Origin: Mobula hypostoma
Lineage: Eukaryota
Direction of reading: 5' to 3'
Assembly: GCF_963921235.1 (NCBI RefSeq)
Contig: NC_086097.1
Coordinates: 109,618,001-109,682,000 of the forward strand
Length of the DNA: 64,000 nucleotides
Shown here: one piece after another, positions 1 to 64,000 of the stretch
How positions within the stretch are numbered: the first letter of the stretch is position 1
How the letters are laid out: each line of letters begins with the position of its first letter
Position numbers and translations under genes: made by a program
The notes under the pieces: generated by a model
Seen by the model: only the letters and a program-made list of their open reading frames with translations
Told to the model about the DNA's origin: nothing
Database searches by the model: none

Positions 1-264
1 CCTCCAGATGTTCTTCGGAGATACTTTTTGCTTTCTTTTTGATCATAATCCTCAAATCCTCCATGTTCTCTTTTGCTAGTCTTCGTGCCCTCAGCCATTC
101 AGCTGGGTATGCTGCCTCCTTCCTGACCAACATTTCTATGATGAAGTCCTGTTACTGAGGATCAAATATCATTACCCTCTCTCCTACAGAGCTAGTACAT
201 CTGCTTAAGACATATTAGCAACTTTCTCAAGTTATTTTCAAATAAACATTTAGTGTATTTTTAT

Positions 265-493
265 CAAAATTGCTGGTGAACGCAGCAGGCCGCAGCATCT
301 CTAGGAAGAGGTACAGTCGACGTTTCGGGCTGAGCCCCTTCGTCAGGACTTGATTGTAGACTTCAATCTCTTCATCTTGGCCTGGAACGTCGACTGCGCC
401 TCTTCCTAGAGATGCTGCCTGGCCTGCTGCGTTCACCAGCAACTTTGATGTGTGTTGCTTGAACTTCCAGCATCTGCAGAATTCCTCGTGTTT
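265..493. mobile_element. Penelope-like element (PLE) fold-back insertion 1: two inverted 3'-terminal arms
   Basis: 265-350 is the reverse complement of the PLE terminus and ~378-493 is the forward terminus ending GCAGAATTCCTCGTGTTT. Flanked by the direct repeat GTGTATTTTTAT at 253-264 and 494-505. Confidence 0.9.
314..350 (-). ncRNA. Minimal type I hammerhead ribozyme motif in PLE terminus
   Basis: Minus strand reads AGTC-CTGACGA-A-GGGGCTCAGCCC-GAAA-CG-TC-GACT: core boxes CUGAnGA and GAAA, stem I AGUC/GACU, GC stem II, GUC cleavage triplet. Confidence 0.75.
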
Positions 494-729
494 GTGTATT
501 TTTATGTCGACTTTGGATATTGCTACAGTTTTGATAATTTTTATATAAGTTAGCTATAGAAGGATGCAGGAGCTTTAAACAAGGTTGTTTATTCAAACTC
601 AGACAGCAAGGACCTCCCAGTAATTGGAGCTGACATAATGTCGTCACTGTATCTTTTATTATTACATTTCATATTCGCAGAAGAATTGTCCTGTGAGATA
701 ATCACGTTCATGGGAATATGCCAGAGTCA

Positions 730-2330
730 CCGGCATTTATTGTACAATTTGTTATTTTGCAGCAGCCGTACGCTGCAAACATAGTAATTAAAAAACTATA
801 AATTAAGTACATACAAAAAAGTTAAATTAAGTAAGTAGTACAAAAAAGAGGAAGAAATAGTGAAGTATTGTTCATGGATTCATTGTCCATTCAGAAATTG
901 GATGGTGGAGGGAAGAAGCTGTTCCTGAAAGTTTGAGTGCATGTCTTTAGGACCCTTTGCCTCCTACTGGATGGTAGCAACGAGAGAAGGGCATGTCCTG
1001 GGTTATGGGGGTCCATAATGATGGATGCCACCTTCGAGGCATTGCCCTTTGGAGGTGTCCTCGATGCTGAGGAGGCAAGTGCCCATGATGGAGCTGAGTT
1101 TACATCTTTATGCAGTCTCCTCATGACATATAGACACATCATGCTTTCTTTGTAATTACATCAATGTGTTGAGCCCAGGATAGATCTTCAGAGAAGTTGC
1201 CACCAGGAGCTTGAAACTGATCAGTATTCCACTCCTGATCCCTTAACAAGGACTGATGTGTGTTCCCTTGACTTCCCCTTCCTGAAGTCTACAATCAATT
1301 CTGGTCTTACTGATGTTCAGTGTAAGGTTGTTGTTGTGACACCACTCAACCTGCTGATTTATCTCACTCATGTATGCTTCACCACCACTAGCTAAATTTC
1401 TGCCAATAATAATTGTGTCATCAGAAAATTTATAGATGGCATTTGAGCTGTGCCTTGCCACACGGCTGTTGGTGTAGAAAAAGAACAGCAGTGGGCTAAG
1501 CATGCATCCACTCACTCAAAGCAATCCTGCAAGTGCTCCTTTTCCTCCCTCGACTTTGCAAAGTGTGGGTGTGGGATGGCACAGTAAATGTACTCGATGT
1601 TGGGCTAACAGTGGTCAGGTGTTCCATGGGTGATATGTTGTGGTAGTTATGTAGCGAATTCTTCAGGTTGATCTGGTTGAAATCTCCCACAGTGCATCAG
1701 CATACACTGTTTTGTGCCTGCTTATTATGGTGCTCAGATCCTCCACTGCCTGCCTGATGCTAGTTCGGGGTGGAATGTACACCGCTATCAAGATGATGGT
1801 GGAAAACTCCCTCGATAGATGAAACGGATGACATTTGACTGCTGGATGTTCCAGGTCAGGTGAGCAAGACCGAGATAGAATTGTCATGTCTGTGCAGCAC
1901 GAAGAGTTAATCATAAAGTATACTCCACCTCTTCCGCCTTTAAAAACTGAGCTGTCCTGTCTTTGTTGAGAATAGTGAAGTCATCAAGCTGCAGCGCAGT
2001 GTCCAAAAAGGCAGAGGATAGCCATGTTTCCTTGAAGCAAAGTACATAGCATTCCTTGATATCTCTACCTTGCTCTGTGGTCTTCAGTTTTACCTTCTAG
2101 AGACTGTACACTTGCCAAAAGGATTGGCAGGAATGGGGTCTAAATCTTCTGTGTTTCAATAGTACCAATAGACAAGCATGCCTTCTCTGCTTCCATTTTT
2201 TTAAAGAGGAACTGCACTTGCCAGCTGAGTCTGCAGTACAGGATCCGCTGATTTTGAGTATTGATATATTTTTTATAAGTCTTAAAACATTGTACCCATG
2301 ACTATGACTGTGGATTTCAGCTGTAGTGGT
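730..2330 (-). mobile_element. Rex1/Babar-type LINE, decayed (endonuclease, RT and C-terminal fragments)
   Basis: Minus-strand peptides SREFSTIILIAVYIPP, GDFNQINLK, KFSDDTIIIG and DPHNPGHALLSLLPS..RNSFFP, with many stops and frameshifts. Confidence 0.8.
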
Positions 2331-2739
2331 CCTAAATGGGAATATTTGATGATTCCCATCAGAGCCGCACACAAAGAGACATCTCTTATTAGTGTTACCT
2401 TGAAATCTTCACTCCTGCAAACATATTCAACCTCTTTTCCTAGTGTTCGTTGGCCAATTTTTGCCAGAGGAGTCAGATGTTACCAGAGTTGCAATCAGAG
2501 GAGACTTGCCCAAACTTTAATCAGATTCAGGCTCCTACCTTCATTCCTTTTTAAATTCCATTTGTGGTCAAACTGTTGATGCTTCCTTCTTTTGTACAGA
2601 ATGTGTAAGTTTCACCACGTAGGTCTGTTTCATCCTGCTGGCATTTTCAAATGGTTAATTTCTGTCTCTTCCTTTTTCAATCAGTCAGCACATCTTGCGT
2701 GCTACAGTTCACAAGGAAACATTGGACTGCATAGAGGGA

Positions 2740-3790
2740 GAGAGCTTAAAAGAAGTGAGCGGGGCAGTTGGCACACATTATACACCTCAATTCTCAAGGA
2801 TTGGATTGTGCATAATGAGCTACTTGGCAAGGACCAATAAAAAATTGTCAGGTTTAAGTGGAGTGGTCATTGTGTGAGTGGGCCAGTGTTAGAGTGGGGA
2901 ATTGAGGCTTTAGTGAGGAGAGGTGTAGGCCGTAGGTTGATATTTTTCATTTTTTATTCATTCTTTCTTTCTTATTGCATATATAGAACAGTTGGAATGC
3001 CAGGCTGGATAGTGGAATGTTCCTAGAATGTTCCTGGATAGTGGTAGGTCTTACACCATGAGCAGTAGGGTACTGAGGAGTGCAGTAGAACAGAAGGATT
3101 TGGTAATACAGATACATAACTCATGGAAAGTGGTATCACGGGTAGATAGGATGATAAGGAAAGCTTTTGGTGCATCAGTCTTCAGAAATCAATGAACTGA
3201 GTACCAGAGATGGGATGCTATGTTGATGTTTCAAGACTTTGCTGAGACCTAATTTGGAGTATTGTGTGCAGTTTTGGTCACTTACCTACAAGAAATATGT
3301 AAATAGGATCAAAAGAGTACAGAGAAAGTTTATGAGGATGTTGCCAGGTGTTGAGGACCTGAGATATATGGAAAGGTTACATAGGGTAGGAATTCAGTCC
3401 ATAAAACGTTGAAGATTCAGGGATGTTTTGATACAGGTATACAAAATTATGATGGATATACTGTAGATAAGGTAAATGAAAGCAGACATTTTCCACTGAG
3501 TTTGGGTGAGACTACAACTGGAGGTCATGGGTTAAGGGTGAAAGGTGAAATGTTTTAGGGAAACATGAGGGGGAATTTAATCACTCACAGGATGGTGAGA
3601 GTGTGGATCTGGCTCCCAGTTCAAGAGGTGGATACGAGGTTGATTTCAATATTGAAGAGTAATTTGGATAGGTACATGGATGGGAGGGGTATGGAGGGCT
3701 GGTGTACAGAGTGCTAGGGTCTGGGTGCAGGTCGATGGGACTAGGCAGATTTATGGTTCGGCTGAAGGGCCTGTTTCTCTGCTGTGCTTC
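2740..3790 (+). mobile_element. CR1 LINE fragments (5' piece plus ORF2 3' end)
   Basis: Similar to other CR1 copies in the window (ttggagtattgtgtgcagttttggtc; gaggtcatgggttaagggtgaaaggtgaaa; 3' end gaagggcctgtttc). Confidence 0.75.
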
Positions 3791-4819
3791 TCTAGCACTC
3801 ACCATCTCAGAGGATCGATTGGCAATATATATTTATCACAAATCCATGAACCACTACATTATCTTGACTCTATCTTCCAGTCGGCCGTGGTCCTTATTCT
3901 TTCAGTATCTTTGTTCCACCACAGCTGTTCAGATGAAGATAGTTTCCACCCAAAACTTTCCATTTTTCCTCAAACATGGTTTCCTTTCTATACTGATTAT
4001 TAAAGTTCTGAAATGTGTTTACTTTGCACTTCTACTCACTTCTTTATTTCTATATCTGTCTCTCATCCTGATCATTTTGTCTTTGGGTTCCAACAAAACC
4101 CAACTCTCCTTGAGCAACAAGATCTCATCTTCTAACTTAGTATGCTTCAGCCTTCTAGATTTAACATTGAACATAATACAGTACTGTGCAAAAGTCTTAG
4201 GCACATATACTGTATGTAGCTAGAATGCCACGTGCTAGTGAGGCCAGAATTAAGAAGATCATACAGTTTAACACTCCTGTGGGAGTCTATGAAAATACTG
4301 TATGTAGCTACAGCCACCAATTACCTTGTGATTTTAGTCTCCAAGGCCGATGTGGGGGCATCCTTCAAGAGGATACGCTTATGGTCTAACAGGTTGTTCG
4401 GTTAAGGCCAAAGTGCAGAGAGAAAGAGAGCGGAGGACACTGAACCAGATCAACAATTCACTGACTTTAATGAAAACTGTGCAGAAAATAACATAATAAT
4501 GCTAGGCCAACAGGGCTGTTAACTAGAACTGTCAGGCTAATGCTGATACAGCAGCTCAGATGTAATAGCTTAATGCTAAATGAATATTGCACCTGAACAG
4601 CATTAGGCTAAACAGTAGTCATCTTTCCTGGAAGCAGAATGATGGTAAGTATAGCATGTAGATGTTGCTCTGTTTTTGGTCAAGTCTCAACAAGACTGGA
4701 AAGTGAGGAAGAGAGTTAAATACCACGACAATGAAACACTAACTGCCTGGAATGTGAATACTCACGAGTGTGATTGCTGAACCTGTTTGGCAGCTCACCC
4801 ACGAGGGCGCACAGAGTGC

Positions 4820-6100
4820 GTGATTGTGCCACTGGCCCAGATGGGGTACTTGGCCGAGTAGTAAAGATCTGTGCTGATCAACTCGCTGGAGTGTTCACCG
4901 ATATCCTTAACCTCTTACTTTGGCAGTCTGAGGTACCCACCTGCTTCAAGCAGGCTTCAGTTATACTGGTGGCAAAGAAGGATGTGACAACTTGCGTCAA
5001 TCCACTGATCCACTGAGATGAGTGCTTTGAGAGGTTGGTGATGAAACATATCAATTCCTGTCCAAGAAGCCCCTTGGATCCACTCCAATTTGTCCACAGG
5101 CACAACAGGGCCAGAGAAGATGCCATCTCATTGGCTCTTCATTCAACCCTGGAACATCTGGACAGCAAAGATGTTGTCCAGCAAACATCAGGATGTTCTT
5201 TATCGATTACAGCTCAGCATTAAATACCATCTTTCCCACAAAACTAATCAGTAAGCTTCAGGACTTGGCCTCAATACCTCCTTGTGCAATTAGATTCTCG
5301 ATTTCCTCACTTGCAGAACCCAGACAGTTCGGATTGGCAACAACATCTCCTCCACAATTTCCATCAGCACAGATGCACCACAAAGCTGTGTGCTGAGCTG
5401 CCTGCTCTGTACTTACGACTGTGATGCTAAGCACAGCTTCAATACCATCTTTAAGTTTGCTGTCAACACCATTGTTGTTGGGTCGAATCAAAGTTGGTGA
5501 CAAATCAGCATACAGGAGGAAGACTGAAAACCTGGCTGAGTGACGCACAGCAACAACCTCTCACTCAATGTCAGCAAGACAAAGGAGCTGACTATTGAGT
5601 TCAGGAGGAGGAAACCGAAGGTCCATGAGCCTGTCCTCATCAGCGGATAAGAGATAGAGAGGGTTGGCAAATTCCTTAGTGTTATCATTTCAGAGGATCC
5701 ATCCTTGGCCCAGGATGTAAGTGCAATTACGAAGAAAGCATGGCAGTATCTCTATTTCCTTAAAGTTTTTGAAGATTCAACATGACATCCAAAACACAAC
5801 TTCACTTACCCAATACTGAACAATTCCCACAACCAATGGACTCACCTTCAAGGATTCATCATCTCATGTTGTCAATATTTATTGCTTATTTATTCATTTT
5901 TTTCTTTCTTTTTGTATTTGCACAGGTTGTTGTATTTTGCACATTGATTGCTTGTTTGCTCTGTTGGATGTGGTCGTTTCATTGATTCTATTGTATTTCT
6001 TGGATTTACTGTGTATACTCGCAAGAAAACAAACCTCATGGTTGTCCATGGTGACATAATGCATTTTGATAATAAGTTTACTTTGAACTTTGTACTTTGA
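4820..6100 (+). mobile_element. Rex1/Babar-type LINE, RT region to 3' tail
   Basis: GPDGVLGRVVKICADQLAGVFTDILN, LDPLQFVHRHNR..DAISLALH, FFIDYSSALNTI; (ctttgaa)n tail near 6080-6100. Confidence 0.85.
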
Positions 6101-7190
6101 AACATTACTTCCATTACTCACCATAGATACTGCCAGATCAGTTTCTATTTCAGATTTTCAGCGCTAGCAGCTTTATTTTGGTTTAAGATTACAGAACTAG
6201 CTAATACTTTTAGCAACTCTCACTCATTGTCGGCTCCAATTTGCCACAATGATCCTTCACAGGAAAAATCAAGAACTGATCCTTCTTCCTTTGCAAAAAC
6301 TGTTCCATTTACCACTTCCAATTCCTCTCCAAAGCCTTTGAACATACTGCAGCCTCAAAATTTCCCTGGAAAACCATCCGAATTTCTCTAGTTGAGGTTT
6401 CATCCCATTCAAAAACAATTCAAAGGCATAAATGAAATCCATTGAGACCGTCGCACATGTTTGACAACACTACAATGTCTATTGACTGCAGGGTGTGTGG
6501 GACTGCACTCATCTTATTCCATTCCAAACGATCAAGTTGCTAGAGAATTACCTCTGGTTGTCCTCAAGGGCTCAATCCCTGCCCTGAGATTCCTCATCCA
6601 CAGGCCAATGTTTGTTGATATAATCACAGAGTAGAATGTCAGTTTCTTCACATATGGTATGTAGACAACACCCGTAGCAATTTCCCTTTTGACTCCCTAA
6701 CAGTTTTAATTAGTCGATCTGCCTGTCTAATATCAGCAAGCAGAAACTTACTTCAAGACTAACATCAGCATTATTTAAAATTCTGCTCTGCAGTTGGCAA
6801 CCACATCCATTTTCCAGGCAATTATCTGAAAAGACCTCTACTCTTCACAGTCCTGAACTTTAAAAGTTCAGAACAATTTATCAGTGCCATTTCTGCTCTG
6901 CCCTTTTCTTCTTCCACAGCATCAGCACCTGCAGAAGTTCACCTCTTGTTTTAACTTTCGTTGTTGCTCTACCTTTTGCTACCTTAGGACTTGACCATTG
7001 TAATGTGCTCCTAGTTATCCTCCCTGGCTCTATTGTTTCTCAGCCTGAAGTAACCAAAACATGCTGACCACCATCCTTCCCTACTCACATTCTTTTCATC
7101 CATTGCTACTCCATTTGCTGAGTACTTTTGCTTCCTTATTAAGCTATATGCTTTAATGGAATTAAAGAGAAAAAACAGAAGAAAAGGAAA

Positions 7191-8022
7191 ACAACAGGAA
7201 TTCTGCAGATGCTGGAAATTCAAGCAACACACATCAAAGTTGCTGGTGAATGCAGCAGGCCAAGCAGCATCTCTAGGAAGAGGTACAGTCAACGTTTCAG
7301 GCCGAGACCCTTCGTCAAGACTAACTGAAGGAAGAGTGAGTAAGGGATTTGAAAGCTGGAGGGGGAGGGGGAGATGCAAAATGATAGGAGAAGACAGGAG
7401 AGGGAGGGATAGAGCCGAGAGCTGGACAGGTGATAGGCAAAAGGGGATACGAGAGGATCATGGGACAGGAGGTCCGGGAAGAAAGACGGGGGGGGGGGTG
7501 ACCCAGAGGATGGGCAAGAGCCCCAAACAGTCCTTCCAGGTGAGGCATCACTTCACCTGTTGGAGGAACAGCGCCTTGTATTCCGTCTGGGTAGCCTCCA
7601 ACCTGATGGCATGAACATTGACTTCTCTAACTTCCGCTAGGCCCCACCTCTCCCTCGTACCCCATCTGTACTCATTTTTATGCACACATTCTTTCTCTCA
7701 CTCTCCTTTTTCTCCCTCTGTCTCTCTGAATATACCTCTTGCCCATCCTCTGGGTCACCCCCCCCTCCCCGTCTTTCTTCCCGGACCTCCTGTCCCATGA
7801 TCCTCTCGTATCCCCTTCTGCCTATCACCGGTCCAACTCTCGGCTCCATCCCTCCCCCTCCTGTCTTCTCCTATCATTTTGCATCTCCCCCTCCCCCTCC
7901 AGCTTTCAAATCCCTTACTCACTCTTCCTTCAGTTAGTCCTGACGAAGGGTCTCGGCCTGAAACGTCGACTGTACCTCTTCCTAGAGATGCTGCTTGGCC
8001 TGCTGCGTTCACCAGCAATTTT
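7191..8022. mobile_element. PLE fold-back insertion 2
   Basis: Left arm 7191-7520 is an inverted copy of part of the right arm (~7735-8022). The centre holds GIY-YIG-region fragments. TSD GAAGAAAAGGAAA at 7178-7190 and 8023-8035. Confidence 0.92.
7936..7972 (+). ncRNA. Minimal type I hammerhead ribozyme motif
   Basis: AGTC-CTGACGA-A-GGGTCTCGGCCT-GAAA-CG-TC-GACTG. The inverted copy at 7286-7322 has a mutated core (TTGACGA). Confidence 0.78.
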
Positions 8023-9274
8023 GAAGAAAAGGAAATGTTTTTACTCTGTACTAGAGAACATAGTGATATGGTACAGGAAGTAATCATCCTTGATTAATAT
8101 AAATGTACACACTCATCAGCACAGATAACATAATGGTTAATATGCTGGTCTTGCCAGAGTTCAATTGCTCTAGAGACATAAATCTCCTGATGGCTGCTGG
8201 AGAAGTTAAATTCAAGTACGTAAATAAGGCACTCAGATAAATAATCACAACATGACTGGATTTTCATTAAAAAAAAATTAGGGTAGAAATCTGCCATCCT
8301 TAGCCTGTCTGACCTGTAGATAACTCCAGATCCACAGGTATGACTGACATTTAACTGCATTTTGAATAAATAGGCAGTGTACGAGCTTGTATGTCAATCA
8401 GTTTTCACTGTGAGAACATATTTCACGAGTATAGATGTCAGAAAATTACAGCTCATATTTTTATCTACAGTTTAAGTATCTTGGCCTCACAGGGAAGGGA
8501 GTTCATGGCCTTTCTCCTGTGAGTGAGCAGGAGATGTGCTGCTTTCAGAAGTTCCATTGCATAACTCTTAAAGAAATGGGACAATCTCAGAAAGCGACTC
8601 TGCATGTACATGATGGGTACATCTCAGATGGGAAGTGGGAATGTTTACCAACGTGCTTCAGAGGAACATTTCCAGATACTTTCATGGTCTTTATAATTCC
8701 TTACAGCACCCAGAAACCTTTCCTTCCAATCCTGACCAACTACACAACCCTGATTTTAATAGTTTCACCTAATGCTGCTGAATCCTTACCTCATGGAATT
8801 CTCGCTCTGACTCTCTTCCTTTCTCATCCTTCAGGGTACTTAATGCATCTGTTTTGACTAAACTTTCACTTATCTATCTCAAGATATTTTTTTAGAAACT
8901 GGCTGACAAAACATTTTCACTCTATAAGCAATTGTTTTGCAATGTCACTGTATTCACTATATTACAAATGTCAAGCTCAGAGGTTTTTATATTTGCTGGG
9001 TGGAATGCAGATCTTGGTTTTGAAACTGAAAAATTCACTGAGTTGCTAAAAGTACCCATGTGACCAGTTGAACTCCCACAACAGAGCTCTGAGATATTGG
9101 GAGAAAAAGGGCAGAATGCAGCTATAGACAGGGATTCTAGTTACTCCAAATTTATGATCTACTTCTAAAACACATTGTTAGCCAATGCATGCAGTAATAG
9201 TGCATTGCATTACAAATCGGTAGTGCTTCATAAATGAAGCATTGCTATGTAGTTTTTATTTTATTTTACTTTCT

Positions 9275-9560
9275 TTTGAGATACAGCATGGAGTAGGCCC
9301 TTCTGGCTCAACAAGCCATGCTGACCAGCTATCCATCCATTTAATACCAGCCTAACCACAGGACAATTTACATTGACCAATTAACCTACGAACCAGTACG
9401 TCTTTGGACTGCGGGATGAAACTGGTCACCTGTTGGAAACCCATGCAGTCATGGGAAGAATGTACAAACTCTTTACAGATGGTGCTGGAGTTAAATTCCA
9501 AACTCCGGAACGCCCTGAGCTGCAATAGCATCGCTCTAACAGCTATGCTACTGTGGCACC
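9275..9560 (-). mobile_element. V-domain (HE1-like) SINE
   Basis: Minus strand has the V-SINE core GAGTTTGTACATTCTTCCC...CAGTCCAAAGACGTAC and a CR1-like 3' end GAAGGGCCT. Related copies at ~39830-40110 and ~40190-40322. Confidence 0.7.
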
Positions 9561-10136
9561 TCCTTCATGCAGTGAAAAAGCTTTTCTTTTCTATTCAAAA
9601 TGGATCTTTTTAGCTACGTTTCCACAGGGCTGCTATATGAACACTTGCTTGCATTGTGTTTATCTTGTCGTGCATGTGTTTTATTTCAATCAGTTGTCTT
9701 TATTGGTTCCAACTCCAGTCAAAAGTTGAACAAGTAAGTCTGTGATTACTGCTCCTGGTTGTTATTCATTCTGCATGTTGAAGGAAGACCAGACTTGGTC
9801 TGAAGCGTTCTTTCCAAGGATCAAATAATTTGCCAATAACTGTCTCAAGACAGGAAAAGATCATTTTAGCAATACCGTACACGAGTACAATGAGGACTTC
9901 CCTACTTTCTGGTTTTCTCCATTCCTGATACTTCAAATACAATGCTATAGGAAACTTACATTTTATCTCAAGAGAGTATCTGTTTTATGTTAGTCTTGCT
10001 ATGAAAGGCAAATTTGACTTGCAATAAAGGAGGCTGGTATGAAGAACTGTGTTTTACAAATGTGATTAAAATTATGTAACAACAGCACTAACAATGAAAC
10101 ACCCTCAATGGTAATTCTAAGGTTTACTGTCATTAC

Positions 10137-10180
10137 CTTCTTCCTGTGGGCTCGGAGGCCTGTCTTCATATACAAGAGAT
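10137..10180 (-). CDS. ITPRID1: Candidate internal coding exon (44 nt), SLVYEDRPPSPQEE, following the ITPRID1-like exon
   Basis: Strong acceptor (poly-T then acag) and donor AAG|gtaatg. The phase 2 start fits the phase 2 end of exon 14368-14416. It lies in non-repeat sequence. Confidence 0.5.
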
Positions 10181-10639
10181 CTGTAAAAAAAAAGCACATT
10201 TTATACTTACAAAATGCTCCCACACCTAACCAGGAAACCCAAAACCACAACCACACACAATACATTTTGCAGGCAGCCACTGAGTTATGGATATTCGGGG
10301 TACAGAAGTTCACCCCTTATAGAATCACCACTCAAAAGATCCACAAGATTGATTTTCATGGAATTTATGTGAGAAGAGGTAAAAAAGCAAGTGAGGAAAC
10401 ATAAATAAATTTTATTTTTGACTCCAGTTTCTTGCCGTAACACAGATGACATGGCTTCACATTATAAAAAGCCATGACATAGGCCATTTTCTAGGAATGC
10501 AAACTCCCACATAAAGTAGGGGACATTTGGAAAAATTAAGAAATCATATCATAAGCTTAAAATCAGAATCAGGTACATTATCACTGACATATGCCATGAA
10601 ATTTGCTGTTTGTGACAGCAATAGAGTGCAGCACTTGGA

Positions 10640-11615
10640 TTGCTCCAGTATGCCTACAGTCACAACAGGTCAACAGCACATGCCATTTCATTCCTCTTGA
10701 CTCAGCTCTGGAAATCTGGAAAGTGAAGATGCATTTATCAGGATGCTCTTCATAGATTACAGCTCCGCATTCAACGCTATCATCTCCTAGAAACTATTCA
10801 CTAAGCTCCAAGACCTAGGCCTCGATATCTCCTTATGCAACTGGATCCTTGACTTCCTCATTTGCAGACCCCAGTCAGTATGGATTGACGACAGCCTTTC
10901 CTCCATAATCATCATCAGTGCATGTACACTACAAAGCTGTGTGCTTATCATCCTGCTCTACTTGCTTAATACCAATAAATGTGAGGCAGTGCCCCTACTT
11001 TGCGTAGATTAGGCATGTCATCTACAGATTACAGGGGAGAGTGTCCTGACCGATTGTATAATAGCCTGGTATGGAAACACCAACGCCTAAGAACAAAAAA
11101 ATCCTACAAATGTGGTGGATACAGTCCAGTCCATCGCAGGCGAAGCCCTCCACATCATTGAGCATATTAACAAGGTGTGACTGCCACAGGAAAGCTGTGT
11201 CCGTAATCATGGACCTAACCCACTCCCACCCATCATCCAGAACAAGCTCTCTTCTCGCTGCTGCCATCGGGAAGGAGGTACAGGAGCCTCAGGACTCACA
11301 CCACAGTTCTTACTCCTCAGCCATCACACTCCTAAACCAGCATCAATATCCAAACTGATTCCATGACCGATGGACTCACTTCCAAGCATCCTGCAACTCA
11401 TGGCCACAGTATTATTTATTTATTATTAATTTATATTTGCACAGCTTATACTCTTTTGCACATTGGCTGTTTGTCAGTGTTTGTATGTAGTTTTTCATTG
11501 ATTATATTGTATTTCTTTGTTCTGCTGTGAAAGCCCACAAGAAAATGAATCTCATATATGGTGACATGTACGTGTTTTTGATAATAAATTTAGTTTGAAC
11601 TTGAACCTTGAAAGT
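10640..11615 (+). mobile_element. Rex1/Babar-type LINE fragment
   Basis: RT nucleotide motif aggatgctcttcatagattacagctccgcattcaac, the C-terminal region, and a tttgaac tail shared with other copies. Confidence 0.8.
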
Positions 11616-11651
11616 TACTATAAGTTACAAATAAATAAAAAAGGAAATAAA

Positions 11652-12537
11652 AAGTTCAAAGTACATTTATTATCAACGTGTCTATACTATATACAACCTT
11701 GAGATTCATCTCCTTACAGGGCTCAACAAAACAAAGAAAACCAGTTTAATCCATTGAAAAAAAGAAAGACCCAAAGACCCAAAGTGCAGAAAGAAGAACA
11801 AATCATACCAATAATAAAAAGCAAGCAAATAACATTCAGAACTGATGTTCATGAAAGTGAGTTCACAGCCACAAGGACAATTATGGCCGATCCAAGAGCC
11901 CAATAGTCGCAGGCCACAGCCTCAGTTCAGTGCAGAGATGAGTAAACCTTGCTGAGCAGCGAGCTGAACACCAACCCGTCCCTCGCCTCCAGCCCCAACA
12001 ACGTGACCTTTTCAATAAGGTCCAGTGCTTAAACTGTCTAAACCTCCGATAATTCCTCACTCTTAGTTGTGGGCCCTGCTGCCTTGATATGCTTTTGGTG
12101 CTGGCCCTGTTGTCTTGATTCAGCCTGTACCTAACCTTTCCAGTCGGGCCTGGTGCTTTAATTGGCCAAACAGTGGGTCGTTCCTCACTCTCAAAACCAG
12201 GCCCCGCCATCTCGACTCTACTTTGTCTCGGTTTGACTGCTTCGAATTGCCTCCAAGTCCGCTCCAGCAATGGCCAAGCATTGGCTCATTCCCCACTCTT
12301 GGCCCAGGTCTCACCACCTTGATTTGGCCCATACCCACCACGCTGCACCTTCGAGGGTTCAGTTCACTCTACAAAAATGCCAGGTGATACAGACTGTTCA
12401 AAAGCTCGACTCCAAAAAGGAAGTTACAGGCTATTGATTGCAGTGATCATGTTTGAGAAAAAGTGTGATCAATAAAGTAGTTAATGGTTGTGTTTGCTGC
12501 CAGCAAGTCAGCACTGAGCTTCATCAGCTCCGTCTTA
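11652..12537 (-). mobile_element. Non-autonomous element with Rex1-type 3' tail
   Basis: The minus-strand 3' end matches Rex1 tails (gatgaatctcaaggttgtata...tgataataaatgtactttgaact). The body is non-coding and GC-richer than the flanks. Confidence 0.55.
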
Positions 12538-12544
12538 AACCAAA

Positions 12545-13320
12545 AGAGGAATAGTGAGGGAGTGAGGTATTCTTGGGTTCACGAACAATTCAGAAATATG
12601 ATGGTGAAGAGAAAGTTGTTCTTCTTAAAACACTGAGTCTGGACCTTCCCCTCCCCTACCTCCTCCCCGATGGCAATAATGAGAAGAGGACATGCCCTGG
12701 ATGGTTAGAATCCCTGATGGTGGATGCAGAACATCTTGGAGCACCACCTTTTGAAGCTATCCTTGACAGTGGGGAGAGTTCTGCCCGTAATAGCAGAGTC
12801 TACGACCCCCTCCATCCCCTCGCACATTGCTGCATCCACACCCTCGCCGTGATGCAACTGGTCAGAATGCTCTCCATGATACATCTGTAGAAATTTGCTA
12901 GTCTTTGCTGACATACCAACTATCCTCAGACTGGCATGCCTTCTTCATGACTGCGTTAATGTTCCGGGCCTAGGGTTGATCCTTTGAGATGTTGACAACT
13001 AGGGACTCGAAACAGCTCACTTTTTCCACCGCTGACTCCTCAAGGAGGACGGGTGTGTGTTTTCCCACCTTCTCCTTCCTGAAGTCCACAATCAATTCCC
13101 TCATCTTGCTGACTGAGTGCAAGGTTGTTGTCGTGACACCACTCAACCAGCTGATATATCTAACCCCTGTTGCCTTCTGAGATTTTGTGTGCAGCAGTGC
13201 TGACACTGGCAAATTTATAGAAGGAGTTGTGCCTAGCCATACATCCATGAGTATAGAGATGGTAGCACTAGGCATTCCTGAAGTGCACCTGCATTGATGG
13301 AAGAGATGCTATTACTGATG
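12545..13320 (-). mobile_element. Rex1/Babar-type LINE fragment
   Basis: Peptides RELIVDFRK...SAVEKVSCF and TGRTLPTVKD on the minus strand. Confidence 0.78.
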
Positions 13321-14367
13321 AGCCCTCGATACACAGTGTGCTCCTCATCCAATCACACTTCCTTCTAATTCCAGTCTCATGCTTAAAATGCAAAGATCAA
13401 AGACAGCACAGTTCCTAGTTCTGCAGAGAAAGAGGTCATATAGGAATTCTGTTGAAAGGACAGACTTTGATGCATAATGAAATGGGTACTGTGTTGGGAA
13501 GTGTAAGAAAGATATTTTGTTTACAGTTATTGCGCACAGAATCAGAATCAGGTTTATTGTCACTGACATAAGTCATGAAATGCGTTTGCTTGTGGCAGCA
13601 TTACAGTACAATAGAAAGGAAGTAGAGGGCACCAAATAGCAATTCATGTATGTTCAATTCTGTAACCCTGTATTATACAGGCTGAAAACAGTGTTAAGCT
13701 AAATGTGCTAGACCCCACCCTAGCATAACTTTTTCTCCTTTACCAGGTCTACCAAGGGCTTGTTATTATGTCCGTCCCACAAAGAAGAATGGTGTATGAG
13801 TAATGATGGATCCTGAGTTACTGGATCCTGATGCTATGCCCCAGACAACCCGATCGTTGTTGGTAATGCATGCTGTCAAAGGCCTTTTCCTCAAAGACCA
13901 TTTCTGAATGTTTCTGATTAGATTTGTTGAACAAAAGTTGAAGCACATTTTAATTATTCAGAAAGAAAAAGTGAGAATAAAAATGCATCCATTGAACAGC
14001 ATATTTAACTCAATGCAAGATAACTAAAGTAAAGATAAAAGAAACCACTTATACTTAATCTAACCCAATCCCGGAGACAGAGCAAATATGAGATGGGCCA
14101 GAACCTGATCTTCTGTATGTTCCATTATTTCCTTCTACACAGGAAAGCTGAGCTACATCAAACAGCAGTGTGGATCCACTTGGAACCGCCAGCCGCCATG
14201 AAGCATGGTCCACCCTAATACCCTGGACTCTAGCTGTGCCTCAGTGGGGTTTCAGGAGCAGCTTCCCCATTATCATCATGGGAAGGTTTGGAAAGAACAA
14301 GTAGAAGATGGTTCTCACTGGTATTTTTGCATAAAGAGATTTTTAGTGGTAGGAAATGATTACTCAC

Positions 14368-14416
14368 GTGTAATTACTGTTGAGCCAATCTTGAATACTC
14401 TGTTGCTTGTAGTCCC
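14368..14416 (-). CDS. ITPRID1: Candidate coding exon (49 nt) GDYKQQSIQDWLNSNY, resembling the ITPRID1/CCDC129 N-terminal motif
   Basis: Acceptor gtgctcccatag and donor AC|gtgagt. The peptide matches my recollection of human ITPRID1 DSKQESIQQWLDSGF (D-x-KQ-x-SIQ-x-WL-x-S). The identification is from memory, not a search. Confidence 0.58.
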
Positions 14417-14959
14417 CTATGGGAGCACACGATAGGTACAGATTGAAAATACCGTTCAATTCAATTCTTCTGATCTCATCCAGTCTTCTATGGCTACATT
14501 TAACTACATGAATAATAATTTGAGAGCTTCCTCCAGCATTGCCCCAACCTAATTTATTAGCAGTCCGATCAAAGGGAGATAAGGAGAACTCCAGCCACAT
14601 GTATTTGACTGTGAAGTAGCAGCGGCCATTATTAAAACATAACTACCGAGCTTTAGAAAAAAATTAAAATACAAAATGTCTAAGGGGGAGAAAATAAAGC
14701 TTGTGAAATAATGACATCTTACCTGGAGCAACAGAATCACACAACACAAAAAATAGCCTTATGGTCCACTGAGTCTATGCTAATCATCAAGCACCTGCTT
14801 CATTCAGCCCAAGTTACCATCCACTTGTCCTCACACTGGGGTTAACCTTGCGAATCTTCAGGACGAGGACATGAAGCCTGCTCAGTCGAGCCACAAGGCA
14901 GTATGCGAACTTGCTGTCACCCTAGAGAGGAAGGAATGCTATTGGGAAAAATCTTCCAG

Positions 14960-15150
14960 CCAGCCTCCTTCCCCTCCCCCAATCTTTTTATTGTGGCATC
15001 TTCTCCCTTCCTTCTCAGTCCTGAAGAAGGATCTTGGCCTGAAACATCGACTATCAATTCATTTCCATAGATGCTGGCCGAGCCGCTGCGTTCCTCCAGC
15101 ATCTTGTGTGTGTTTCTCTGGGTTTCCAGAATCTGCAGACTTTCTCATGT
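14960..15150 (+). mobile_element. Older PLE terminal fragment with hammerhead-like motif
   Basis: CAGTC-CTGAAGA-A-GGATCTTGGCCT-GAAA-CATC-GACT at 15016-15052, followed by the usual atagatgctg...ccagcat terminus. Confidence 0.7.
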
Positions 15151-15199
15151 TTGCCATAACCAAATCTGTCTAGACACTCCAGGGTTTAACGATGGGATC

Positions 15200-16650
15200 T
15201 CAGTCACAGAGTCACAGAGCACTAGGGCACAGCAACAGGCTGTTTGTCACATCGAATCCGTTGTTCAGCCTGGTCCCATCACTCACACCTGGACCATAGC
15301 CCTCCATACCCCTCACATTCACTCACTTACTCAAACTTCTCTTCTTCATGTGCCTTGTGCTTTACACACTTGGGCGATCATGGCTCTCCACATTGAACAA
15401 TCCCTCGCAGCGTCAATGATGCCTCTTAAACTTCTCTTAAAATCTGAAAATGAACCAGCATCCACCACTTTCTCTGGCAGCTTATTCCTCACTTTCACTA
15501 CCCACTGAGTGATACAGTTACCCTTAAGTATTTCACTTTTCACCTTTAATCTGTGACCTCTAGTTCTGGTCTCACCCAACTTCAGTGGAAAAAGCCCGCT
15601 TGCATTTAACCTATCTACACCCCTCATAATTTTGTAGACCTCTCCCCTCATTTTCCTACATTCTAGTGAAGTGGTCCAAATCTGTGATTTATAATGGCTG
15701 AATTCTCACAGTAGGAAACATAGCTACACTGATGCAATGCATGGTGATGACATCAAAACAGGATCAACAACTATTTAAGAACAGCAGCTAAAGAATTTGC
15801 ATTTTCCTTAGTACCAAGAACCCAGTTAGTAAGTTTGCCGATGACACAATAGTCAGTAATGTCATAGACAGTGATGATGGTTATCAGGATCTGCAGAAGG
15901 ATCTCGATCAGCTGGGTAAGTGAGCCCAAGAAAGGCAAACAGAGGAGTTTAATTTGTGTTGTTTGCATTTCAGGCAAGACAAATGAGGGTAGGTAGGACT
16001 TTCAGAGTGAACAGTAGGGCTCTGGGAAAGTTTTGGAACAGAAGTACAAAGAAGTACAAAGACATGGTTGCCTGGAAGTCGGTGCCAGAGGTAGACAGGG
16101 TGATGAAGAAGGCTTCTGAGATGCTGGCCTTTATCAGTCAGGGTATTGAGTACAGAATTTAACATACTATGTTGCAGATGTACAATGTTGGTGTGGATGC
16201 ATTTGGAATATTCTGTTCAGTTTTAGTCACACTGCTATAGGAAAGGTGCCATTAAATGCAGAGTACGCTTATGGGAAGCGCAAGTACCTCCTGGGCTCGA
16301 TGGACTGAGCTATGGAAGAAAATTGGCCAGTTGAGACTTTCTCATCAGAACGTACGAGAACGAAGGGTGAACTTACAAAAGTGTATAAGATCACGAGGGG
16401 CATAGATGAGGTCAATACGCACATTCTTTTTCCCATGGTTGGCAATCAATAGGTTTAAGTTGGGAGGGAAGAGATTTAATAGGAACCTGAGGACCCCGAA
16501 ACTTTCGCCCAGAGGGTGGTTAGAATCTGAAAGATTTAGAGGCATATGAGTCAAACATGGACAAATTGGACTAGCTTGGATGGGAATCTTAGTTGGCCTG
16601 GATGACTTGGACTCGAGAGCCTTTTTCTGCTCTGTATGACTCCATGACTA
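15200..16650. mobile_element. Two CR1 LINE 3' fragments (15200-15670 minus; 15830-16650 plus)
   Basis: EVYKIMRGVDR..TRTRGHRLK on the minus strand; SKFADDT (aagtttgccgatgacac) through the 3' UTR on the plus strand. Confidence 0.8.
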
Positions 16651-16986
16651 ACACACCAGAGGAGGAGGAAAACCAACCAAGGAAGTCAACCAGCACACTG
16701 CATCAGCATTGTCACAACAACAAACTGCCAGGAGAGTTTATTGGGTTAAGCAGCATCTGCGGAGGTTAAAAGGGATGCATTAGGACTGAGAGTGTAGAGA
16801 GCAGATAGCCAGTATGAAGAGATAAGAGGAATAGGTGAGAGATGGGTGTGTGATGATAGAATCAGGGGAAGTTGGGAATGATCAGCAGAACACTGAATTT
16901 TATCATTTCAACTAACCCACTTACTAAATAGAATCAAGTAGTTTTCCAGCATCTGCTGGGCAGCAGATTGTGTTTTGAATTAGTAT

Positions 16987-19900
16987 TGTACCACTCTTGG
17001 GGGGAGGGGCTGCATCTCTAATAACCAGCACTGTTTATTGCTCTTGTGTTAAAATGCTTTTGTAGGATCATGATGGGAAGTTCCACTTCATTTATTGTTA
17101 CATTTTAACTTGGGTTATACAGTTATTCGCTTGTGTATTTGTGGGTCACCCTGACAGTAACCGGGGTGTGTGATGGTCATCTCCCCTGTCTGGAGAGACT
17201 GGTTGGGTTCACTCTCCCAGTCATGGTGCCCGTCTGTTCTGTGTTTATCACAATAAAACGGTTCGAGTTTCCTTGTCTGACATACTGGACCAAATGCTCG
17301 CCACATTGGTGTCAGGAATGGAATGCGGGAGATTGAAGAGCTACAACATCGGACAGTGTTTTAAACCTGGGGAATAAGACGAGGGACTGAGCAGTCTACC
17401 TCCCCCCGTACCCACGAGCAGGGCTCAAGCAGACGAGATCCGGAGGGAGGACCTGGGATCCGAGCATTGTGCCTTCCCAGGGAGCCCCGACGGAGCGAGT
17501 GTATCCAGGCTCCCCAACCTGGGGACAGAGCAGAGTGCATCACTCGTCTCCATCGTGACCTGCACCAAGACACCATAGCTATAGGAGGATGGGGACCATG
17601 GCAGACGCCACCAGTGCAAGAGAAGGATCAAAGGGCCTCGACGATTAGCACCTCAGTGTCCACCCTGAAGCTCCCCAGATACAACGGTACCAGCCACCTG
17701 GAGTCTCACCTGGCGGAAGTCAATCTTGCCGCATGGCACAACGGGTGGAGCCCCACCGAGACAGCAGTGCACCGTGCCCCGGCACTGGAACGAGATGCCC
17801 TGGGAACCAAGCATTGTGCCTTCCCAGGGAGCCCCGACGGAGTGAGTGTACCCAGGCTCCTCAACCCGGGGGACAGAGCGGAACCTCACCTGGCGCATGG
17901 CACAACGGGTGGACCACCGAGACAGCGGTGCACCGTGCCCCGGCACTGGAACGAGATGCCCTGTGGGCCCTCCTCGACCTAACGCCGGCGGAGCTGCGTG
18001 ACTACGGGCCCTCGTAGTGATGCTGGAGCGGCGTTTCGAGCAGAGGCCGATGTCGGAAGCAATGAGGGAAGAACTGTGGAGCAGACGGCGCCGTATGGGA
18101 GGAAGCCTGGGGGCACTAGCAGCTGATCTCCGCCACTGTGCTCGGCATGGCTACCCCCAGTTCCCTCCCGCGGCCCAGGAAGAACTTTCCCTCCACGCCT
18201 TTGTAAAGGCGCTGACGCCAAAGCGCCTTCGGCAGCATGTTCGCCTGACGTCACCATCATCACTGGACGAGGCGGAGAGGGAGGGCAGAAGCAATTTTAG
18301 CCTCTCAAGGTGTTTCAGCGTCGCCCCCCACCAGCGAGCCCGGGCTTGTGTCACCGAGGCTGAGGAGGAAAGTGACGAGGAGGAGCCCGTGAGACAAGTC
18401 CGACTAGCGCCACAGGCCATGAAACGATCTCTGCTACCGGTGCGGTGAGGCAGGTCATTTGCAGACATCCCACTCTGCAAAAACTCATTTTAGGGAGATC
18501 TCAACTTCATTTCAGGGAGGTCTCAACCAGAAGCCTCAACCTCATAGCAGTCTGTGTCAATGAATTTGTTAATTTTGCAAGACATCAGATTCACAAGTGT
18601 TCTGTGAGACAGCTCACTTCTGAATTCTGTCTTAATGTGCCATGTTCACAGCTGCCTTGGTTGATGAGCAGGCATAGTTTTTAGCTATTTCTGAATCAGA
18701 AAACATTTTCCTGAATAGCTTTCCTGTGTGCTTACACAGCTGGAATGGCAGCTTATGCTCAACGATGGAAGATGTAAAGTACACCGCAGCTCTAGTGACC
18801 TTCTCTGTCAGACTTTGGTTTTCTGCTGAAAAAAACTGTGAAATACTTGAGCAGCCTTCCCTGCGCTTAGCCTCCTTAATATGTTGTGGTCCCTTGAAGA
18901 AATAAAAGCATAAGGTGTATCCTTATTACAGGTGTGCGCCACTTAACGACTGATCGTATATACATCAGTAGTCACACACACACACATTGCCTGCAATAGT
19001 CGGGATCAGAACTTATTTTCTTACATCGAAATGGGGGATTTTAAATGAGTGATTTAGAAGTTCCGTATCTTCAAGTTCAAGTTTATTGTCATCTGGCTGA
19101 TTGCCCACAAACGAAACAATCTCTGTCCGGACCACGGTGTAGCCACAATACATACATCACGCACACCACATAAAACAATATATTACCATATTATTTAATA
19201 AAGTGTAATTCAAAATGCATATAAAGTGCGCAGCACAGGTAAAGAGTTCGCTGTCCTAATGACAAGACCTTAGTGGGGGCCGGGTATTCATTAAAATCGT
19301 TTTTTCTTCTGAAAACGGCTGCGCTTAAACCCAGCCCATCACGGGCTTCGATGTACCAGTAAGTGAAAGTGTTTCAGGACAAAAATCCCGAAGAATTTGC
19401 TTACTGCGAGCGTGTTTTCAAAGATGTCTTAGCGGATGACTTTGGAATTTCTCTCCAATTTAAATCCTGCTCTAACCCCCTTTAAGACGCCAACGCGCCC
19501 TGTCCGTATAGGACAGCCTCGCGTAGTCCGGTTGTCACTGCCAGCCTTGGGAATGTCTTCACCAGGGTACTTCACCGACAGTTGTTCGGATCATTTCAGC
19601 GTCATTACGGACGGCAGTAACTGAACTGATGGACTATGGAAGAGAGAGAGAGGTCGACTGTAAAACCCGCCTACAGAGAAAAACTGATAGGTCTACTTAG
19701 CACAAAGAGAGATCAAGCAGGATTCATTCATTTTCTTTCTTTCTTTCTTTCCCTCTCTCTCCCTCTCTAAAAAATTGATTTCCGGGATATTGTATACGAT
19801 TTGCGGGCATCAGGGAGCCGCTATCGAATGCAGGAGACTCCCGGAACTCCCGGGAGAGGTGGGATGTCTGCATTTGGCCCAGGACTACCCCGCCCTGGCA

Positions 19901-20309
19901 TCACGCCACAGCCCAGGAGCAGCAGAACCCCTCCGGGTGGGCCGTTTGGGTGAAGAGCAAGGCTTACACGTGGACTGCCTGCGTGGTGAAGAACATCAGG
20001 TGCCGTATGTTGGTGGACACGGGGTCAACCATCACTACCATCTGTCCCGGTGTTCTCCCCAGCACGGACCAGCCATCCCCACCTGGGTGGACAACGACAC
20101 TGGTCCGGTTGGCTACGGTCACCGGTGACTGTGCAGCTATGCAAGGGAAGAGGAGGCTGCGCATCGCAGTGGGGAACAACGTGTATGAGACTGGTTAGGT
20201 TCTCTCTCTGGGTCATGGTGCCTGGTCCTTTTAGTATTTATCACAATAAAGCAGTTGGTGTGTTTAACAAGCTTTCTCGTCTGTCATTATGGCCCAAATG
20301 CCGGCCACA
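16987..20309 (+). mobile_element. Gypsy LTR retrotransposon, internally deleted (5' LTR, PBS, gag, protease, partial 3' LTR; no RT or integrase)
   Basis: 5' LTR TG..CA at 16987-17305; tRNA-Leu-like PBS TGGTGTCAGGAATGGAAT at 17307-17324; gag peptides KLPRYNG..HNGWS and LAADLRHCARHGYP..AFVKAL; CYRCGEAGH knuckle; protease LVDTGS; 3' LTR part ~20187-20309; GTAT on both flanks. Confidence 0.88.
18462..19870 (-). mobile_element. hAT-like DNA transposon deletion derivative nested in Gypsy gag
   Basis: TIR CAGACATCCCAC / GTGGGATGTCTG; 6-bp TSD CATTTG (18456-18461, 19871-19876). Minus-strand transposase remnants KVTRAAVYFTSSIVEHKLPF..LFRKMFSDSEIAKNYACSSTKA, fused to C-terminal KTEFRSELSHRTLVNLMSCKIN..CYE. 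Confidence 0.85.
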
Positions 20310-20314
20310 GTATT

Positions 20315-20955
20315 AGCTATTTCTCCAAATGGGGAAATAAAGATTAACTTGCAGGTTGAGTTGGTGGTAAGGAAGGCAAAATTTCAAGAGGACTAGAATA
20401 TAAAAGCACGTAATGCTGAAACATTATAAGCACTTGGAATATTGTGAGCAGTTTTGGGCCTCTTATCTAACAAAGGATGTGCTGGTATGGTAGAGAGGGT
20501 CAAGAATGATCCTGGGAATGTGAAATGTTGAATGGTCCGGTGGGCCTGTACTCGCTTGAGTTTAGAAGAATGAGAGGGGATTTCGTTGAAACCTGTTGAA
20601 TATTGAAAGGCCGACATCGAGTGGAAGTAGAGAGCTTGGTTCCTATGGTGGGGGAGTCCAAGACCAAAGGGTACCGTTTCAGAATCAAAGGATAATCCTT
20701 TAGAACAGATGAGGAGGAATTTTTCCTAGCCTGAGGATGGTGGATCTGTAGAATTCTTTGCCCCAGGCAGAAATGGAAGCTATGTCATTGGGCATATTTA
20801 AAGTGGAGTGCGATAGGTTCTTGATTAGTAAAGGCATCAAAGACTATAGGGAGAAGGCAGGAGAATGGAGTTGAGAGGGATAATAAGTCAGCCATGACGG
20901 ACTAGCAGGGCAGACTTAGTGGGCTGAGTGGCCTTATTCTGCTCCTGTGTCTAAT
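20315..20955 (+). mobile_element. CR1 LINE 3' fragment (second subfamily)
   Basis: tactcgcttgagtttagaagaatgagaggggat..., ending in ggccttattctgctcctgtgtct. A related copy lies on the minus strand at 47640-48035. Confidence 0.75.
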
Positions 20956-21089
20956 GGGAAAGCAGTACAGAGTTTTTATGTATTTACAAATTTAAGTAAG
21001 CCAATTGGTTATAGAAATGTACAGCACAAATACAGAGCATAGAATGTACTTTATTGTGCATCTCATCCACACCAATCACGATGCTTATC

Positions 21090-22270
21090 TCATCATCATC
21101 AGGTGCTGTGCCCAGTTTGAGCTTTGACTGCCATGGCCCACACACTCCGGTTTCGTGTCGTGGATCAATTCATTTGTATTCATTTCCAGTTCTCTGGCTG
21201 TTGTCTCCATCATCTTTTGTCTTTGCCTTCCTCTTGCTTTCTTCCCTTCCACCTTTTCCATAATTACCGTGCATTCTAACTCCTCTTTCCTAATCACATG
21301 TCCAATGAAGTTACGTTGCCTTTTCATGATGTCATTCATTATTTCTCTTTTTGTGTTTGTTCTGTTCATGACATCCTCATTAGATATTTATTTCGTCCAT
21401 GATATTCTTTGCATCCTCCTCAAAAACCACATCTCTGCTGCTTCAATTCTTTTCCTCATGTTACTGGATATTGTCCAACATTTTGAGCCATATAACATAA
21501 CTGGATAAACGTAACGTTTCAGTACTCTGAGGCAGATTGTCATGCCTAGTTTAGTGTTGGTCAGTATACACTTTATTCTCGTAAAGGTGTCTTTTGCCAT
21601 CCCTATTGTTCTTTTGATGTCCATGTCGCATCTGCCATCTGATGTCACCCAGCTTCCTAAGCAGCAAAAGTTCTGTACCTGTACTTGTTTTATGTCTTCC
21701 CCATTTAGTTTCAGCCTGCAGATAGGGTTCTCCTTCTTTTTGGATATCACCATACATTCTGTCTTTTTTGCAATTGACAGATAGACCCATTTTTGAACTT
21801 TCTTCAACAACTATATCAATTAAGTTTTGTAGTTCTTCCTCCATACTTGCAATTAACACAGTGTCATCCGCATATCTTAAATTATTGATGTTTTCACCGC
21901 CAACTTTGATTCCCAAGATGTCTTATTCTTTGTAATATTGTCTCACTGTACGCATTAAACAAGTCAGGGGAGAAAACATACACTTGTCTAACACCTCTCT
22001 TGATTTTCATAACTTGACTCACTTCTCCATCTATTCTTACAGCGGTAGTTTGTTCCCAGTACAGATATCTGATTAGGCGGAGGTCTTTTGAATCTAGGTC
22101 TAGAGTTTCCTGTAATATTTCAAATAACTTATTGTGCTTCACTTTATCAAATGTTTTTGTGTAGTCGATAAAACAAACAAACAAATCTTTTTGCACTCCA
22201 ATTGCTCATTCTGGTAGTATCCTTAACATCAATACCACGTTTCTTGTACCTTTGTCTTTCACAAAACCAC
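21090..22270 (-). mobile_element. RTE-clade LINE, 3' part
   Basis: FVCFIDYTKTFDKV, GENINNLRYADDTVLIA, RIEAAEMWFLRRM, GKVEGKKARGRQR-like C-terminus; (ATG)n tail at ~21090-21100. Confidence 0.9.
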
Positions 22271-23114
22271 ATGCTTATCTACTCTAACCTAACTTACCTA
22301 TTTTAGCCCTCTATTGCTTTCTTATCCGATGTGTTTTTAATGTAACAACAAAATGCTGGAGGAACTTAGCAGGTCAGATGGCATCTATGGAAATGAATTA
22401 ACAGTGGATGTTTCCAGTTGCTTCAGGACTATTAAATGTAATAACATTTGTCTCCACTACTCTCTCTCATTTCACCCTCTGTGTGGAAAAATTTATCCCT
22501 CAGATATGCTTTAAATTTCTCCACTCTTGCCTTAAGTCTGTGCCTTTTAGTCCTAGTGTCCTCTGTCCTGAGGGAAGTTTCTGACCGTCTATCCCATCTT
22601 TGCCTTTCATAATTTGAAAATATCTATAAGGTTGCCATCAGCCTGCCACCTTTCAATGAGAATAAACCCAGCCTATTTCCTCTCTCCTTATAATGACTGC
22701 CCTCAATTTCTGTCAACCAGCCGGTAATTTCACTGGCTGTTTCTCCATTGCTACCATATCCATCCTGTATACAATACTGTACTCTAAATGTGTTCTAACC
22801 AATGAATTAGAATGAACTCCTTCTTTAACATTGCCCTGTCCTTCAACAGATATTGTAAATAGAATTCATCAGGACTCTGGCAGAATCCTTAATATATTTG
22901 TCATCCTTTGTATGATGAACTTTATCATAGCAGTCCTTACATCGTCTTTCATTAAATTTCAAAGATTAACTTTGCCTTTGCATGCAAAATTAGCAAGTAA
23001 ATGAAATAAATAAATTCAAACAACAGGAATTCTGCAGATGCTGGAAATTCAAGCAACATACATCAAAGTTGCTGGTGAACGCAGCAGGCCAGGCAGCATC
23101 TATAGGAAGAGGCG

Positions 23115-23151
23115 CAGTCGACGTTTCAGGCCGAGACCCTTCGTCAGGACT
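23115..23151 (-). ncRNA. Minimal type I hammerhead ribozyme motif (intact)
   Basis: Minus strand reads AGTC-CTGACGA-A-GGGTCTCGGCCT-GAAA-CG-TC-GACTG. Confidence 0.78.
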
Positions 23152-24028
23152 AACTGAAGGAAGAGTGAGTAAGGGATTTGAAAGCTGGAGGGGGAGGGGG
23201 AGATGCAAAATGATAGGAGAAGACAGGAGGGGGAGGGATGGAGCCGAGAGCTGGACAGGTGATAGGCAGAAGGGGATACGAGAGGATCATGGGACAGGAG
23301 GTCCGGGAAGAAAGACGGGGGGGGGGTGACCCAGAGGATGGGCAAGAGGTATATTCAGAGGGACAGAGGGAGAAAAAGGAGAGTGAGAGAAAGAATGTGT
23401 GCATTAAAAAGAGTAACAGATGGGGTACGAGGGGGAGGTGGGGCCTAGCGGAAGTTAGAGAAGTCAATGTTCATGCCATCAGGTTGGAGGCTACCCAGAC
23501 GGAATATAAGGTGTTGTTCCTCCAACCTGAGTGTGGCTTCATCTTTACAGTAGAGGAGGCCGTGGATAGACATGTCAGAATGTCAGAATGTCTATTCCCA
23601 TTCTGACATGTCTATCCACGGCCTCCTCTACTGTAAAGATGAAGCCACACTCAGGTTGGAGGAACAACACCTTATATTCCGTCTGGGTAGCCTCCAACCT
23701 GATGGCATGAACATTGACTTCTCTAACTTCCGCTAGGCCCCACCTCCCCCTCGTACCCCATCTGTTACTCTTTTTAATGCACACATTCTTTCTCTCACTC
23801 TCCTTTTTCTCCCTCTGTCCCTCTGAATATACCTCTTGCCCATCCTCTGGGTCACCCCCCCCCGTCTTTCTTCCCGGACCTCCTGTCCCATGATCCTCTC
23901 GTATCCCCTTCTGCCTATCACCTGTCCAGCTCTCGGCTCCATCCCTCCCCCTCCTGTCTTCTCCTATCATTTTGCATCTCCCCCTCCCCCTCCAGCTTTC
24001 AAATCCCTTACTCACTCTTCCTTCAGTT

Positions 24029-24065
24029 AGTCCTGACGAAGGGTCTCGGCCTGAAACGTCGACTG
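24029..24065 (+). ncRNA. Minimal type I hammerhead ribozyme motif (intact)
   Basis: AGTC-CTGACGA-A-GGGTCTCGGCCT-GAAA-CG-TC-GACTG. Confidence 0.78.
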
Positions 24066-24143
24066 CGCCTCTTCCTATAGATGCTGCCTGGCCTGCTGCG
24101 TTCACCAGCAACTTTGATGTATGTTGCCTGAAATAAATAAATT

Positions 24144-24650
24144 ATTCTGATTCCTATTCCCATTCTGACATATTGCACCATGGCCTCCACTTGCGTCACA
24201 CTGAGGCCACCCTCAGCGTGGAGGCACAACATCTTGTATTCTGTATGGATGGCTGCCATCCTGATGGCATGAATATCAAATTCTCCTTCTGTTAAAAAAA
24301 AATTCCTTCCTTCCCTCCCCTCTTCCTCTTCTCCACGCGTTGACCTTTGACTACTTTTCACCTGCCTATCACTTTCCCCTGGGTCCCCTCCTCCTTCCTT
24401 TTCTCCTATGGTCCACTCTCCTCTCCTATTGGATTCCTTCTCCAGCGCTTGACCTTTCCCACCCACCTGGCTTCACCTATCACCTTCCAGCTAGCCTCCT
24501 TCCCCTTCCCCCAATCTTTTTATTCTGGTATCTTCCCCCTTCCTTCTCAGCTCTGAAGAAGGCTCTCAGTTGGAAGCATCGACTATCTATCCATTTCCAT
24601 AGATGCTGCCCAGTCTGCTGAGTTCCTCCAGCATTTTGTGTGTGTTGCTT
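24144..24650 (+). mobile_element. Older PLE subfamily 3' fragment (GIY-YIG C-terminus plus terminal region)
   Basis: Homologous to 35620-36190 (cctgatggcatgaatatc); degenerate hammerhead at ~24548-24585. Confidence 0.8.
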
Positions 24651-25659
24651 ACAACTGAACTGCCTTTTTGTTCTTGATTTTCATATTTGCATTATTATTT
24701 TGATTTTACTTAACCATGAAATGTTACCTCGCATCCTATGAATACATAATAATTTAGTTCCATAATATTTCATTATACAATATAATTCCTATACATAAAC
24801 CCTCAATATTTTGCTGGGAACATTTGGAGTTAAACCGAACTGGAAAGAGATCAATCGGTTGAAACGGTTTAAAGAGATGATTCAGAAGCTGGATTCATGA
24901 AGTGGTTTGCACAAAAGGCTAAAACCTAAGGGTAAAAAAGCCTTCAGGAAAAAAAAACTATCGAACATAGCTGAGGTCTTCACAAACATAACAAAGTGGC
25001 ATCACTTGTTCCATCAGCTGCACATCCGAAATAGCGGAAAGGATGTACACACCTGGAAAAGTTCCATCTATTATTGTAAGTAGAGGAAAAACAATAACGT
25101 AGTTTTCACAGGTTTGAAATAGACTTTAGAATATTTGCTTAAGCAAATGAGGCATAACTCCAATGTGTCATCCTCACCCCACCCCAGTGCAGCTGGACTA
25201 GAACTGATTGTACATCCAAGGTAAAAATGAACTAGTTAGGATTAAGGAACTGGAAACTGTCTACATGCCAGGGAGCATAAGTGTCACAAATATAAGCATT
25301 TTTGGCTTCTTTTGGGCATACACCAGTATGCACAAACAATTGTTTCTGATTAGTTCATATAAATTGTGTTTTCTTAAATGATTTATCCCTGTTTTGCAGT
25401 TGATGATCACTTGGTATCAGTTTTCCAGCTCAACAGTCATTTGCCTGTGTAAACTTGTCCTCATATAAAACAAATTCCCCTTTAACGTCACTCACTTAGC
25501 TTTTCCAGTTCAAAGGTGTGGTTAATGGCACACTGCACTTGCACAGGCCCAAACTACACTGATCTTTCTGTGGAATACATGGAACAGTGCCAGCTCTTCT
25601 TCTGATGATGCTGTAAGAAAGCTGTGCTTAAGTTAGTGGGGATGCAGAAAAGATTCACA

Positions 25660-27700
25660 ACAGACTTGATGTTATGTCGCAGCTTTATAAAATTTTAGTT
25701 GCGTTGCACCTGGAGTACCGCGTTGAATTTTGGTCACCTTGTTATAACAAGGATGGGAAAGGGTGCAGAAGAGGTTTAACAGGATCCTGCCTGAATTAGT
25801 GGGCATGTGCATTCTGAAGAGGTTAGACAAATTTGAGTTGTTTTTCCTGCTTCAACATAGGGTGAAGTGAGATCTGACGGAGGTTTGTAATGGTTGTGTT
25901 GAGTTGTTTTCCAATCCTGGCAGTACACTTGCAAACGCTTCATCACCATATGAAGATGCATCATCAGTGCTGTTCATTTGTGGAGAGACCTCCGAATGCT
26001 TGGCCTTTATATATTTATCAATTAGCTGATTGGACGTCATTATAGAAACTCAATTGTGATGTAAGAAGGGCATCTCGTCACTGATTGGTTTTGTGGCAAG
26101 CTCTGTGTGTTGTGGTCTGGAATTTTGCCCACATTGGCTTATAAGTAGGATGGGGGTGTACATGTCTGTTTACACATTTTCCAAATTATTTCCAGAGATT
26201 TATAAGATTAGGAGAGACATAGATGGAGTATACAGGTAGCACCTTTTTTCCCAGGGCTGCAATATCTAATGTTAGAGGCCATGTATTTAAGGTGAGGGAA
26301 GAAAGTTCAAAAAAGATATGCAGGGCAAATCTTTAATTTTATGTTATAAACACAGCGAGGGTAGGTGTCTGGAATGCACTGCCAAGGGTGGTGGTAGAGG
26401 CAGATACAAAATAGACTCTTAAGGAGCTCTTAGATAGGAAATGGCTGTGCAGAAAATAGAGGAATATGAAGGGGTTAGTTCAGTTAGGCATTTAATTATT
26501 AATTTAATGAGTACAGTACAATATTATGGGCAAAGTGCTTGTTCCTCTGCTGTACTGTTCTATATTCTCAGAATACTTCCTAGATTGAATTACAACAGAG
26601 AGCGGATAAAAAGGAGAGGAGAAGATGGCGGTGCGACGCAGCGCGCGCGGCCGGTCCAAAATGATATTGTATTTGTAAGTAGGATGCCATGCGCAATCCT
26701 GATTTGATGGAGACAGACGTGAGAAGCACAGAGGAACACCTGGAGAAACTTCTGAAATGCCCGCTTCGCTGCCGCTGCTACTATGCGATCGAGAATCTCC
26801 AGAGGGGAAGGCCCCAAATCCTTGGCTTTGCCTATTGCCTGTTGCTGGGGCCGGGGTCGAAGCGCTCGGCAGAGATGGTGCTCAATGCTTGGTGTCGGAG
26901 GGCTGGTCGGAGGCTTGAAGTTTTTGGACGGACTCAAGAGTCAGCTGTGGTTGGGTGCATTGGCAAGTTTGCGGCGCTGGAAGTTCATGGCAGGGAGGGT
27001 TTACCTTCCTCCTCCGTCTGCATGAGATGATGGGACTTTCGAGAGACTTTGAGACTTTTTTTTACCTTGCCCATGGTCTGTTCTTATTAAATCACAGTAT
27101 TGCTTTGCACTGTTATAACTATATGTTATAATTATGTGGTCTTTGTCAGTTTTTCAGTCTTGTTTGTCTTGTGTCTCTGTGATATCATTCTGGAGGAACA
27201 TTGTATCATTTCTTAATGCATGCGTTACTAAATGACAATAAGAGAGGACTGCGTGTCCTCATAATCTAATCTAATCTAATCTAATCTAACTGGGTTTGTT
27301 TTGCCTGGATCAGACGAGGCTGTAAGATGCAATGTTAGAGGTACTGTATGTAAATTAATGAGAGGCATAGATGGGCTAGGTAGGTACTGTTTGTTTCCAA
27401 ATAGTATGGCTGTCTGCAACTAGAGGGCAAAGGTTTGAAGTGATAGGGAGGAGGATGGCAGTGAGTCTGAAAGGTACATTTTCAAACTAGGACTAATTGA
27501 ATGAGCTGCAGGTTGAGGTGATAGAGGCAGAAACGGTTAGAATATCGAAAAGGTATTTGGACAGGGACTTGAATGAGCAAGGCAGAGAGCAGGGGTTCCC
27601 AGCCTTTTTTATGCCATGAGGCAATATCATTAAGCAAGCTGTCTGTGGACTCCAGGTTGGGAACCCCTGGGATTAATGTATAAATGGGGTTAGAATAGGT
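25660..27700 (+). mobile_element. Cluster of old CR1 3' fragments, one interrupted by the element at 26611-27289
   Basis: ctggagtaccgcgttgaattttggtcacct, agaggccatgtatttaaggtgag and actagagggcaaaggtttgaag motifs. Confidence 0.65.
26611..27289 (+). mobile_element. Young CpG-rich non-autonomous retroposon with 3' stem-loop and (TAATC)n tail
   Basis: Starts near AAGATGGCGG (26622-26631); CpGs retained; hairpin GAGGAC-TGCGT-GTCCTC at 27244-27260; pentamer tail at 27262-27289; splits a CR1 fragment. Confidence 0.75.
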
Positions 27701-27707
27701 AGGCACA

Positions 27708-28660
27708 GTTTCCTCCTCCTGTAGTCAATAATCAGCTCTTCAGCTGAGCAACGTTGAGTTAGATGTTGTTGTTGCTGTGACACCATTCAGCCAGATGGTG
27801 CCACAACCTCTCACTCAATGTCAGTAAAACCAAGAAGCTGGTTATTGACTACAGGAGGAGGAAACCAGAGGTCCATGAACCAGTCTTGATCAGGGGATCA
27901 GAGGTGAAAAGGGTCTGTAACCTAACTTCCTCAGCATTATCATTTCACAGGATCTGTTCTGGACAAGTACAGAAGTGCCATTTCAAGGAAGATAAGGCAG
28001 TGCCTTTACTTTCTTAGAAGTTTGTACAGATTCAGCATGTCATCTAAAACTTTAATGAATTTCTGTAGTTGCACAGTGGAGAGTATCCTGACTGGATGCA
28101 TCATGGCCTGGTATGGAAACACTAATTCCCATGAACAGCAAAACCTGGAAGAAGCAGTGGATATCGTACAGCCCAGTCCATCACGGGAAAGCCGTCCCCA
28201 CCGTTGAGACACGTGTACAAGGAGCTCTGCCGTAAGGAAGCAGCATCCTTCTCCAGTACGCCCACCATCCTGGCCATGCTCTCTTCTCACTGCTGCCATT
28301 GCAAAGGAGATACAGGAGCCTTAGGTTCCACACCACCACGTTCAGGAAAGGTTATTACCCTTCAACCATCAGACTCCTCAACTAGAGTGGACAACTTCAC
28401 TCACCTCAACACTGAATTGATTCCACAATCTATGGGCACACTTTCAAGGACTCTACAAATCATGTTCTCAGTATTATTTATTACTTATTTAGTTATTATT
28501 ATTACTATTACTATTTTATCTTATTGTATTTGCACAGTTTGTCATCTTTTGTGCATTGGTTGTTTGTCCATTTTTGTTTCTATGTAGTTTTTACATTGAT
28601 TCTACCGTGTTTCTTTGTATTTCATATGAATACCAGCAAGAAAATGAATCTCAGGGTAGT
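27708..28660 (+). mobile_element. Rex1/Babar LINE 3' fragment with inverted 5' piece
   Basis: TVESILTGCIMAWYGN peptide; 27708-27731 is the reverse complement of 27842-27865. Confidence 0.8.
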
Positions 28661-29059
28661 AATTTTTGGATTGAAAAATTGCAGATGGAATTTAATGCGG
28701 ATGAGTGTGAGGTAGAGCTTACAAAGTGAGCAGTAGGGCTGAGGGATCTGGAAATATGGACCCGTAATACGCTGAAGGCAGTATCACAGCTAGACAGGGT
28801 TATTAAGAAAGCTTTTGGCACATTGGCCTTCATCTATCAATATATTGAGTACAGCAGTTGAGGTGGTCTGTTGAAATTTGATTTCATTTTTTATCAACAG
28901 AGCCACCTGACTTCCTCTGCCCATCTGCTTGTTCTTTTGTTACGATGTGTATTCCCAGTGGCACCTACGTCCACAGTGGTGAAGTAGTTTCAGGCTGGTG
29001 TTCAAGCATATCAGCTCATGTCTGAATGGCAACTTGGATCCACTTCAATTCACCTACTG

Positions 29060-30336
29060 AAGCAACAGGTCTACAGCAGATGCCTTCTCATTGGCTCTTC
29101 ACACAACCCTAGAACATCTGGACAGCAAAGATGCATACATCAGGATGTTCTTTTTCGATTGCAGCTCAGCTTTTAATACCATCATCCCCTCAAAACTAGT
29201 CAGTAAACTCAAAGATTGAGACCTCAATATCCCCTTGTGCAATTGGATTCTGGCTTTTCTCACTTGTAGACGCCAGTCAGTTTGGATTGGCAAAAACATC
29301 TCCACAATCTCCATCAGCGCAGGAGCAGTGCAGATGTGTGTACTTAGCCCCCTGCTCTACTTGCTTTACACCAATGATTGTGTGGCCAAGTACAGTTTCA
29401 ACTCCATATACACCACTGTTGCTGATGACACTACTGTTGTAGGCTGTGTCAAAGGTGGTGATGAATCAGCACACAGGAGGGAGGCTGAAAATTTGGCTAG
29501 GTGGTGTAATAACAACAACCTCTCACTCAGTGTCAATAAAACCAAGGAGCTGATTGTAGACTTCAGGAGAGGGGAGCCAGAGGTCCATGAGCCAGTAATC
29601 ATTGGCGGATCAGAGGTGGAGAGGGTCAGTAACTTTAAATTCCAGGTGTCACTCGCTCAGAGGATCTGTCCTGGACCACCATGTAAATATAATTGTAAGG
29701 AGAGTATGGCAGCACCTCTACTTCCTCAGGAGTCTATGGAGATTTGGCATGGCCTCAAAAACCTTGCCAAACTTCTACAGATACGTGGTGGAAAGTGTGC
29801 TGACAGGCTGCATTACAGCCTGTTATGGGAACACCAATGCCTTTGAGTGGAAAATCCTACAAAAGGTAGTGGATTCATTCATCATGGGTAAAACCCACCC
29901 AACCATTGAGCACATCTACATGAAACATTGCTGTAAGAAAGCAGCATCAATCATCAAAGATCCTCACCAACCAGGCAAAGCTCTTTTGTCGCTACTGCCA
30001 TCAGATAGAAGGTACAAGTACCTCAGGACTGGCACTACCAGGTTCAAGTACATTTACTATCCCTTAACTATCAGGCTCTTGAACAAGAATAACTACAGTC
30101 ATCCTACTTCTGGTGTTTCCACAATCAATGGTCTCATTTTAAGGACTCTTTACCCTGTTACTTCATATCCTTTATTTATTGCTATTTATTTACTTTTGCA
30201 TTTACAGTTTGTTTTCTGCTGATCCTGTTTACAGTAACTGTTCTATAGATTTGCTTAAGTAGGCCCGCAGAAAAGAATCTCAGTGTTGTATGTGATGACA
30301 TGTATGTACTCTGATAATGAATTTTACTTCGAACTT
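29060..30336 (+). mobile_element. Rex1/Babar LINE RT and C-terminus
   Basis: CNWILAFLT, CVLSPLLY, VADDTTVVG, KTKELIVDFRR, VESVLTGCITACYGN; frameshifted; cgaactttg tail. Confidence 0.9.
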
Positions 30337-31009
30337 TGTATTCTTGGATGTTAAGCTCCCATCTTCTTCCATCCATGACCCTGTGATACTCAGTGTCATA
30401 CCTGCCAATTTCTAATTGTGCTACAAGATCATCTATCTTATTTTGTATACAGTGTGCATTCAAATATATCACCTTCAGTCCTGTATTCACCAGCCTTCTT
30501 CTCAATTTTCAACAAGTTGGGTGATGCTCATTGAAATTTACCCAGAATGCACCAGTTAGGATAGTGAAAAGTACTTGAAAGTGAAGGAAAAAAAGAGTAA
30601 GTTTTTTTTTGTGATCTGTTAAATATCCCTGTAATTACATATTTCAATTTGTTTTCGTAGTTGGAAGGGAGACCTTGAAAGATCATGAATCTGGTAATTT
30701 GAATATTTTTAGGATTAAACAAATGAATTGGAAAGTTGATGGAAAATTTATCAAATACAGTTCTTTCCTCTAGTTCCATAAAATCTTGTCTAAACACAAC
30801 TCATCTTTGATAATTCATTTTGAATGTGTAAGAATTCAATTCTATGTTAATTCCAGAAAGCTGTGCCAAATGCACGACACTGCCAAGTAGCTGGAGCTTA
30901 ACTGATTTCCACATTATTATTGGTGTAGGTTATTAATATGTCCTTATTGGTAACCTGTTATTATAATGTATTCATTTTTAAATTTACTCCATTATACCAC
31001 AGCACTTAC

Positions 31010-31180
31010 CACCTGTTGCATGACGATGGAGAAGGGGATGTTTCTCTGCCTCTCCTGATGTACTTTGATCCATTACCATTCTTGCCTTCCTCATCAATAT
31101 TCAATTCACTTCTTTAGGCTTGTGTAGGTTGGTGATGGTTTTCAATCTTCCAGTAATAGACGGGCCTTTGATTCCACTGG
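31010..31180 (-). other. Candidate exon (171 nt) with 5' UTR and possible start MRKARMVMDQSTSGEAEKHPLLHRHATG
   Basis: Acceptor atgcttttcag and strong donor GTG|gtaagt. All three frames are closed in the 5' half. The ATG frame ends in phase 1, compatible with exon 14368-14416. Confidence 0.45.
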
Positions 31181-32676
31181 CTGAAAAGCATAATATATAT
31201 GGTTCAATTCCTCATAAGTCAATCTGATCAAAAGAGGGGTCAAAACTAGTTTTGGAACTATTTTCTGATCACATTAATCATGTCAATGAATTATACCCAT
31301 TTTTGTATTTTATGGAAGAAACAGTATCTCTATAGAGTCAATTAACAATAGCCCATTTTGCAAGTTGTCCCTATTAGTTGTAAAATGGGGGTGTATTGCA
31401 ATCTGGTTCTGATTCCACCACTATATTCAAGAAGATTACTTTATTATATAAGAACAGTGTACACTGTTCACGTAAACACATTTCTCATGTCCTTTCTGCT
31501 GTTCATAGCAGCAAATGAATTAGCTTTCAGTTGCCCTTGATACAACTCTGTCATGACTACAGTTTGAAAGCAAAGCATGCTTGATCAATTCAAAAACACA
31601 TTTCTCAAGAGAGAACAAAACAATGCTTTCACATTCATTATACTGATTTGACACTATGACTACACCAGTTTATGATCCTTGGCACTACATACAAATCCAG
31701 TCCAAAGAGTTCACTCCATCAATGGCAAAATCTCCTTCCTTTATACACATGATCAAGCATCTTCTTGCTGCATGACAGGTACCTTCTATCACATGATAAA
31801 TTACAGCAATCAGTTTTAATCAGTCCATTCACTGCACTCCTGAGACATTAAAAAAGACACTGGTGTGATAATGATTAACAATGTACATTGCACATGTCAC
31901 AAAATGTTCAACATCACTACTCTAAACCAATTACGAAGTTCTTGCTGTCTTCCACTACATACTCCACCACTTGATGCTTTTACTGAACAACTACATAGTC
32001 CATATTCTAGACTCTAGTACCTAGAGCATGTAACTCATACAAATGTTTTCATTCTGCAGAAGTACAAATACTAAGACCTTGCCCCTCACCTGGTCTCACC
32101 TATCACCTGCCAGCTTGTAATCTTTCCTCTCTCCCCACTTTCTTATGCTAGCTTCTGCCCCCATCCTTTCCAGCCCTGATGAAAGGTCATCGACTGTTTA
32201 TTCCTCTCCACTGATGCTGCGTCACCTGCTAAACTCCTCCAGCATTTTGTGTGTGTTGCTCAAGATTTCCAGCAGTTTCAGAATCCTTTGTGACGAAGTA
32301 TGATTAAACCTGTTCCTGGATGGATAAATGAAATTGAGCAATAATTTTGGTTTGATCTTGGTGATGTTATTGTTGATTTGGCTCTTCTTTCTTGTTACTT
32401 AGAGTTCTGACTCTGAATACATAGAGGGTTAACACTGTAACACTCAATATATATTCACTTGATTAATAATTTCCCCATTATTGACAACACTTTCTGAGTA
32501 ATATTCCTGCACCTTTGCCCCTTTACAAATAACTGCTTTTTGGGTGTCACTATTTTGCATTCCTCTGATGGTTTAGAAAATCTATGTGCATTCATTATTT
32601 GTTGGAAGGATGACATTTTTGTTAGTAGTCAATTGTTGAGATTAAACTAGATCCAATTTAAAACACCTAACCATTC

Positions 32677-32950
32677 TTGGGTGGCAGGGTGGAGATATAT
32701 CGCTACCAAAAGTGGAGTAAGACCTTACCTCCGCCAACCTGTGGGAGACCCTTGGGCAAGGTGAAGCACCTGCTTAGTCCCCCGATCAGAAGCCACGGGA
32801 GCAGACTGATACCAGGCAGACAATCTCTGTAGAGTATTGATAATGGCTGGGGTCACCTGTCTTGTAAGACACTGCCCAAAAGAAGGGAATGGCAAACCAC
32901 TTCTGCAGAAAAATTTGCCACTAGACTATGATCACCTACAACATATGACA
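32677..32950 (+). mobile_element. RTE-related SINE-like element
   Basis: 3' motif GAAGGGAATGGCAAACCACTTC, typical of RTE/BovB-associated SINE tails. Confidence 0.5.
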
Positions 32951-33978
32951 CAACACATAACGGTTAAGCGAACCATTCCTACAGAGTATATCAGAGTCTC
33001 AACTGTTTTACATGTTGATCAGCAATTCATTTAGCTGTTCAATTAATCCAGATACAGGTGTTTAAGAAAATAAACCAGGAAATTATAGGCCGGTGAGCCT
33101 GACATCAAGAGTGAGAAAGTTATTCTAAGGTATTCTAAGGGACCAGATATATGAAAATTTATATAGACAAAGATAGTCAGTGTGGCTTCATGTTTAACCA
33201 GTCCCATAGAGTTTTTTTGATGAAATTAGGAGGAACGTTGATGAAGGCAAGGCAGTGGATGTAGTCTACATGGACTTTAGCAATGTATTAGGCAAGGTCC
33301 CGGGAGGTTCCTCAAGAAAGTTGTCATTCGGCATTCAATATGAGGTAGTAAGTTGGAATAGATGTTCGTCTTGTGGGAGAGGACAGAGAATGGTAGTAGA
33401 TGGTTGCTTCTTTGACTGGAAGCCTATGATGAGTGGAGTGCTGCAGGGATCAGTGCTGGTTCCATCATTGTTTATCTTCTGCAGGAATGATCTGCATGAT
33501 AATGGGGTAAACTATATCAGCAAGTATGTGGATGACATCAAGATTGAGGGTGCAGTGCACTGCAAGGACTACTATCATGAGTTGCAGTGGACTGCACCCT
33601 CTCGACCAGCTGGAAGAATAGGCTAAAAAATGGCAGATGGAATTAATGCAGCCAAGTGCGAGATGTTGCACTTTGGTAGGACCAGCCAGGGTGGGTCTTA
33701 TACAATGAATGGTAGGGCACTGACGAGTGCAGTAGAACAAAGGGATCTGGGAATACAGGTCCATAAATCATTGAAAATGGCATCATAGGTTGACAGGGTC
33801 ATAAAGAAGGGTTTTGGAACACTGGTCTTCATAAATCAATGTATTAAGTGCAGGAGATGAGATGTTATGCTGAAGTTGTATACAACATTAATGAGGCCTA
33901 ATTTGGAGTATTGTATACAGATTTGATCATCTACCTACAGGAAGGATGTAAATAAGGTTGAAAGAGTACAAAGAAAAT

Positions 33979-36199
33979 AAGGGAGGTGCTGTTGTAGTCT
34001 GGCGTACTGACCTCTACCTTGCCGAAGCACAGCGACAACTCGCGGATACCTCCTCTTATTTGCCCCTCAATCGTGACCCCACTAAGGAGCACCAGGCCAT
34101 TGTCTCCCATACCATCACCGACTTTATCCGCTCAGAGGATCTCCCATCCACTGCTACCAACCTTATAGTTCCCACACCTGGCACTTCCCTTTTCTACCTC
34201 CTACCCAAGATCCACAAACCTGCCTGTCCTGGCCGACCTATTGTCTCAGCTTGCTCTTGCCCCACCGAACTCGTTTCTGCATACCTCAACACGGTTTTAT
34301 CCCCCCTTGTTCAATCCCTTCTTGCCTACTTTCGTGACACTTCTCACGCTCTTAAACTTTTCAATGATTTTAAGTTCCCTGGTCCCCACCGCTTTATTTT
34401 TACCATGGATGTCCAGTCCCTATATACTTCCATCCCCCATCAGGAAGGTCTCAGAGCTCTCCACTTCTTTTTGGATTCCAGACCTAATCAGTTCCCCTCT
34501 ACCACCACTCTGCTCCGTCTAGTGTAATTAGTCCTTACTCTTAATAATTTCTCCTTTTGCTCCTCCCACTTCCTCCAAACTAAAGATGTAGCTATGGGCA
34601 CCCGTATGGGTCCTAGCTATGCCTGTCTTTTTGTTGGCTTCATGAAACAATCTATGTTCCAAACCTATTCTGGCATCTGTCCCCCACTTTTCCTTCGCTA
34701 CATTGACAACTGCATTGGCGCTGCTTCCTGCACGCATGCTGAGCTCGTTGACTTCATTAACTTTGCCTCCAACTTTCACCCTGCCCTCAAGCTTACCTGG
34801 TCCATTTCCGACACCTCCCTCCCCTTTCTAGATCTTTCTGTTTCCATCTCTGGAGACAGCTTATCTACTGATGTCTACTATAAGCCTACTGACCCTCACA
34901 GCTATCTGGACTATTCCTCTTCTCACCCTGTCGCTTGCAAAAATGCCATCCCCTTCCCTCAATTCCTCCGTCTCCATTGCATCTGCTCTCAGGATGAGGC
35001 TTTTCATTCCAGGACGAGGGAGATGTCCTCCTTTTTTAAAGAACGGGGCTTCCCTTCCTCCACCATCAACTCTGTTCTCAAATGCATCTCCCCCATTTCA
35101 CGTACATCTGCTCTCACTCCATCCTCCCGTCACCCCACCAGGAATAGGGTTCCCCTGGTCCTCACCTACCACCCCACCAGCCTCCGGGTCCAACATATTA
35201 TTCTCCGTAACTTCCGCCACCTCCAACGGGATCCCACCACTAAGCACATCTTCCTCCCCTCCCTCTCTCTGCTTTCCGCAGGGATCGCTCCCTACGTGAC
35301 TCCCTTGTCCATTCGTCCCCCCCATTCCTCCCCACTGATCTCCCTCCTGGCAGTTATCCGTGTAAGCGGAACAAGTGCTACACATGCCCTTACACTTCCT
35401 CCCTTACCACTTTCAAGGTCCCAGACAATCCTTCCAGGTGAGGCAACACTTCACCTGTGAGTCGGCTGGTGTGATATACTGCGTCCGGTGCTCCCGATGT
35501 GGCCTTCTATATATTGGCAAGACCCGACGCAGACTGGGAGATCATTTTGCTGAACACCTATGCTCTGTCCGCCAGAGAAAGCAGGATCTCCCAGTGGCCA
35601 CACATTTTAATTCCACATCCCATTCCCATTCTGATATGTCTATCCACGGCCTCCTCTACTGTAAAGATGAAACCACACTCAGGTTGGAGGAACAATACCT
35701 TATATTCCGTCTGGGTAGCCTCCAACCTGATGGCATGAACATTGACTTCTCTAACTTCCGCTAATGCCCCACTTCCCCCTTGTACCCCATCCGATATTTA
35801 TTTATATACACACATTCCTTCTCTCTCTCTACTTTTTCTCCCTCTATCCCTCTGACTATACCCCTTGCCCATCCTCTGGGTTTTTCCCCCCCTCCCCCTT
35901 TTCTTTCTCCCTGGGCCTCCTGCCCCATGATCCTCTCATATCCCTTTTGCCTATCACCTGTCCAGCTCTTGGCTCCATCCCTCCCCCTCCTGTCTTCTCC
36001 TATCATTTTGGATCTCCCCTTCCCCCTTTCCACTTTCAAATCTCTTACTAGCTCTTCCTTCAGTTAGTCCTGATGAAGGGTCTTGGCCCGAAACGTCAAC
36101 TGTACCTCTTCCTAGAGATGCTGCCTGGCCTGCTGCGTTCACCAGCAACTTTGATGTGTGTTGCTTGAATTTCCAGCATCTGCAGAATTCCTCGTGTTT
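33979..36199 (+). mobile_element. Penelope-like retroelement (Neptune-type), 5'-truncated: RT, Cys linker, GIY-YIG endonuclease, terminal region; inactivated
   Basis: KGGAVVVW, FYLLPKIHK, TMDVQSLYTSIP, MGTRMGPSYA, LRYIDN, linker CKRNKCYTC, VIYCVRCSRCGLLYIGKT..RLGDHFAEH. Premature stop at 34525-34527 and frameshifts near 35260 and 35420. Confidence 0.93.
36066..36102 (+). ncRNA. Minimal type I hammerhead ribozyme motif downstream of PLE ORF
   Basis: AGTC-CTGATGA-A-GGGTCTTGGCCC-GAAA-CG-TC-AACTG, with one stem I mismatch. Confidence 0.72.
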
Positions 36200-37068
36200 A
36201 CAAGAATGTTGCTGGGTCTGGAGGACGTGCGTTATATGGAAAGACTGAATAGGTTAGGACTTCATTCCTTGAAGGTTGAGAGGAGATTTGATAGAGGTAT
36301 ACAAAATGATGAGGGGTATAGATAGGGTAAATGCAAGCAGTCTTTTTACACTGAGTGGGACTACAACTAGAGGTCATCAGTTAAGGGTGAAAATTTTTAA
36401 GGGGAACATGAGGGGAACAAGGATTCCTTGTCTCATATGTTTGATATTCATTATGTATTTATTTATTATTATTATTATTGCTTTTTTTTTTCTCTTTTTG
36501 CGTTCGGACAGTTTGTTGTCCTTTGCACACTGGTTGATTTGTTTCAGTCTTTCGTTAATTCTATTATGGTCATTATTCTATGGAATTATTGAGTATGCCC
36601 ACAAGAAAATGAATCTCAGGATTGTATATGGTGATATATATTTACTTTGATAATAAAATTTACTTTGATTCAGAATTCAGAAATTCAGAATCACAGAAAC
36701 GTCTGTGGTGGGTAAGTGGCCATGCATGTGAAAGGCAGTCACTAGTCAGCCTCGCTGACTCTGTCAGTGAGCAGTTGTGTCTCCTTAGTACTACCCACTC
36801 TGCGTGGTTTGACCCAGCCCTTGATTGTTGCAGTTCCATTGTGGGCCATGTGTGGGGGTAGGGAAAGAAGACCCACAGAAATACCCCATTCCCACCCAGT
36901 GGAAGACACCTGTATGCACACAATAGCTGGTAAATCCATCCACATCTATCCTGTCAGTGTCACAAGGGCTTATTCATATATATGGGATGTCTATAAGTCA
37001 CGAGTTTGTAATCTGGGGAGGACTTGTAGGTGTTGATAACTCTTTTGTAAAAAGGTTATACATAATCC

Positions 37069-37374
37069 TGTTGGCGTGTGGCCAAGTGGTTAAGGCGTTC
37101 GTCTAGTGATTTGAAGGTCGCTAGTTCGAGCCTTGTCTGAGGCAGTGTGTGTGTCCTTGAGCAAGGCACTTAATCACACACTGCTCTGCGACGACACTGG
37201 TGCCAAGCTGTATGGGTCCTAATGCCCTTCCCTTAGACAACATTGGTGGCGTGGAGAGGGGAGACTTGCAGCATGGGCAACTGCCAGTCTTCCATACAAC
37301 CTTGCCCAGGCCTGCACCCTGGAAAACTTCCAAGGCACAAATCCATGGTCTCATGAGAGTAACGGATGCCTATG
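37069..37374 (+). mobile_element. tRNA-derived SINE with TSD
   Basis: A box TGGCCAAGTGG and B box AGTTCGAGCC in the head; direct repeat TACATAATCC at 37059-37068 and 37375-37384. Confidence 0.85.
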
Positions 37375-38244
37375 TACATAATCCATTTGCCGTACCTGAG
37401 CAAGACTAAGCCTCTTTAGGAATAGTTGCCTTCTATAGAGAGGATATTCCTCTATCATTTGAGAGAGTCAGACTGATAGAGCATTACAGCACAGAAACAG
37501 GTCCTTTGGCCCATCAAGCTGTTATTCTTCCTAGTCCCATCAACCAGACTCTAGCCCTCCAAACCCTCCCCATCCATCTACTTATCCAAACTTCTCTTAA
37601 ATGTTGAAATCAAACCACATCCCTCTCCTTCTTAGGCAACTTGTTCCACATTCGCACTACCCTCTGAGTGATGAAGTTTCTCTAAGGTTTCCTTAAATAT
37701 TTCACCTTAAATACTTAACCCATGGCATTTAGTTCAAGTCTCACACAACCTCACTGGAAAATGTCTGTTTGCATTAACACTATCTATTTCCTCTATTACC
37801 TACTTCTAAAATTTGCACAATTTGATCAACACATTGGCCACACTAATGAGTTAAATCATCTTCTTTTGCCTGAGCATCATCAAGATATACTGCAATTTGT
37901 GATTTTTGGGACAGTTCTTATCTTTTGCCCAAGATTCTGTCTCTATAGTAGCTTTCCAAGCATCCCACTGTTATTATCCTTCTGTTGGATTGTCCATATT
38001 CCTAGTCCAAATGCCTTGGCCCAGAAACTCATGTATTTCTTGCTGCAACATCTTTCCACTTCAGAGCTTGGCATGCACCAGTGCCACAGCAATCAGTTCA
38101 GCATTTTTATTGGAATGTCCATTCATAATACCAGTTAAAATAGTCTTGGACAAAGGGTTGAAAGCTGTGATTTTCCCAGCATGTTTCTCCCTAACCTCTC
38201 TGGCAGATCCATCCATAAATCAAATGGCAACAACTCGACGTCGA

Positions 38245-39005
38245 TAAGATCAAAGAACTGATTGCGGACTTCAGGAACAGTAAGACAAGGAAACACACGC
38301 CAGTCCTCATAGAGGGATCAGAAGTGGAAAGAGTGAGCAACTTCAAGTTCCTGGGTGATAGATCTCTGAAGATCTATTCTGGACCCAACATATTGATGCA
38401 ACTACGAAGAAGACATGACAGCGGCTATATTTCATTAGGAGTTTGAGATGTTTTGGTATGTCACCAAAGACACTCGCAAATTTCTACAGACGTACTGTGG
38501 AGAGCATTTTAACTGGCTGTATCACTGTCTGCTATGGTGGGGGAGGTGGGGTAGCTACTGCACATGATCAAAATAAGCTGCAGAGTGTTGTAAACTTAGT
38601 CAGCTCCATCATGGGCACTAGCCTCCACAGTATCCAAGACATCTTCAAGGGGCAATGGCTCAAAAAGGCGAAATCCATCATTAAGCCCCCCCACCACCCA
38701 GGTCATGCCCGCTTCTCTTTGCTACCATCAGAATGGAAGTACAGAAACCTGAAAGCACACACACAACAATTCAGGGACAGCTTCTTCCCCTCTGCCATCC
38801 GATTTCTGAATGGATATTAAACCCATTAGCACTACCTCACTTATTTTTATTTATATTTGTACACTACTTATTTAAATGAATTATATATATATTTACTGTA
38901 ATTCACACCTTTGTTCTATTATTATGTAATATATTGCATTGTACTGCTGCTGCAAAGACAACTATTTCATGACGTGCTAGTGATATTAAACCTAATTCTG
39001 ATGTT
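38245..39005 (+). mobile_element. Rex1/Babar LINE 3' fragment
   Basis: TVESILTGCITVCYG, HHPGHARFSLLPS, FRDSFFPSAIRFLN. Confidence 0.85.
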
Positions 39006-39249
39006 TCTGCTCTGCCAAATGGTGGTCCCGAAAAGAGCAGAGATTAGGATAATTGTTTTGACACAGTGCTTCTGCATGGCAGAAGTGTCCAACTTTGCAG
39101 TCTTTCATCACTCTAGCAGCAATATACCATTTCTATTTTATTACAGAACTTTGCCAAGCATGACAAATTTTATCATTGGTACTATTCACGTGTATCCAAA
39201 TCATAATTGAAATAGTTGGCAAAGTATTACTATTCCTCCACCATAGCTT

Positions 39250-39725
39250 TTCTTTTCTTTTTCAATCTTTTTATTAATTTCAACATCATATACATTACAA
39301 AAAATAAGTACAGAGTGATTGGGATTGTATTAATTAATAATAATTATGTTATACAAGTTTACAGTCAAGTAGCACATAATTAGTAAACCTCCCAAAATCT
39401 CACAAATTAGCAATAGAATATATAAAAAGTGCACATAAAAATACAAAAATATCATAAAAATACAGAAAAAGAGAAAAAAAATATATCCCATTAGAAAAAA
39501 TAACTAATCTACCCAAACTAAAAGAAAACTAAGGAAAAGAAAAAGAAAAAGGAAGGGCTATTCTGATACCTCAGATAGAACCAATAGTTTTGCCGCTTCC
39601 GCTCCTCTCCCCATATATTGAAATCACAAAATAGATTTGGAAAGGGTCAAATTGCATCATGTGGAAATATTGAATAAATGGTCTCCAAGTCTCATCAAAT
39701 TTAATAGATAGATCAATATATGGGT
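39250..39725 (-). mobile_element. L1-like LINE 3' end
   Basis: T-rich tail (ttttctttt...caatctttttatt) like that at 52610-52650, plus a minus-strand KFDETWRPFIQYF C-terminus. Confidence 0.6.
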
Positions 39726-41252
39726 CCACCATAGCTTTCGTCTCCACCAATGCGCCATAACAAGCTAGTAACTGTTTTCAACAACGATCAACATAGTCTG
39801 AGGATTGGTTGATTTGTTATATTTATTTTGTTATACAGTGCAGAGGGGGTCCTTTGAGCCCCTCAAGCCACGCCACCCCAGCAAGTCCTCAACCCCAATT
39901 AACCCTAACCTAATCATGGGACAAATTACAATTAGCCTACCCAGTACATCTTTGGACTGTGGGAGAAAACTGGAGCACCTGGGCAAAACCCTCACATTTC
40001 ATGGGGAGGACGTACAGTGACTCCTTAGATTGGCGCCAGAATTGAACTCTGAACTCCAGAACGCCCCGAGCAGTAATACCATCACACTAACTGCTATGCT
40101 ACTATGGTGCTGGGATGTACTGGGGCAGCCTGCAGGTGTCACCATGCTTCTGGTGCCAACACAGCGTGCCCACAACTTAATAAGCCATGCATTTTTGTAA
40201 TGTGGTGTGAAACCGGAGCATCTGGGGGAAAGCCATGCTGTAGCAGAGAGAATGTACAAACAGCGGTGAGAATTGAACCTGGATGGCTGATGCAGTAAGC
40301 CTAACTGCTACACCACCATGCTGTTCATTACCTGAGGATCCAATACATAGATAGGCTTCCTTTAGGCTAAAGGTAGTCAGAAATGCTTCTTCAGCAGCTT
40401 CGTAGGCCTGTTGTTCAGATCCTCATTCTAAAGACATTTTCTCCTTGTTAACTATCAGCTCTAGCATTATCATCAAGTGGGAAATGTGTCATACCCAGAA
40501 ATCTAACTGGATTACAAACCTTCATGCCTATACCTTGGCTGTGGGCTGTCCCATAACTGTACCCCTTTCTCCTCCTAGAGGTTTCAAAAGTACTACATTC
40601 GTGATTGGCCTTTGTGTTTTCATTAGTTTAATTTCCCACACCGTGTTCTTCAATTGTTTAATAATCTCATGTGAAACTTTACTGACTATTTCTCACTATA
40701 TCCCTGCAACAACAGAATTGCACTCTGTTAAATTATGACATAGGATAGGACAACATAAATGCTCTTGAGGTAACCTCTGAAAGGTATCCTAACATCCTTC
40801 CAACATGACAGCAAATTGACCCGTGAAATTCGATTTAGTAAGAATGCAAAAAAATGCATTTGCCAAGTCCAAAACTGCACATCATCATTTCCCTCCCGAG
40901 AAATTCTGTCAATCAAAGTCACAATATCTAGCATGTTAGCAGAGGGATGTGTTCAATTTACTGACAATAATCCACCATCATTCTCCAGCTTCCATTCAGT
41001 TTGTTCAAAGGCCAATCTAGACAATTATAGGGAGAATCAGCTGACTTTATTTCTTGCACATTTATAATATTAGACCCCCTGGACAACTGATCCTGCTAAC
41101 ATTAATTTCTAGAGATGCACCTGAGTCATGCAATGGTTTGACCACATGTGAATATCCTCTTCTCCATGCAAATGGATGCAGAACCTAAAAGATAAGGGTG
41201 AAATATTTAAGTTTATGGTCATTCAGCTAAAGGAAGCATCATCCTTCCGGGC

Positions 41253-41353
41253 CAATGTGCAAAACCCAGTATCTACAGTCAGACACAGCACGTATAGTTA
41301 CAATGTGCAAAACCCAGTATCTACAGTCAGACACAGCACATATAGTTACAATA
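41253..41353. repeat. 48-bp tandem duplication
   Basis: caatgtgcaaaacccagtatctacagtcagacacagcac(g/a)tatagtta occurs twice with one mismatch. Confidence 0.9.
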
Positions 41354-42199
41354 GCACGTACAATCACAAAGTAATATCCACACAAGTCTCTGAGAGGCAT
41401 GGCCTGAAGATTGATGCTGTCAGAGAGCCACTTTTCTGCAAGAGTAAGTACCAGGCATGCCACCATCTTACAGGAAGTAACAACTTCATCAGCTAAACTC
41501 CTGAATATGGACATTCAGCATGGAAACACAGCCTTCAGCACACTGCATCTGCACCAACCATCACCCATCCATCTACACAAGTCCTACATCAGTCCCTTTT
41601 CATCTTCTGCCCACATCCCCGGATTCTGTATTCACCTACAGGGCCTACCTACAGTGGCCTATCAACCGAGCAACCCCCGCATCTCTGGGATGTGGGGAGG
41701 GGGGCGGAAGCTGAAGTAAACCCTTATGGTCACAGGGGAGATAAAAGAGACTGCAGATGCTGGAATCTGGAGCAACACACAAACTGCTGGAGGAACTCAG
41801 CAGGTCAGGCAGCTTCTATGGGTGGAAGAGTGAGGCACAGTCGATACCTTGGGTCAAGAATCTTCTTCTGGACTGGGTCAGGGGAACAATGCGCAGACTC
41901 CACGCTAACAGCACCCGAGGTCGTCAAGAATGAACCTGATATCTCTAGGTACATCTCTGTGCTTCCGATGGATAATTGTAATGTATGCATGCATTCTTTC
42001 CTAACTAGGTACATTACAGTGTACTGACGTGGGCAGGTGAGACACAAGAAATTCAGAATCTGTGCTGTTTATCCAAAACTGATATTACATACATGTCATT
42101 AATTAAAAAAACACAAATTTGTATTTATATAGCACTTTTAAAAGCACGCAAAACATAACAAGTAACCTCACAGAAATGTAAAAAGAACTGAGAATGCCA

Positions 42200-42920
42200 T
42201 AAGAAGAATGGCTGGAGGCCTGTGACTAGTCAACTGCCACAGGGATTGGTGCTGGGTCCATTGCTGTTTGTCACCTATATCAATGATCTGGATGATAAAT
42301 GTGGTTAATTAGATCTGCAGATTTGCTGATGACACCAAGACTGGGGCTGTAGTGGACAGCAAAGAAGACTATCATGGCTTGCAGAGGGATTTGGACCAGC
42401 TGGAAAAATGAGCTGAAAACTGGCAGATGGAATTTAACGCCAACAAGTTCAAGATCTTGCACTTCTATAGGACCAACCAGGAAAGTCTTATACAGTGAAC
42501 GGTAGGGCATTGAGGAGTGTGGTAGAACAAAGGGATTTGGGGATTGAAAGTGGTGTCACAGGTAGATATGATCTTAAAGTAAGGTTTGGCGCATTGGCCT
42601 TCATAAGACATAAGAAGGGTATAGATAGGGTAAATGCAAGCAGGCTTTTTCCACTGGGGTTGGGTGGGACTACTATTAGAGGTCATGGATTAAGGATAAA
42701 AGATGAAAAATTTAAGGGAACATGAGGAGAAGCTTCTTCACTCAAAGGGTCATGGGAGAGTGGAACGAACTGGCAGCACAAGTGTGCCTTCAATGTTTAA
42801 GAGAAGTTTGGAGGGCTATGGTCCCAGTGCAGGTTGACGGGCATAGGCAGCTTAAATGGTTCGGCATGGACCAGATGAGCTGAAGAGCCTTTTTGTGCTC
42901 TGTACTTTTCTATGACTCTG
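42200..42920 (+). mobile_element. CR1 LINE fragment with internal deletion
   Basis: gatttgctgatgacaccaag (FADDTK), RALRSVVEQRDLG, and the 3' UTR. Confidence 0.8.
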
Positions 42921-44319
42921 GACTCCATAATCTGAGGTATTCAACTGCATCTGAATGAAACAGAGGGACTGCCAAGAAGAAGTAGTCCAATCTAAAGGCA
43001 AACATAATTAAAGGCTGAGAAAATGTTTTAATCATTTGAAAAAGGTTAAAGGGTACTGTAATCTCCAACCTGGATAGCAGCAGTATCTGCACAGAAGAAA
43101 GTCCTGGCAATCTACTTGCATATCTTGCCACAAAAAACCCTACACTATCCATAGGGTCACCATGTCGCACTCAACAACACCAATCTTCAATAGTTCGCTG
43201 GGAGTGTTACTTTATCTTTTATTAGTATGACCTCATTCTCAAGGAAATGTGACACCAAGCAATAATGTTATTGAAATATTTACACATGCAAAATGTAGAT
43301 GGCTTGGTTTCAGCTTGTGAAATTCTAGTGCATATTGCTTGTTTCATACTTTCTCCATTCAAAAAACTCAACATTACAGCTTACAGACTCAGGCAGGTGA
43401 GAACCAAGAAACTCAAAGACAAAAACGAGCCAAAATTGGGATCACATGTACTATAAATAAATTTATTTTAGCAGATACTGGATGCTCAACTGCAAGTTTG
43501 CTACATTTCTGCTCCAAGCCCTTCTTGCTCAATGTTTTTCTTTGTGGTTTACATTCAGGAACACTTATTTTCACCTGGCCCTGCACAAAGCTATTTTTAG
43601 TGCCTCTGAATACACAATGAATAATTAAATATGAAAAAAGCTTTTAAAACCAGAACAGAGCTTTATTATTTCAAATGCAAGTATGTTCAATACAATGCAA
43701 TTATTGCTCATCTTGATAACTCTCCCTACTTGGGTAGCAATATGAAAGTTGTTACAGTTCCTCAGATACTGCATAGATGCTTCCAGATAAGATGAAATTC
43801 CTCTATTAAACACCTTAATTTCAAACATATACTTTGAAGTATCTCAGTTTTTCTAGTGCAACACAAAATTAAATAGCCATCACTTAAACACATTTCTGGG
43901 GCTTGTTTTCCAAGTCTCGCTGTGCTTTTAGTAAGACCAGAAGGAAACACAATCTTATTTGATAGCTAATTATTTATAATGGCTTTCCAAAACCACTTAT
44001 CAATTCTTTGCTCTGAAATCCACGGAACTTATGCAATTTCAGATTAACTCTTGCTACTCCGAACTATTTTTGTGAAGAAATTTTATGTCATCATGCTCCA
44101 CTTAAAAGTAGCTAGATTACCATTCATTTTTCCTTCCAAAATCCATAGCTTCATGCTTTCATAATTGTTAATGGTGAAAAGGACCTGCTGGAGGGTGGTA
44201 AACAGGAACAAACTGCTATCAGTACTGACATTTAAAGGAAAAGTTACTAGGTGCAAAAAAAAAATTCTTCACACTGCACAACAATAAATGCAGTCACAAA
44301 CTTAGTTAAATTCAGATAA

Positions 44320-45390
44320 GTTCAAGTTTATTGTCATGGGGATACATAACCAGGATATAAATGACGTGAAATTTGACTTTTTGCAGCAAAGCACAGTACA
44401 TTACATACACTTACAGAAACAAAAATAACATAAAGACATTAGTGCAAGTTGAGGGAAGTACTATTTGAAGTAGAATTAGGGATTTTCAGATCAGTTCTAA
44501 AACCTGATGGCACTGGAGAAGAAGCTGTTGTTGCACGGTGCTGTGTAGTTCTTCAAGCTCCTGTACCTCTTGCCTTTTGGTAGTAATGAGCATAGGGCTT
44601 GTCCCAGATGATTTGTGAGAGTAAGAGTTCGGCAAGGACTAGAAGGGCCGAGATAGCCTGTTTCCATGCTGTAATTGTTATATGGTTATATGGTTATACG
44701 ATGGAGTTCCTTAGTAATGGATATTGTCATTTGCAGATGTCCTCAACAGTAGGGAGAGCTGTACCCATGATGGGACTGGATGCATCTGTAAGAAGATTGC
44801 CAGGAACTTAGATCACACGACAAATCTCAAAAGGATTCCTTACGGCCCAAGGTAGGTCTTGTGAGATGTTTATACCCAGGAACTTTGAGCTACTCACACT
44901 TTTCACCACAGACCATTCAACAAGGACTGATGTGTGTTCACTTGACATTCCCTTCCTAAAGTCCACAATCGGTTCTTCGGTTTTGCTGACTTTGAATGCA
45001 ACGTTGTTATTACAATAGCACTCAACCAGCTGACCCACCTCGCTCCCCTACGTTTCCTGGTCACCATCCGTGCGTGACTCTGCTAACAACAGTGGTGTCA
45101 TCAAAGAGTTTGAACGACAGTATGCATAGCCATACAGTTGTAGGTATAGAGGCAGCACTTCTGGTTGCTCATTCCCTATAGTACCACCCTCTATATGAAA
45201 ATGTTACCTCTCAAGTTCCTATTAAATCTTTCCCCTTTCACCTTTAACCTATGCCTCCTAGTTCTTGATTCTCCACCCCTGGGAAGAACATTGACTGCAT
45301 TTACCCTATTAATTCCAGTAATGATATTACACACCTCTATAAGATTGCCCCTCAATCTCCTGTGCTCCAGGGAAGGAAGTCCTAAGCCTG
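44320..45390 (-). mobile_element. Rex1 (44320-45150) and CR1 (45150-45390) fragments
   Basis: VSKTEEPIVDFRK..KFLGINISQDL; SLEHRRLRGNLIEV..SRTRRHRLKVKG. Confidence 0.75.
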
Positions 45391-45634
45391 TTGGCATGTA
45401 CCATTCAGTGAGGTATTCTAATATACAGCAACAAACTACAAAAAATTCAGAGTAGATCAAACTCTAATCACATTTATTACGTGCAAGGGGAAGTCTACTT
45501 CCATACGTTAAGTCATTGGAAGGAAGCTTCAATATTGCAGCTCAAAACAAACTCATTTTATACATTTACAGAATCCAGTAATTCATCAACTTCATGTCCT
45601 TGAGGTCGTTCCAGCCCATAATTGCATTCCTTCC

Positions 45635-45731
45635 TTATCTGTATCCATCACATTTGTCTTTAATCAGTCCATTTATCTTTTGAGGCTTCTTCCCCTCTTG
45701 ACAACTTGTTTTCTTTGTTGTCAAAGCAACC
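45635..45731 (-). CDS. Candidate terminal coding exon of an unidentified gene (VALTTKKTSCQEGKKPQKINGLIKDKCDGYR*)
   Basis: Acceptor ttgtgtttatggcag; phase 2 compatible with 50216-50296 and 62065-62213; AATAAA on the minus strand at 45473-45478. Confidence 0.35.
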
Positions 45732-46189
45732 CTGCCATAAACACAATAAAACACTCATACATATATTTCTTGTAATCCTCCATCCAAACCAGCGAAGCAC
45801 TCTGGGATCGACAGGTTCTATTTTGTCACATTACATTTTACAAAAGTTATAAATTCATGAAGACTTCAGGGTTACAGATATATTTGCACAATGTCCAACC
45901 TATCCCCATAACTCAATCTCTTGAGTCCTGGCAATATATTTTCTGCATTCTTTCCTGTTTAATAAGATCTTTCCTACAGCAGGGTGACCAAAACCGAAAA
46001 ACAATTATAGAAGGATCTTGGAGCCCAAATCCATAACTCCCTGCAAATGACCACACTAGCTGGCAGGGTGTACATAGAGTTTGTGGCAAGTCAAGGCATT
46101 GAGCCCAAGAGTTAAAATGTTAAGTTGCAGCTTTATAAAACTCTGGTGCATTGAATTCAACTCTCAATGCCCATTGGAGGAATGATATA

Positions 46190-48035
46190 CTCATAGAGTC
46201 ATAGGGAAGTACAGCACAGAAACAGGCCTGTCAGCTCATCCAGCCTGTGCTGAACCATTTAAATGCCTTACTCCCGTCAGCTGGCACTGGAACCACAGCC
46301 CTCTATACCCCTACCATCCGTGTATCTATCCAAACTTCTCTTAAACATTGACATCGTGTTTGGATGCACCATTTGCACTTGCAGCTCCTTCTACACTCTC
46401 ACAACTCACTGAGTGAAGAAGATTCCCCTCATGTTTCCTTTAAACTTTTCACCTTTCACCCTTACACAAGACCTCTAGTTGTAGTCCCACACAACCCCAG
46501 TGGGAAAGCCTGCATACATTTACTCTATCTATACCCTTCATAATTGTGTATTCCACTATCAAATTTCCCATCAATCTTCTATGTTCCAAGGAATAAAGTC
46601 CTAACCTATTCAACATTTCCTTATAACACAGGCCCTCCCATCTGGCAACATCTTTGTAAATTTTCTTAGTACTCTTTCAACCTTATTTATATCTTTTCTG
46701 CAGCTGACCAAAGCTGCTCACAATACTGCAAATTAGGCTTCACTACTATGTCATACAACTGCAACAAGGCTTTGGAGAGGGTGCAGCATAGAATTACTAG
46801 GATGTTGTAAGATGTTTACTTGGATTAGGATAAGTGTTGTAAGGAGACATAGGACAAATGAAGGTTGTTTTTGGTAAATATGTGAAAGAGGGGCTGAAAG
46901 CTGGAGGGTTACAGAGTTATAAGAGAGGGAGTATGAATTGAATTGACTTTATTACTTACACCCTTCATGTACATGAGGAGTAAAAATCTTTACGTTACAT
47001 CTCTGGCTAAATCTGCAATGTGCAATTTATAGTAATTTGTAATAAATGGTATGTACAACAGTACAATCAATACAACATAGAAATACACTTGTGTCAGCAT
47101 GAATTAATCAGTCCGATGGTCTGGTGGAAGAAACTGTCCCGGAGCCCGTTGGTCCTGGCTTTTATGCTATGGTACCATTTCCCGGATTGTAGTAGCTGGA
47201 ACAGTTTGTGGTTGGGGTGACTCGGGCCCCCAATGATCCTTTGGGTCCTTTTTATGCACTTGTCTTTGTAAATGTCCTGAATCGTGGGAAGTTCACATCC
47301 ACAGATGCGCTGGGCTGTCCACACCACTCTCTGCAGTCCTGCGATTAAGGGAGGTACAGTTCCCATACCAGGCAGTGATGCAGCCAATCAGGATGCTCTC
47401 AATTGTACCCCTGTAGAAAGTTCTTAGGAACTGCCTTAACCACCTTAACATGAGAACCCAACTAAAAGTATTACCTTGATTTTGATTTTGTTAAGTTGAG
47501 AGAAAGTCTTGAGAGCAGGATCAGTTATCTAAGTTAAATAATGAAATTGTGCACCATAAGTTCTACCAGAAGTCTAAATTCATAACTGTTTGCTCACTTT
47601 CTAGGGCTTGGTAAACCCTGCAGCTGAAGGCCAACAACTACCATAAGACCATAAGATATAGGAGCAGAATTAGGCCATTTGCTCCATCTGCTCAGCCTTT
47701 TCATCATGGCTGATCCATTTTCCCTCTCAGCTCCAATCTCCCACCTTCTCCCTATATCCCTTCATGCCTTGACTAATCAAGAAACTATCAGCCTCTACCT
47801 TAATGCTGCCACAGCCGCCTGTGGCAATAGATTCCACAGATTCACCACTCCCTGGCTTCCTCCTCGTCTACCGTTCTAAAAGGACATCGCTCTATTCTGA
47901 GGCTGTGTCCTCTGGTCTTAGACTCCCCCATCATAGGAAACATCCTCTCCACATCCACTCTATTCAATATTTGATAGATTTCAATGAGATACCTCCTCAT
48001 TCTTCTAAAATCAGTGAGTGCAGACCCAAAGCCAA
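46190..48035 (-). mobile_element. CR1 (46190-46770, 47640-48035) and Rex1 (46940-47430) 3' fragments
   Basis: CR1 3' UTR motifs; LQRVVWTAQRICG..HPNHKLFQLLQSG..LRDSFF. Confidence 0.75.
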
Positions 48036-48414
48036 CAAGATGTTCATACATCAAGGATCCGGCAAGTAAAAAACTACCTGTTGTGGACTGGAGCAGCAAA
48101 AATGTTGGAAGGTTTTTAAGATCACTTCGGAGATTTTACAGAACTCTCTTTTTGCTGTTGCATTAGTTCCCCTGTTAATTCTATACCTTTCAATTTGACA
48201 ACTATAATCATTTCCTTCTTACAGTCACAGACCAACTTGTCTGGTAGAATTCCCTACGTTGTACAAATTAAATTGCCTGAAAAAATGAGTGTATTGAATG
48301 CCTCTTGCTTCGAGATATGAAAATAAAATTGCATCGAAAATGAGAGTGTTTGACCATACAGGTAGAACTAGCATCAATGACTAATAAGGGTTTTCATAGC
48401 TGCTTTTTTTTGAC

Positions 48415-48606
48415 CAGTCAGGTGTTGGCCCTGATCTGAACCCCCGAATGAGCCACTCTTAGTCTGACCTCTCTCCTTTGACCTGTTTGGCATGGGTGAC
48501 CGTACCAAGAGTCAAAGCGCAAGGCCCTGACTCCAGCCAACATAGCTCTCTGGGTCATTGAGGCACACAAGCCTCCAAACCCTGTGACAAGGTTGTGGTC
48601 CTCTTG
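48415..48606 (-). mobile_element. RTE-type 5' UTR fragment
   Basis: Minus strand ccacaaccttgtc...ggcttgtgtgcctcaatgaccc..gagctatg...cccatgccaaacaggtc resembles RTE/Expander 5' ends. Confidence 0.5.
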
Positions 48607-50215
48607 TTGACCTAAGTGCCAGCGCTGTAACCAGCAGTAACTAACTCATGACTAGTAACACTTAATGAAAACCAGTCAAATAATCCAAACCAGTGTGTTA
48701 GCTCCTATATTTTTGTGTCTGTTAAATATTATAAATAAATTGTTAAATTCTACTTTAAGATACAAATTGTAAACTATTGTAACATTCCTTATTTCAAAAG
48801 ATTGCACTTGGTTAAGGGATTAATAGAAATATTATATCACTATTATTTGTTTGTTTAGCCAAGAATGTGATGTTGAATTATGCCATTCTATTGCTTTGAA
48901 GACCCGTGGGCAACTATGTAGAAATATGGATTCAAGAATGATAAGTTTCCTGTTCAAGTCATCAATGTGTCCAAAAGTAGGATCTCAGCCCGAGAAATCG
49001 ACTGTTTATCTATAGATGTTACCTGACCTGCTCAGTTCATGAAACATTTCGTGTGTAATGTTTTGCAAGAGACCAGAACCTCTGAGATATCTTGAAATAT
49101 TATCTCATTAAGTTGCAACATGTAAATATTCCAAAATAGGGAAGCAAATTTAAATGGAGGGAATGGAAATTATGACTAAACATACCACATTCTTTATAGT
49201 GAATCATTCTGCATTGTTTTGCATAAGACCTCTGATCGTTTATAATTTATTTTTGAAAAATGTTAAAAATTCCAGATCTAGAAATCTGAAATGTGCAGAA
49301 AATATTGGAAATACTCAGCAGATTAGGCAGTCTCTGAGGAAAGGGAAACTGAGCTAATCCTTTAGGTCTGTGTCCTCTTAAACAGCTGAGGCCAGTTCAT
49401 TGGCTATATTTAAGAGGGAGTTAGATATGGCCCTTGTGGCTACGGGGATCAGGGGGTATGGAGGGAAGGCTGGTGCAGGGTTCTGAGTTGGATGATCAGC
49501 CATGATCATAATAAATGGCGGTGCAGGCTCGAAGGGCTGAATGGCCTACTCCTGCACCTATTTTCTATGTTTCTATGTCTATGTTTCTATTAGTATTGGG
49601 AAAAGTTAAGAATCAAACAATATTTAAGATACAATTCTGCCAGATATAATAAATAACCTTTCACCTTCAGTCAGCACTAAATTGCAAAGAAGCAGCTACT
49701 TGAAATGTTTCTCTCTCCACAAATGCCCTTTGATCTGCTGAGTATTTACAGCATTTTATTTAATTTTGAGTTGCCTTTCTTGAGCTAAAAACTACCTTTT
49801 AAACTCATCAAAAGAAAAATATTAGTAGCTTATGAAAATACCCATCAGCTTTTAAATTTGCTTACTGTTTTCAACAATTTTTGCAAGCCAGCAACTGCAT
49901 CGCCGTTTGTTCCATTTACTTGATAAATTGGCACAAGTTACATTCTGCTTGTGATCAAGTAAATAAAGTGTGATTGAGGAACAAGTGCAAGTTTTCAAAG
50001 TCCAGTTTATCACGGCAACAATCATTACACCCTCCTCCAACAGGATTTTAAAAATATACACATAAAAGTAGAATTTTAAAACTAATCCGATTTCTTAGTC
50101 TAAAGGCAGTTACTCTGCTGCAACCAACAGTGCTTTTTGAAAACAATGCAGTGATATTGAGCTTACCTGGTACAGTAAAGTAAGGCAGCAAATCTGTCAA
50201 AAGATTGCCTACTAC

Positions 50216-50296
50216 CTTTCACAGCTGGTGAATGGCTTAGAAAGAATTAACTGAGCTTCTTCCTGCTTTTCCTGAGCTTGATTGGGTTCACAAATT
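50216..50296 (-). CDS. Candidate 81-nt symmetric (phase 2-2) exon ICEPNQAQEKQEEAQLILSKPFTSCE
   Basis: AG/GT boundaries (ccaatag|, AAG|gtagta) and an open frame, but a weak pyrimidine tract. Confidence 0.3.
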
Positions 50297-50654
50297 CTAT
50301 TGGATATTACAGTAGCCCAGCCCACGATTGGAGATAAATTCAAAAAACTCATTTTAAAGGAGCATCGCTGCAAAGTGTTTGACAACTTTTCCAATGCATT
50401 TTACATCATCAAGTTATGCTGATAGGATTCATATACTGTACCTTCAGCACTTCATCCTTCCTTTCAACGGGAGCTTTCATTTATAGATTGACAGTTACAA
50501 AGTTGAACAGTATGGCAAAGGAGCCTTTGGCCTACCTTGACAATGATAACCAAGATGCCTACCTACACTAGTATCTCTCTCCCTCTCCCTCCTTCTTCCT
50601 CTTTCCTTCCCTCTCCCTCCCCTCCTCCCCCTCACTCTCTCTCTCGACGGAGCA

Positions 50655-52135
50655 TAGATGCTCCGCTATATAGGAGACCACACCATGAGCACCAAACGCA
50701 GTAAAAGACCCCAACAGACTCACCGGTGAAGTGTCACCTCATCTGGAAGGACTGTTTGGGGCCCTGAATGGTAGTGAGGGAGGAGATGAAGGGGTAAGTG
50801 TAGCACTTATTCCACTTGCCAGGGTAAGTGTCAAGAGGGAGATCAGTGGAGAGGGATGAATGGACAAGGTAGTCGTGTAGGAAATGATCCCTGCAGAAAG
50901 CAGAAAGTGGGGGGGGGAGAGAAAGATGTGCTTGGTGGTGGGATCCCATTGGAGATGGCAGAAGTTACGGAGAATTATGTGCTGGATGTGGAGGCTAGCG
51001 GGTGGTAGGTAAGGACAAGAGGAACCATATCCCTGGTGGGATGGCGGGAGGATGGAGTGAGGACAGACACGTGCGAAGTAGAAGAGATGCGGTTGAGGGC
51101 AGCGTTGATGGTGGAGGAAGTGAAGCCCCATTCTTTGAAGGAGGACATCTCCTTCGCTCTGGAATGAAAAGCCTCATCCTGAGAGCAGATGCAATGGAAA
51201 CAGAGGAATTGAGAGAAAGGGATGACGTTTTTACAAGTGACAGTGTGGGAATAAGTATAATTCAGGCATCTGTGAGAGTCCGTGGATTTATAGTAGACAT
51301 CGGTGGATAAGCTGTCTCCAGAGATAGAGACAGAAAGATCAAGAAAGGGGAGGGAGATGTTGGAAATGGACCAGGTAAATTTGAGGGCAGGGTAGAAGTT
51401 GGAGGCAAAGTTGATGAAGTTTGTCAACTCCCTTGTTGGGGTCCATTGGGGTCATATATTGTGTCTGGTGCTCCCAGTGTGGCCTCCTGTAGTATCGGTG
51501 AGACCCAACGTAGATTGGGAGACTACCTACGTAGATTGGGAGAACACCTACACTCCATCTGCTAGAAAAAGCAAGATCTCCCAGTGGACACCCATTTTAA
51601 TTCCACTTCCCATTCTGTTATGTCCTTCCATGGCCTCCTCTACTGTGGTGATGAGGCCATCGAAGGACATAACAGAATGTTATAAGCAACACCTTATATT
51701 CCGTCTGTGTAGCCTCCAATCTGATGGCATGAACATCGTTTTCTCGAACTTCCAGTAATGGCCCGCCCTCTCCTTCACCATTCCTCATCCCCTTTTCCCT
51801 CTCTCACCTTATCTCCTTGCCTACACATCACTTTCCTCTGGTGCTCCTCCCCCTTTCTTTTTCTTCCCTGGCCTTCTGTTCTCTCCTATCAGACTCTCCC
51901 TTCTCCAGCCCTGTATCTCTTTTAGCAATCAACTCCCTAGCTCTGTACTTCACCCCTCCCCCCCCAGCTTCACCTATCACATTGTCTTTCTCCTTCCCCT
52001 CCCCTCACCTTTTAACTCCGACGTCATCTTTTTTCTCCAGTCCTGTTGAAGGGTCTCGGCCTGAAACATCGACTGTACTCTTTTCCACAGATACTGCCTG
52101 GCCTGCTGAGTTCCTCCAGCAGTTTGTCTGTGTTT
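50655..52135. mobile_element. Older PLE copy with inverted 5' half
   Basis: 50655-51430 on the minus strand encodes RT thumb and linker (NFINFASNF..LPFLDL..DVYYK). 51440-52135 on the plus strand encodes GIY-YIG and the terminus, with a hammerhead-like motif at 52038-52075. Confidence 0.88.
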
Positions 52136-52630
52136 CCTCACTCCTAATCTCCCTTTGTTCCTTCTGTTTCCTGTTTGCCCACCTCCAGCCTACCACCCTG
52201 CCTCTTTACCTCTGCTGTTTCCCTCTGTAACATCCTCTGCCTTCAGCCTCTCCATAGTTTCAACTTTCACTGCTGCTATTTTCATTCCTCTTCCTCTTGT
52301 GCCCTGTTTTTGGTTTATTGTTCTCCCTCCTGTTTCCCCATGATGTCCCTCATTGTTTTCCACTCTCCTGCATTCTCTTTTCAATCCTACTGCTCCACCA
52401 CTCCTTTTGCCTTTGGCCGTCAAATTCCTTCCTCTATTTGTCCTCCCTGCTGTTTCTGACTCTAATTTTATTCTGCTGTCCTATTCTTCCTATTTTATTT
52501 CTGACCTACTTACCCCTTCTTTTCATATCCTTACCCCATTTTTGTGCCTCCTTTCTTTATCCCAAACCAATTCATCACTCCTCTTTTAACAATTCTGTTT
52601 TTTTCTAATTTCCTTTCTTTCTTTCTTTCT
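52136..52630. repeat. Long pyrimidine-rich low-complexity tract
   Basis: About 490 nt strongly C/T-biased on the plus strand, without a fixed repeat unit. Confidence 0.7.
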
Positions 52631-54000
52631 TTTCAAATCTTTTTATTATTATTATCCAAAATTAACATGAGTACATCGAAGTAAGCAACACTTACAATGT
52701 CTCAAGAAAAGAAAACATTACTTTAAAGATTGAAAAAGATTTTGGTGATAAAAAAAATCCCTACTAAGCAAGAAAAAATGAGAAAACAAAACCCCTTTAG
52801 GTGTTCAACCCCGGAGCCATGCGTTCACACAAAAAGCTTCTAAAGATAAACATCAAACTGCCAGCAAGAAAAACAAATGTACCAAAAATTTACAATTAAA
52901 TCATGGAGGAAATCTATCACTTAACTCAAATGATAATAACGAGCAAGTGAACCCCACCTTTTCTCAAAATCAAACATAGGTTCAAAGGTTCGACTTCTAA
53001 TTTTGTCCAAACTAAGACATAGCATCACTTGAGAGAACCATTGTGAAAAAGTGGGAGCCGATGTATCCTTCCACTTCAACAAAATGGCCCTCCTAGCAAT
53101 CAATATAACAAATGCAATAACATGTTGGTCAGACAAAGAAATACCATGGATATTTTGAGGAATTATTCCAAAAAGCACAGTTAATTTGTTTGGTTGCAAA
53201 TTAATTCTAAGTGCTTTAGAAATTGTTGAAAAAACTGACTTCCAGAACTATTCCACTATAGAACAAGACCAAAATATGTGTGTCAGTGTAGTTGCCTCAG
53301 TTTTACATCTATCACAATAACTATCAACATGAGGGAATATTTTAGACAATCTCTCCTTCGTCAAATGGTATCAATGTACAATTTTAAATTGAATCAGTGA
53401 ATGACTAGCACAGATCGAAGAAGAATTAACCAGCTTCAGAATCTGCGCCCAATCCTCCATCATAAAAGTCAAATTGAGTTCCTTTTCCCAATCTTGTTTA
53501 ATCTTAAATAAAGGACGCTTATCCATTTGTAATAGTAAATTATAAATTCTTCCAGTGGAACCCTTCATCAAAGGGTTCATACTCATAATAGTATCTAACA
53601 GGTTAGCATCCAATATGTAAGGAAAATTACTTAAATATTTTTGTAAGAAATGTCTAAGTTGAAGGTATTATAAAAAGTGTGAGTATGAAAGAGAATATTT
53701 ATCAACTAATTGTTCAAAAGACATCAGTCTATCTTCTTTAAATAAATCAAAAAAAGAATTAACACCTTTATTTTTCCAAAGTAAAAAAACTGGATTACTC
53801 AAAGAAGGCTTAAAAAAGTAATTTCGATAAATTAAACTACAAAGTTTAATTTTTTTAAGATTAAAAAAATTGCAGAACTGGAGCCAAGTTTGTAAAGAAT
53901 GCTTTATCACAGGGTATAAGTTTAAATTATAAAGAGTATATAAAAAACAACCAATTCCACCAAGAGGGTAAAAACTTACCGCACTCTGATAATCCACCTT
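52620..54000 (-). mobile_element. L1-like LINE ORF2 C-terminus and 3' UTR
   Basis: KIKQDWEKEL, SLIQFKIVH, CDRC..LTHIFWSC zinc knuckle, ARRAILLKWK..SQW; A-rich tail. Confidence 0.85.
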
Positions 54001-55576
54001 TCAACATATTTATGGAATATTTGAAATTACGCTTGAGGAAAATAGTTTGTCTGTGTGGGGTATTATTTGCCTGTTCTCTCACAGGATGACAGCATTAATG
54101 ATCCTGAGAGACACTTTACTACTCTCCTTGCAGTTGTTTGTCAGCCTATTGTACCGCTGCTGTGTGAGACTGTTTAGCCCCAGGCCTGCCTACTCTGCCT
54201 ACGTCTACTGAGATCCTGTTCCAAGGCCACCTGCAGCCTGCACAACCACGGTATCTAACCTAGCAACAACCACGCCACAGTCCAGGGAGTAGAGTAGGCA
54301 ATGTGGCAGGTGGAAGATCCAGATGAAGGTTATTAACAAAGGTCATTAACTGTGAGCTGGAAATTGCATCTTTCAGTGGCACCAAAGCAGTTATTTTTTA
54401 GGTTGTCTTAAAGTTAAGTTGAAAGTTGTATAAAGAGAGAAGATTTTAGCTGCAAGGTTTACAGTACTGTTGGGCTTCCCTGCATAATGCTGTGCTGACA
54501 TTGTCAAAATGTGGAATTCTCTGTTAGTGTGTGCAAATTGTAACAGATGTTAGCATCTAGCGCAGCAGACAAGATATTTGCCCTTAAAGGTACATTCACA
54601 ATAAACACTAAACCACACTCTTCCTGCTAAAGGTCATTACTTACTGAGTGGATGCCATCCAGATGGGTGAAGCAGCTGGAAGAATGCTGCTAGTGATGGG
54701 GGCACAACAACAATGACCATAGGAGTATGCTGTTTGTGTATAGGAGCCACAGAGACCCTTCAGGCACTCCTGGTAAATGAAATGATGTGGTCTCTGAACG
54801 CATGTACTTTGAGGACGATTGCAGTGCAGGCTGTCTTTGCTCTATCTTTGGGCTGAAGGAAGAATCGACAGATACTCCTCGTCTTTGTTATAGGGTTTGG
54901 GTGGCCTCCATTACACATCAGTAAGCAACAAACTGTGAGTCATGGCTAAGATCAGCACCAACAATCTAATGCTCTTCAGACTAAGTGATTGAAATCCAAG
55001 GGTTGTATTTGAGGTCACAAATCTCACCCGGGGAGAAGATTGTACCTTGAATAGGAGGAATGGGAACCAGTGTACCAGATCACAAAGTAGAGGGATTGAG
55101 ATGATGGTAGATGTCATGACCAGTACGTCTGTAAAGAAGAACAAGAATAAGCAAGATATAATTGCCTTGCTTATGGATGGATTATGGTGTGGGGTATTTT
55201 AATGCTAGCAGTATTAGGGGTAACGGTGAGGAACTTAGAGTATGGATCAGACATGATATTATGATGGCATGGCTATTACAGAGACTTGATTAAGAGAGGG
55301 AAAGGCTGAATATATTCCATGGTTTCAATGTTCCAGAAAAGATAGAGAGGAGGGTAAAAGAGAGGGGTGGTATCACTATTAACCGGGTACTGTACTGTCC
55401 CAGCTGCACTCTGAGGGACACATTGCAGGGATTATCCACTGAGCATACCCGGGTAGAATTATGGGATTATATAACAGACCCCATAATAACCACCAGGGCA
55501 TTGAGAAGCAGATATGGAGGCATGTTAGGGAAAGGTCTAAAAACAACAGGTTTGTTGTCATGGGAGGAATCAACTT

Positions 55577-58500
55577 AGAGTCATAAAGTCATAGAAAACT
55601 ATACCACAGAAACAGACCTTTCCGCCCATCTGGTCTGTGATGAAACATTTAAACTGCCCAGTCCCATCGACCTGAAGCAGGACCATAGCCCTCCATTCCC
55701 CTACTATCCAGGTACCCATCTAAACTTCTCTTAAACATTGAAACCGAGTTCGCACCTACCACCTGCTCTGGCAGCTCATTCAACACTCCCACCACCCTCT
55801 GAGAGAAAAAGTCTCCCATCATGTTCCCCTTAAACATTTCATTTTTCACCCTTAAAGCATGACCTCTAGATGTAGTCTTTCCTAACCTCAGTGGAAGACG
55901 CCTGCATGCATTTACTCTATTGGTACCCCTCATCATTTTGTATACCTCTATTAAATCTCCGCTCCAAGTTCTACATTCCAGGGAATAAAGTTCTAACCTA
56001 TTGAATATTTCCTTAAAACTCAGGTCTTCCAGCCCTGGCAACATTCTTGTAAATTTTCTCTGAACTATTTCAAACTTATTTACATCTTTCCTGTAGGTAG
56101 GTGACTAAGAATGCAAACAATACTCCAAATTAGGCCTCACCAATGTCTTATACAACTTGAAAATAACATGTTACTACTCCCGTGCTCAATGCTTTTGTAA
56201 TGGCTTCTCTGTGAGGTTAACTGCTAAGGCTTATGTAATGGCTTCTCTGTAATGTTAATTGATGAGGTAATGGTAGCAGCAATGTTTGGGTTATAACTAG
56301 AGATGACGGGTGGCTACCCAATGGGAGAAATGCTATTCTTTCTTGTGTGTCTGGGAGCCAGGATTTTTTGCGGGCTTTCGTCGAGGAGAAGAGAAGAGGG
56401 AGGATGCATGTGGAGAGCACTGGTAGACCACCGGATGGTGCATACTGGAATCCGAGGATCCGAGGGTCGGCGACGTTTCGGCAGAGATCATTGGTGGAGG
56501 AATACCTGCTGAGTGAGCTCCGACTGATACTGGGACTTTAACTTTGGGCCCTTTCATTGTTTTGTTTATTTTCATACTAACCCTATATTCAGATTAAGAT
56601 TCATAAAGTCTATCATTTGATTGTATCTGGTGTACTGTCTGATATCTTGCATTGTGGGTTCGAGAACGGGGGCACATTACACAGCATCCACCCAAACTTG
56701 AATACCCTGTTTGGCGGGGCCAAAAGCTGGTTCGCCTAGATGAACATGAGCAGGCGAGCCTGGTGGGTTACACTTTGATTTGTGAAGATCAATGTGCCAG
56801 AAGTTTTCTTTATGATCCTATCTACCTGTGACACCACTTTCAATGAATTATGGACCTGTATTCCCAGATCCCTTTGTTCTACCGCACTCCTCAGTAACCT
56901 GCTGTTCACTGTTTAACACTGACTCTGGTTGGTCTTCCCAAAAGGGCAAAACATCACATTTGTCTTCATTTTCAGATCATTTTTCCAGCTGGTCCAGATC
57001 CCGCTACAAGCTTTGATAGCCTTCTACACTGTCCAATACATGCCCAATCTTCATGTCATTCACAAATTTGCTGAACCAATTAACCACATTATCATCCAGA
57101 TCATTGATATACTGTAGAGGACAAACAACAATAGACCCAGCATCCCTGTGGCTGTCCACTGGTAACAGGCCTTCAGTCAGAGAGTCAATCATCTACTACT
57201 GTACCACCCTTCGGCTTCTCCCACAAAGTCAATGTCCAATACAATTTACTCATCTTGAAAGCCAAGTAACTGAACCTTCTTAACCAACCTCCCATGCAGG
57301 ACCTTGTCAAATGCCTTACTGAAGTCCATGTAGACAACATCCACTGCCTTGCCTTCATCAATTTTCCTGGTAGCTTCCTTGAAAAACTCTGTAAGATTGT
57401 TTAGAATGTCCTATCATGCACAATAAAGCTATGCTGACTATTCTTAATCAGTACTTGTCAATCCAAATACCTATATCTCCCATCCCTTAGAATGCCTTCC
57501 AATAACTTTCCCACTACAGACGTCAGGCTCACCAACCTACAGTTTTCTGGCTTTTCTTCGAGCTTTTCTTAAACTTCAGAACAACGTTAGCTATCCTCCA
57601 ATTCTCCAGTACCTCACCTGTCGCTAAGGATGATTTAAATATCTCTGCCAGGGCCAGGGCAATTTCTTCACTTGCCTCCCACAGAGTCCGAGGGAACATC
57701 TTGTCAGACCCTGGGGCATCCACCACACTAATTTGCTTCAAAACAGCAAACATCTCCTCCTCTGTAATCTATATAGGGCCCAGACATTGCCACTGCGTTG
57801 CCTCACTTCTATAGACTGTGTGTCATCTCCCAAGTAAATACAGATGCAAAAGATCCATTCGAGATTTCCCCATCTCCTTTGGCTCCATGCATAGATTATC
57901 ATTCTGATTTTCCAGAGGATCAATTTAGTCCCTTGTTATCCTTTTGCTCTTTACATATCTATAGAAGCCCTTGGGATTTTCCTTCACCTTGTCTGCTAGA
58001 GCAACTTCATGCCTTCTCTTAGCCCTCTTGATTTCTTCCTTAAGTGCTCTCTTGCATTTCTTATGCTCCTCAAGTATCTCATTTGTTCCTACCTGCCTAT
58101 ACCTGCTATGTACCTCTCAATAACCAAAGTTTGCTAAACCTGTTATCCTTAACTTTTATTTTGACAGGCACATACAAGTTTTGTACTCTCAAAATTTCAC
58201 TTATGAAGGCCTCTCACTTAGAAGTACACCTTTGCCAAAAAACAGCCTGTCCCAGATCCTTTCTGATACCATCAAAATTGTCCTTTCTCCAATTTTGAAA
58301 CACAATCTGAGGACCAGAACTATCTTTTTTGCATATTTATTTGAAAGTAATGGCATTATGAACACTAGATGCAAAGTGTTCCCCTACACAAACTTCTGTC
58401 ACCTTCCCTGTCTCATTCCCGAACAGCAGCTGAAGTATCGCATTCTCTCTTGTTGGGACTTCTATGTACTGATTAAGAAAACTTTCCTGAACACATTTTA

Positions 58501-60200
58501 TAAACTCTATCCCATCTAGTCCTTTTACAGTACGGGATTCCCAGTCAATACGTGGTAAGTTAAAATCACCTACTATAACAACATTATGTTTCTTGCAACA
58601 GTTTACGATCTCTCTACAAATTTGTTCCTCAAAATTTCCTGGACTGTTGGGTGGTTATAATATATCCCCATTAATACCTTTTCATATTCCTCAGTTCAGC
58701 CCATAGGACCTCACTAGATGAGTTCTCCAGTCTGTCCTGACTGAGCACTGCTGTGACATTTTCCCTGACTAGTAACGTCACCCCTTCCCCTTCAATTCCT
58801 CCCACTCTATCACTAAAGCAAAAGAACTCTGAAATATTGACCCGCTACTTCTGCCCCTCCTGCAACCAAGTCTCACTAATGGCTCCAAAATCAGAATTCC
58901 ATATGCTGATCCATGCCCTGAGATCAGCTACCTTTCCTACAATACTTCTTGCATTGAAATATACACAGCTCAGAACATTAGCCCCACCATGCTTAACTTT
59001 TCGATTCCTGACTTCTTTGTATGTAGGCTTAACAATATCTTTCCCCACAACCCCACTCCACTATCTATCTGCTCTGGCACTCTGGTTCCCATCGCTCTGC
59101 AACTCATTTAACCTCACCCCCCCTTCTCCCCATGCAGCACTCACAAACCTTCCCTCAAGGATACTAGTCCCCCTCCAATTCAGATACAGACCATTGCATC
59201 TATACAGGTCCCACCTTCCCTGGAAGAGAGCCCAATGATCCAAAAATCTGATGCCCTCCCTCCTACACCAACTCATTAGTCACATGTTAAACTGTATAAT
59301 CTTCCTACTTCTGGCCTCACTAGCACGTGGCATGGGTAACAATCCTGAGATCACAACCCTGGAGGTCCTATCCTTTAACTCAGTACCTAACTCCCTGAAC
59401 TTGTTTTGCAGAATCTTGTTCTCTTCCTACCTCAAGTTCAAAGTTCAAAGTCCATATATTATCAAAGTACGTGTGTTATCAACCTTGAGATACGTTTCCT
59501 TGCAGACATTACCTCTGTCATTTGGACCAATATGGACTACGACCTCTGGTTGCTCACTCTCTCACTTAAAAATGCTGAGGACTCACTCCAAGATATCCTG
59601 GACCCTGCCACCCAGGAGGCAACATATCATTAGGGAATCTTGTTCTCATCCGCAAAACCTTCTTCCTGTTCCCCTAACTAATAAATCGCCTATTCTCCTT
59701 CCTTCCCTTCTGAGCCACAGAGCCAAACTTAGTGCCAGAGACCGGACCACTGTGACTTCCCTCTGCTAGGTCATCCTTCCCAACAGTATCCAAAGAGATA
59801 TACCTGTTGTTGAGGGGGACGGCTACAGAGGTACTCTGCACTGGCTGTTTCACCCGCCTGACTGTCACCCAGTTTCCTATGCTCCTCACCTTGGGTGTAA
59901 CTCCCTCTCTATATGTCCTCTCTATGATCCCCTCACCATCTCAAATAATCCAGACTTCATCCAGTTCCAGCTCCATCTCCTTAATGCAGAGTATTTGAAG
60001 CTGCAGCTGGATGCACATCTTGCAGATTAAGTCATCTAGGGCACTGGAGGTCTCCTTGCCTTCCCACATCTCTCAAGAGGAACATTGAACTATTTTATGT
60101 GGCATCCCTACCATCCTAACTGTGCAATTGTAAAGAAGGGAACAATAAATTAACTGGAAAAAATCTACTCCCAGCGTTTCTCCTTCTCTCGCTGAAGCCT
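55577..60200 (-). mobile_element. Long decayed CR1 LINE: ORF1 (SGNH esterase-like), ORF2 endonuclease and RT, 3' UTR
   Basis: WCRREGIRFLDHWALFQGRWDLY..GLYLNWRGT (ORF1); CVYFNARSIVGK..AISETWL; APGSDKMFPRTL; YINDLDDNVVNWFSKF; GDLIEVYKMMRG. Confidence 0.9.
56196..56772 (+). mobile_element. Solo LTR inserted in CR1
   Basis: TGTAA...TTACA termini; 4-bp TSD CTTT (56192-56195, 56773-56776); CR1 sequence is continuous on both sides. Confidence 0.85.
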
Positions 60201-60369
60201 CAGAGAGCTCAGGCCTCAACTCTCCACCCTAAGACAATAAACCGAATGAATGTGGGGGGGGGGTGCGTGGAGGGAGGGGAAGTGTAATAATCACCTCTCC
60301 CATCTGTCCATCTGTACGTGATGGAGTTAGTTCGTCTGTCATCATGGACCAAATGTTTGCCGCTATATA

Positions 60370-61229
60370 CAGTGGCATTCAAAAGTTTGGTACCCCAGTC
60401 AAAATTTCTGTTACTGTGAATAGCCAAATGAGTAAAAGATGAACTGATTTCCAAAAGGCATAAAGTTAAAGATGACACATTTCTTTAATATTTTAAACAA
60501 GAAAACTTTTTTATTTCCATCTTTTATAGTTTCAAAATAACAAAAAAGGAAAAGGGCACGAAGCAAAAGTTTGGGCACCCTCCATGGTCAGTACTTAGTA
60601 ACACCCCCTTTGGCAAGTATCACAGCTTGTAAACACTTTTTGTAGCCAGCTAATAGTCTTTCAATTCTTGTTTGGGGGATTTTCGCCCATTCTGCCTTGC
60701 AAAAGGCTTCTAGTTCTGTGAGATTCTTGGGCTGTCTTGCATGCACTGCTCTTTTGAGGTCTATCCACAGATTCTCTATGACGTTTAGGTCAGGGGACTG
60801 TGAGGGCCATGGCAAAACCTTCAGCTTGTGCCTCTTGAGGTAGTCCATTGTGGATTTTGAGGTGTGTTTAAGATCATTATCCTGTTGTAGAAACCATCCA
60901 CTTTTCATCTTCAGCTTTTTTACAGACGGTGTGATGTTTGCTTCCAGAATTTGCTGGTGTTTAATTGAATTCATTCTTCCCTCTACCAGTAAATGTTCCC
61001 CGTGCCTCTGGCTGCAACACAAGCCCAAAGCATGATCGATCTATCCCTGTGCTTAACAGTTGGAGAGGGGTTCTTTTCATGAAGTTCTGCACCCTTTTTT
61101 CTCCAAACATACCTTTGCTCATTGCGGCCAAAATGTTCTATTCAACGGGTTCAAAGGAACATCTAAACAAGCCTGATGTATTTGGGAATCAAGTCCTATG
61201 GACTGATGAAGTTAAAATAGAACTTTTTG
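60370..61229 (-). mobile_element. Tc1 (DD34E) DNA transposon, one end plus catalytic-domain remnant
   Basis: TA then CAGTGGCATTCAAAAGTTTGG; inner repeat CAAAAGTTTGGGCACCC at ~60564-60580; ORF 60588-61028 with QQDNDLKH..WPSQSPDLNVIENLW (34 residues between D and E). Confidence 0.9.
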
Positions 61230-61296
61230 AGTCAGTAAAGATCTCCAGGAGGTACAACTTGAGGAACAAATGTGAATAATACTATTGAATAACGAC

Positions 61297-62004
61297 TGTA
61301 GCCTCCTGGTAAGCCTCAGGCTCGCTCGGCTCGTTTACTTCCAGAGGGAGCAGCCTTCGGCCCCACCAAACTGGGTAATCAAGTTTGTGTGGATGCTGTG
61401 TGATGTACCCCACCACACCAAATAACAGACAGTACACCATATGCGATTAAATGATTACACTTTATATGTATTTCTTGGTGATGGGTTAGTAGAAACAAAT
61501 ACAGTAAAGGCGCCAAGTCAGTAACTCGATCAGTTCTGTGCACAAATAATTTGTTGGAGTGCTTATAGAACCAGATCTCCCTTTCCTCTGGTCGATGTCC
61601 TCCTATCTCCGCCGACCCTCGAATGGGACCACCCTTGGTGGTCGACCAAACGCTCCACACGAGTCTGTCCTCATTTTCTCTCCTTGCCAAAGACCCTGGG
61701 CCTCGGACTCCCGCTCAGGGTCCATTCTGTCGCCCAGCTTACCGCATCACGTCTCCTCTCTCTGTCCCCATTGCGCCTTCTGCCCAAAGCCCGCGAAAGC
61801 AATAGCTTACAGACACACAAGAAAGAATAACATCTATCCCAACTGGTTAGCAAATGAATACAATTCTCCTAATCAGTAATTATAACCCAAACAAGCTGCT
61901 ACCGTTAACTCAGCAGTTAACATTACAGAGAAGTCATTTTATTATAACATAACAAAGAAGCCATTTTATTAGCCTTAGCAGTAACATAAAAAAAACCCCT
62001 TACA
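61297..62004 (-). mobile_element. Solo LTR, related to 56196-56772
   Basis: TGTA...TACA termini; flanks CGAC/CTAC (one mismatch); shares tggtgtactgtctg with the 56 kb LTR in opposite orientation. Confidence 0.65.
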
Positions 62005-62064
62005 CTACCATTGAACATGTTTTTTTTATGCCAGTTATAAAAGACAGTGCCTCGCAGCTTATAC

Positions 62065-62213
62065 CTCAAAACTATTACTTGCCGCTTATCAGCTAGAGCT
62101 GGAACTTTGTTTAGGATTTGCTGTATGCAATTACTGACTGCTTTAATTCCAGCGGCAGAATAATTCCATTCAGCGTTCTTATCACTCAATCCTGCCGACT
62201 TGTCCCCGAACAC
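62065..62213 (-). CDS. Candidate coding exon (149 nt) VFGDKSAGLSDKNAEWNYSAAGIKAVSNCIQQILNKVPALADKRQVIVL of an unidentified gene
   Basis: Good acceptor attttcttctgacag, donor GAG|gtataa, fully open frame, protein-like composition, non-repeat sequence. Confidence 0.5.
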
Positions 62214-64000
62214 CTGTCAGAAGAAAATACCCTGTGTTCCCTTCATCCTTACTTCATTCTCCTTACTCTTTAACTGTTACAGTTTCCTCTTCCTCATCTA
62301 CTTACTCTTTTTTAAAAATCTTTTATAGTGTCCCCAAGTAACCACGTTTTACCTTACTCAGTACCGTCCTTTATCTATCGTTATCTCTTGTCCTTACAGA
62401 CAAGCTGAGCTGAAGGCATACTGCCCCTTTCAGTTCCAAGATTCAGATACAGATTCAAATCCATTTATATTCCCAGACTGCTTCAATAACTTTGTGGTTT
62501 GATGTTTTATATTCTGCGTTTTTCACTCGTTTTTTGCCGTTTGCATGATTTCTTCTTCTTTTTGCATGTTAGATGTTTGATGTTTTTCTTTGAATGGGTT
62601 TCATGGTGTTTCTTTGTTTCGTGGCTGAGTCTGGGAAGAAGAATCTCAGGGTTGTATACTGAATATATACTTCAATGATATTTGTACTTTGAACTTTGAA
62701 ACATACGGTGAAATGCATTATTTGTGTTAACATCCCACACAGCCTAAGGATGTGCTGGAGGCAGCCTGAAAGTGTCACCACACATTCCACCGCCATCATG
62801 GCATGCCCATTACATTTGCAGAACAGGCAAGTGGTAACACAATAACAAAAGAACAGCAGTATCGAAACCACAGCAAAACAAGCGCTTGACCTACCTAAAA
62901 CCCACTCGTCCACGTTTACACACAGACAGTTATCTAACATAGGACAGGCCATTTCTAGGCCTCCAGCACCAGTGGACTTATAGTCTCGCAGACACAGGGA
63001 ATTCCCCAAGGGACTCACAGACTTCAACCATGAGGCCTCAACTTCGGGACTTCTAATCAACCCTGAAGCTTCAGTCAGTCTTTGGCATCGACCCCAGGAA
63101 TTGCCAACGCATGAGGACTCCGAATGAGGATCCTGATCTTCAGGCCTCAAAGTCTGGACTTGCTGATGATGGGACCCCAAACACTAGGCCTCGAACTCTG
63201 GTCTTGCTGACTGGAGTACCTAGGGGTTCAGCATCCCTCATGCCTCCTGCATGATCCCAGTACCTGCTGACAACTCACTGGTACAAAGGCTCTAGAGAGC
63301 AGCTTCTTCAAGCTGATCTGCAGAAACAGTTTAATGCCCACCTTTAATTTCTCTTCTTTTTCATTTTCAAGGTGGATGGGTTCTGTCAGTAACTTTGACC
63401 TGCAGATGCATTCAGACAGCAATGATTCCCACTCCAGGGGCTCACTGGCTGGCCATTTTTCAATATTCCAAGGGCACAGCCTAGAAGACAAGCACGCCTT
63501 TGGGGTTCTAAGGCTTTGCAGCCCTGTGGATGAGCTGATTCTTTGTGGTGCTGCCAACTGAAGTGTTGCAGGAGTAAACGGAATATCGGGAACACCAGAT
63601 CTGCTTTCAGAGGTCTCTGTGGTTGGCGAACCGTTCTCTCTCTTTCTCTCGTTAGTGGGGGAGAGTTTCCTACCGATTCTTGAGTTGGAGAACTCAAAAA
63701 AGCGATCAGCAGACTTTAACACTGTAAATCAGTGAGTTGTTTTTGTTGGTCTCCCCTCTCACTGTATGACACCTCCCTGCCTCTTTATTAGGGGGAGAGA
63801 GAGAGCATGTGGTATGTTGAATTGTTGGGTGAACGATTGGATTTTCTGTACTGCAGATCATGGTCTTTCTTGGGGGCTTTGCTTTTGCTTGCTTGGTGGG
63901 TGGAGGGTGCAGATGCTTTTTTGCTTACATAAGTGGTGGAGGAGGAGGGTCGATGCTTTGCTGCTGTGTGTGCAAGAGAGGCAGGGAAGGAGGCTTTGGG

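Follow-up and report, generated by a model that had tools for sequence, protein, structure and literature searches.

Inverted insertions of a Penelope-like element in Mobula hypostoma suggest that two target nicks prime at different sites on one RNA

Three fold-back insertions and their element

The 64,000-nucleotide stretch of the Mobula hypostoma genome analyzed here (the window) carries three insertions in which two pieces of one element lie in inverted orientation inside a single target duplication, which raises the question of how both arms were written and why they end at different places. The initial annotation had described fold-back insertions with A/T-rich duplications of 12, 13 and 15 bp, one arm reaching the full terminus and the other ending ~30–45 nt earlier. 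At all three coordinates we confirmed tail-out inverted pairs with exact duplications, in which one arm reaches the GTTT end and the other ends 30–46 nt before it. Insertion 1 lies between exact copies of GTGTATTTTTAT (12 bp; 253..264 and 494..505) and consists of a short arm on the reverse strand (265..350; unit positions -133 to -46, with 2 nt at its end assignable to either element or duplication), a 24-nt filler that is not element-derived (351..374) and a long arm on the forward strand (375..493; -118 to 0). Its arms differ in subfamily haplotype, and the short arm carries a T variant. Insertion 2 lies between copies of GAAGAAAAGGAAA (13 bp; 7178..7190 and 8023..8035). Its long arm is on the reverse strand (7191..7520; -330 to the GTTT end, its final 2 nt likewise assignable to either) and its short arm, which extends further upstream than the long one, on the forward strand (7559..8022; -508 to -47), joined to a forward-strand piece of 44 nt of endonuclease-coding sequence (7517..7560; -776 to -733) that is an internal jump or deletion. 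Insertion 3 lies between copies of TGAAATAAATAAATT (15 bp; 23002..23016 and 24129..24143), with a reverse-strand long arm comprising the GIY-YIG coding end and pLTR (23017..23582; -564 to +1) and a forward-strand short arm (23594..24128; -569 to -34) that differ at 1 of 534 aligned bases. A further copy of this family in the window, on the forward strand (33977..36199; 2.2 kb with RT end, linker, GIY-YIG and pLTR), is truncated at the 5' end and not inverted; it has a long-type end, and no flanking duplication of at least 11 bp was found around it.

As judged from its encoded domains, the element of which the fold-backs are stubs is a Penelope-like element (PLE) of the Neptune/Nematis type. 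Pattern searches gathered more than 50,000 ends of the family genome-wide, and an intact ORF of 1016 aa is present at 4 of 20 read-through loci. This single ORF has DKG and YIDD motifs and, as in EN+ PLEs, combines an RT (PF00078 at 507–669, E 2.6e-5) with a C-terminal GIY-YIG endonuclease (PF01541 at 919–993, E 1e-3), both matches falling under Pfam's curated cut-offs. Upstream of the 3,514-bp unit stands a repeat of its 3' portion, variable in length, which gives the partial tandems (pLTR) of EN+ PLEs, and their inverted 5'-truncated copy and one-sided tail of 30–40 bp are likewise present. The accessible text of PMC8557442 defines Neptune and Nematis by a CX2-5CxxC zinc finger in the RT-EN linker and a CCHH motif in EN; we found both, as a CX4CX2C finger (CKQNKCYTC, residue 883) and as CSRC-GLLYIGET at 926 with histidines downstream. 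Membership in Penelope/Poseidon, from which this linker is absent, was rejected on that ground. Among the at least 120 homologues listed, none was a named reference of either Neptune or Nematis. The insertion bias toward simple repeats proposed for Neptune was not seen in the duplications, which are unique sequence with 68% A+T and a flanking motif. At -133..-98 (7936–7971 and 24029–24064 in the short arms of insertions 2 and 3) lies a hammerhead-like core of the minimal type I with a palindromic stem III, matching a hammerhead consensus. The accessible text of PMC6765202 describes such minimal cores, and an Rfam search of the element gave no hammerhead hit.

Two end sites and a symmetric target

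Among 11,701 short core-to-core fold-backs counted genome-wide, the tail word stood on one side in 5,218 and on the other in 5,315; at most 59, counted with looser core words, had both arms tailed, against about 2,370 expected by hand arithmetic if the sides were independent. Of 94 called fold-backs, 92 were long/short, none was short/short, and the 2 long/long cases both lacked a duplication. A two-anchor subset comprised 45 long/short, 1 long/long and no short/short fold-backs, next to plain non-inverted copies with 22 long and 30 short ends, and a held-out core-anchored set was long/short in 28 of 28 instances, with duplications. The asymmetry noted at three insertions is thus a rule of the family, and two primings, one per nick, that yield one long and one short end are well supported. 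Seventeen plain copies with a duplication carry the short end alone; since either site is used by itself in non-inverted copies, nothing sets an order of the nicks. Duplications of at least 9 bp flank 85 of the 94 pairs, compared to 0.3% of 300 mismatched flank pairs, which argues against chance neighbors. A fold-back master copied ready-made as a unit would explain why two insertions at different sites (L101 and L135) have one exact inversion joint in common; that joint occurs just twice in the genome, however, and the 73 listed joints are diverse. As a general route, chance neighbors and a master are refuted, and we give them almost no credence.

The initial annotation had taken the long end for the full terminus of the element. 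That position lies inside the unit, 36 nt ahead of the ATG, and because 393 copies read through it into the ORF, it cannot be the terminus; 27 of 67 clean long junctions have unambiguous element bases past position 0, up to +8. Ends form two clusters, at about 0 to +8 (long) and about -38 to -29 (short), placed on two similar GU-rich motifs. Arm end points are not random, as 88 of 124 short ends fall at -38..-29; another 22 fall at -48..-42. To this minor cluster belongs the stop site said to be common to the short arms of insertions 1 and 2, which agrees to within 1 nt (last possible base at -44 and -45).

The same annotation had proposed terminal priming at the first nick, which would be at the RNA 3' terminus, and internal priming at a microhomology of 2–4 nt at the second, a route in the style of L1 twin priming. 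The short ends of the three insertions do have AT, GA and TGAA in common with their duplications (TGAA after a mismatched base), and an overlap of 1 nt and 2 nt is also present at the long ends of the first two insertions. Overlaps were compared with three nulls and a held-out set; of 85 short ends, one that was misaligned (L058) was left out. In line with the proposal, the asymmetry is real, short ends overlap by at least 2 nt more often than expected (47 of 124 vs 23.6), and a few insertions partition the RNA between their arms. Yet the excess at long ends is similar (40 of 125 vs 23.8), overlap is absent from 41 of the 124 short ends and amounts to 2–4 nt in just 40, and short ends keep to a 10-nt cluster instead of falling wherever homology occurs. 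Pooled means at the two ends were 1.44 and 1.10 nt, not significantly different from each other (Mann-Whitney p=0.10), against a null of about 0.75; in the held-out set, overlap was slightly greater at short than at long ends (1.75 vs 1.10 nt, p=0.09). Microhomology is therefore a weak bias at both ends rather than the rule of the short arm. Given that both start sites are internal and that the arms usually overlap rather than partition the RNA, terminal priming followed by microhomology priming is largely refuted, and we regard it as very improbable. One to three bases of primer-template pairing may help a little at either site and would not be required.

Duplications are 13–15 bp long and define a 14-base target with two-fold symmetry, flanked beyond each nick by one and the same motif, approximately AAAMCMAAC (M = A/C). 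Support for the motif was p=2e-22 by leave-one-out and p=4e-7 and 7e-8 in the held-out set. The motif is also found at both half-sites of 44 plain copies. The A/C-rich half-site resembles the complement of the GU-rich start motifs. The additional idea that these motifs pair with the half-sites and aid target choice is not supported: flank composition was unlinked to two terminal variants, with no position reaching p<0.12 in a comparison of low power (30 vs 74 insertions).

Templates and source of the two arms

Both arms appear to be templated by RNA. In 33 of 73 two-piece fold-backs, the short arm extends beyond the 5' limit of the long arm and was therefore not copied from the long cDNA, and the tail is confined to the long arm. 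The arms come mostly from one source haplotype: at diagnostic sites they agreed in 60 of 67, 59 of 66, 70 of 76 and 57 of 61 comparisons, with 29, 37, 54 and 37 expected. A mixture estimate assigns about 84% of pairs to one haplotype and about 16%, insertion 1 included, to discordant haplotypes. Gene conversion was rejected as the cause of arm identity because rare variants are mostly unshared between arms (14 vs 156).

In 11 of the 73 pairs both arms have the same 5' end (1.1 expected), at such odd places as -628/-628, -159/-159 and -79/-79; these joints are palindromes or small hairpins, and in 21 more the long arm reaches further. Such pairs bear on a reading with one priming only, at the long site, after which the cDNA would fold back, copy itself and join the other nick near -35, or the endonuclease would trim the intermediate. 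Both the asymmetry and the arms' identity in sequence would follow from this directly, and DNA snap-back fits the 11 equal-ended palindromic joints equally well. Against it stand the short arms with sequence missing from their long arms and the duplication-flanked copies with a short end alone. Moreover, the target-like motif within the element, about 7 nt upstream of each end, is in direct rather than inverted orientation, an arrangement at odds with symmetric trimming. We consider a single priming quite unlikely; it is excluded as a general route and survives only for the equal-ended subset.

The exclusivity of the two ends, the symmetric motif and the common source of the arms point to two primers on one RNA, and we think it probable that a symmetric enzyme nicks both strands and that each nick primes at a different start site on one RNA molecule. 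Such an enzyme, with two-fold symmetry and probably a dimer, would cut the target at positions about 14 bp apart on the two strands. Reverse transcription would begin from both nicks, at one of the two start sites for one nick and at the other site for the other, leaving one arm with the downstream end and its partner with an end about 35 nt further upstream. Each cDNA would then run toward the 5' end of the RNA or stall on the way, and the 3' ends of the two would be joined, at a short palindrome where both halted at one place. Extension of one nick alone would give a plain copy with either end. In one insertion that is 99% identical to the reference copy (L103), the long arm halts at -28 and restarts at -1237, whereas the short arm runs from -37 to -1267; L156 has a similar jump. 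A stop within 16 nt of the start of the insertion's own short arm is seen in only 6 of 84 long arms, the remainder overlapping, and very short pieces are no more frequent among long arms than among short arms. Arm length thus shows no excess of stops at the short site, and displacement of the first cDNA must be assumed: the RT writing the long arm would in most cases push the short-arm cDNA aside and would sometimes halt or jump there. This two-primer account is drawn from the fossil DNA of the family.

Two primings could also occur on two RNA molecules held in an asymmetric dimer, each subunit with its own site. This would fit the exclusivity, the symmetric target and the discordant pairs, and would allow overlapping arms without strand displacement; the haplotype concordance, in turn, may equally reflect two RNAs from one dominant source locus. 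Two RNAs do not, however, predict equal 5' ends at odd places or long arms that skip about the stretch of the short arm (L103, L156), and they leave the exclusivity without a natural reason. We consider this reading unlikely.

Relation to described retroelements

The layout (inverted pLTR, one-sided tail, duplication) and the existence of two RT start sites are already published. Typical EN+ PLE insertions are described with inverted pLTRs, a duplication and an optional tail of 30–40 bp at one end (Pen2a_Av, PMC3846280; PMC8557442), the one-sided tail being ascribed to self-priming (PMC3846280) or endonuclease resolution (PMC8557442). The insertions studied here share with them the head-to-head pair in one duplication, the tail on one arm, the partial tandems and the palindromes at some joints. 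In the accessible text of both papers, however, the tail is 'optional' or 'often' one-sided, whereas here one-sidedness is nearly exclusive, the duplication is 13–15 bp and the short arm is often not derivable from the long one.

The closest biochemical parallel is PAc (Poseidon, Anolis carolinensis). According to the accessible text of PMC11167929, both strands are nicked and extended in vitro, two internal RT start sites delimit the tail, and the protein is modelled as a dimer. There, the start lies in a stem-loop downstream of the hammerhead, priming is independent of homology and no difference in start site was seen between strands. Two-strand priming and two internal sites bounding the tail would be common to PAc and the Mobula element, as would priming that does not require homology and a dimeric enzyme. 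The start sites differ, lying before the ATG here and about 111–118 nt into the ORF in PAc, as does the target motif, a symmetric A/C-rich pair here and ATT in PAc. The text available does not ask whether the two strands of one target use different sites, nor does it assign the two sites to the two nicks of a single insertion, and the in vitro work it describes ends before second-strand steps. Long/short exclusivity, twin priming and a palindromic target consensus were not found in the accessible PLE literature, nor were half-site motifs placed symmetrically at the two nicks or same-source arms; relevant material may be contained in Arkhipova 2006, Evgen'ev and Arkhipova 2005, Pyatkov 2004 and figures S1-S2 of PMC11167929.

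The origin of the inverted ends and one-sided tail has been a question for about two decades, and since the shape is already described, the gain lies in the mechanism rather than in a new system. In LINE-1 twin priming, which Ostertag and Kazazian reportedly described in 2001, two target ends prime one RNA and leave an inversion inside one duplication, and L103, L247 and L173 partition the RNA in that way. Unlike LINE-1, the Mobula element shows no poly(A) 3' priming; its second site keeps a set distance of about 35 nt to the first rather than being chosen by complementarity to the target, and its arms normally overlap. Use of one RNA for both primers, as in LINE-1, is consistent with the same-haplotype pairs, equal 5' ends and two skip cases, as two RNAs from the same source would also be.

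For PLEs in general, it is a plausible extension, though somewhat less likely than not, that target priming is concerted, symmetric and double. In the manner of a homing or restriction nuclease, a dimer would recognize inverted half-sites with a 14-bp spacing, and each of its active sites would engage one of two repeated stem-loop motifs, 35 nt from each other, on a single RNA; the class-wide inverted pLTR and one-sided tail would then be the direct footprint of the normal reaction, not an accident. If so, an RT related to telomerase would write DNA from both cut ends at once, in contrast to LINEs, in which first- and second-strand synthesis are sequential. With tens of thousands of insertion events and intact ORFs in this genome, three rules open to measurement (each nick with its own site, a symmetric target with 14-bp spacing, same-source arms) lead to a specific experiment.

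A minor feature of the window concerns the short arms of insertions 1 and 2, which, as first noted, both read CAGCAATTTTG. This is a sporadic T variant at 1.0% (924 vs 88,618) with no link to arm type. It was rejected as a mechanistic mark of short arms, being present in long and short arms alike, and it shows no enrichment among early short ends (2 of 7 vs 17 of 101). The post hoc chance of two T variants within one window is about 0.002.

Fold-back insertions of a Penelope-like element in the window

The initial annotation had described three fold-back insertions, and these were placed correctly: at window positions 265-493, 7191-8022 and 23017-24128 (insertions 1, 2 and 3), arms joined head to head, their 3' ends outward, are enclosed by an exact duplication (12, 13 and 15 bp, respectively). 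Full-length units of the element at other sites in the genome measure 3,514 bp and carry a single 1016-aa ORF, which is intact in 4 out of 20 loci fetched. The encoded motifs (DKG, YIDD, a CX4CX2C linker, and CCHH) point to Neptune or Nematis rather than Penelope/Poseidon as its clade, given that PMC8557442 takes the linker and CCHH to indicate the former; the nearest named homologue among the matches listed is from bamboo shark (72%). Numbering the repeat unit so that position 0 is the final T of the GTTT 'terminus', we found a minimal hammerhead-like core at -133 to -98 for which an Rfam search of the element gave no hit; hammerheads in the partial-tandem end repeat (pLTR) are described in PMC6765202. 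Exact genome-wide matches numbered 51,369 for the tail word and 88,618 for the core word. Several copies that carry an intact 1016-aa ORF (L239, L242, L246, and L250) are 98-100% alike, indicating that the family was active very recently.

In the window insertions, the long arms, which carry the tail, end at 0 to +1, and the short arms end at about -45, -45 and -33, respectively. The arms of insertion 3 include the end of the GIY-YIG coding region. In insertion 1, the arms are separated by filler (window 351-374) that is not element-derived; 16 nt of it equal window 1283-1298 (reverse strand), but other window repeats match too. Insertion 3 directly adjoins an older, diverged relative of the same element. 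Such relatives (65-80% diverged) lie at window 24156-24671, 50900-52121, 15045-15139 and 32079-32282, and an inverted joint is present in the one at 50.9-52.1 kb as well.

Long/short asymmetry and a symmetric target

Across the window and 258 loci, with overlapping loci removed, 212 insertions were called: 94 fold-backs, 117 plain (non-inverted) copies, and 1 other. A duplication of at least 11 bp flanked 85 of the 94 fold-backs, as against 0.3% (at least 9 bp) among 300 mismatched flank pairs. In this set, much of which is anchored on the tail, 92 fold-backs were long/short, 2 were long/long (both without duplication), and none was short/short. The part of it anchored on both words had 45, 1 and 0 fold-backs in these classes, and its plain copies comprised 22 with a long and 30 with a short end. 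A held-out set for which the two cores alone served as anchors (28 of the 50 fold-backs listed, the remainder being already in the first set) was long/short in 28 out of 28 cases, with duplications present. Among 11,701 short fold-backs matching both cores genome-wide, the tail word was on one side in 5,218 and on the other in 5,315, and on both in at most 59 (~2,370 expected under independence). Eight two-tailed loci were fetched: three were long/long without duplication, four had long/short outer ends with duplication, and one gave no call. Since the tail word is intact in 97 out of 102 long arms, the counts alone allow up to ~5% short/short pairs; none was seen. The long/short asymmetry is a rule.

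The target is symmetric. Duplications are 13-15 bp long in 102 out of 125 cases and richer in A+T than their flanks (68% vs 60%). A single A/C-rich motif, roughly AAAMCMAAC (with A at positions -8, -7, and -3 and C at -5 and -1), flanks the duplication on its two outer sides, the two occurrences being inverted relative to each other. It withstands leave-one-out analysis (p=2e-22), was confirmed in held-out data, is alike at long and short nicks, and also marks the two half-sites in 44 plain copies. This is the footprint that would be expected from a two-fold symmetric nuclease, and PMC11167929 presents a dimer model for its protein; the accessible part of PMC12910113 holds nothing on targets. 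The half-site motif looks like the reverse complement of the GU-rich motifs found immediately upstream of each start site (unit about -50 to -30 and -10 to +5). No covariation between target flanks and the element's terminal variants was found, at low power.

Two internal end sites and microhomology

What had been annotated as the full terminus is internal: 393 copies continue past position 0, through the 36 nt before the ATG, into the ORF, and at 27 out of 67 clean long junctions the element sequence extends past 0, reaching as far as +8. The unit therefore holds two internal end sites ~35 nt apart. Their GU-rich motifs are similar, and both occupy the 3' side of hairpins predicted without a shuffle control. 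This agrees with PMC11167929, in which the anole enzyme initiates at two internal sites that delimit a 'tail' and lack homology to the cut DNA.

The initial annotation proposed terminal priming at the first nick and internal microhomology priming at the second. An excess of microhomology over chance does exist, but it is weak and extends to long ends. In the first set, mean target overlap was 1.29 nt at short and 1.11 nt at long ends (p=0.49 between them), against 0.66-0.78 in three nulls (p~0.002 each). Pooling both sets gave 1.44 nt (n=124) and 1.10 nt (n=125; p=0.10), with overlaps of at least 2 nt at 47 short and 40 long ends (~24 expected); 41 out of 124 short ends had no overlap and 40 had 2-4 nt. 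The held-out set alone leaned toward short ends (1.75 vs 1.10 nt, p=0.09), leaving room for a small difference. Short ends fall at -38 to -29 in 88 and at -48 to -42 in 22 out of 124 cases: the short end is set by position, not homology. We consider the proposed route very improbable.

The T point variant makes up 1.0% of cores and occurs in either arm. Two copies of it, at window 265-276 and 8003-8024 (8 kb apart), are both found in short arms whose ends lie near -45; the post hoc chance of this is ~0.002.

Origin of the arms

Among 73 two-piece fold-backs, 33 have a short arm that extends further upstream than its long partner, 21 have one that extends less far, and in 19 the two come within 5 nt of each other. 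Because the tail is confined to the long arm, neither arm of those 33 can be a DNA copy of the other, and both arms of these were RNA-templated. In 11 out of 73 pairs, the arms end at the same 5' base, in a palindrome or small hairpin (1.1 expected). Snap-back or endonuclease trimming is left for equal-ended cases only, and we regard it as unlikely; PMC8557442 ascribes the frequent one-ended tail to the endonuclease. Subfamily variants are common to both arms far above chance, and by a mixture estimate ~16% of pairs, including insertion 1, are discordant. Two RNAs on an asymmetric dimer is a reading to which we give only slightly more credence than to snap-back or trimming. Homogenisation of the arms is ruled out by 14 shared vs 156 unshared rare variants.

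We moderately favor a model in which both target nicks would prime reverse transcription, each at a different one of two fixed start sites on one RNA, presumably held by a dimer, and the two resulting cDNA ends would be joined, possibly with strand displacement. At L103, the long arm breaks off at -28 and picks up again at -1237, and the short arm covers -37 to -1267; L156 has a similar skip. Counting against a simple collision picture, the end of the long arm falls within 16 nt of the point where the short arm begins in only 6 out of 84 cases. Most 5' ends cluster at -100 to -150, near the 5' edge of the hammerhead-like core, and may mark either the start of the RNA or a stall.

The overall shape of the insertions and the existence of two start sites are already known for Penelope-like elements; the long/short exclusivity, symmetric target, and two-primer reading were not found for them in the literature searched, key subscription papers being outside its reach. 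The feature is real and places quantitative constraints on the unsolved integration mechanism of these elements.

Two fold-backs at different sites (L101:794-4478 and L135:793-4415; G000 C1, ~1.4 Mb apart) have in common one exact inversion joint that is absent elsewhere in the genome. L101 is long/long without duplication and L135 long/short with duplication; the joint may reflect ectopic conversion, or a parent-daughter relationship between neighboring copies. Seven further loci (L217, L232, L238, L303, L305, L307, and L209) are short partial tandems in which an arm jumps from near -135 into the ORF start and then continues, which suggests that partial tandems originate from template jumps at the 5' end of the RNA; the outer ends of these loci mostly keep the long/short rule.

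Follow-up and report, generated by a model that had tools for sequence, protein, structure and literature searches.

A recent head-to-head insertion of two truncated Penelope-like element copies within one target-site duplication, probably primed from both target strands

The window analyzed here is the whole 64-kb stretch of DNA, and all positions refer to it. Positions 23017–24128 hold a single insertion consisting of two 5′-truncated copies of a Penelope-like element (PLE), arranged head-to-head and enclosed by a 15-bp target-site duplication (TSD). The TSD had been proposed in an earlier note on this sequence, and the 15-mer TGAAATAAATAAATT indeed has exactly two matches in the window, at 23002–23016 and 24129–24143. 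The left arm lies on the reverse strand and starts with a 36-nt tail (23017–23052), the long 3′ end of the element, which the right arm lacks; the rest of this arm extends to 23582 (from 23053). The right arm, on the forward strand, occupies 23594–24127, with its ORF stop codon at 23734–23736, and ends at the short 3′ end. With element position 0 set at this short end (24127) and negative numbers lying further 5′ in the element, the left arm spans −530 to +36 and the right arm −535 to 0, followed by one additional C (24128, forward strand). Neither arm contains an intact ORF; each holds the last endonuclease codons, the 3′ UTR/pLTR and a hammerhead motif.

The near-identity of the arms, said in the earlier note to be about 530 bp long, is borne out: 23048–23582 and 23599–24132 are reverse-complementary at 99.6% across 535 columns, the exceptions being a single indel within a poly-C run and a mismatch at 24128. 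The element arms have 0 substitutions in 529 columns and no rare allele in common. The 16-nt loop between the aligned arms comprises an 11-nt insert (23583–23593), in which 8 nt repeat the preceding TCAGAATG and TCT follows, and 5 nt (23594–23598) that belong to the element sequence of the right arm. The spacer had been read as a set of locally templated pieces, which holds for the insert and needs correcting for these 5 nt. Variants common to both arms were also described correctly, but they are subfamily alleles and not private to the locus: the genome (G000) contains 2,098 exact matches to the 66-nt stretch in which they lie. The C after the short end is probably untemplated; an origin as a template variant was judged unlikely, with 24 genomic copies carrying C at this place and 10,550 carrying T. 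The central junction has only one match in the whole genome. A MITE or other self-propagating fold-back element, which needs many copies with the same centre and ends, was rejected on this count, as was the junction as an amplified unit.

Contigs from organism A span both outer junctions (22352–23036 and 24105–24289) with 0 differences, and a contig from organism B joins 22360–23001 directly to 24129–24289. The latter is an orthologous empty site with a single TSD copy, the check that the earlier note had set, and it differs from the window flank at 19 of 803 letters. Both contig results rest on the aligned pieces, other copies of the element having swamped the depth, variant and joint tables. 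Together, the TSD and the empty site show that the two-armed insert is one event, as had been claimed, and the insertion is real and recent. An assembly fold-back is unlikely because the arms differ in their 3′ ends, the loop is non-palindromic and an indel separates the arms.

The target flank contains an older PLE relic (24154–24294, forward strand, ~75% identity), which is present at the empty site, and a further relic of ~69% identity lies to the right of the target site at 24441–24650. Eighteen nucleotides across the centre of the insert (23592–23609) are identical to 24154–24171, the start of the nearer relic, 10 nt past the right TSD, and the match includes two bases absent from the active element. 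This relic may have bridged the join and fixed its symmetry; an alternative parsing takes the two bases from the arm. Among the 53 loci compared, no other has a flank match of at least 10 nt to its junction, and flank-templated junctions were discarded as a general rule (1/53).

On sequence grounds, the element is a very abundant PLE of the Neptune/Nematis type, with a unit of ~3.5 kb encoding a reverse transcriptase (RT) followed C-terminally by a GIY-YIG endonuclease. Longer copies, 98–100% identical to the arm, match RVT_1 (E = 1.8e-5) and GIY-YIG (E = 4.6e-4), both below the Pfam cut-off, and their translations contain DKG and CxxC-YIG motifs. They also contain CKRNKCYTC, a CX4CxxC motif in the RT-EN linker. 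A CX2-5CxxC linker motif is given in sections of PMC8557442 as a mark of Neptune/Nematis that is absent in Penelope/Poseidon, and the label Poseidon was ruled out for the element on this basis. The partial-tandem layout that forms pLTRs is seen in one copy with a period of 3,510 nt and an 807-nt direct repeat (L191) and in three tandem pairs spaced 3,513–3,517 nt apart; in tandem copies the tail continues into the ORF, running on as …GTTTG in L140 and L142. Exact matches across the genome number 24,555 for a 40-nt tail pattern and 6,598 for a short-end pattern.

A hammerhead ribozyme had been placed on each strand by the earlier note. At 24029–24064 (forward strand, right arm), a CUGANGA/GAAA core and stems of a minimal type-I motif can be read by eye against the description in parts of PMC4209133, with a predicted cut after 24060; the left-arm counterpart lies at 23116–23151 (reverse strand). 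These motifs are putative: Rfam at E ≤ 1 yielded no hammerhead match in the locus sequence. Generic hairpin matches in Rfam (miRNA, viral elements) were all far below the gathering score and were discounted as due to the palindrome. Minimum-energy folds of the motif do not adopt a hammerhead either, and both outcomes are expected because such motifs need a dimer or a protein, according to the same parts of PMC4209133. The metazoan pLTR hammerheads described there likewise have the CUGANGA/GAAA core, a minimal palindromic helix III and a pLTR location; here, in contrast, the two putative copies lie on opposite strands and could not form a tandem dimer in one transcript. A role for the hammerhead cut as the turn or truncation point is unsupported, as the cut is predicted at about −67 and the 5′ ends of arms peak elsewhere, with 56 of 152 clustering at −115 to −85 (window ~24012–24042). 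Near this cluster are TCACTC and TCAGTT, which we take to be initiator-like motifs. RNA initiated within the pLTR could have given rise to the miniature inserts as run-off copies. Both hammerheads would be passengers of the pLTR.

The window also holds other mobile elements. A second head-to-head PLE insert at 7178–8035 has a 13-bp TSD, a tail confined to its left arm and, at its junction, ~40 nt from the interior of the element; this junction is unique in the genome. There is also a miniature inverted pair at ~263–508 (arm matches 263–350 and 375–463) and, at 34590–36200 and ~51000–52120, a longer 5′-truncated copy with a tail (~90% identity) and older rearranged copies. Fragments of DDE transposase and of LINE endonuclease and RT occur at 60591–61040 and 58340–58654 (both reverse strand) and at 1246–1515, 21554–22205 and 29220–29843.

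The earlier note overrated the rarity of the layout. The count of TSD-flanked inverted pairs that it proposed was made on the first 100 exact-tail matches on C1 (11 Mb of one chromosome); 97 were used, after L068 (the second end of L067) and two internal pLTRs (L140 and L142) were dropped. Head-to-head inversion is the commonest layout among these tail-bearing loci: 55 of the 97 have an inverted partner and 42 are single-armed. TSDs of at least 10 nt flank 49 of the 55 inverted loci (13–15 nt in 42 of these) and 27 of the 42 single-armed copies, and TSDs are 69% AT. The partner arm also carries a tail in only one of the 55 pairs, and that pair has no TSD. Starting from short ends, 19 loci were sampled of 59 planned, and two proved to be tailed point variants; among the 17 true short-end loci, the inverted partner is tailed in nine, an internal piece in two, absent in six and short-ended in none. 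Short inverted stubs were not evident by eye at the 48 junctions of single-armed, “solo” copies inspected. Counts of junction microhomology (at least 2 nt in 10 of 53; apparent inserts in 37) were set aside as unreliable, given that mismatches inflate the gaps.

Tail-arm ends fall at +33 to +43 in all 48 cases. Partner-arm ends fall at −3 to +2 in 28 of 45, with two longer, three more unplaceable, and 15 shorter, the last speaking against a sharp short site. At the other extremity, 50 simple pairs can be compared: 21 have a short-end arm that extends 5′ of its partner by over 15 nt, another 21 have arms ending within 15 nt of each other, and eight have a longer tail arm; the excess of longer short-end arms has a sign-test p of 0.024. 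Some pairs are non-nested by hundreds of nucleotides, as at L097 (−9/−865) and L095 (−134/−822). The lengths of paired arms are correlated (Spearman 0.77), in part an effect of the many miniature inserts.

Across 55 pairs drawn from the tail, short-end and window loci, the two arms carry the same allele at 254 of 284 non-CpG diagnostic sites, where 166 would be expected, and have 11 rare alleles in common (1.1 expected). This suggests that the arms come mostly from one template source, but a single template per pair is not universal: among 25 pairs with at least four diagnostic sites, six differ at two or more. The sharing of alleles could also be explained by one subfamily being active at a time, or by gene conversion between the arms.

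Several junctions in the sample have their own peculiarities. L067 and L078 (C1:399820 and 1824719) have the same central junction, found exactly twice in the genome, 1.4 Mb apart, in opposite orientation and with different flanks; the same holds for L105 and L125 (C1:3842166 and 5740649), 1.9 Mb apart. A fold-back re-copied locally, or a palindrome centre subject to gene conversion, could explain such recurrence. L067 and L078 are, despite their common junction, no more alike than background (2.4%), which gives no support to a donor-progeny relationship. At L100 and L147 the junction turns an imperfect hairpin on the 5′ side of the hammerhead into a palindrome; this junction has 205 genome matches, with the tail on either arm. 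At L007 and L010 (C40:47.91 Mb), a short-ended copy adjoins an inverted piece of the same element, twice, ~3.9 kb apart, possibly through insertion into its own kind followed by duplication.

The head-to-head layout is already published, and this locus adds one more case. Endonuclease-bearing PLEs typically have inverted truncated copies, a TSD around the whole insert and a tail at a single end, as sections of PMC3846280, PMC8557442 and PMC2377424 describe; Pen2a_Av (PMC3846280), the structures in Fig. 2 of PMC8557442 and Penelope of D. virilis (PMC2377424) likewise have a head-to-head inverted 5′-truncated copy, one TSD and a one-ended tail of 30–40 bp. Here, unlike in the inverted-pLTR PLEs of those sections, both arms are cut to ~530 nt, are nearly symmetric and lack an intact ORF. 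The features behind tandem and inverted PLE structures are called “still undefined” in part of PMC8557442. A biochemical parallel comes from purified Poseidon protein of Anolis, a predicted dimer that, in the excerpted results of PMC11167929, cuts and extends both target strands in vitro and starts at two RNA sites bounding the tail. That system, too, has two preferred 3′ ends ~35 nt apart downstream of the hammerhead, AT-rich targets and extension of both strands, but it belongs to a different clade, the element studied here having a CX4CxxC linker. The same excerpts of PMC11167929 contain no discussion of inverted insertions or TSDs.

We consider it probable, at roughly 70%, that the insertion arose by double priming, in which both 3′ ends of a staggered cut prime on element RNA at two start sites and the products are end-joined centrally. 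The element protein, probably acting as a pair, would nick the two strands ~14–15 nt apart and leave 3′ overhangs. Sense element RNA would then be reverse-transcribed from each 3′ end, with one start at the tail site (+36) and the other at the short site (0); both starts would usually draw on RNA from a single source. Both cDNAs would halt after ~530 nt; because their ends have the same polarity and cannot anneal, they would be joined by error-prone end-joining, giving the 11-nt locally templated insert, and fill-in would create the TSD. L1 twin priming is comparable in that both target strands prime on element RNA and an inversion arises within one TSD, but it copies two non-overlapping parts of the RNA, whereas here the same 3′ region would be copied twice, which yields a palindrome.

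In 21 of the 50 simple pairs of the census, derivation of one arm from the other is impossible in either direction, because the tail is confined to one arm and the other extends further 5′. We therefore infer that each arm of those pairs was copied from RNA, which excludes fold-back or self-priming for them; and as the 3′ ends point outward inside the TSD, both 3′ overhangs of a ~14-nt staggered cut would have served as primers. The scarcity of tail/tail and short/short pairs further suggests an ordered assignment of the two start sites. Priming from both strands with a central join, which the earlier note had put forward, is thus the best-supported model; at this locus the arms are non-nested by only 5 nt, of which 2 can be parsed as insert, so that fold-back may still apply here. 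Also against it, the other 29 of the 50 simple pairs do not discriminate, 42 of the 97 loci are single-armed in a sample limited to 11 Mb of one chromosome, and the element in the excerpts of PMC11167929 is of Poseidon type and has no start-site difference between strands, leaving the one-tail rule unpredicted. A literature search found no paper proposing a two-primer model for PLE inversions, though older reviews or supplements may have one; a 2026 retrozyme preprint has nothing on it in the portion available.

The published account of inverted pLTRs is self-priming or endonuclease resolution, as given in parts of the literature cited above, and the census favours two primers. In the fold-back form, a tail-primed cDNA would snap back at its 3′ end, copy itself to near the tail and join the other target end; in a variant put forward in a section of PMC3846280, which holds the published self-priming interpretation, an antisense RNA is self-primed. 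At this locus, the absence of substitutions in 529 columns, the near symmetry of the arms, and the GACATGTC palindrome and templated bits at the centre all agree with fold-back. So do the excess of symmetric pairs (4 of 17 larger pairs symmetric within 20 nt, 0.75 expected, p = 0.003) and the 205 recurrences of the hairpin-based junction. Fold-back requires, however, that the second arm be nested in the first, which those 21 pairs violate, and at this locus the right arm extends over 5 more bases that match the element and ends exactly at the common short site. We regard it as unlikely, though still worth weighing.

A pre-existing inverted master is improbable. Read-through RNA over an older head-to-head element would be reverse-transcribed once from its tail, carrying the junction along, and the two junctions found exactly twice each with different flanks show that re-copying or conversion can happen. 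The junction of this locus is nevertheless unique in the genome, as are two others tested, and a master merely moves the question of origin one step back.

There is only a slight chance that the locus is a functional, selected source of hairpin or ribozyme RNA, such as a small-RNA source or an editing substrate. As the earlier note anticipated for transcription of either strand, a hairpin forms in silico: either strand folds into a stem of 535 bp (about −1176 kcal/mol) in which 23116–23151 pairs with 24029–24064. Read-through RNA would pair each hammerhead with the opposite arm and so mask the ribozymes. Small RNAs from PLE copies are reported in rotifers, in a section of PMC3846280. Yet the insert is young, being absent from a relative whose flank differs at those 19 of 803 bases, and it is one among thousands of similar inserts. 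The 140 longest stop-to-stop frames of at least 80 aa in the window outside four PLE copies contained no host exon (short exons escape such a search), and their domains are transposon-type only, plus two weak ALKBH8_N matches. Nothing points to function at this locus. Least credible is that the arms inserted independently of each other or that the assembly folded back on itself. In favour are the high density of the family (24,555 exact tails) and the absence of the central junction among the contig matches listed. Against these readings, a single TSD encloses both arms, the empty site and the contigs over both outer junctions exist, the two 3′ ends differ, the loop is non-palindromic, a 1-nt indel separates the arms and, by eye, the first 100 subfamily matches include 11 head-to-head and 0 tail-to-tail pairs within 10 kb.

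More tentatively, and with less than even odds, the protein pair may read one RNA twice, starting at the short site on one strand and at the tail site 36 nt behind it on the opposite strand, displacing the first cDNA. If this is true, the one-ended tail and the head-to-head palindrome would be the footprint of one ordered double-priming reaction, which would replace the self-priming account, and long perfect palindromes would be a routine product of PLEs, numbering thousands in a vertebrate genome. Three predictions for the in vitro system already available come from the restriction of the tail to one arm, from the arms that are not nested and from the alleles held in common. As a locus this one is ordinary, and it is of value as a clean example, with an empty site, a TSD and undiverged arms, among tens of thousands of copies. 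If the proportion of 55 in 97 holds genome-wide, the ~24,500 exact tails would extrapolate to more than 10,000 head-to-head inserts, and at such numbers these inserts could supply much dsRNA and many unstable palindromes.
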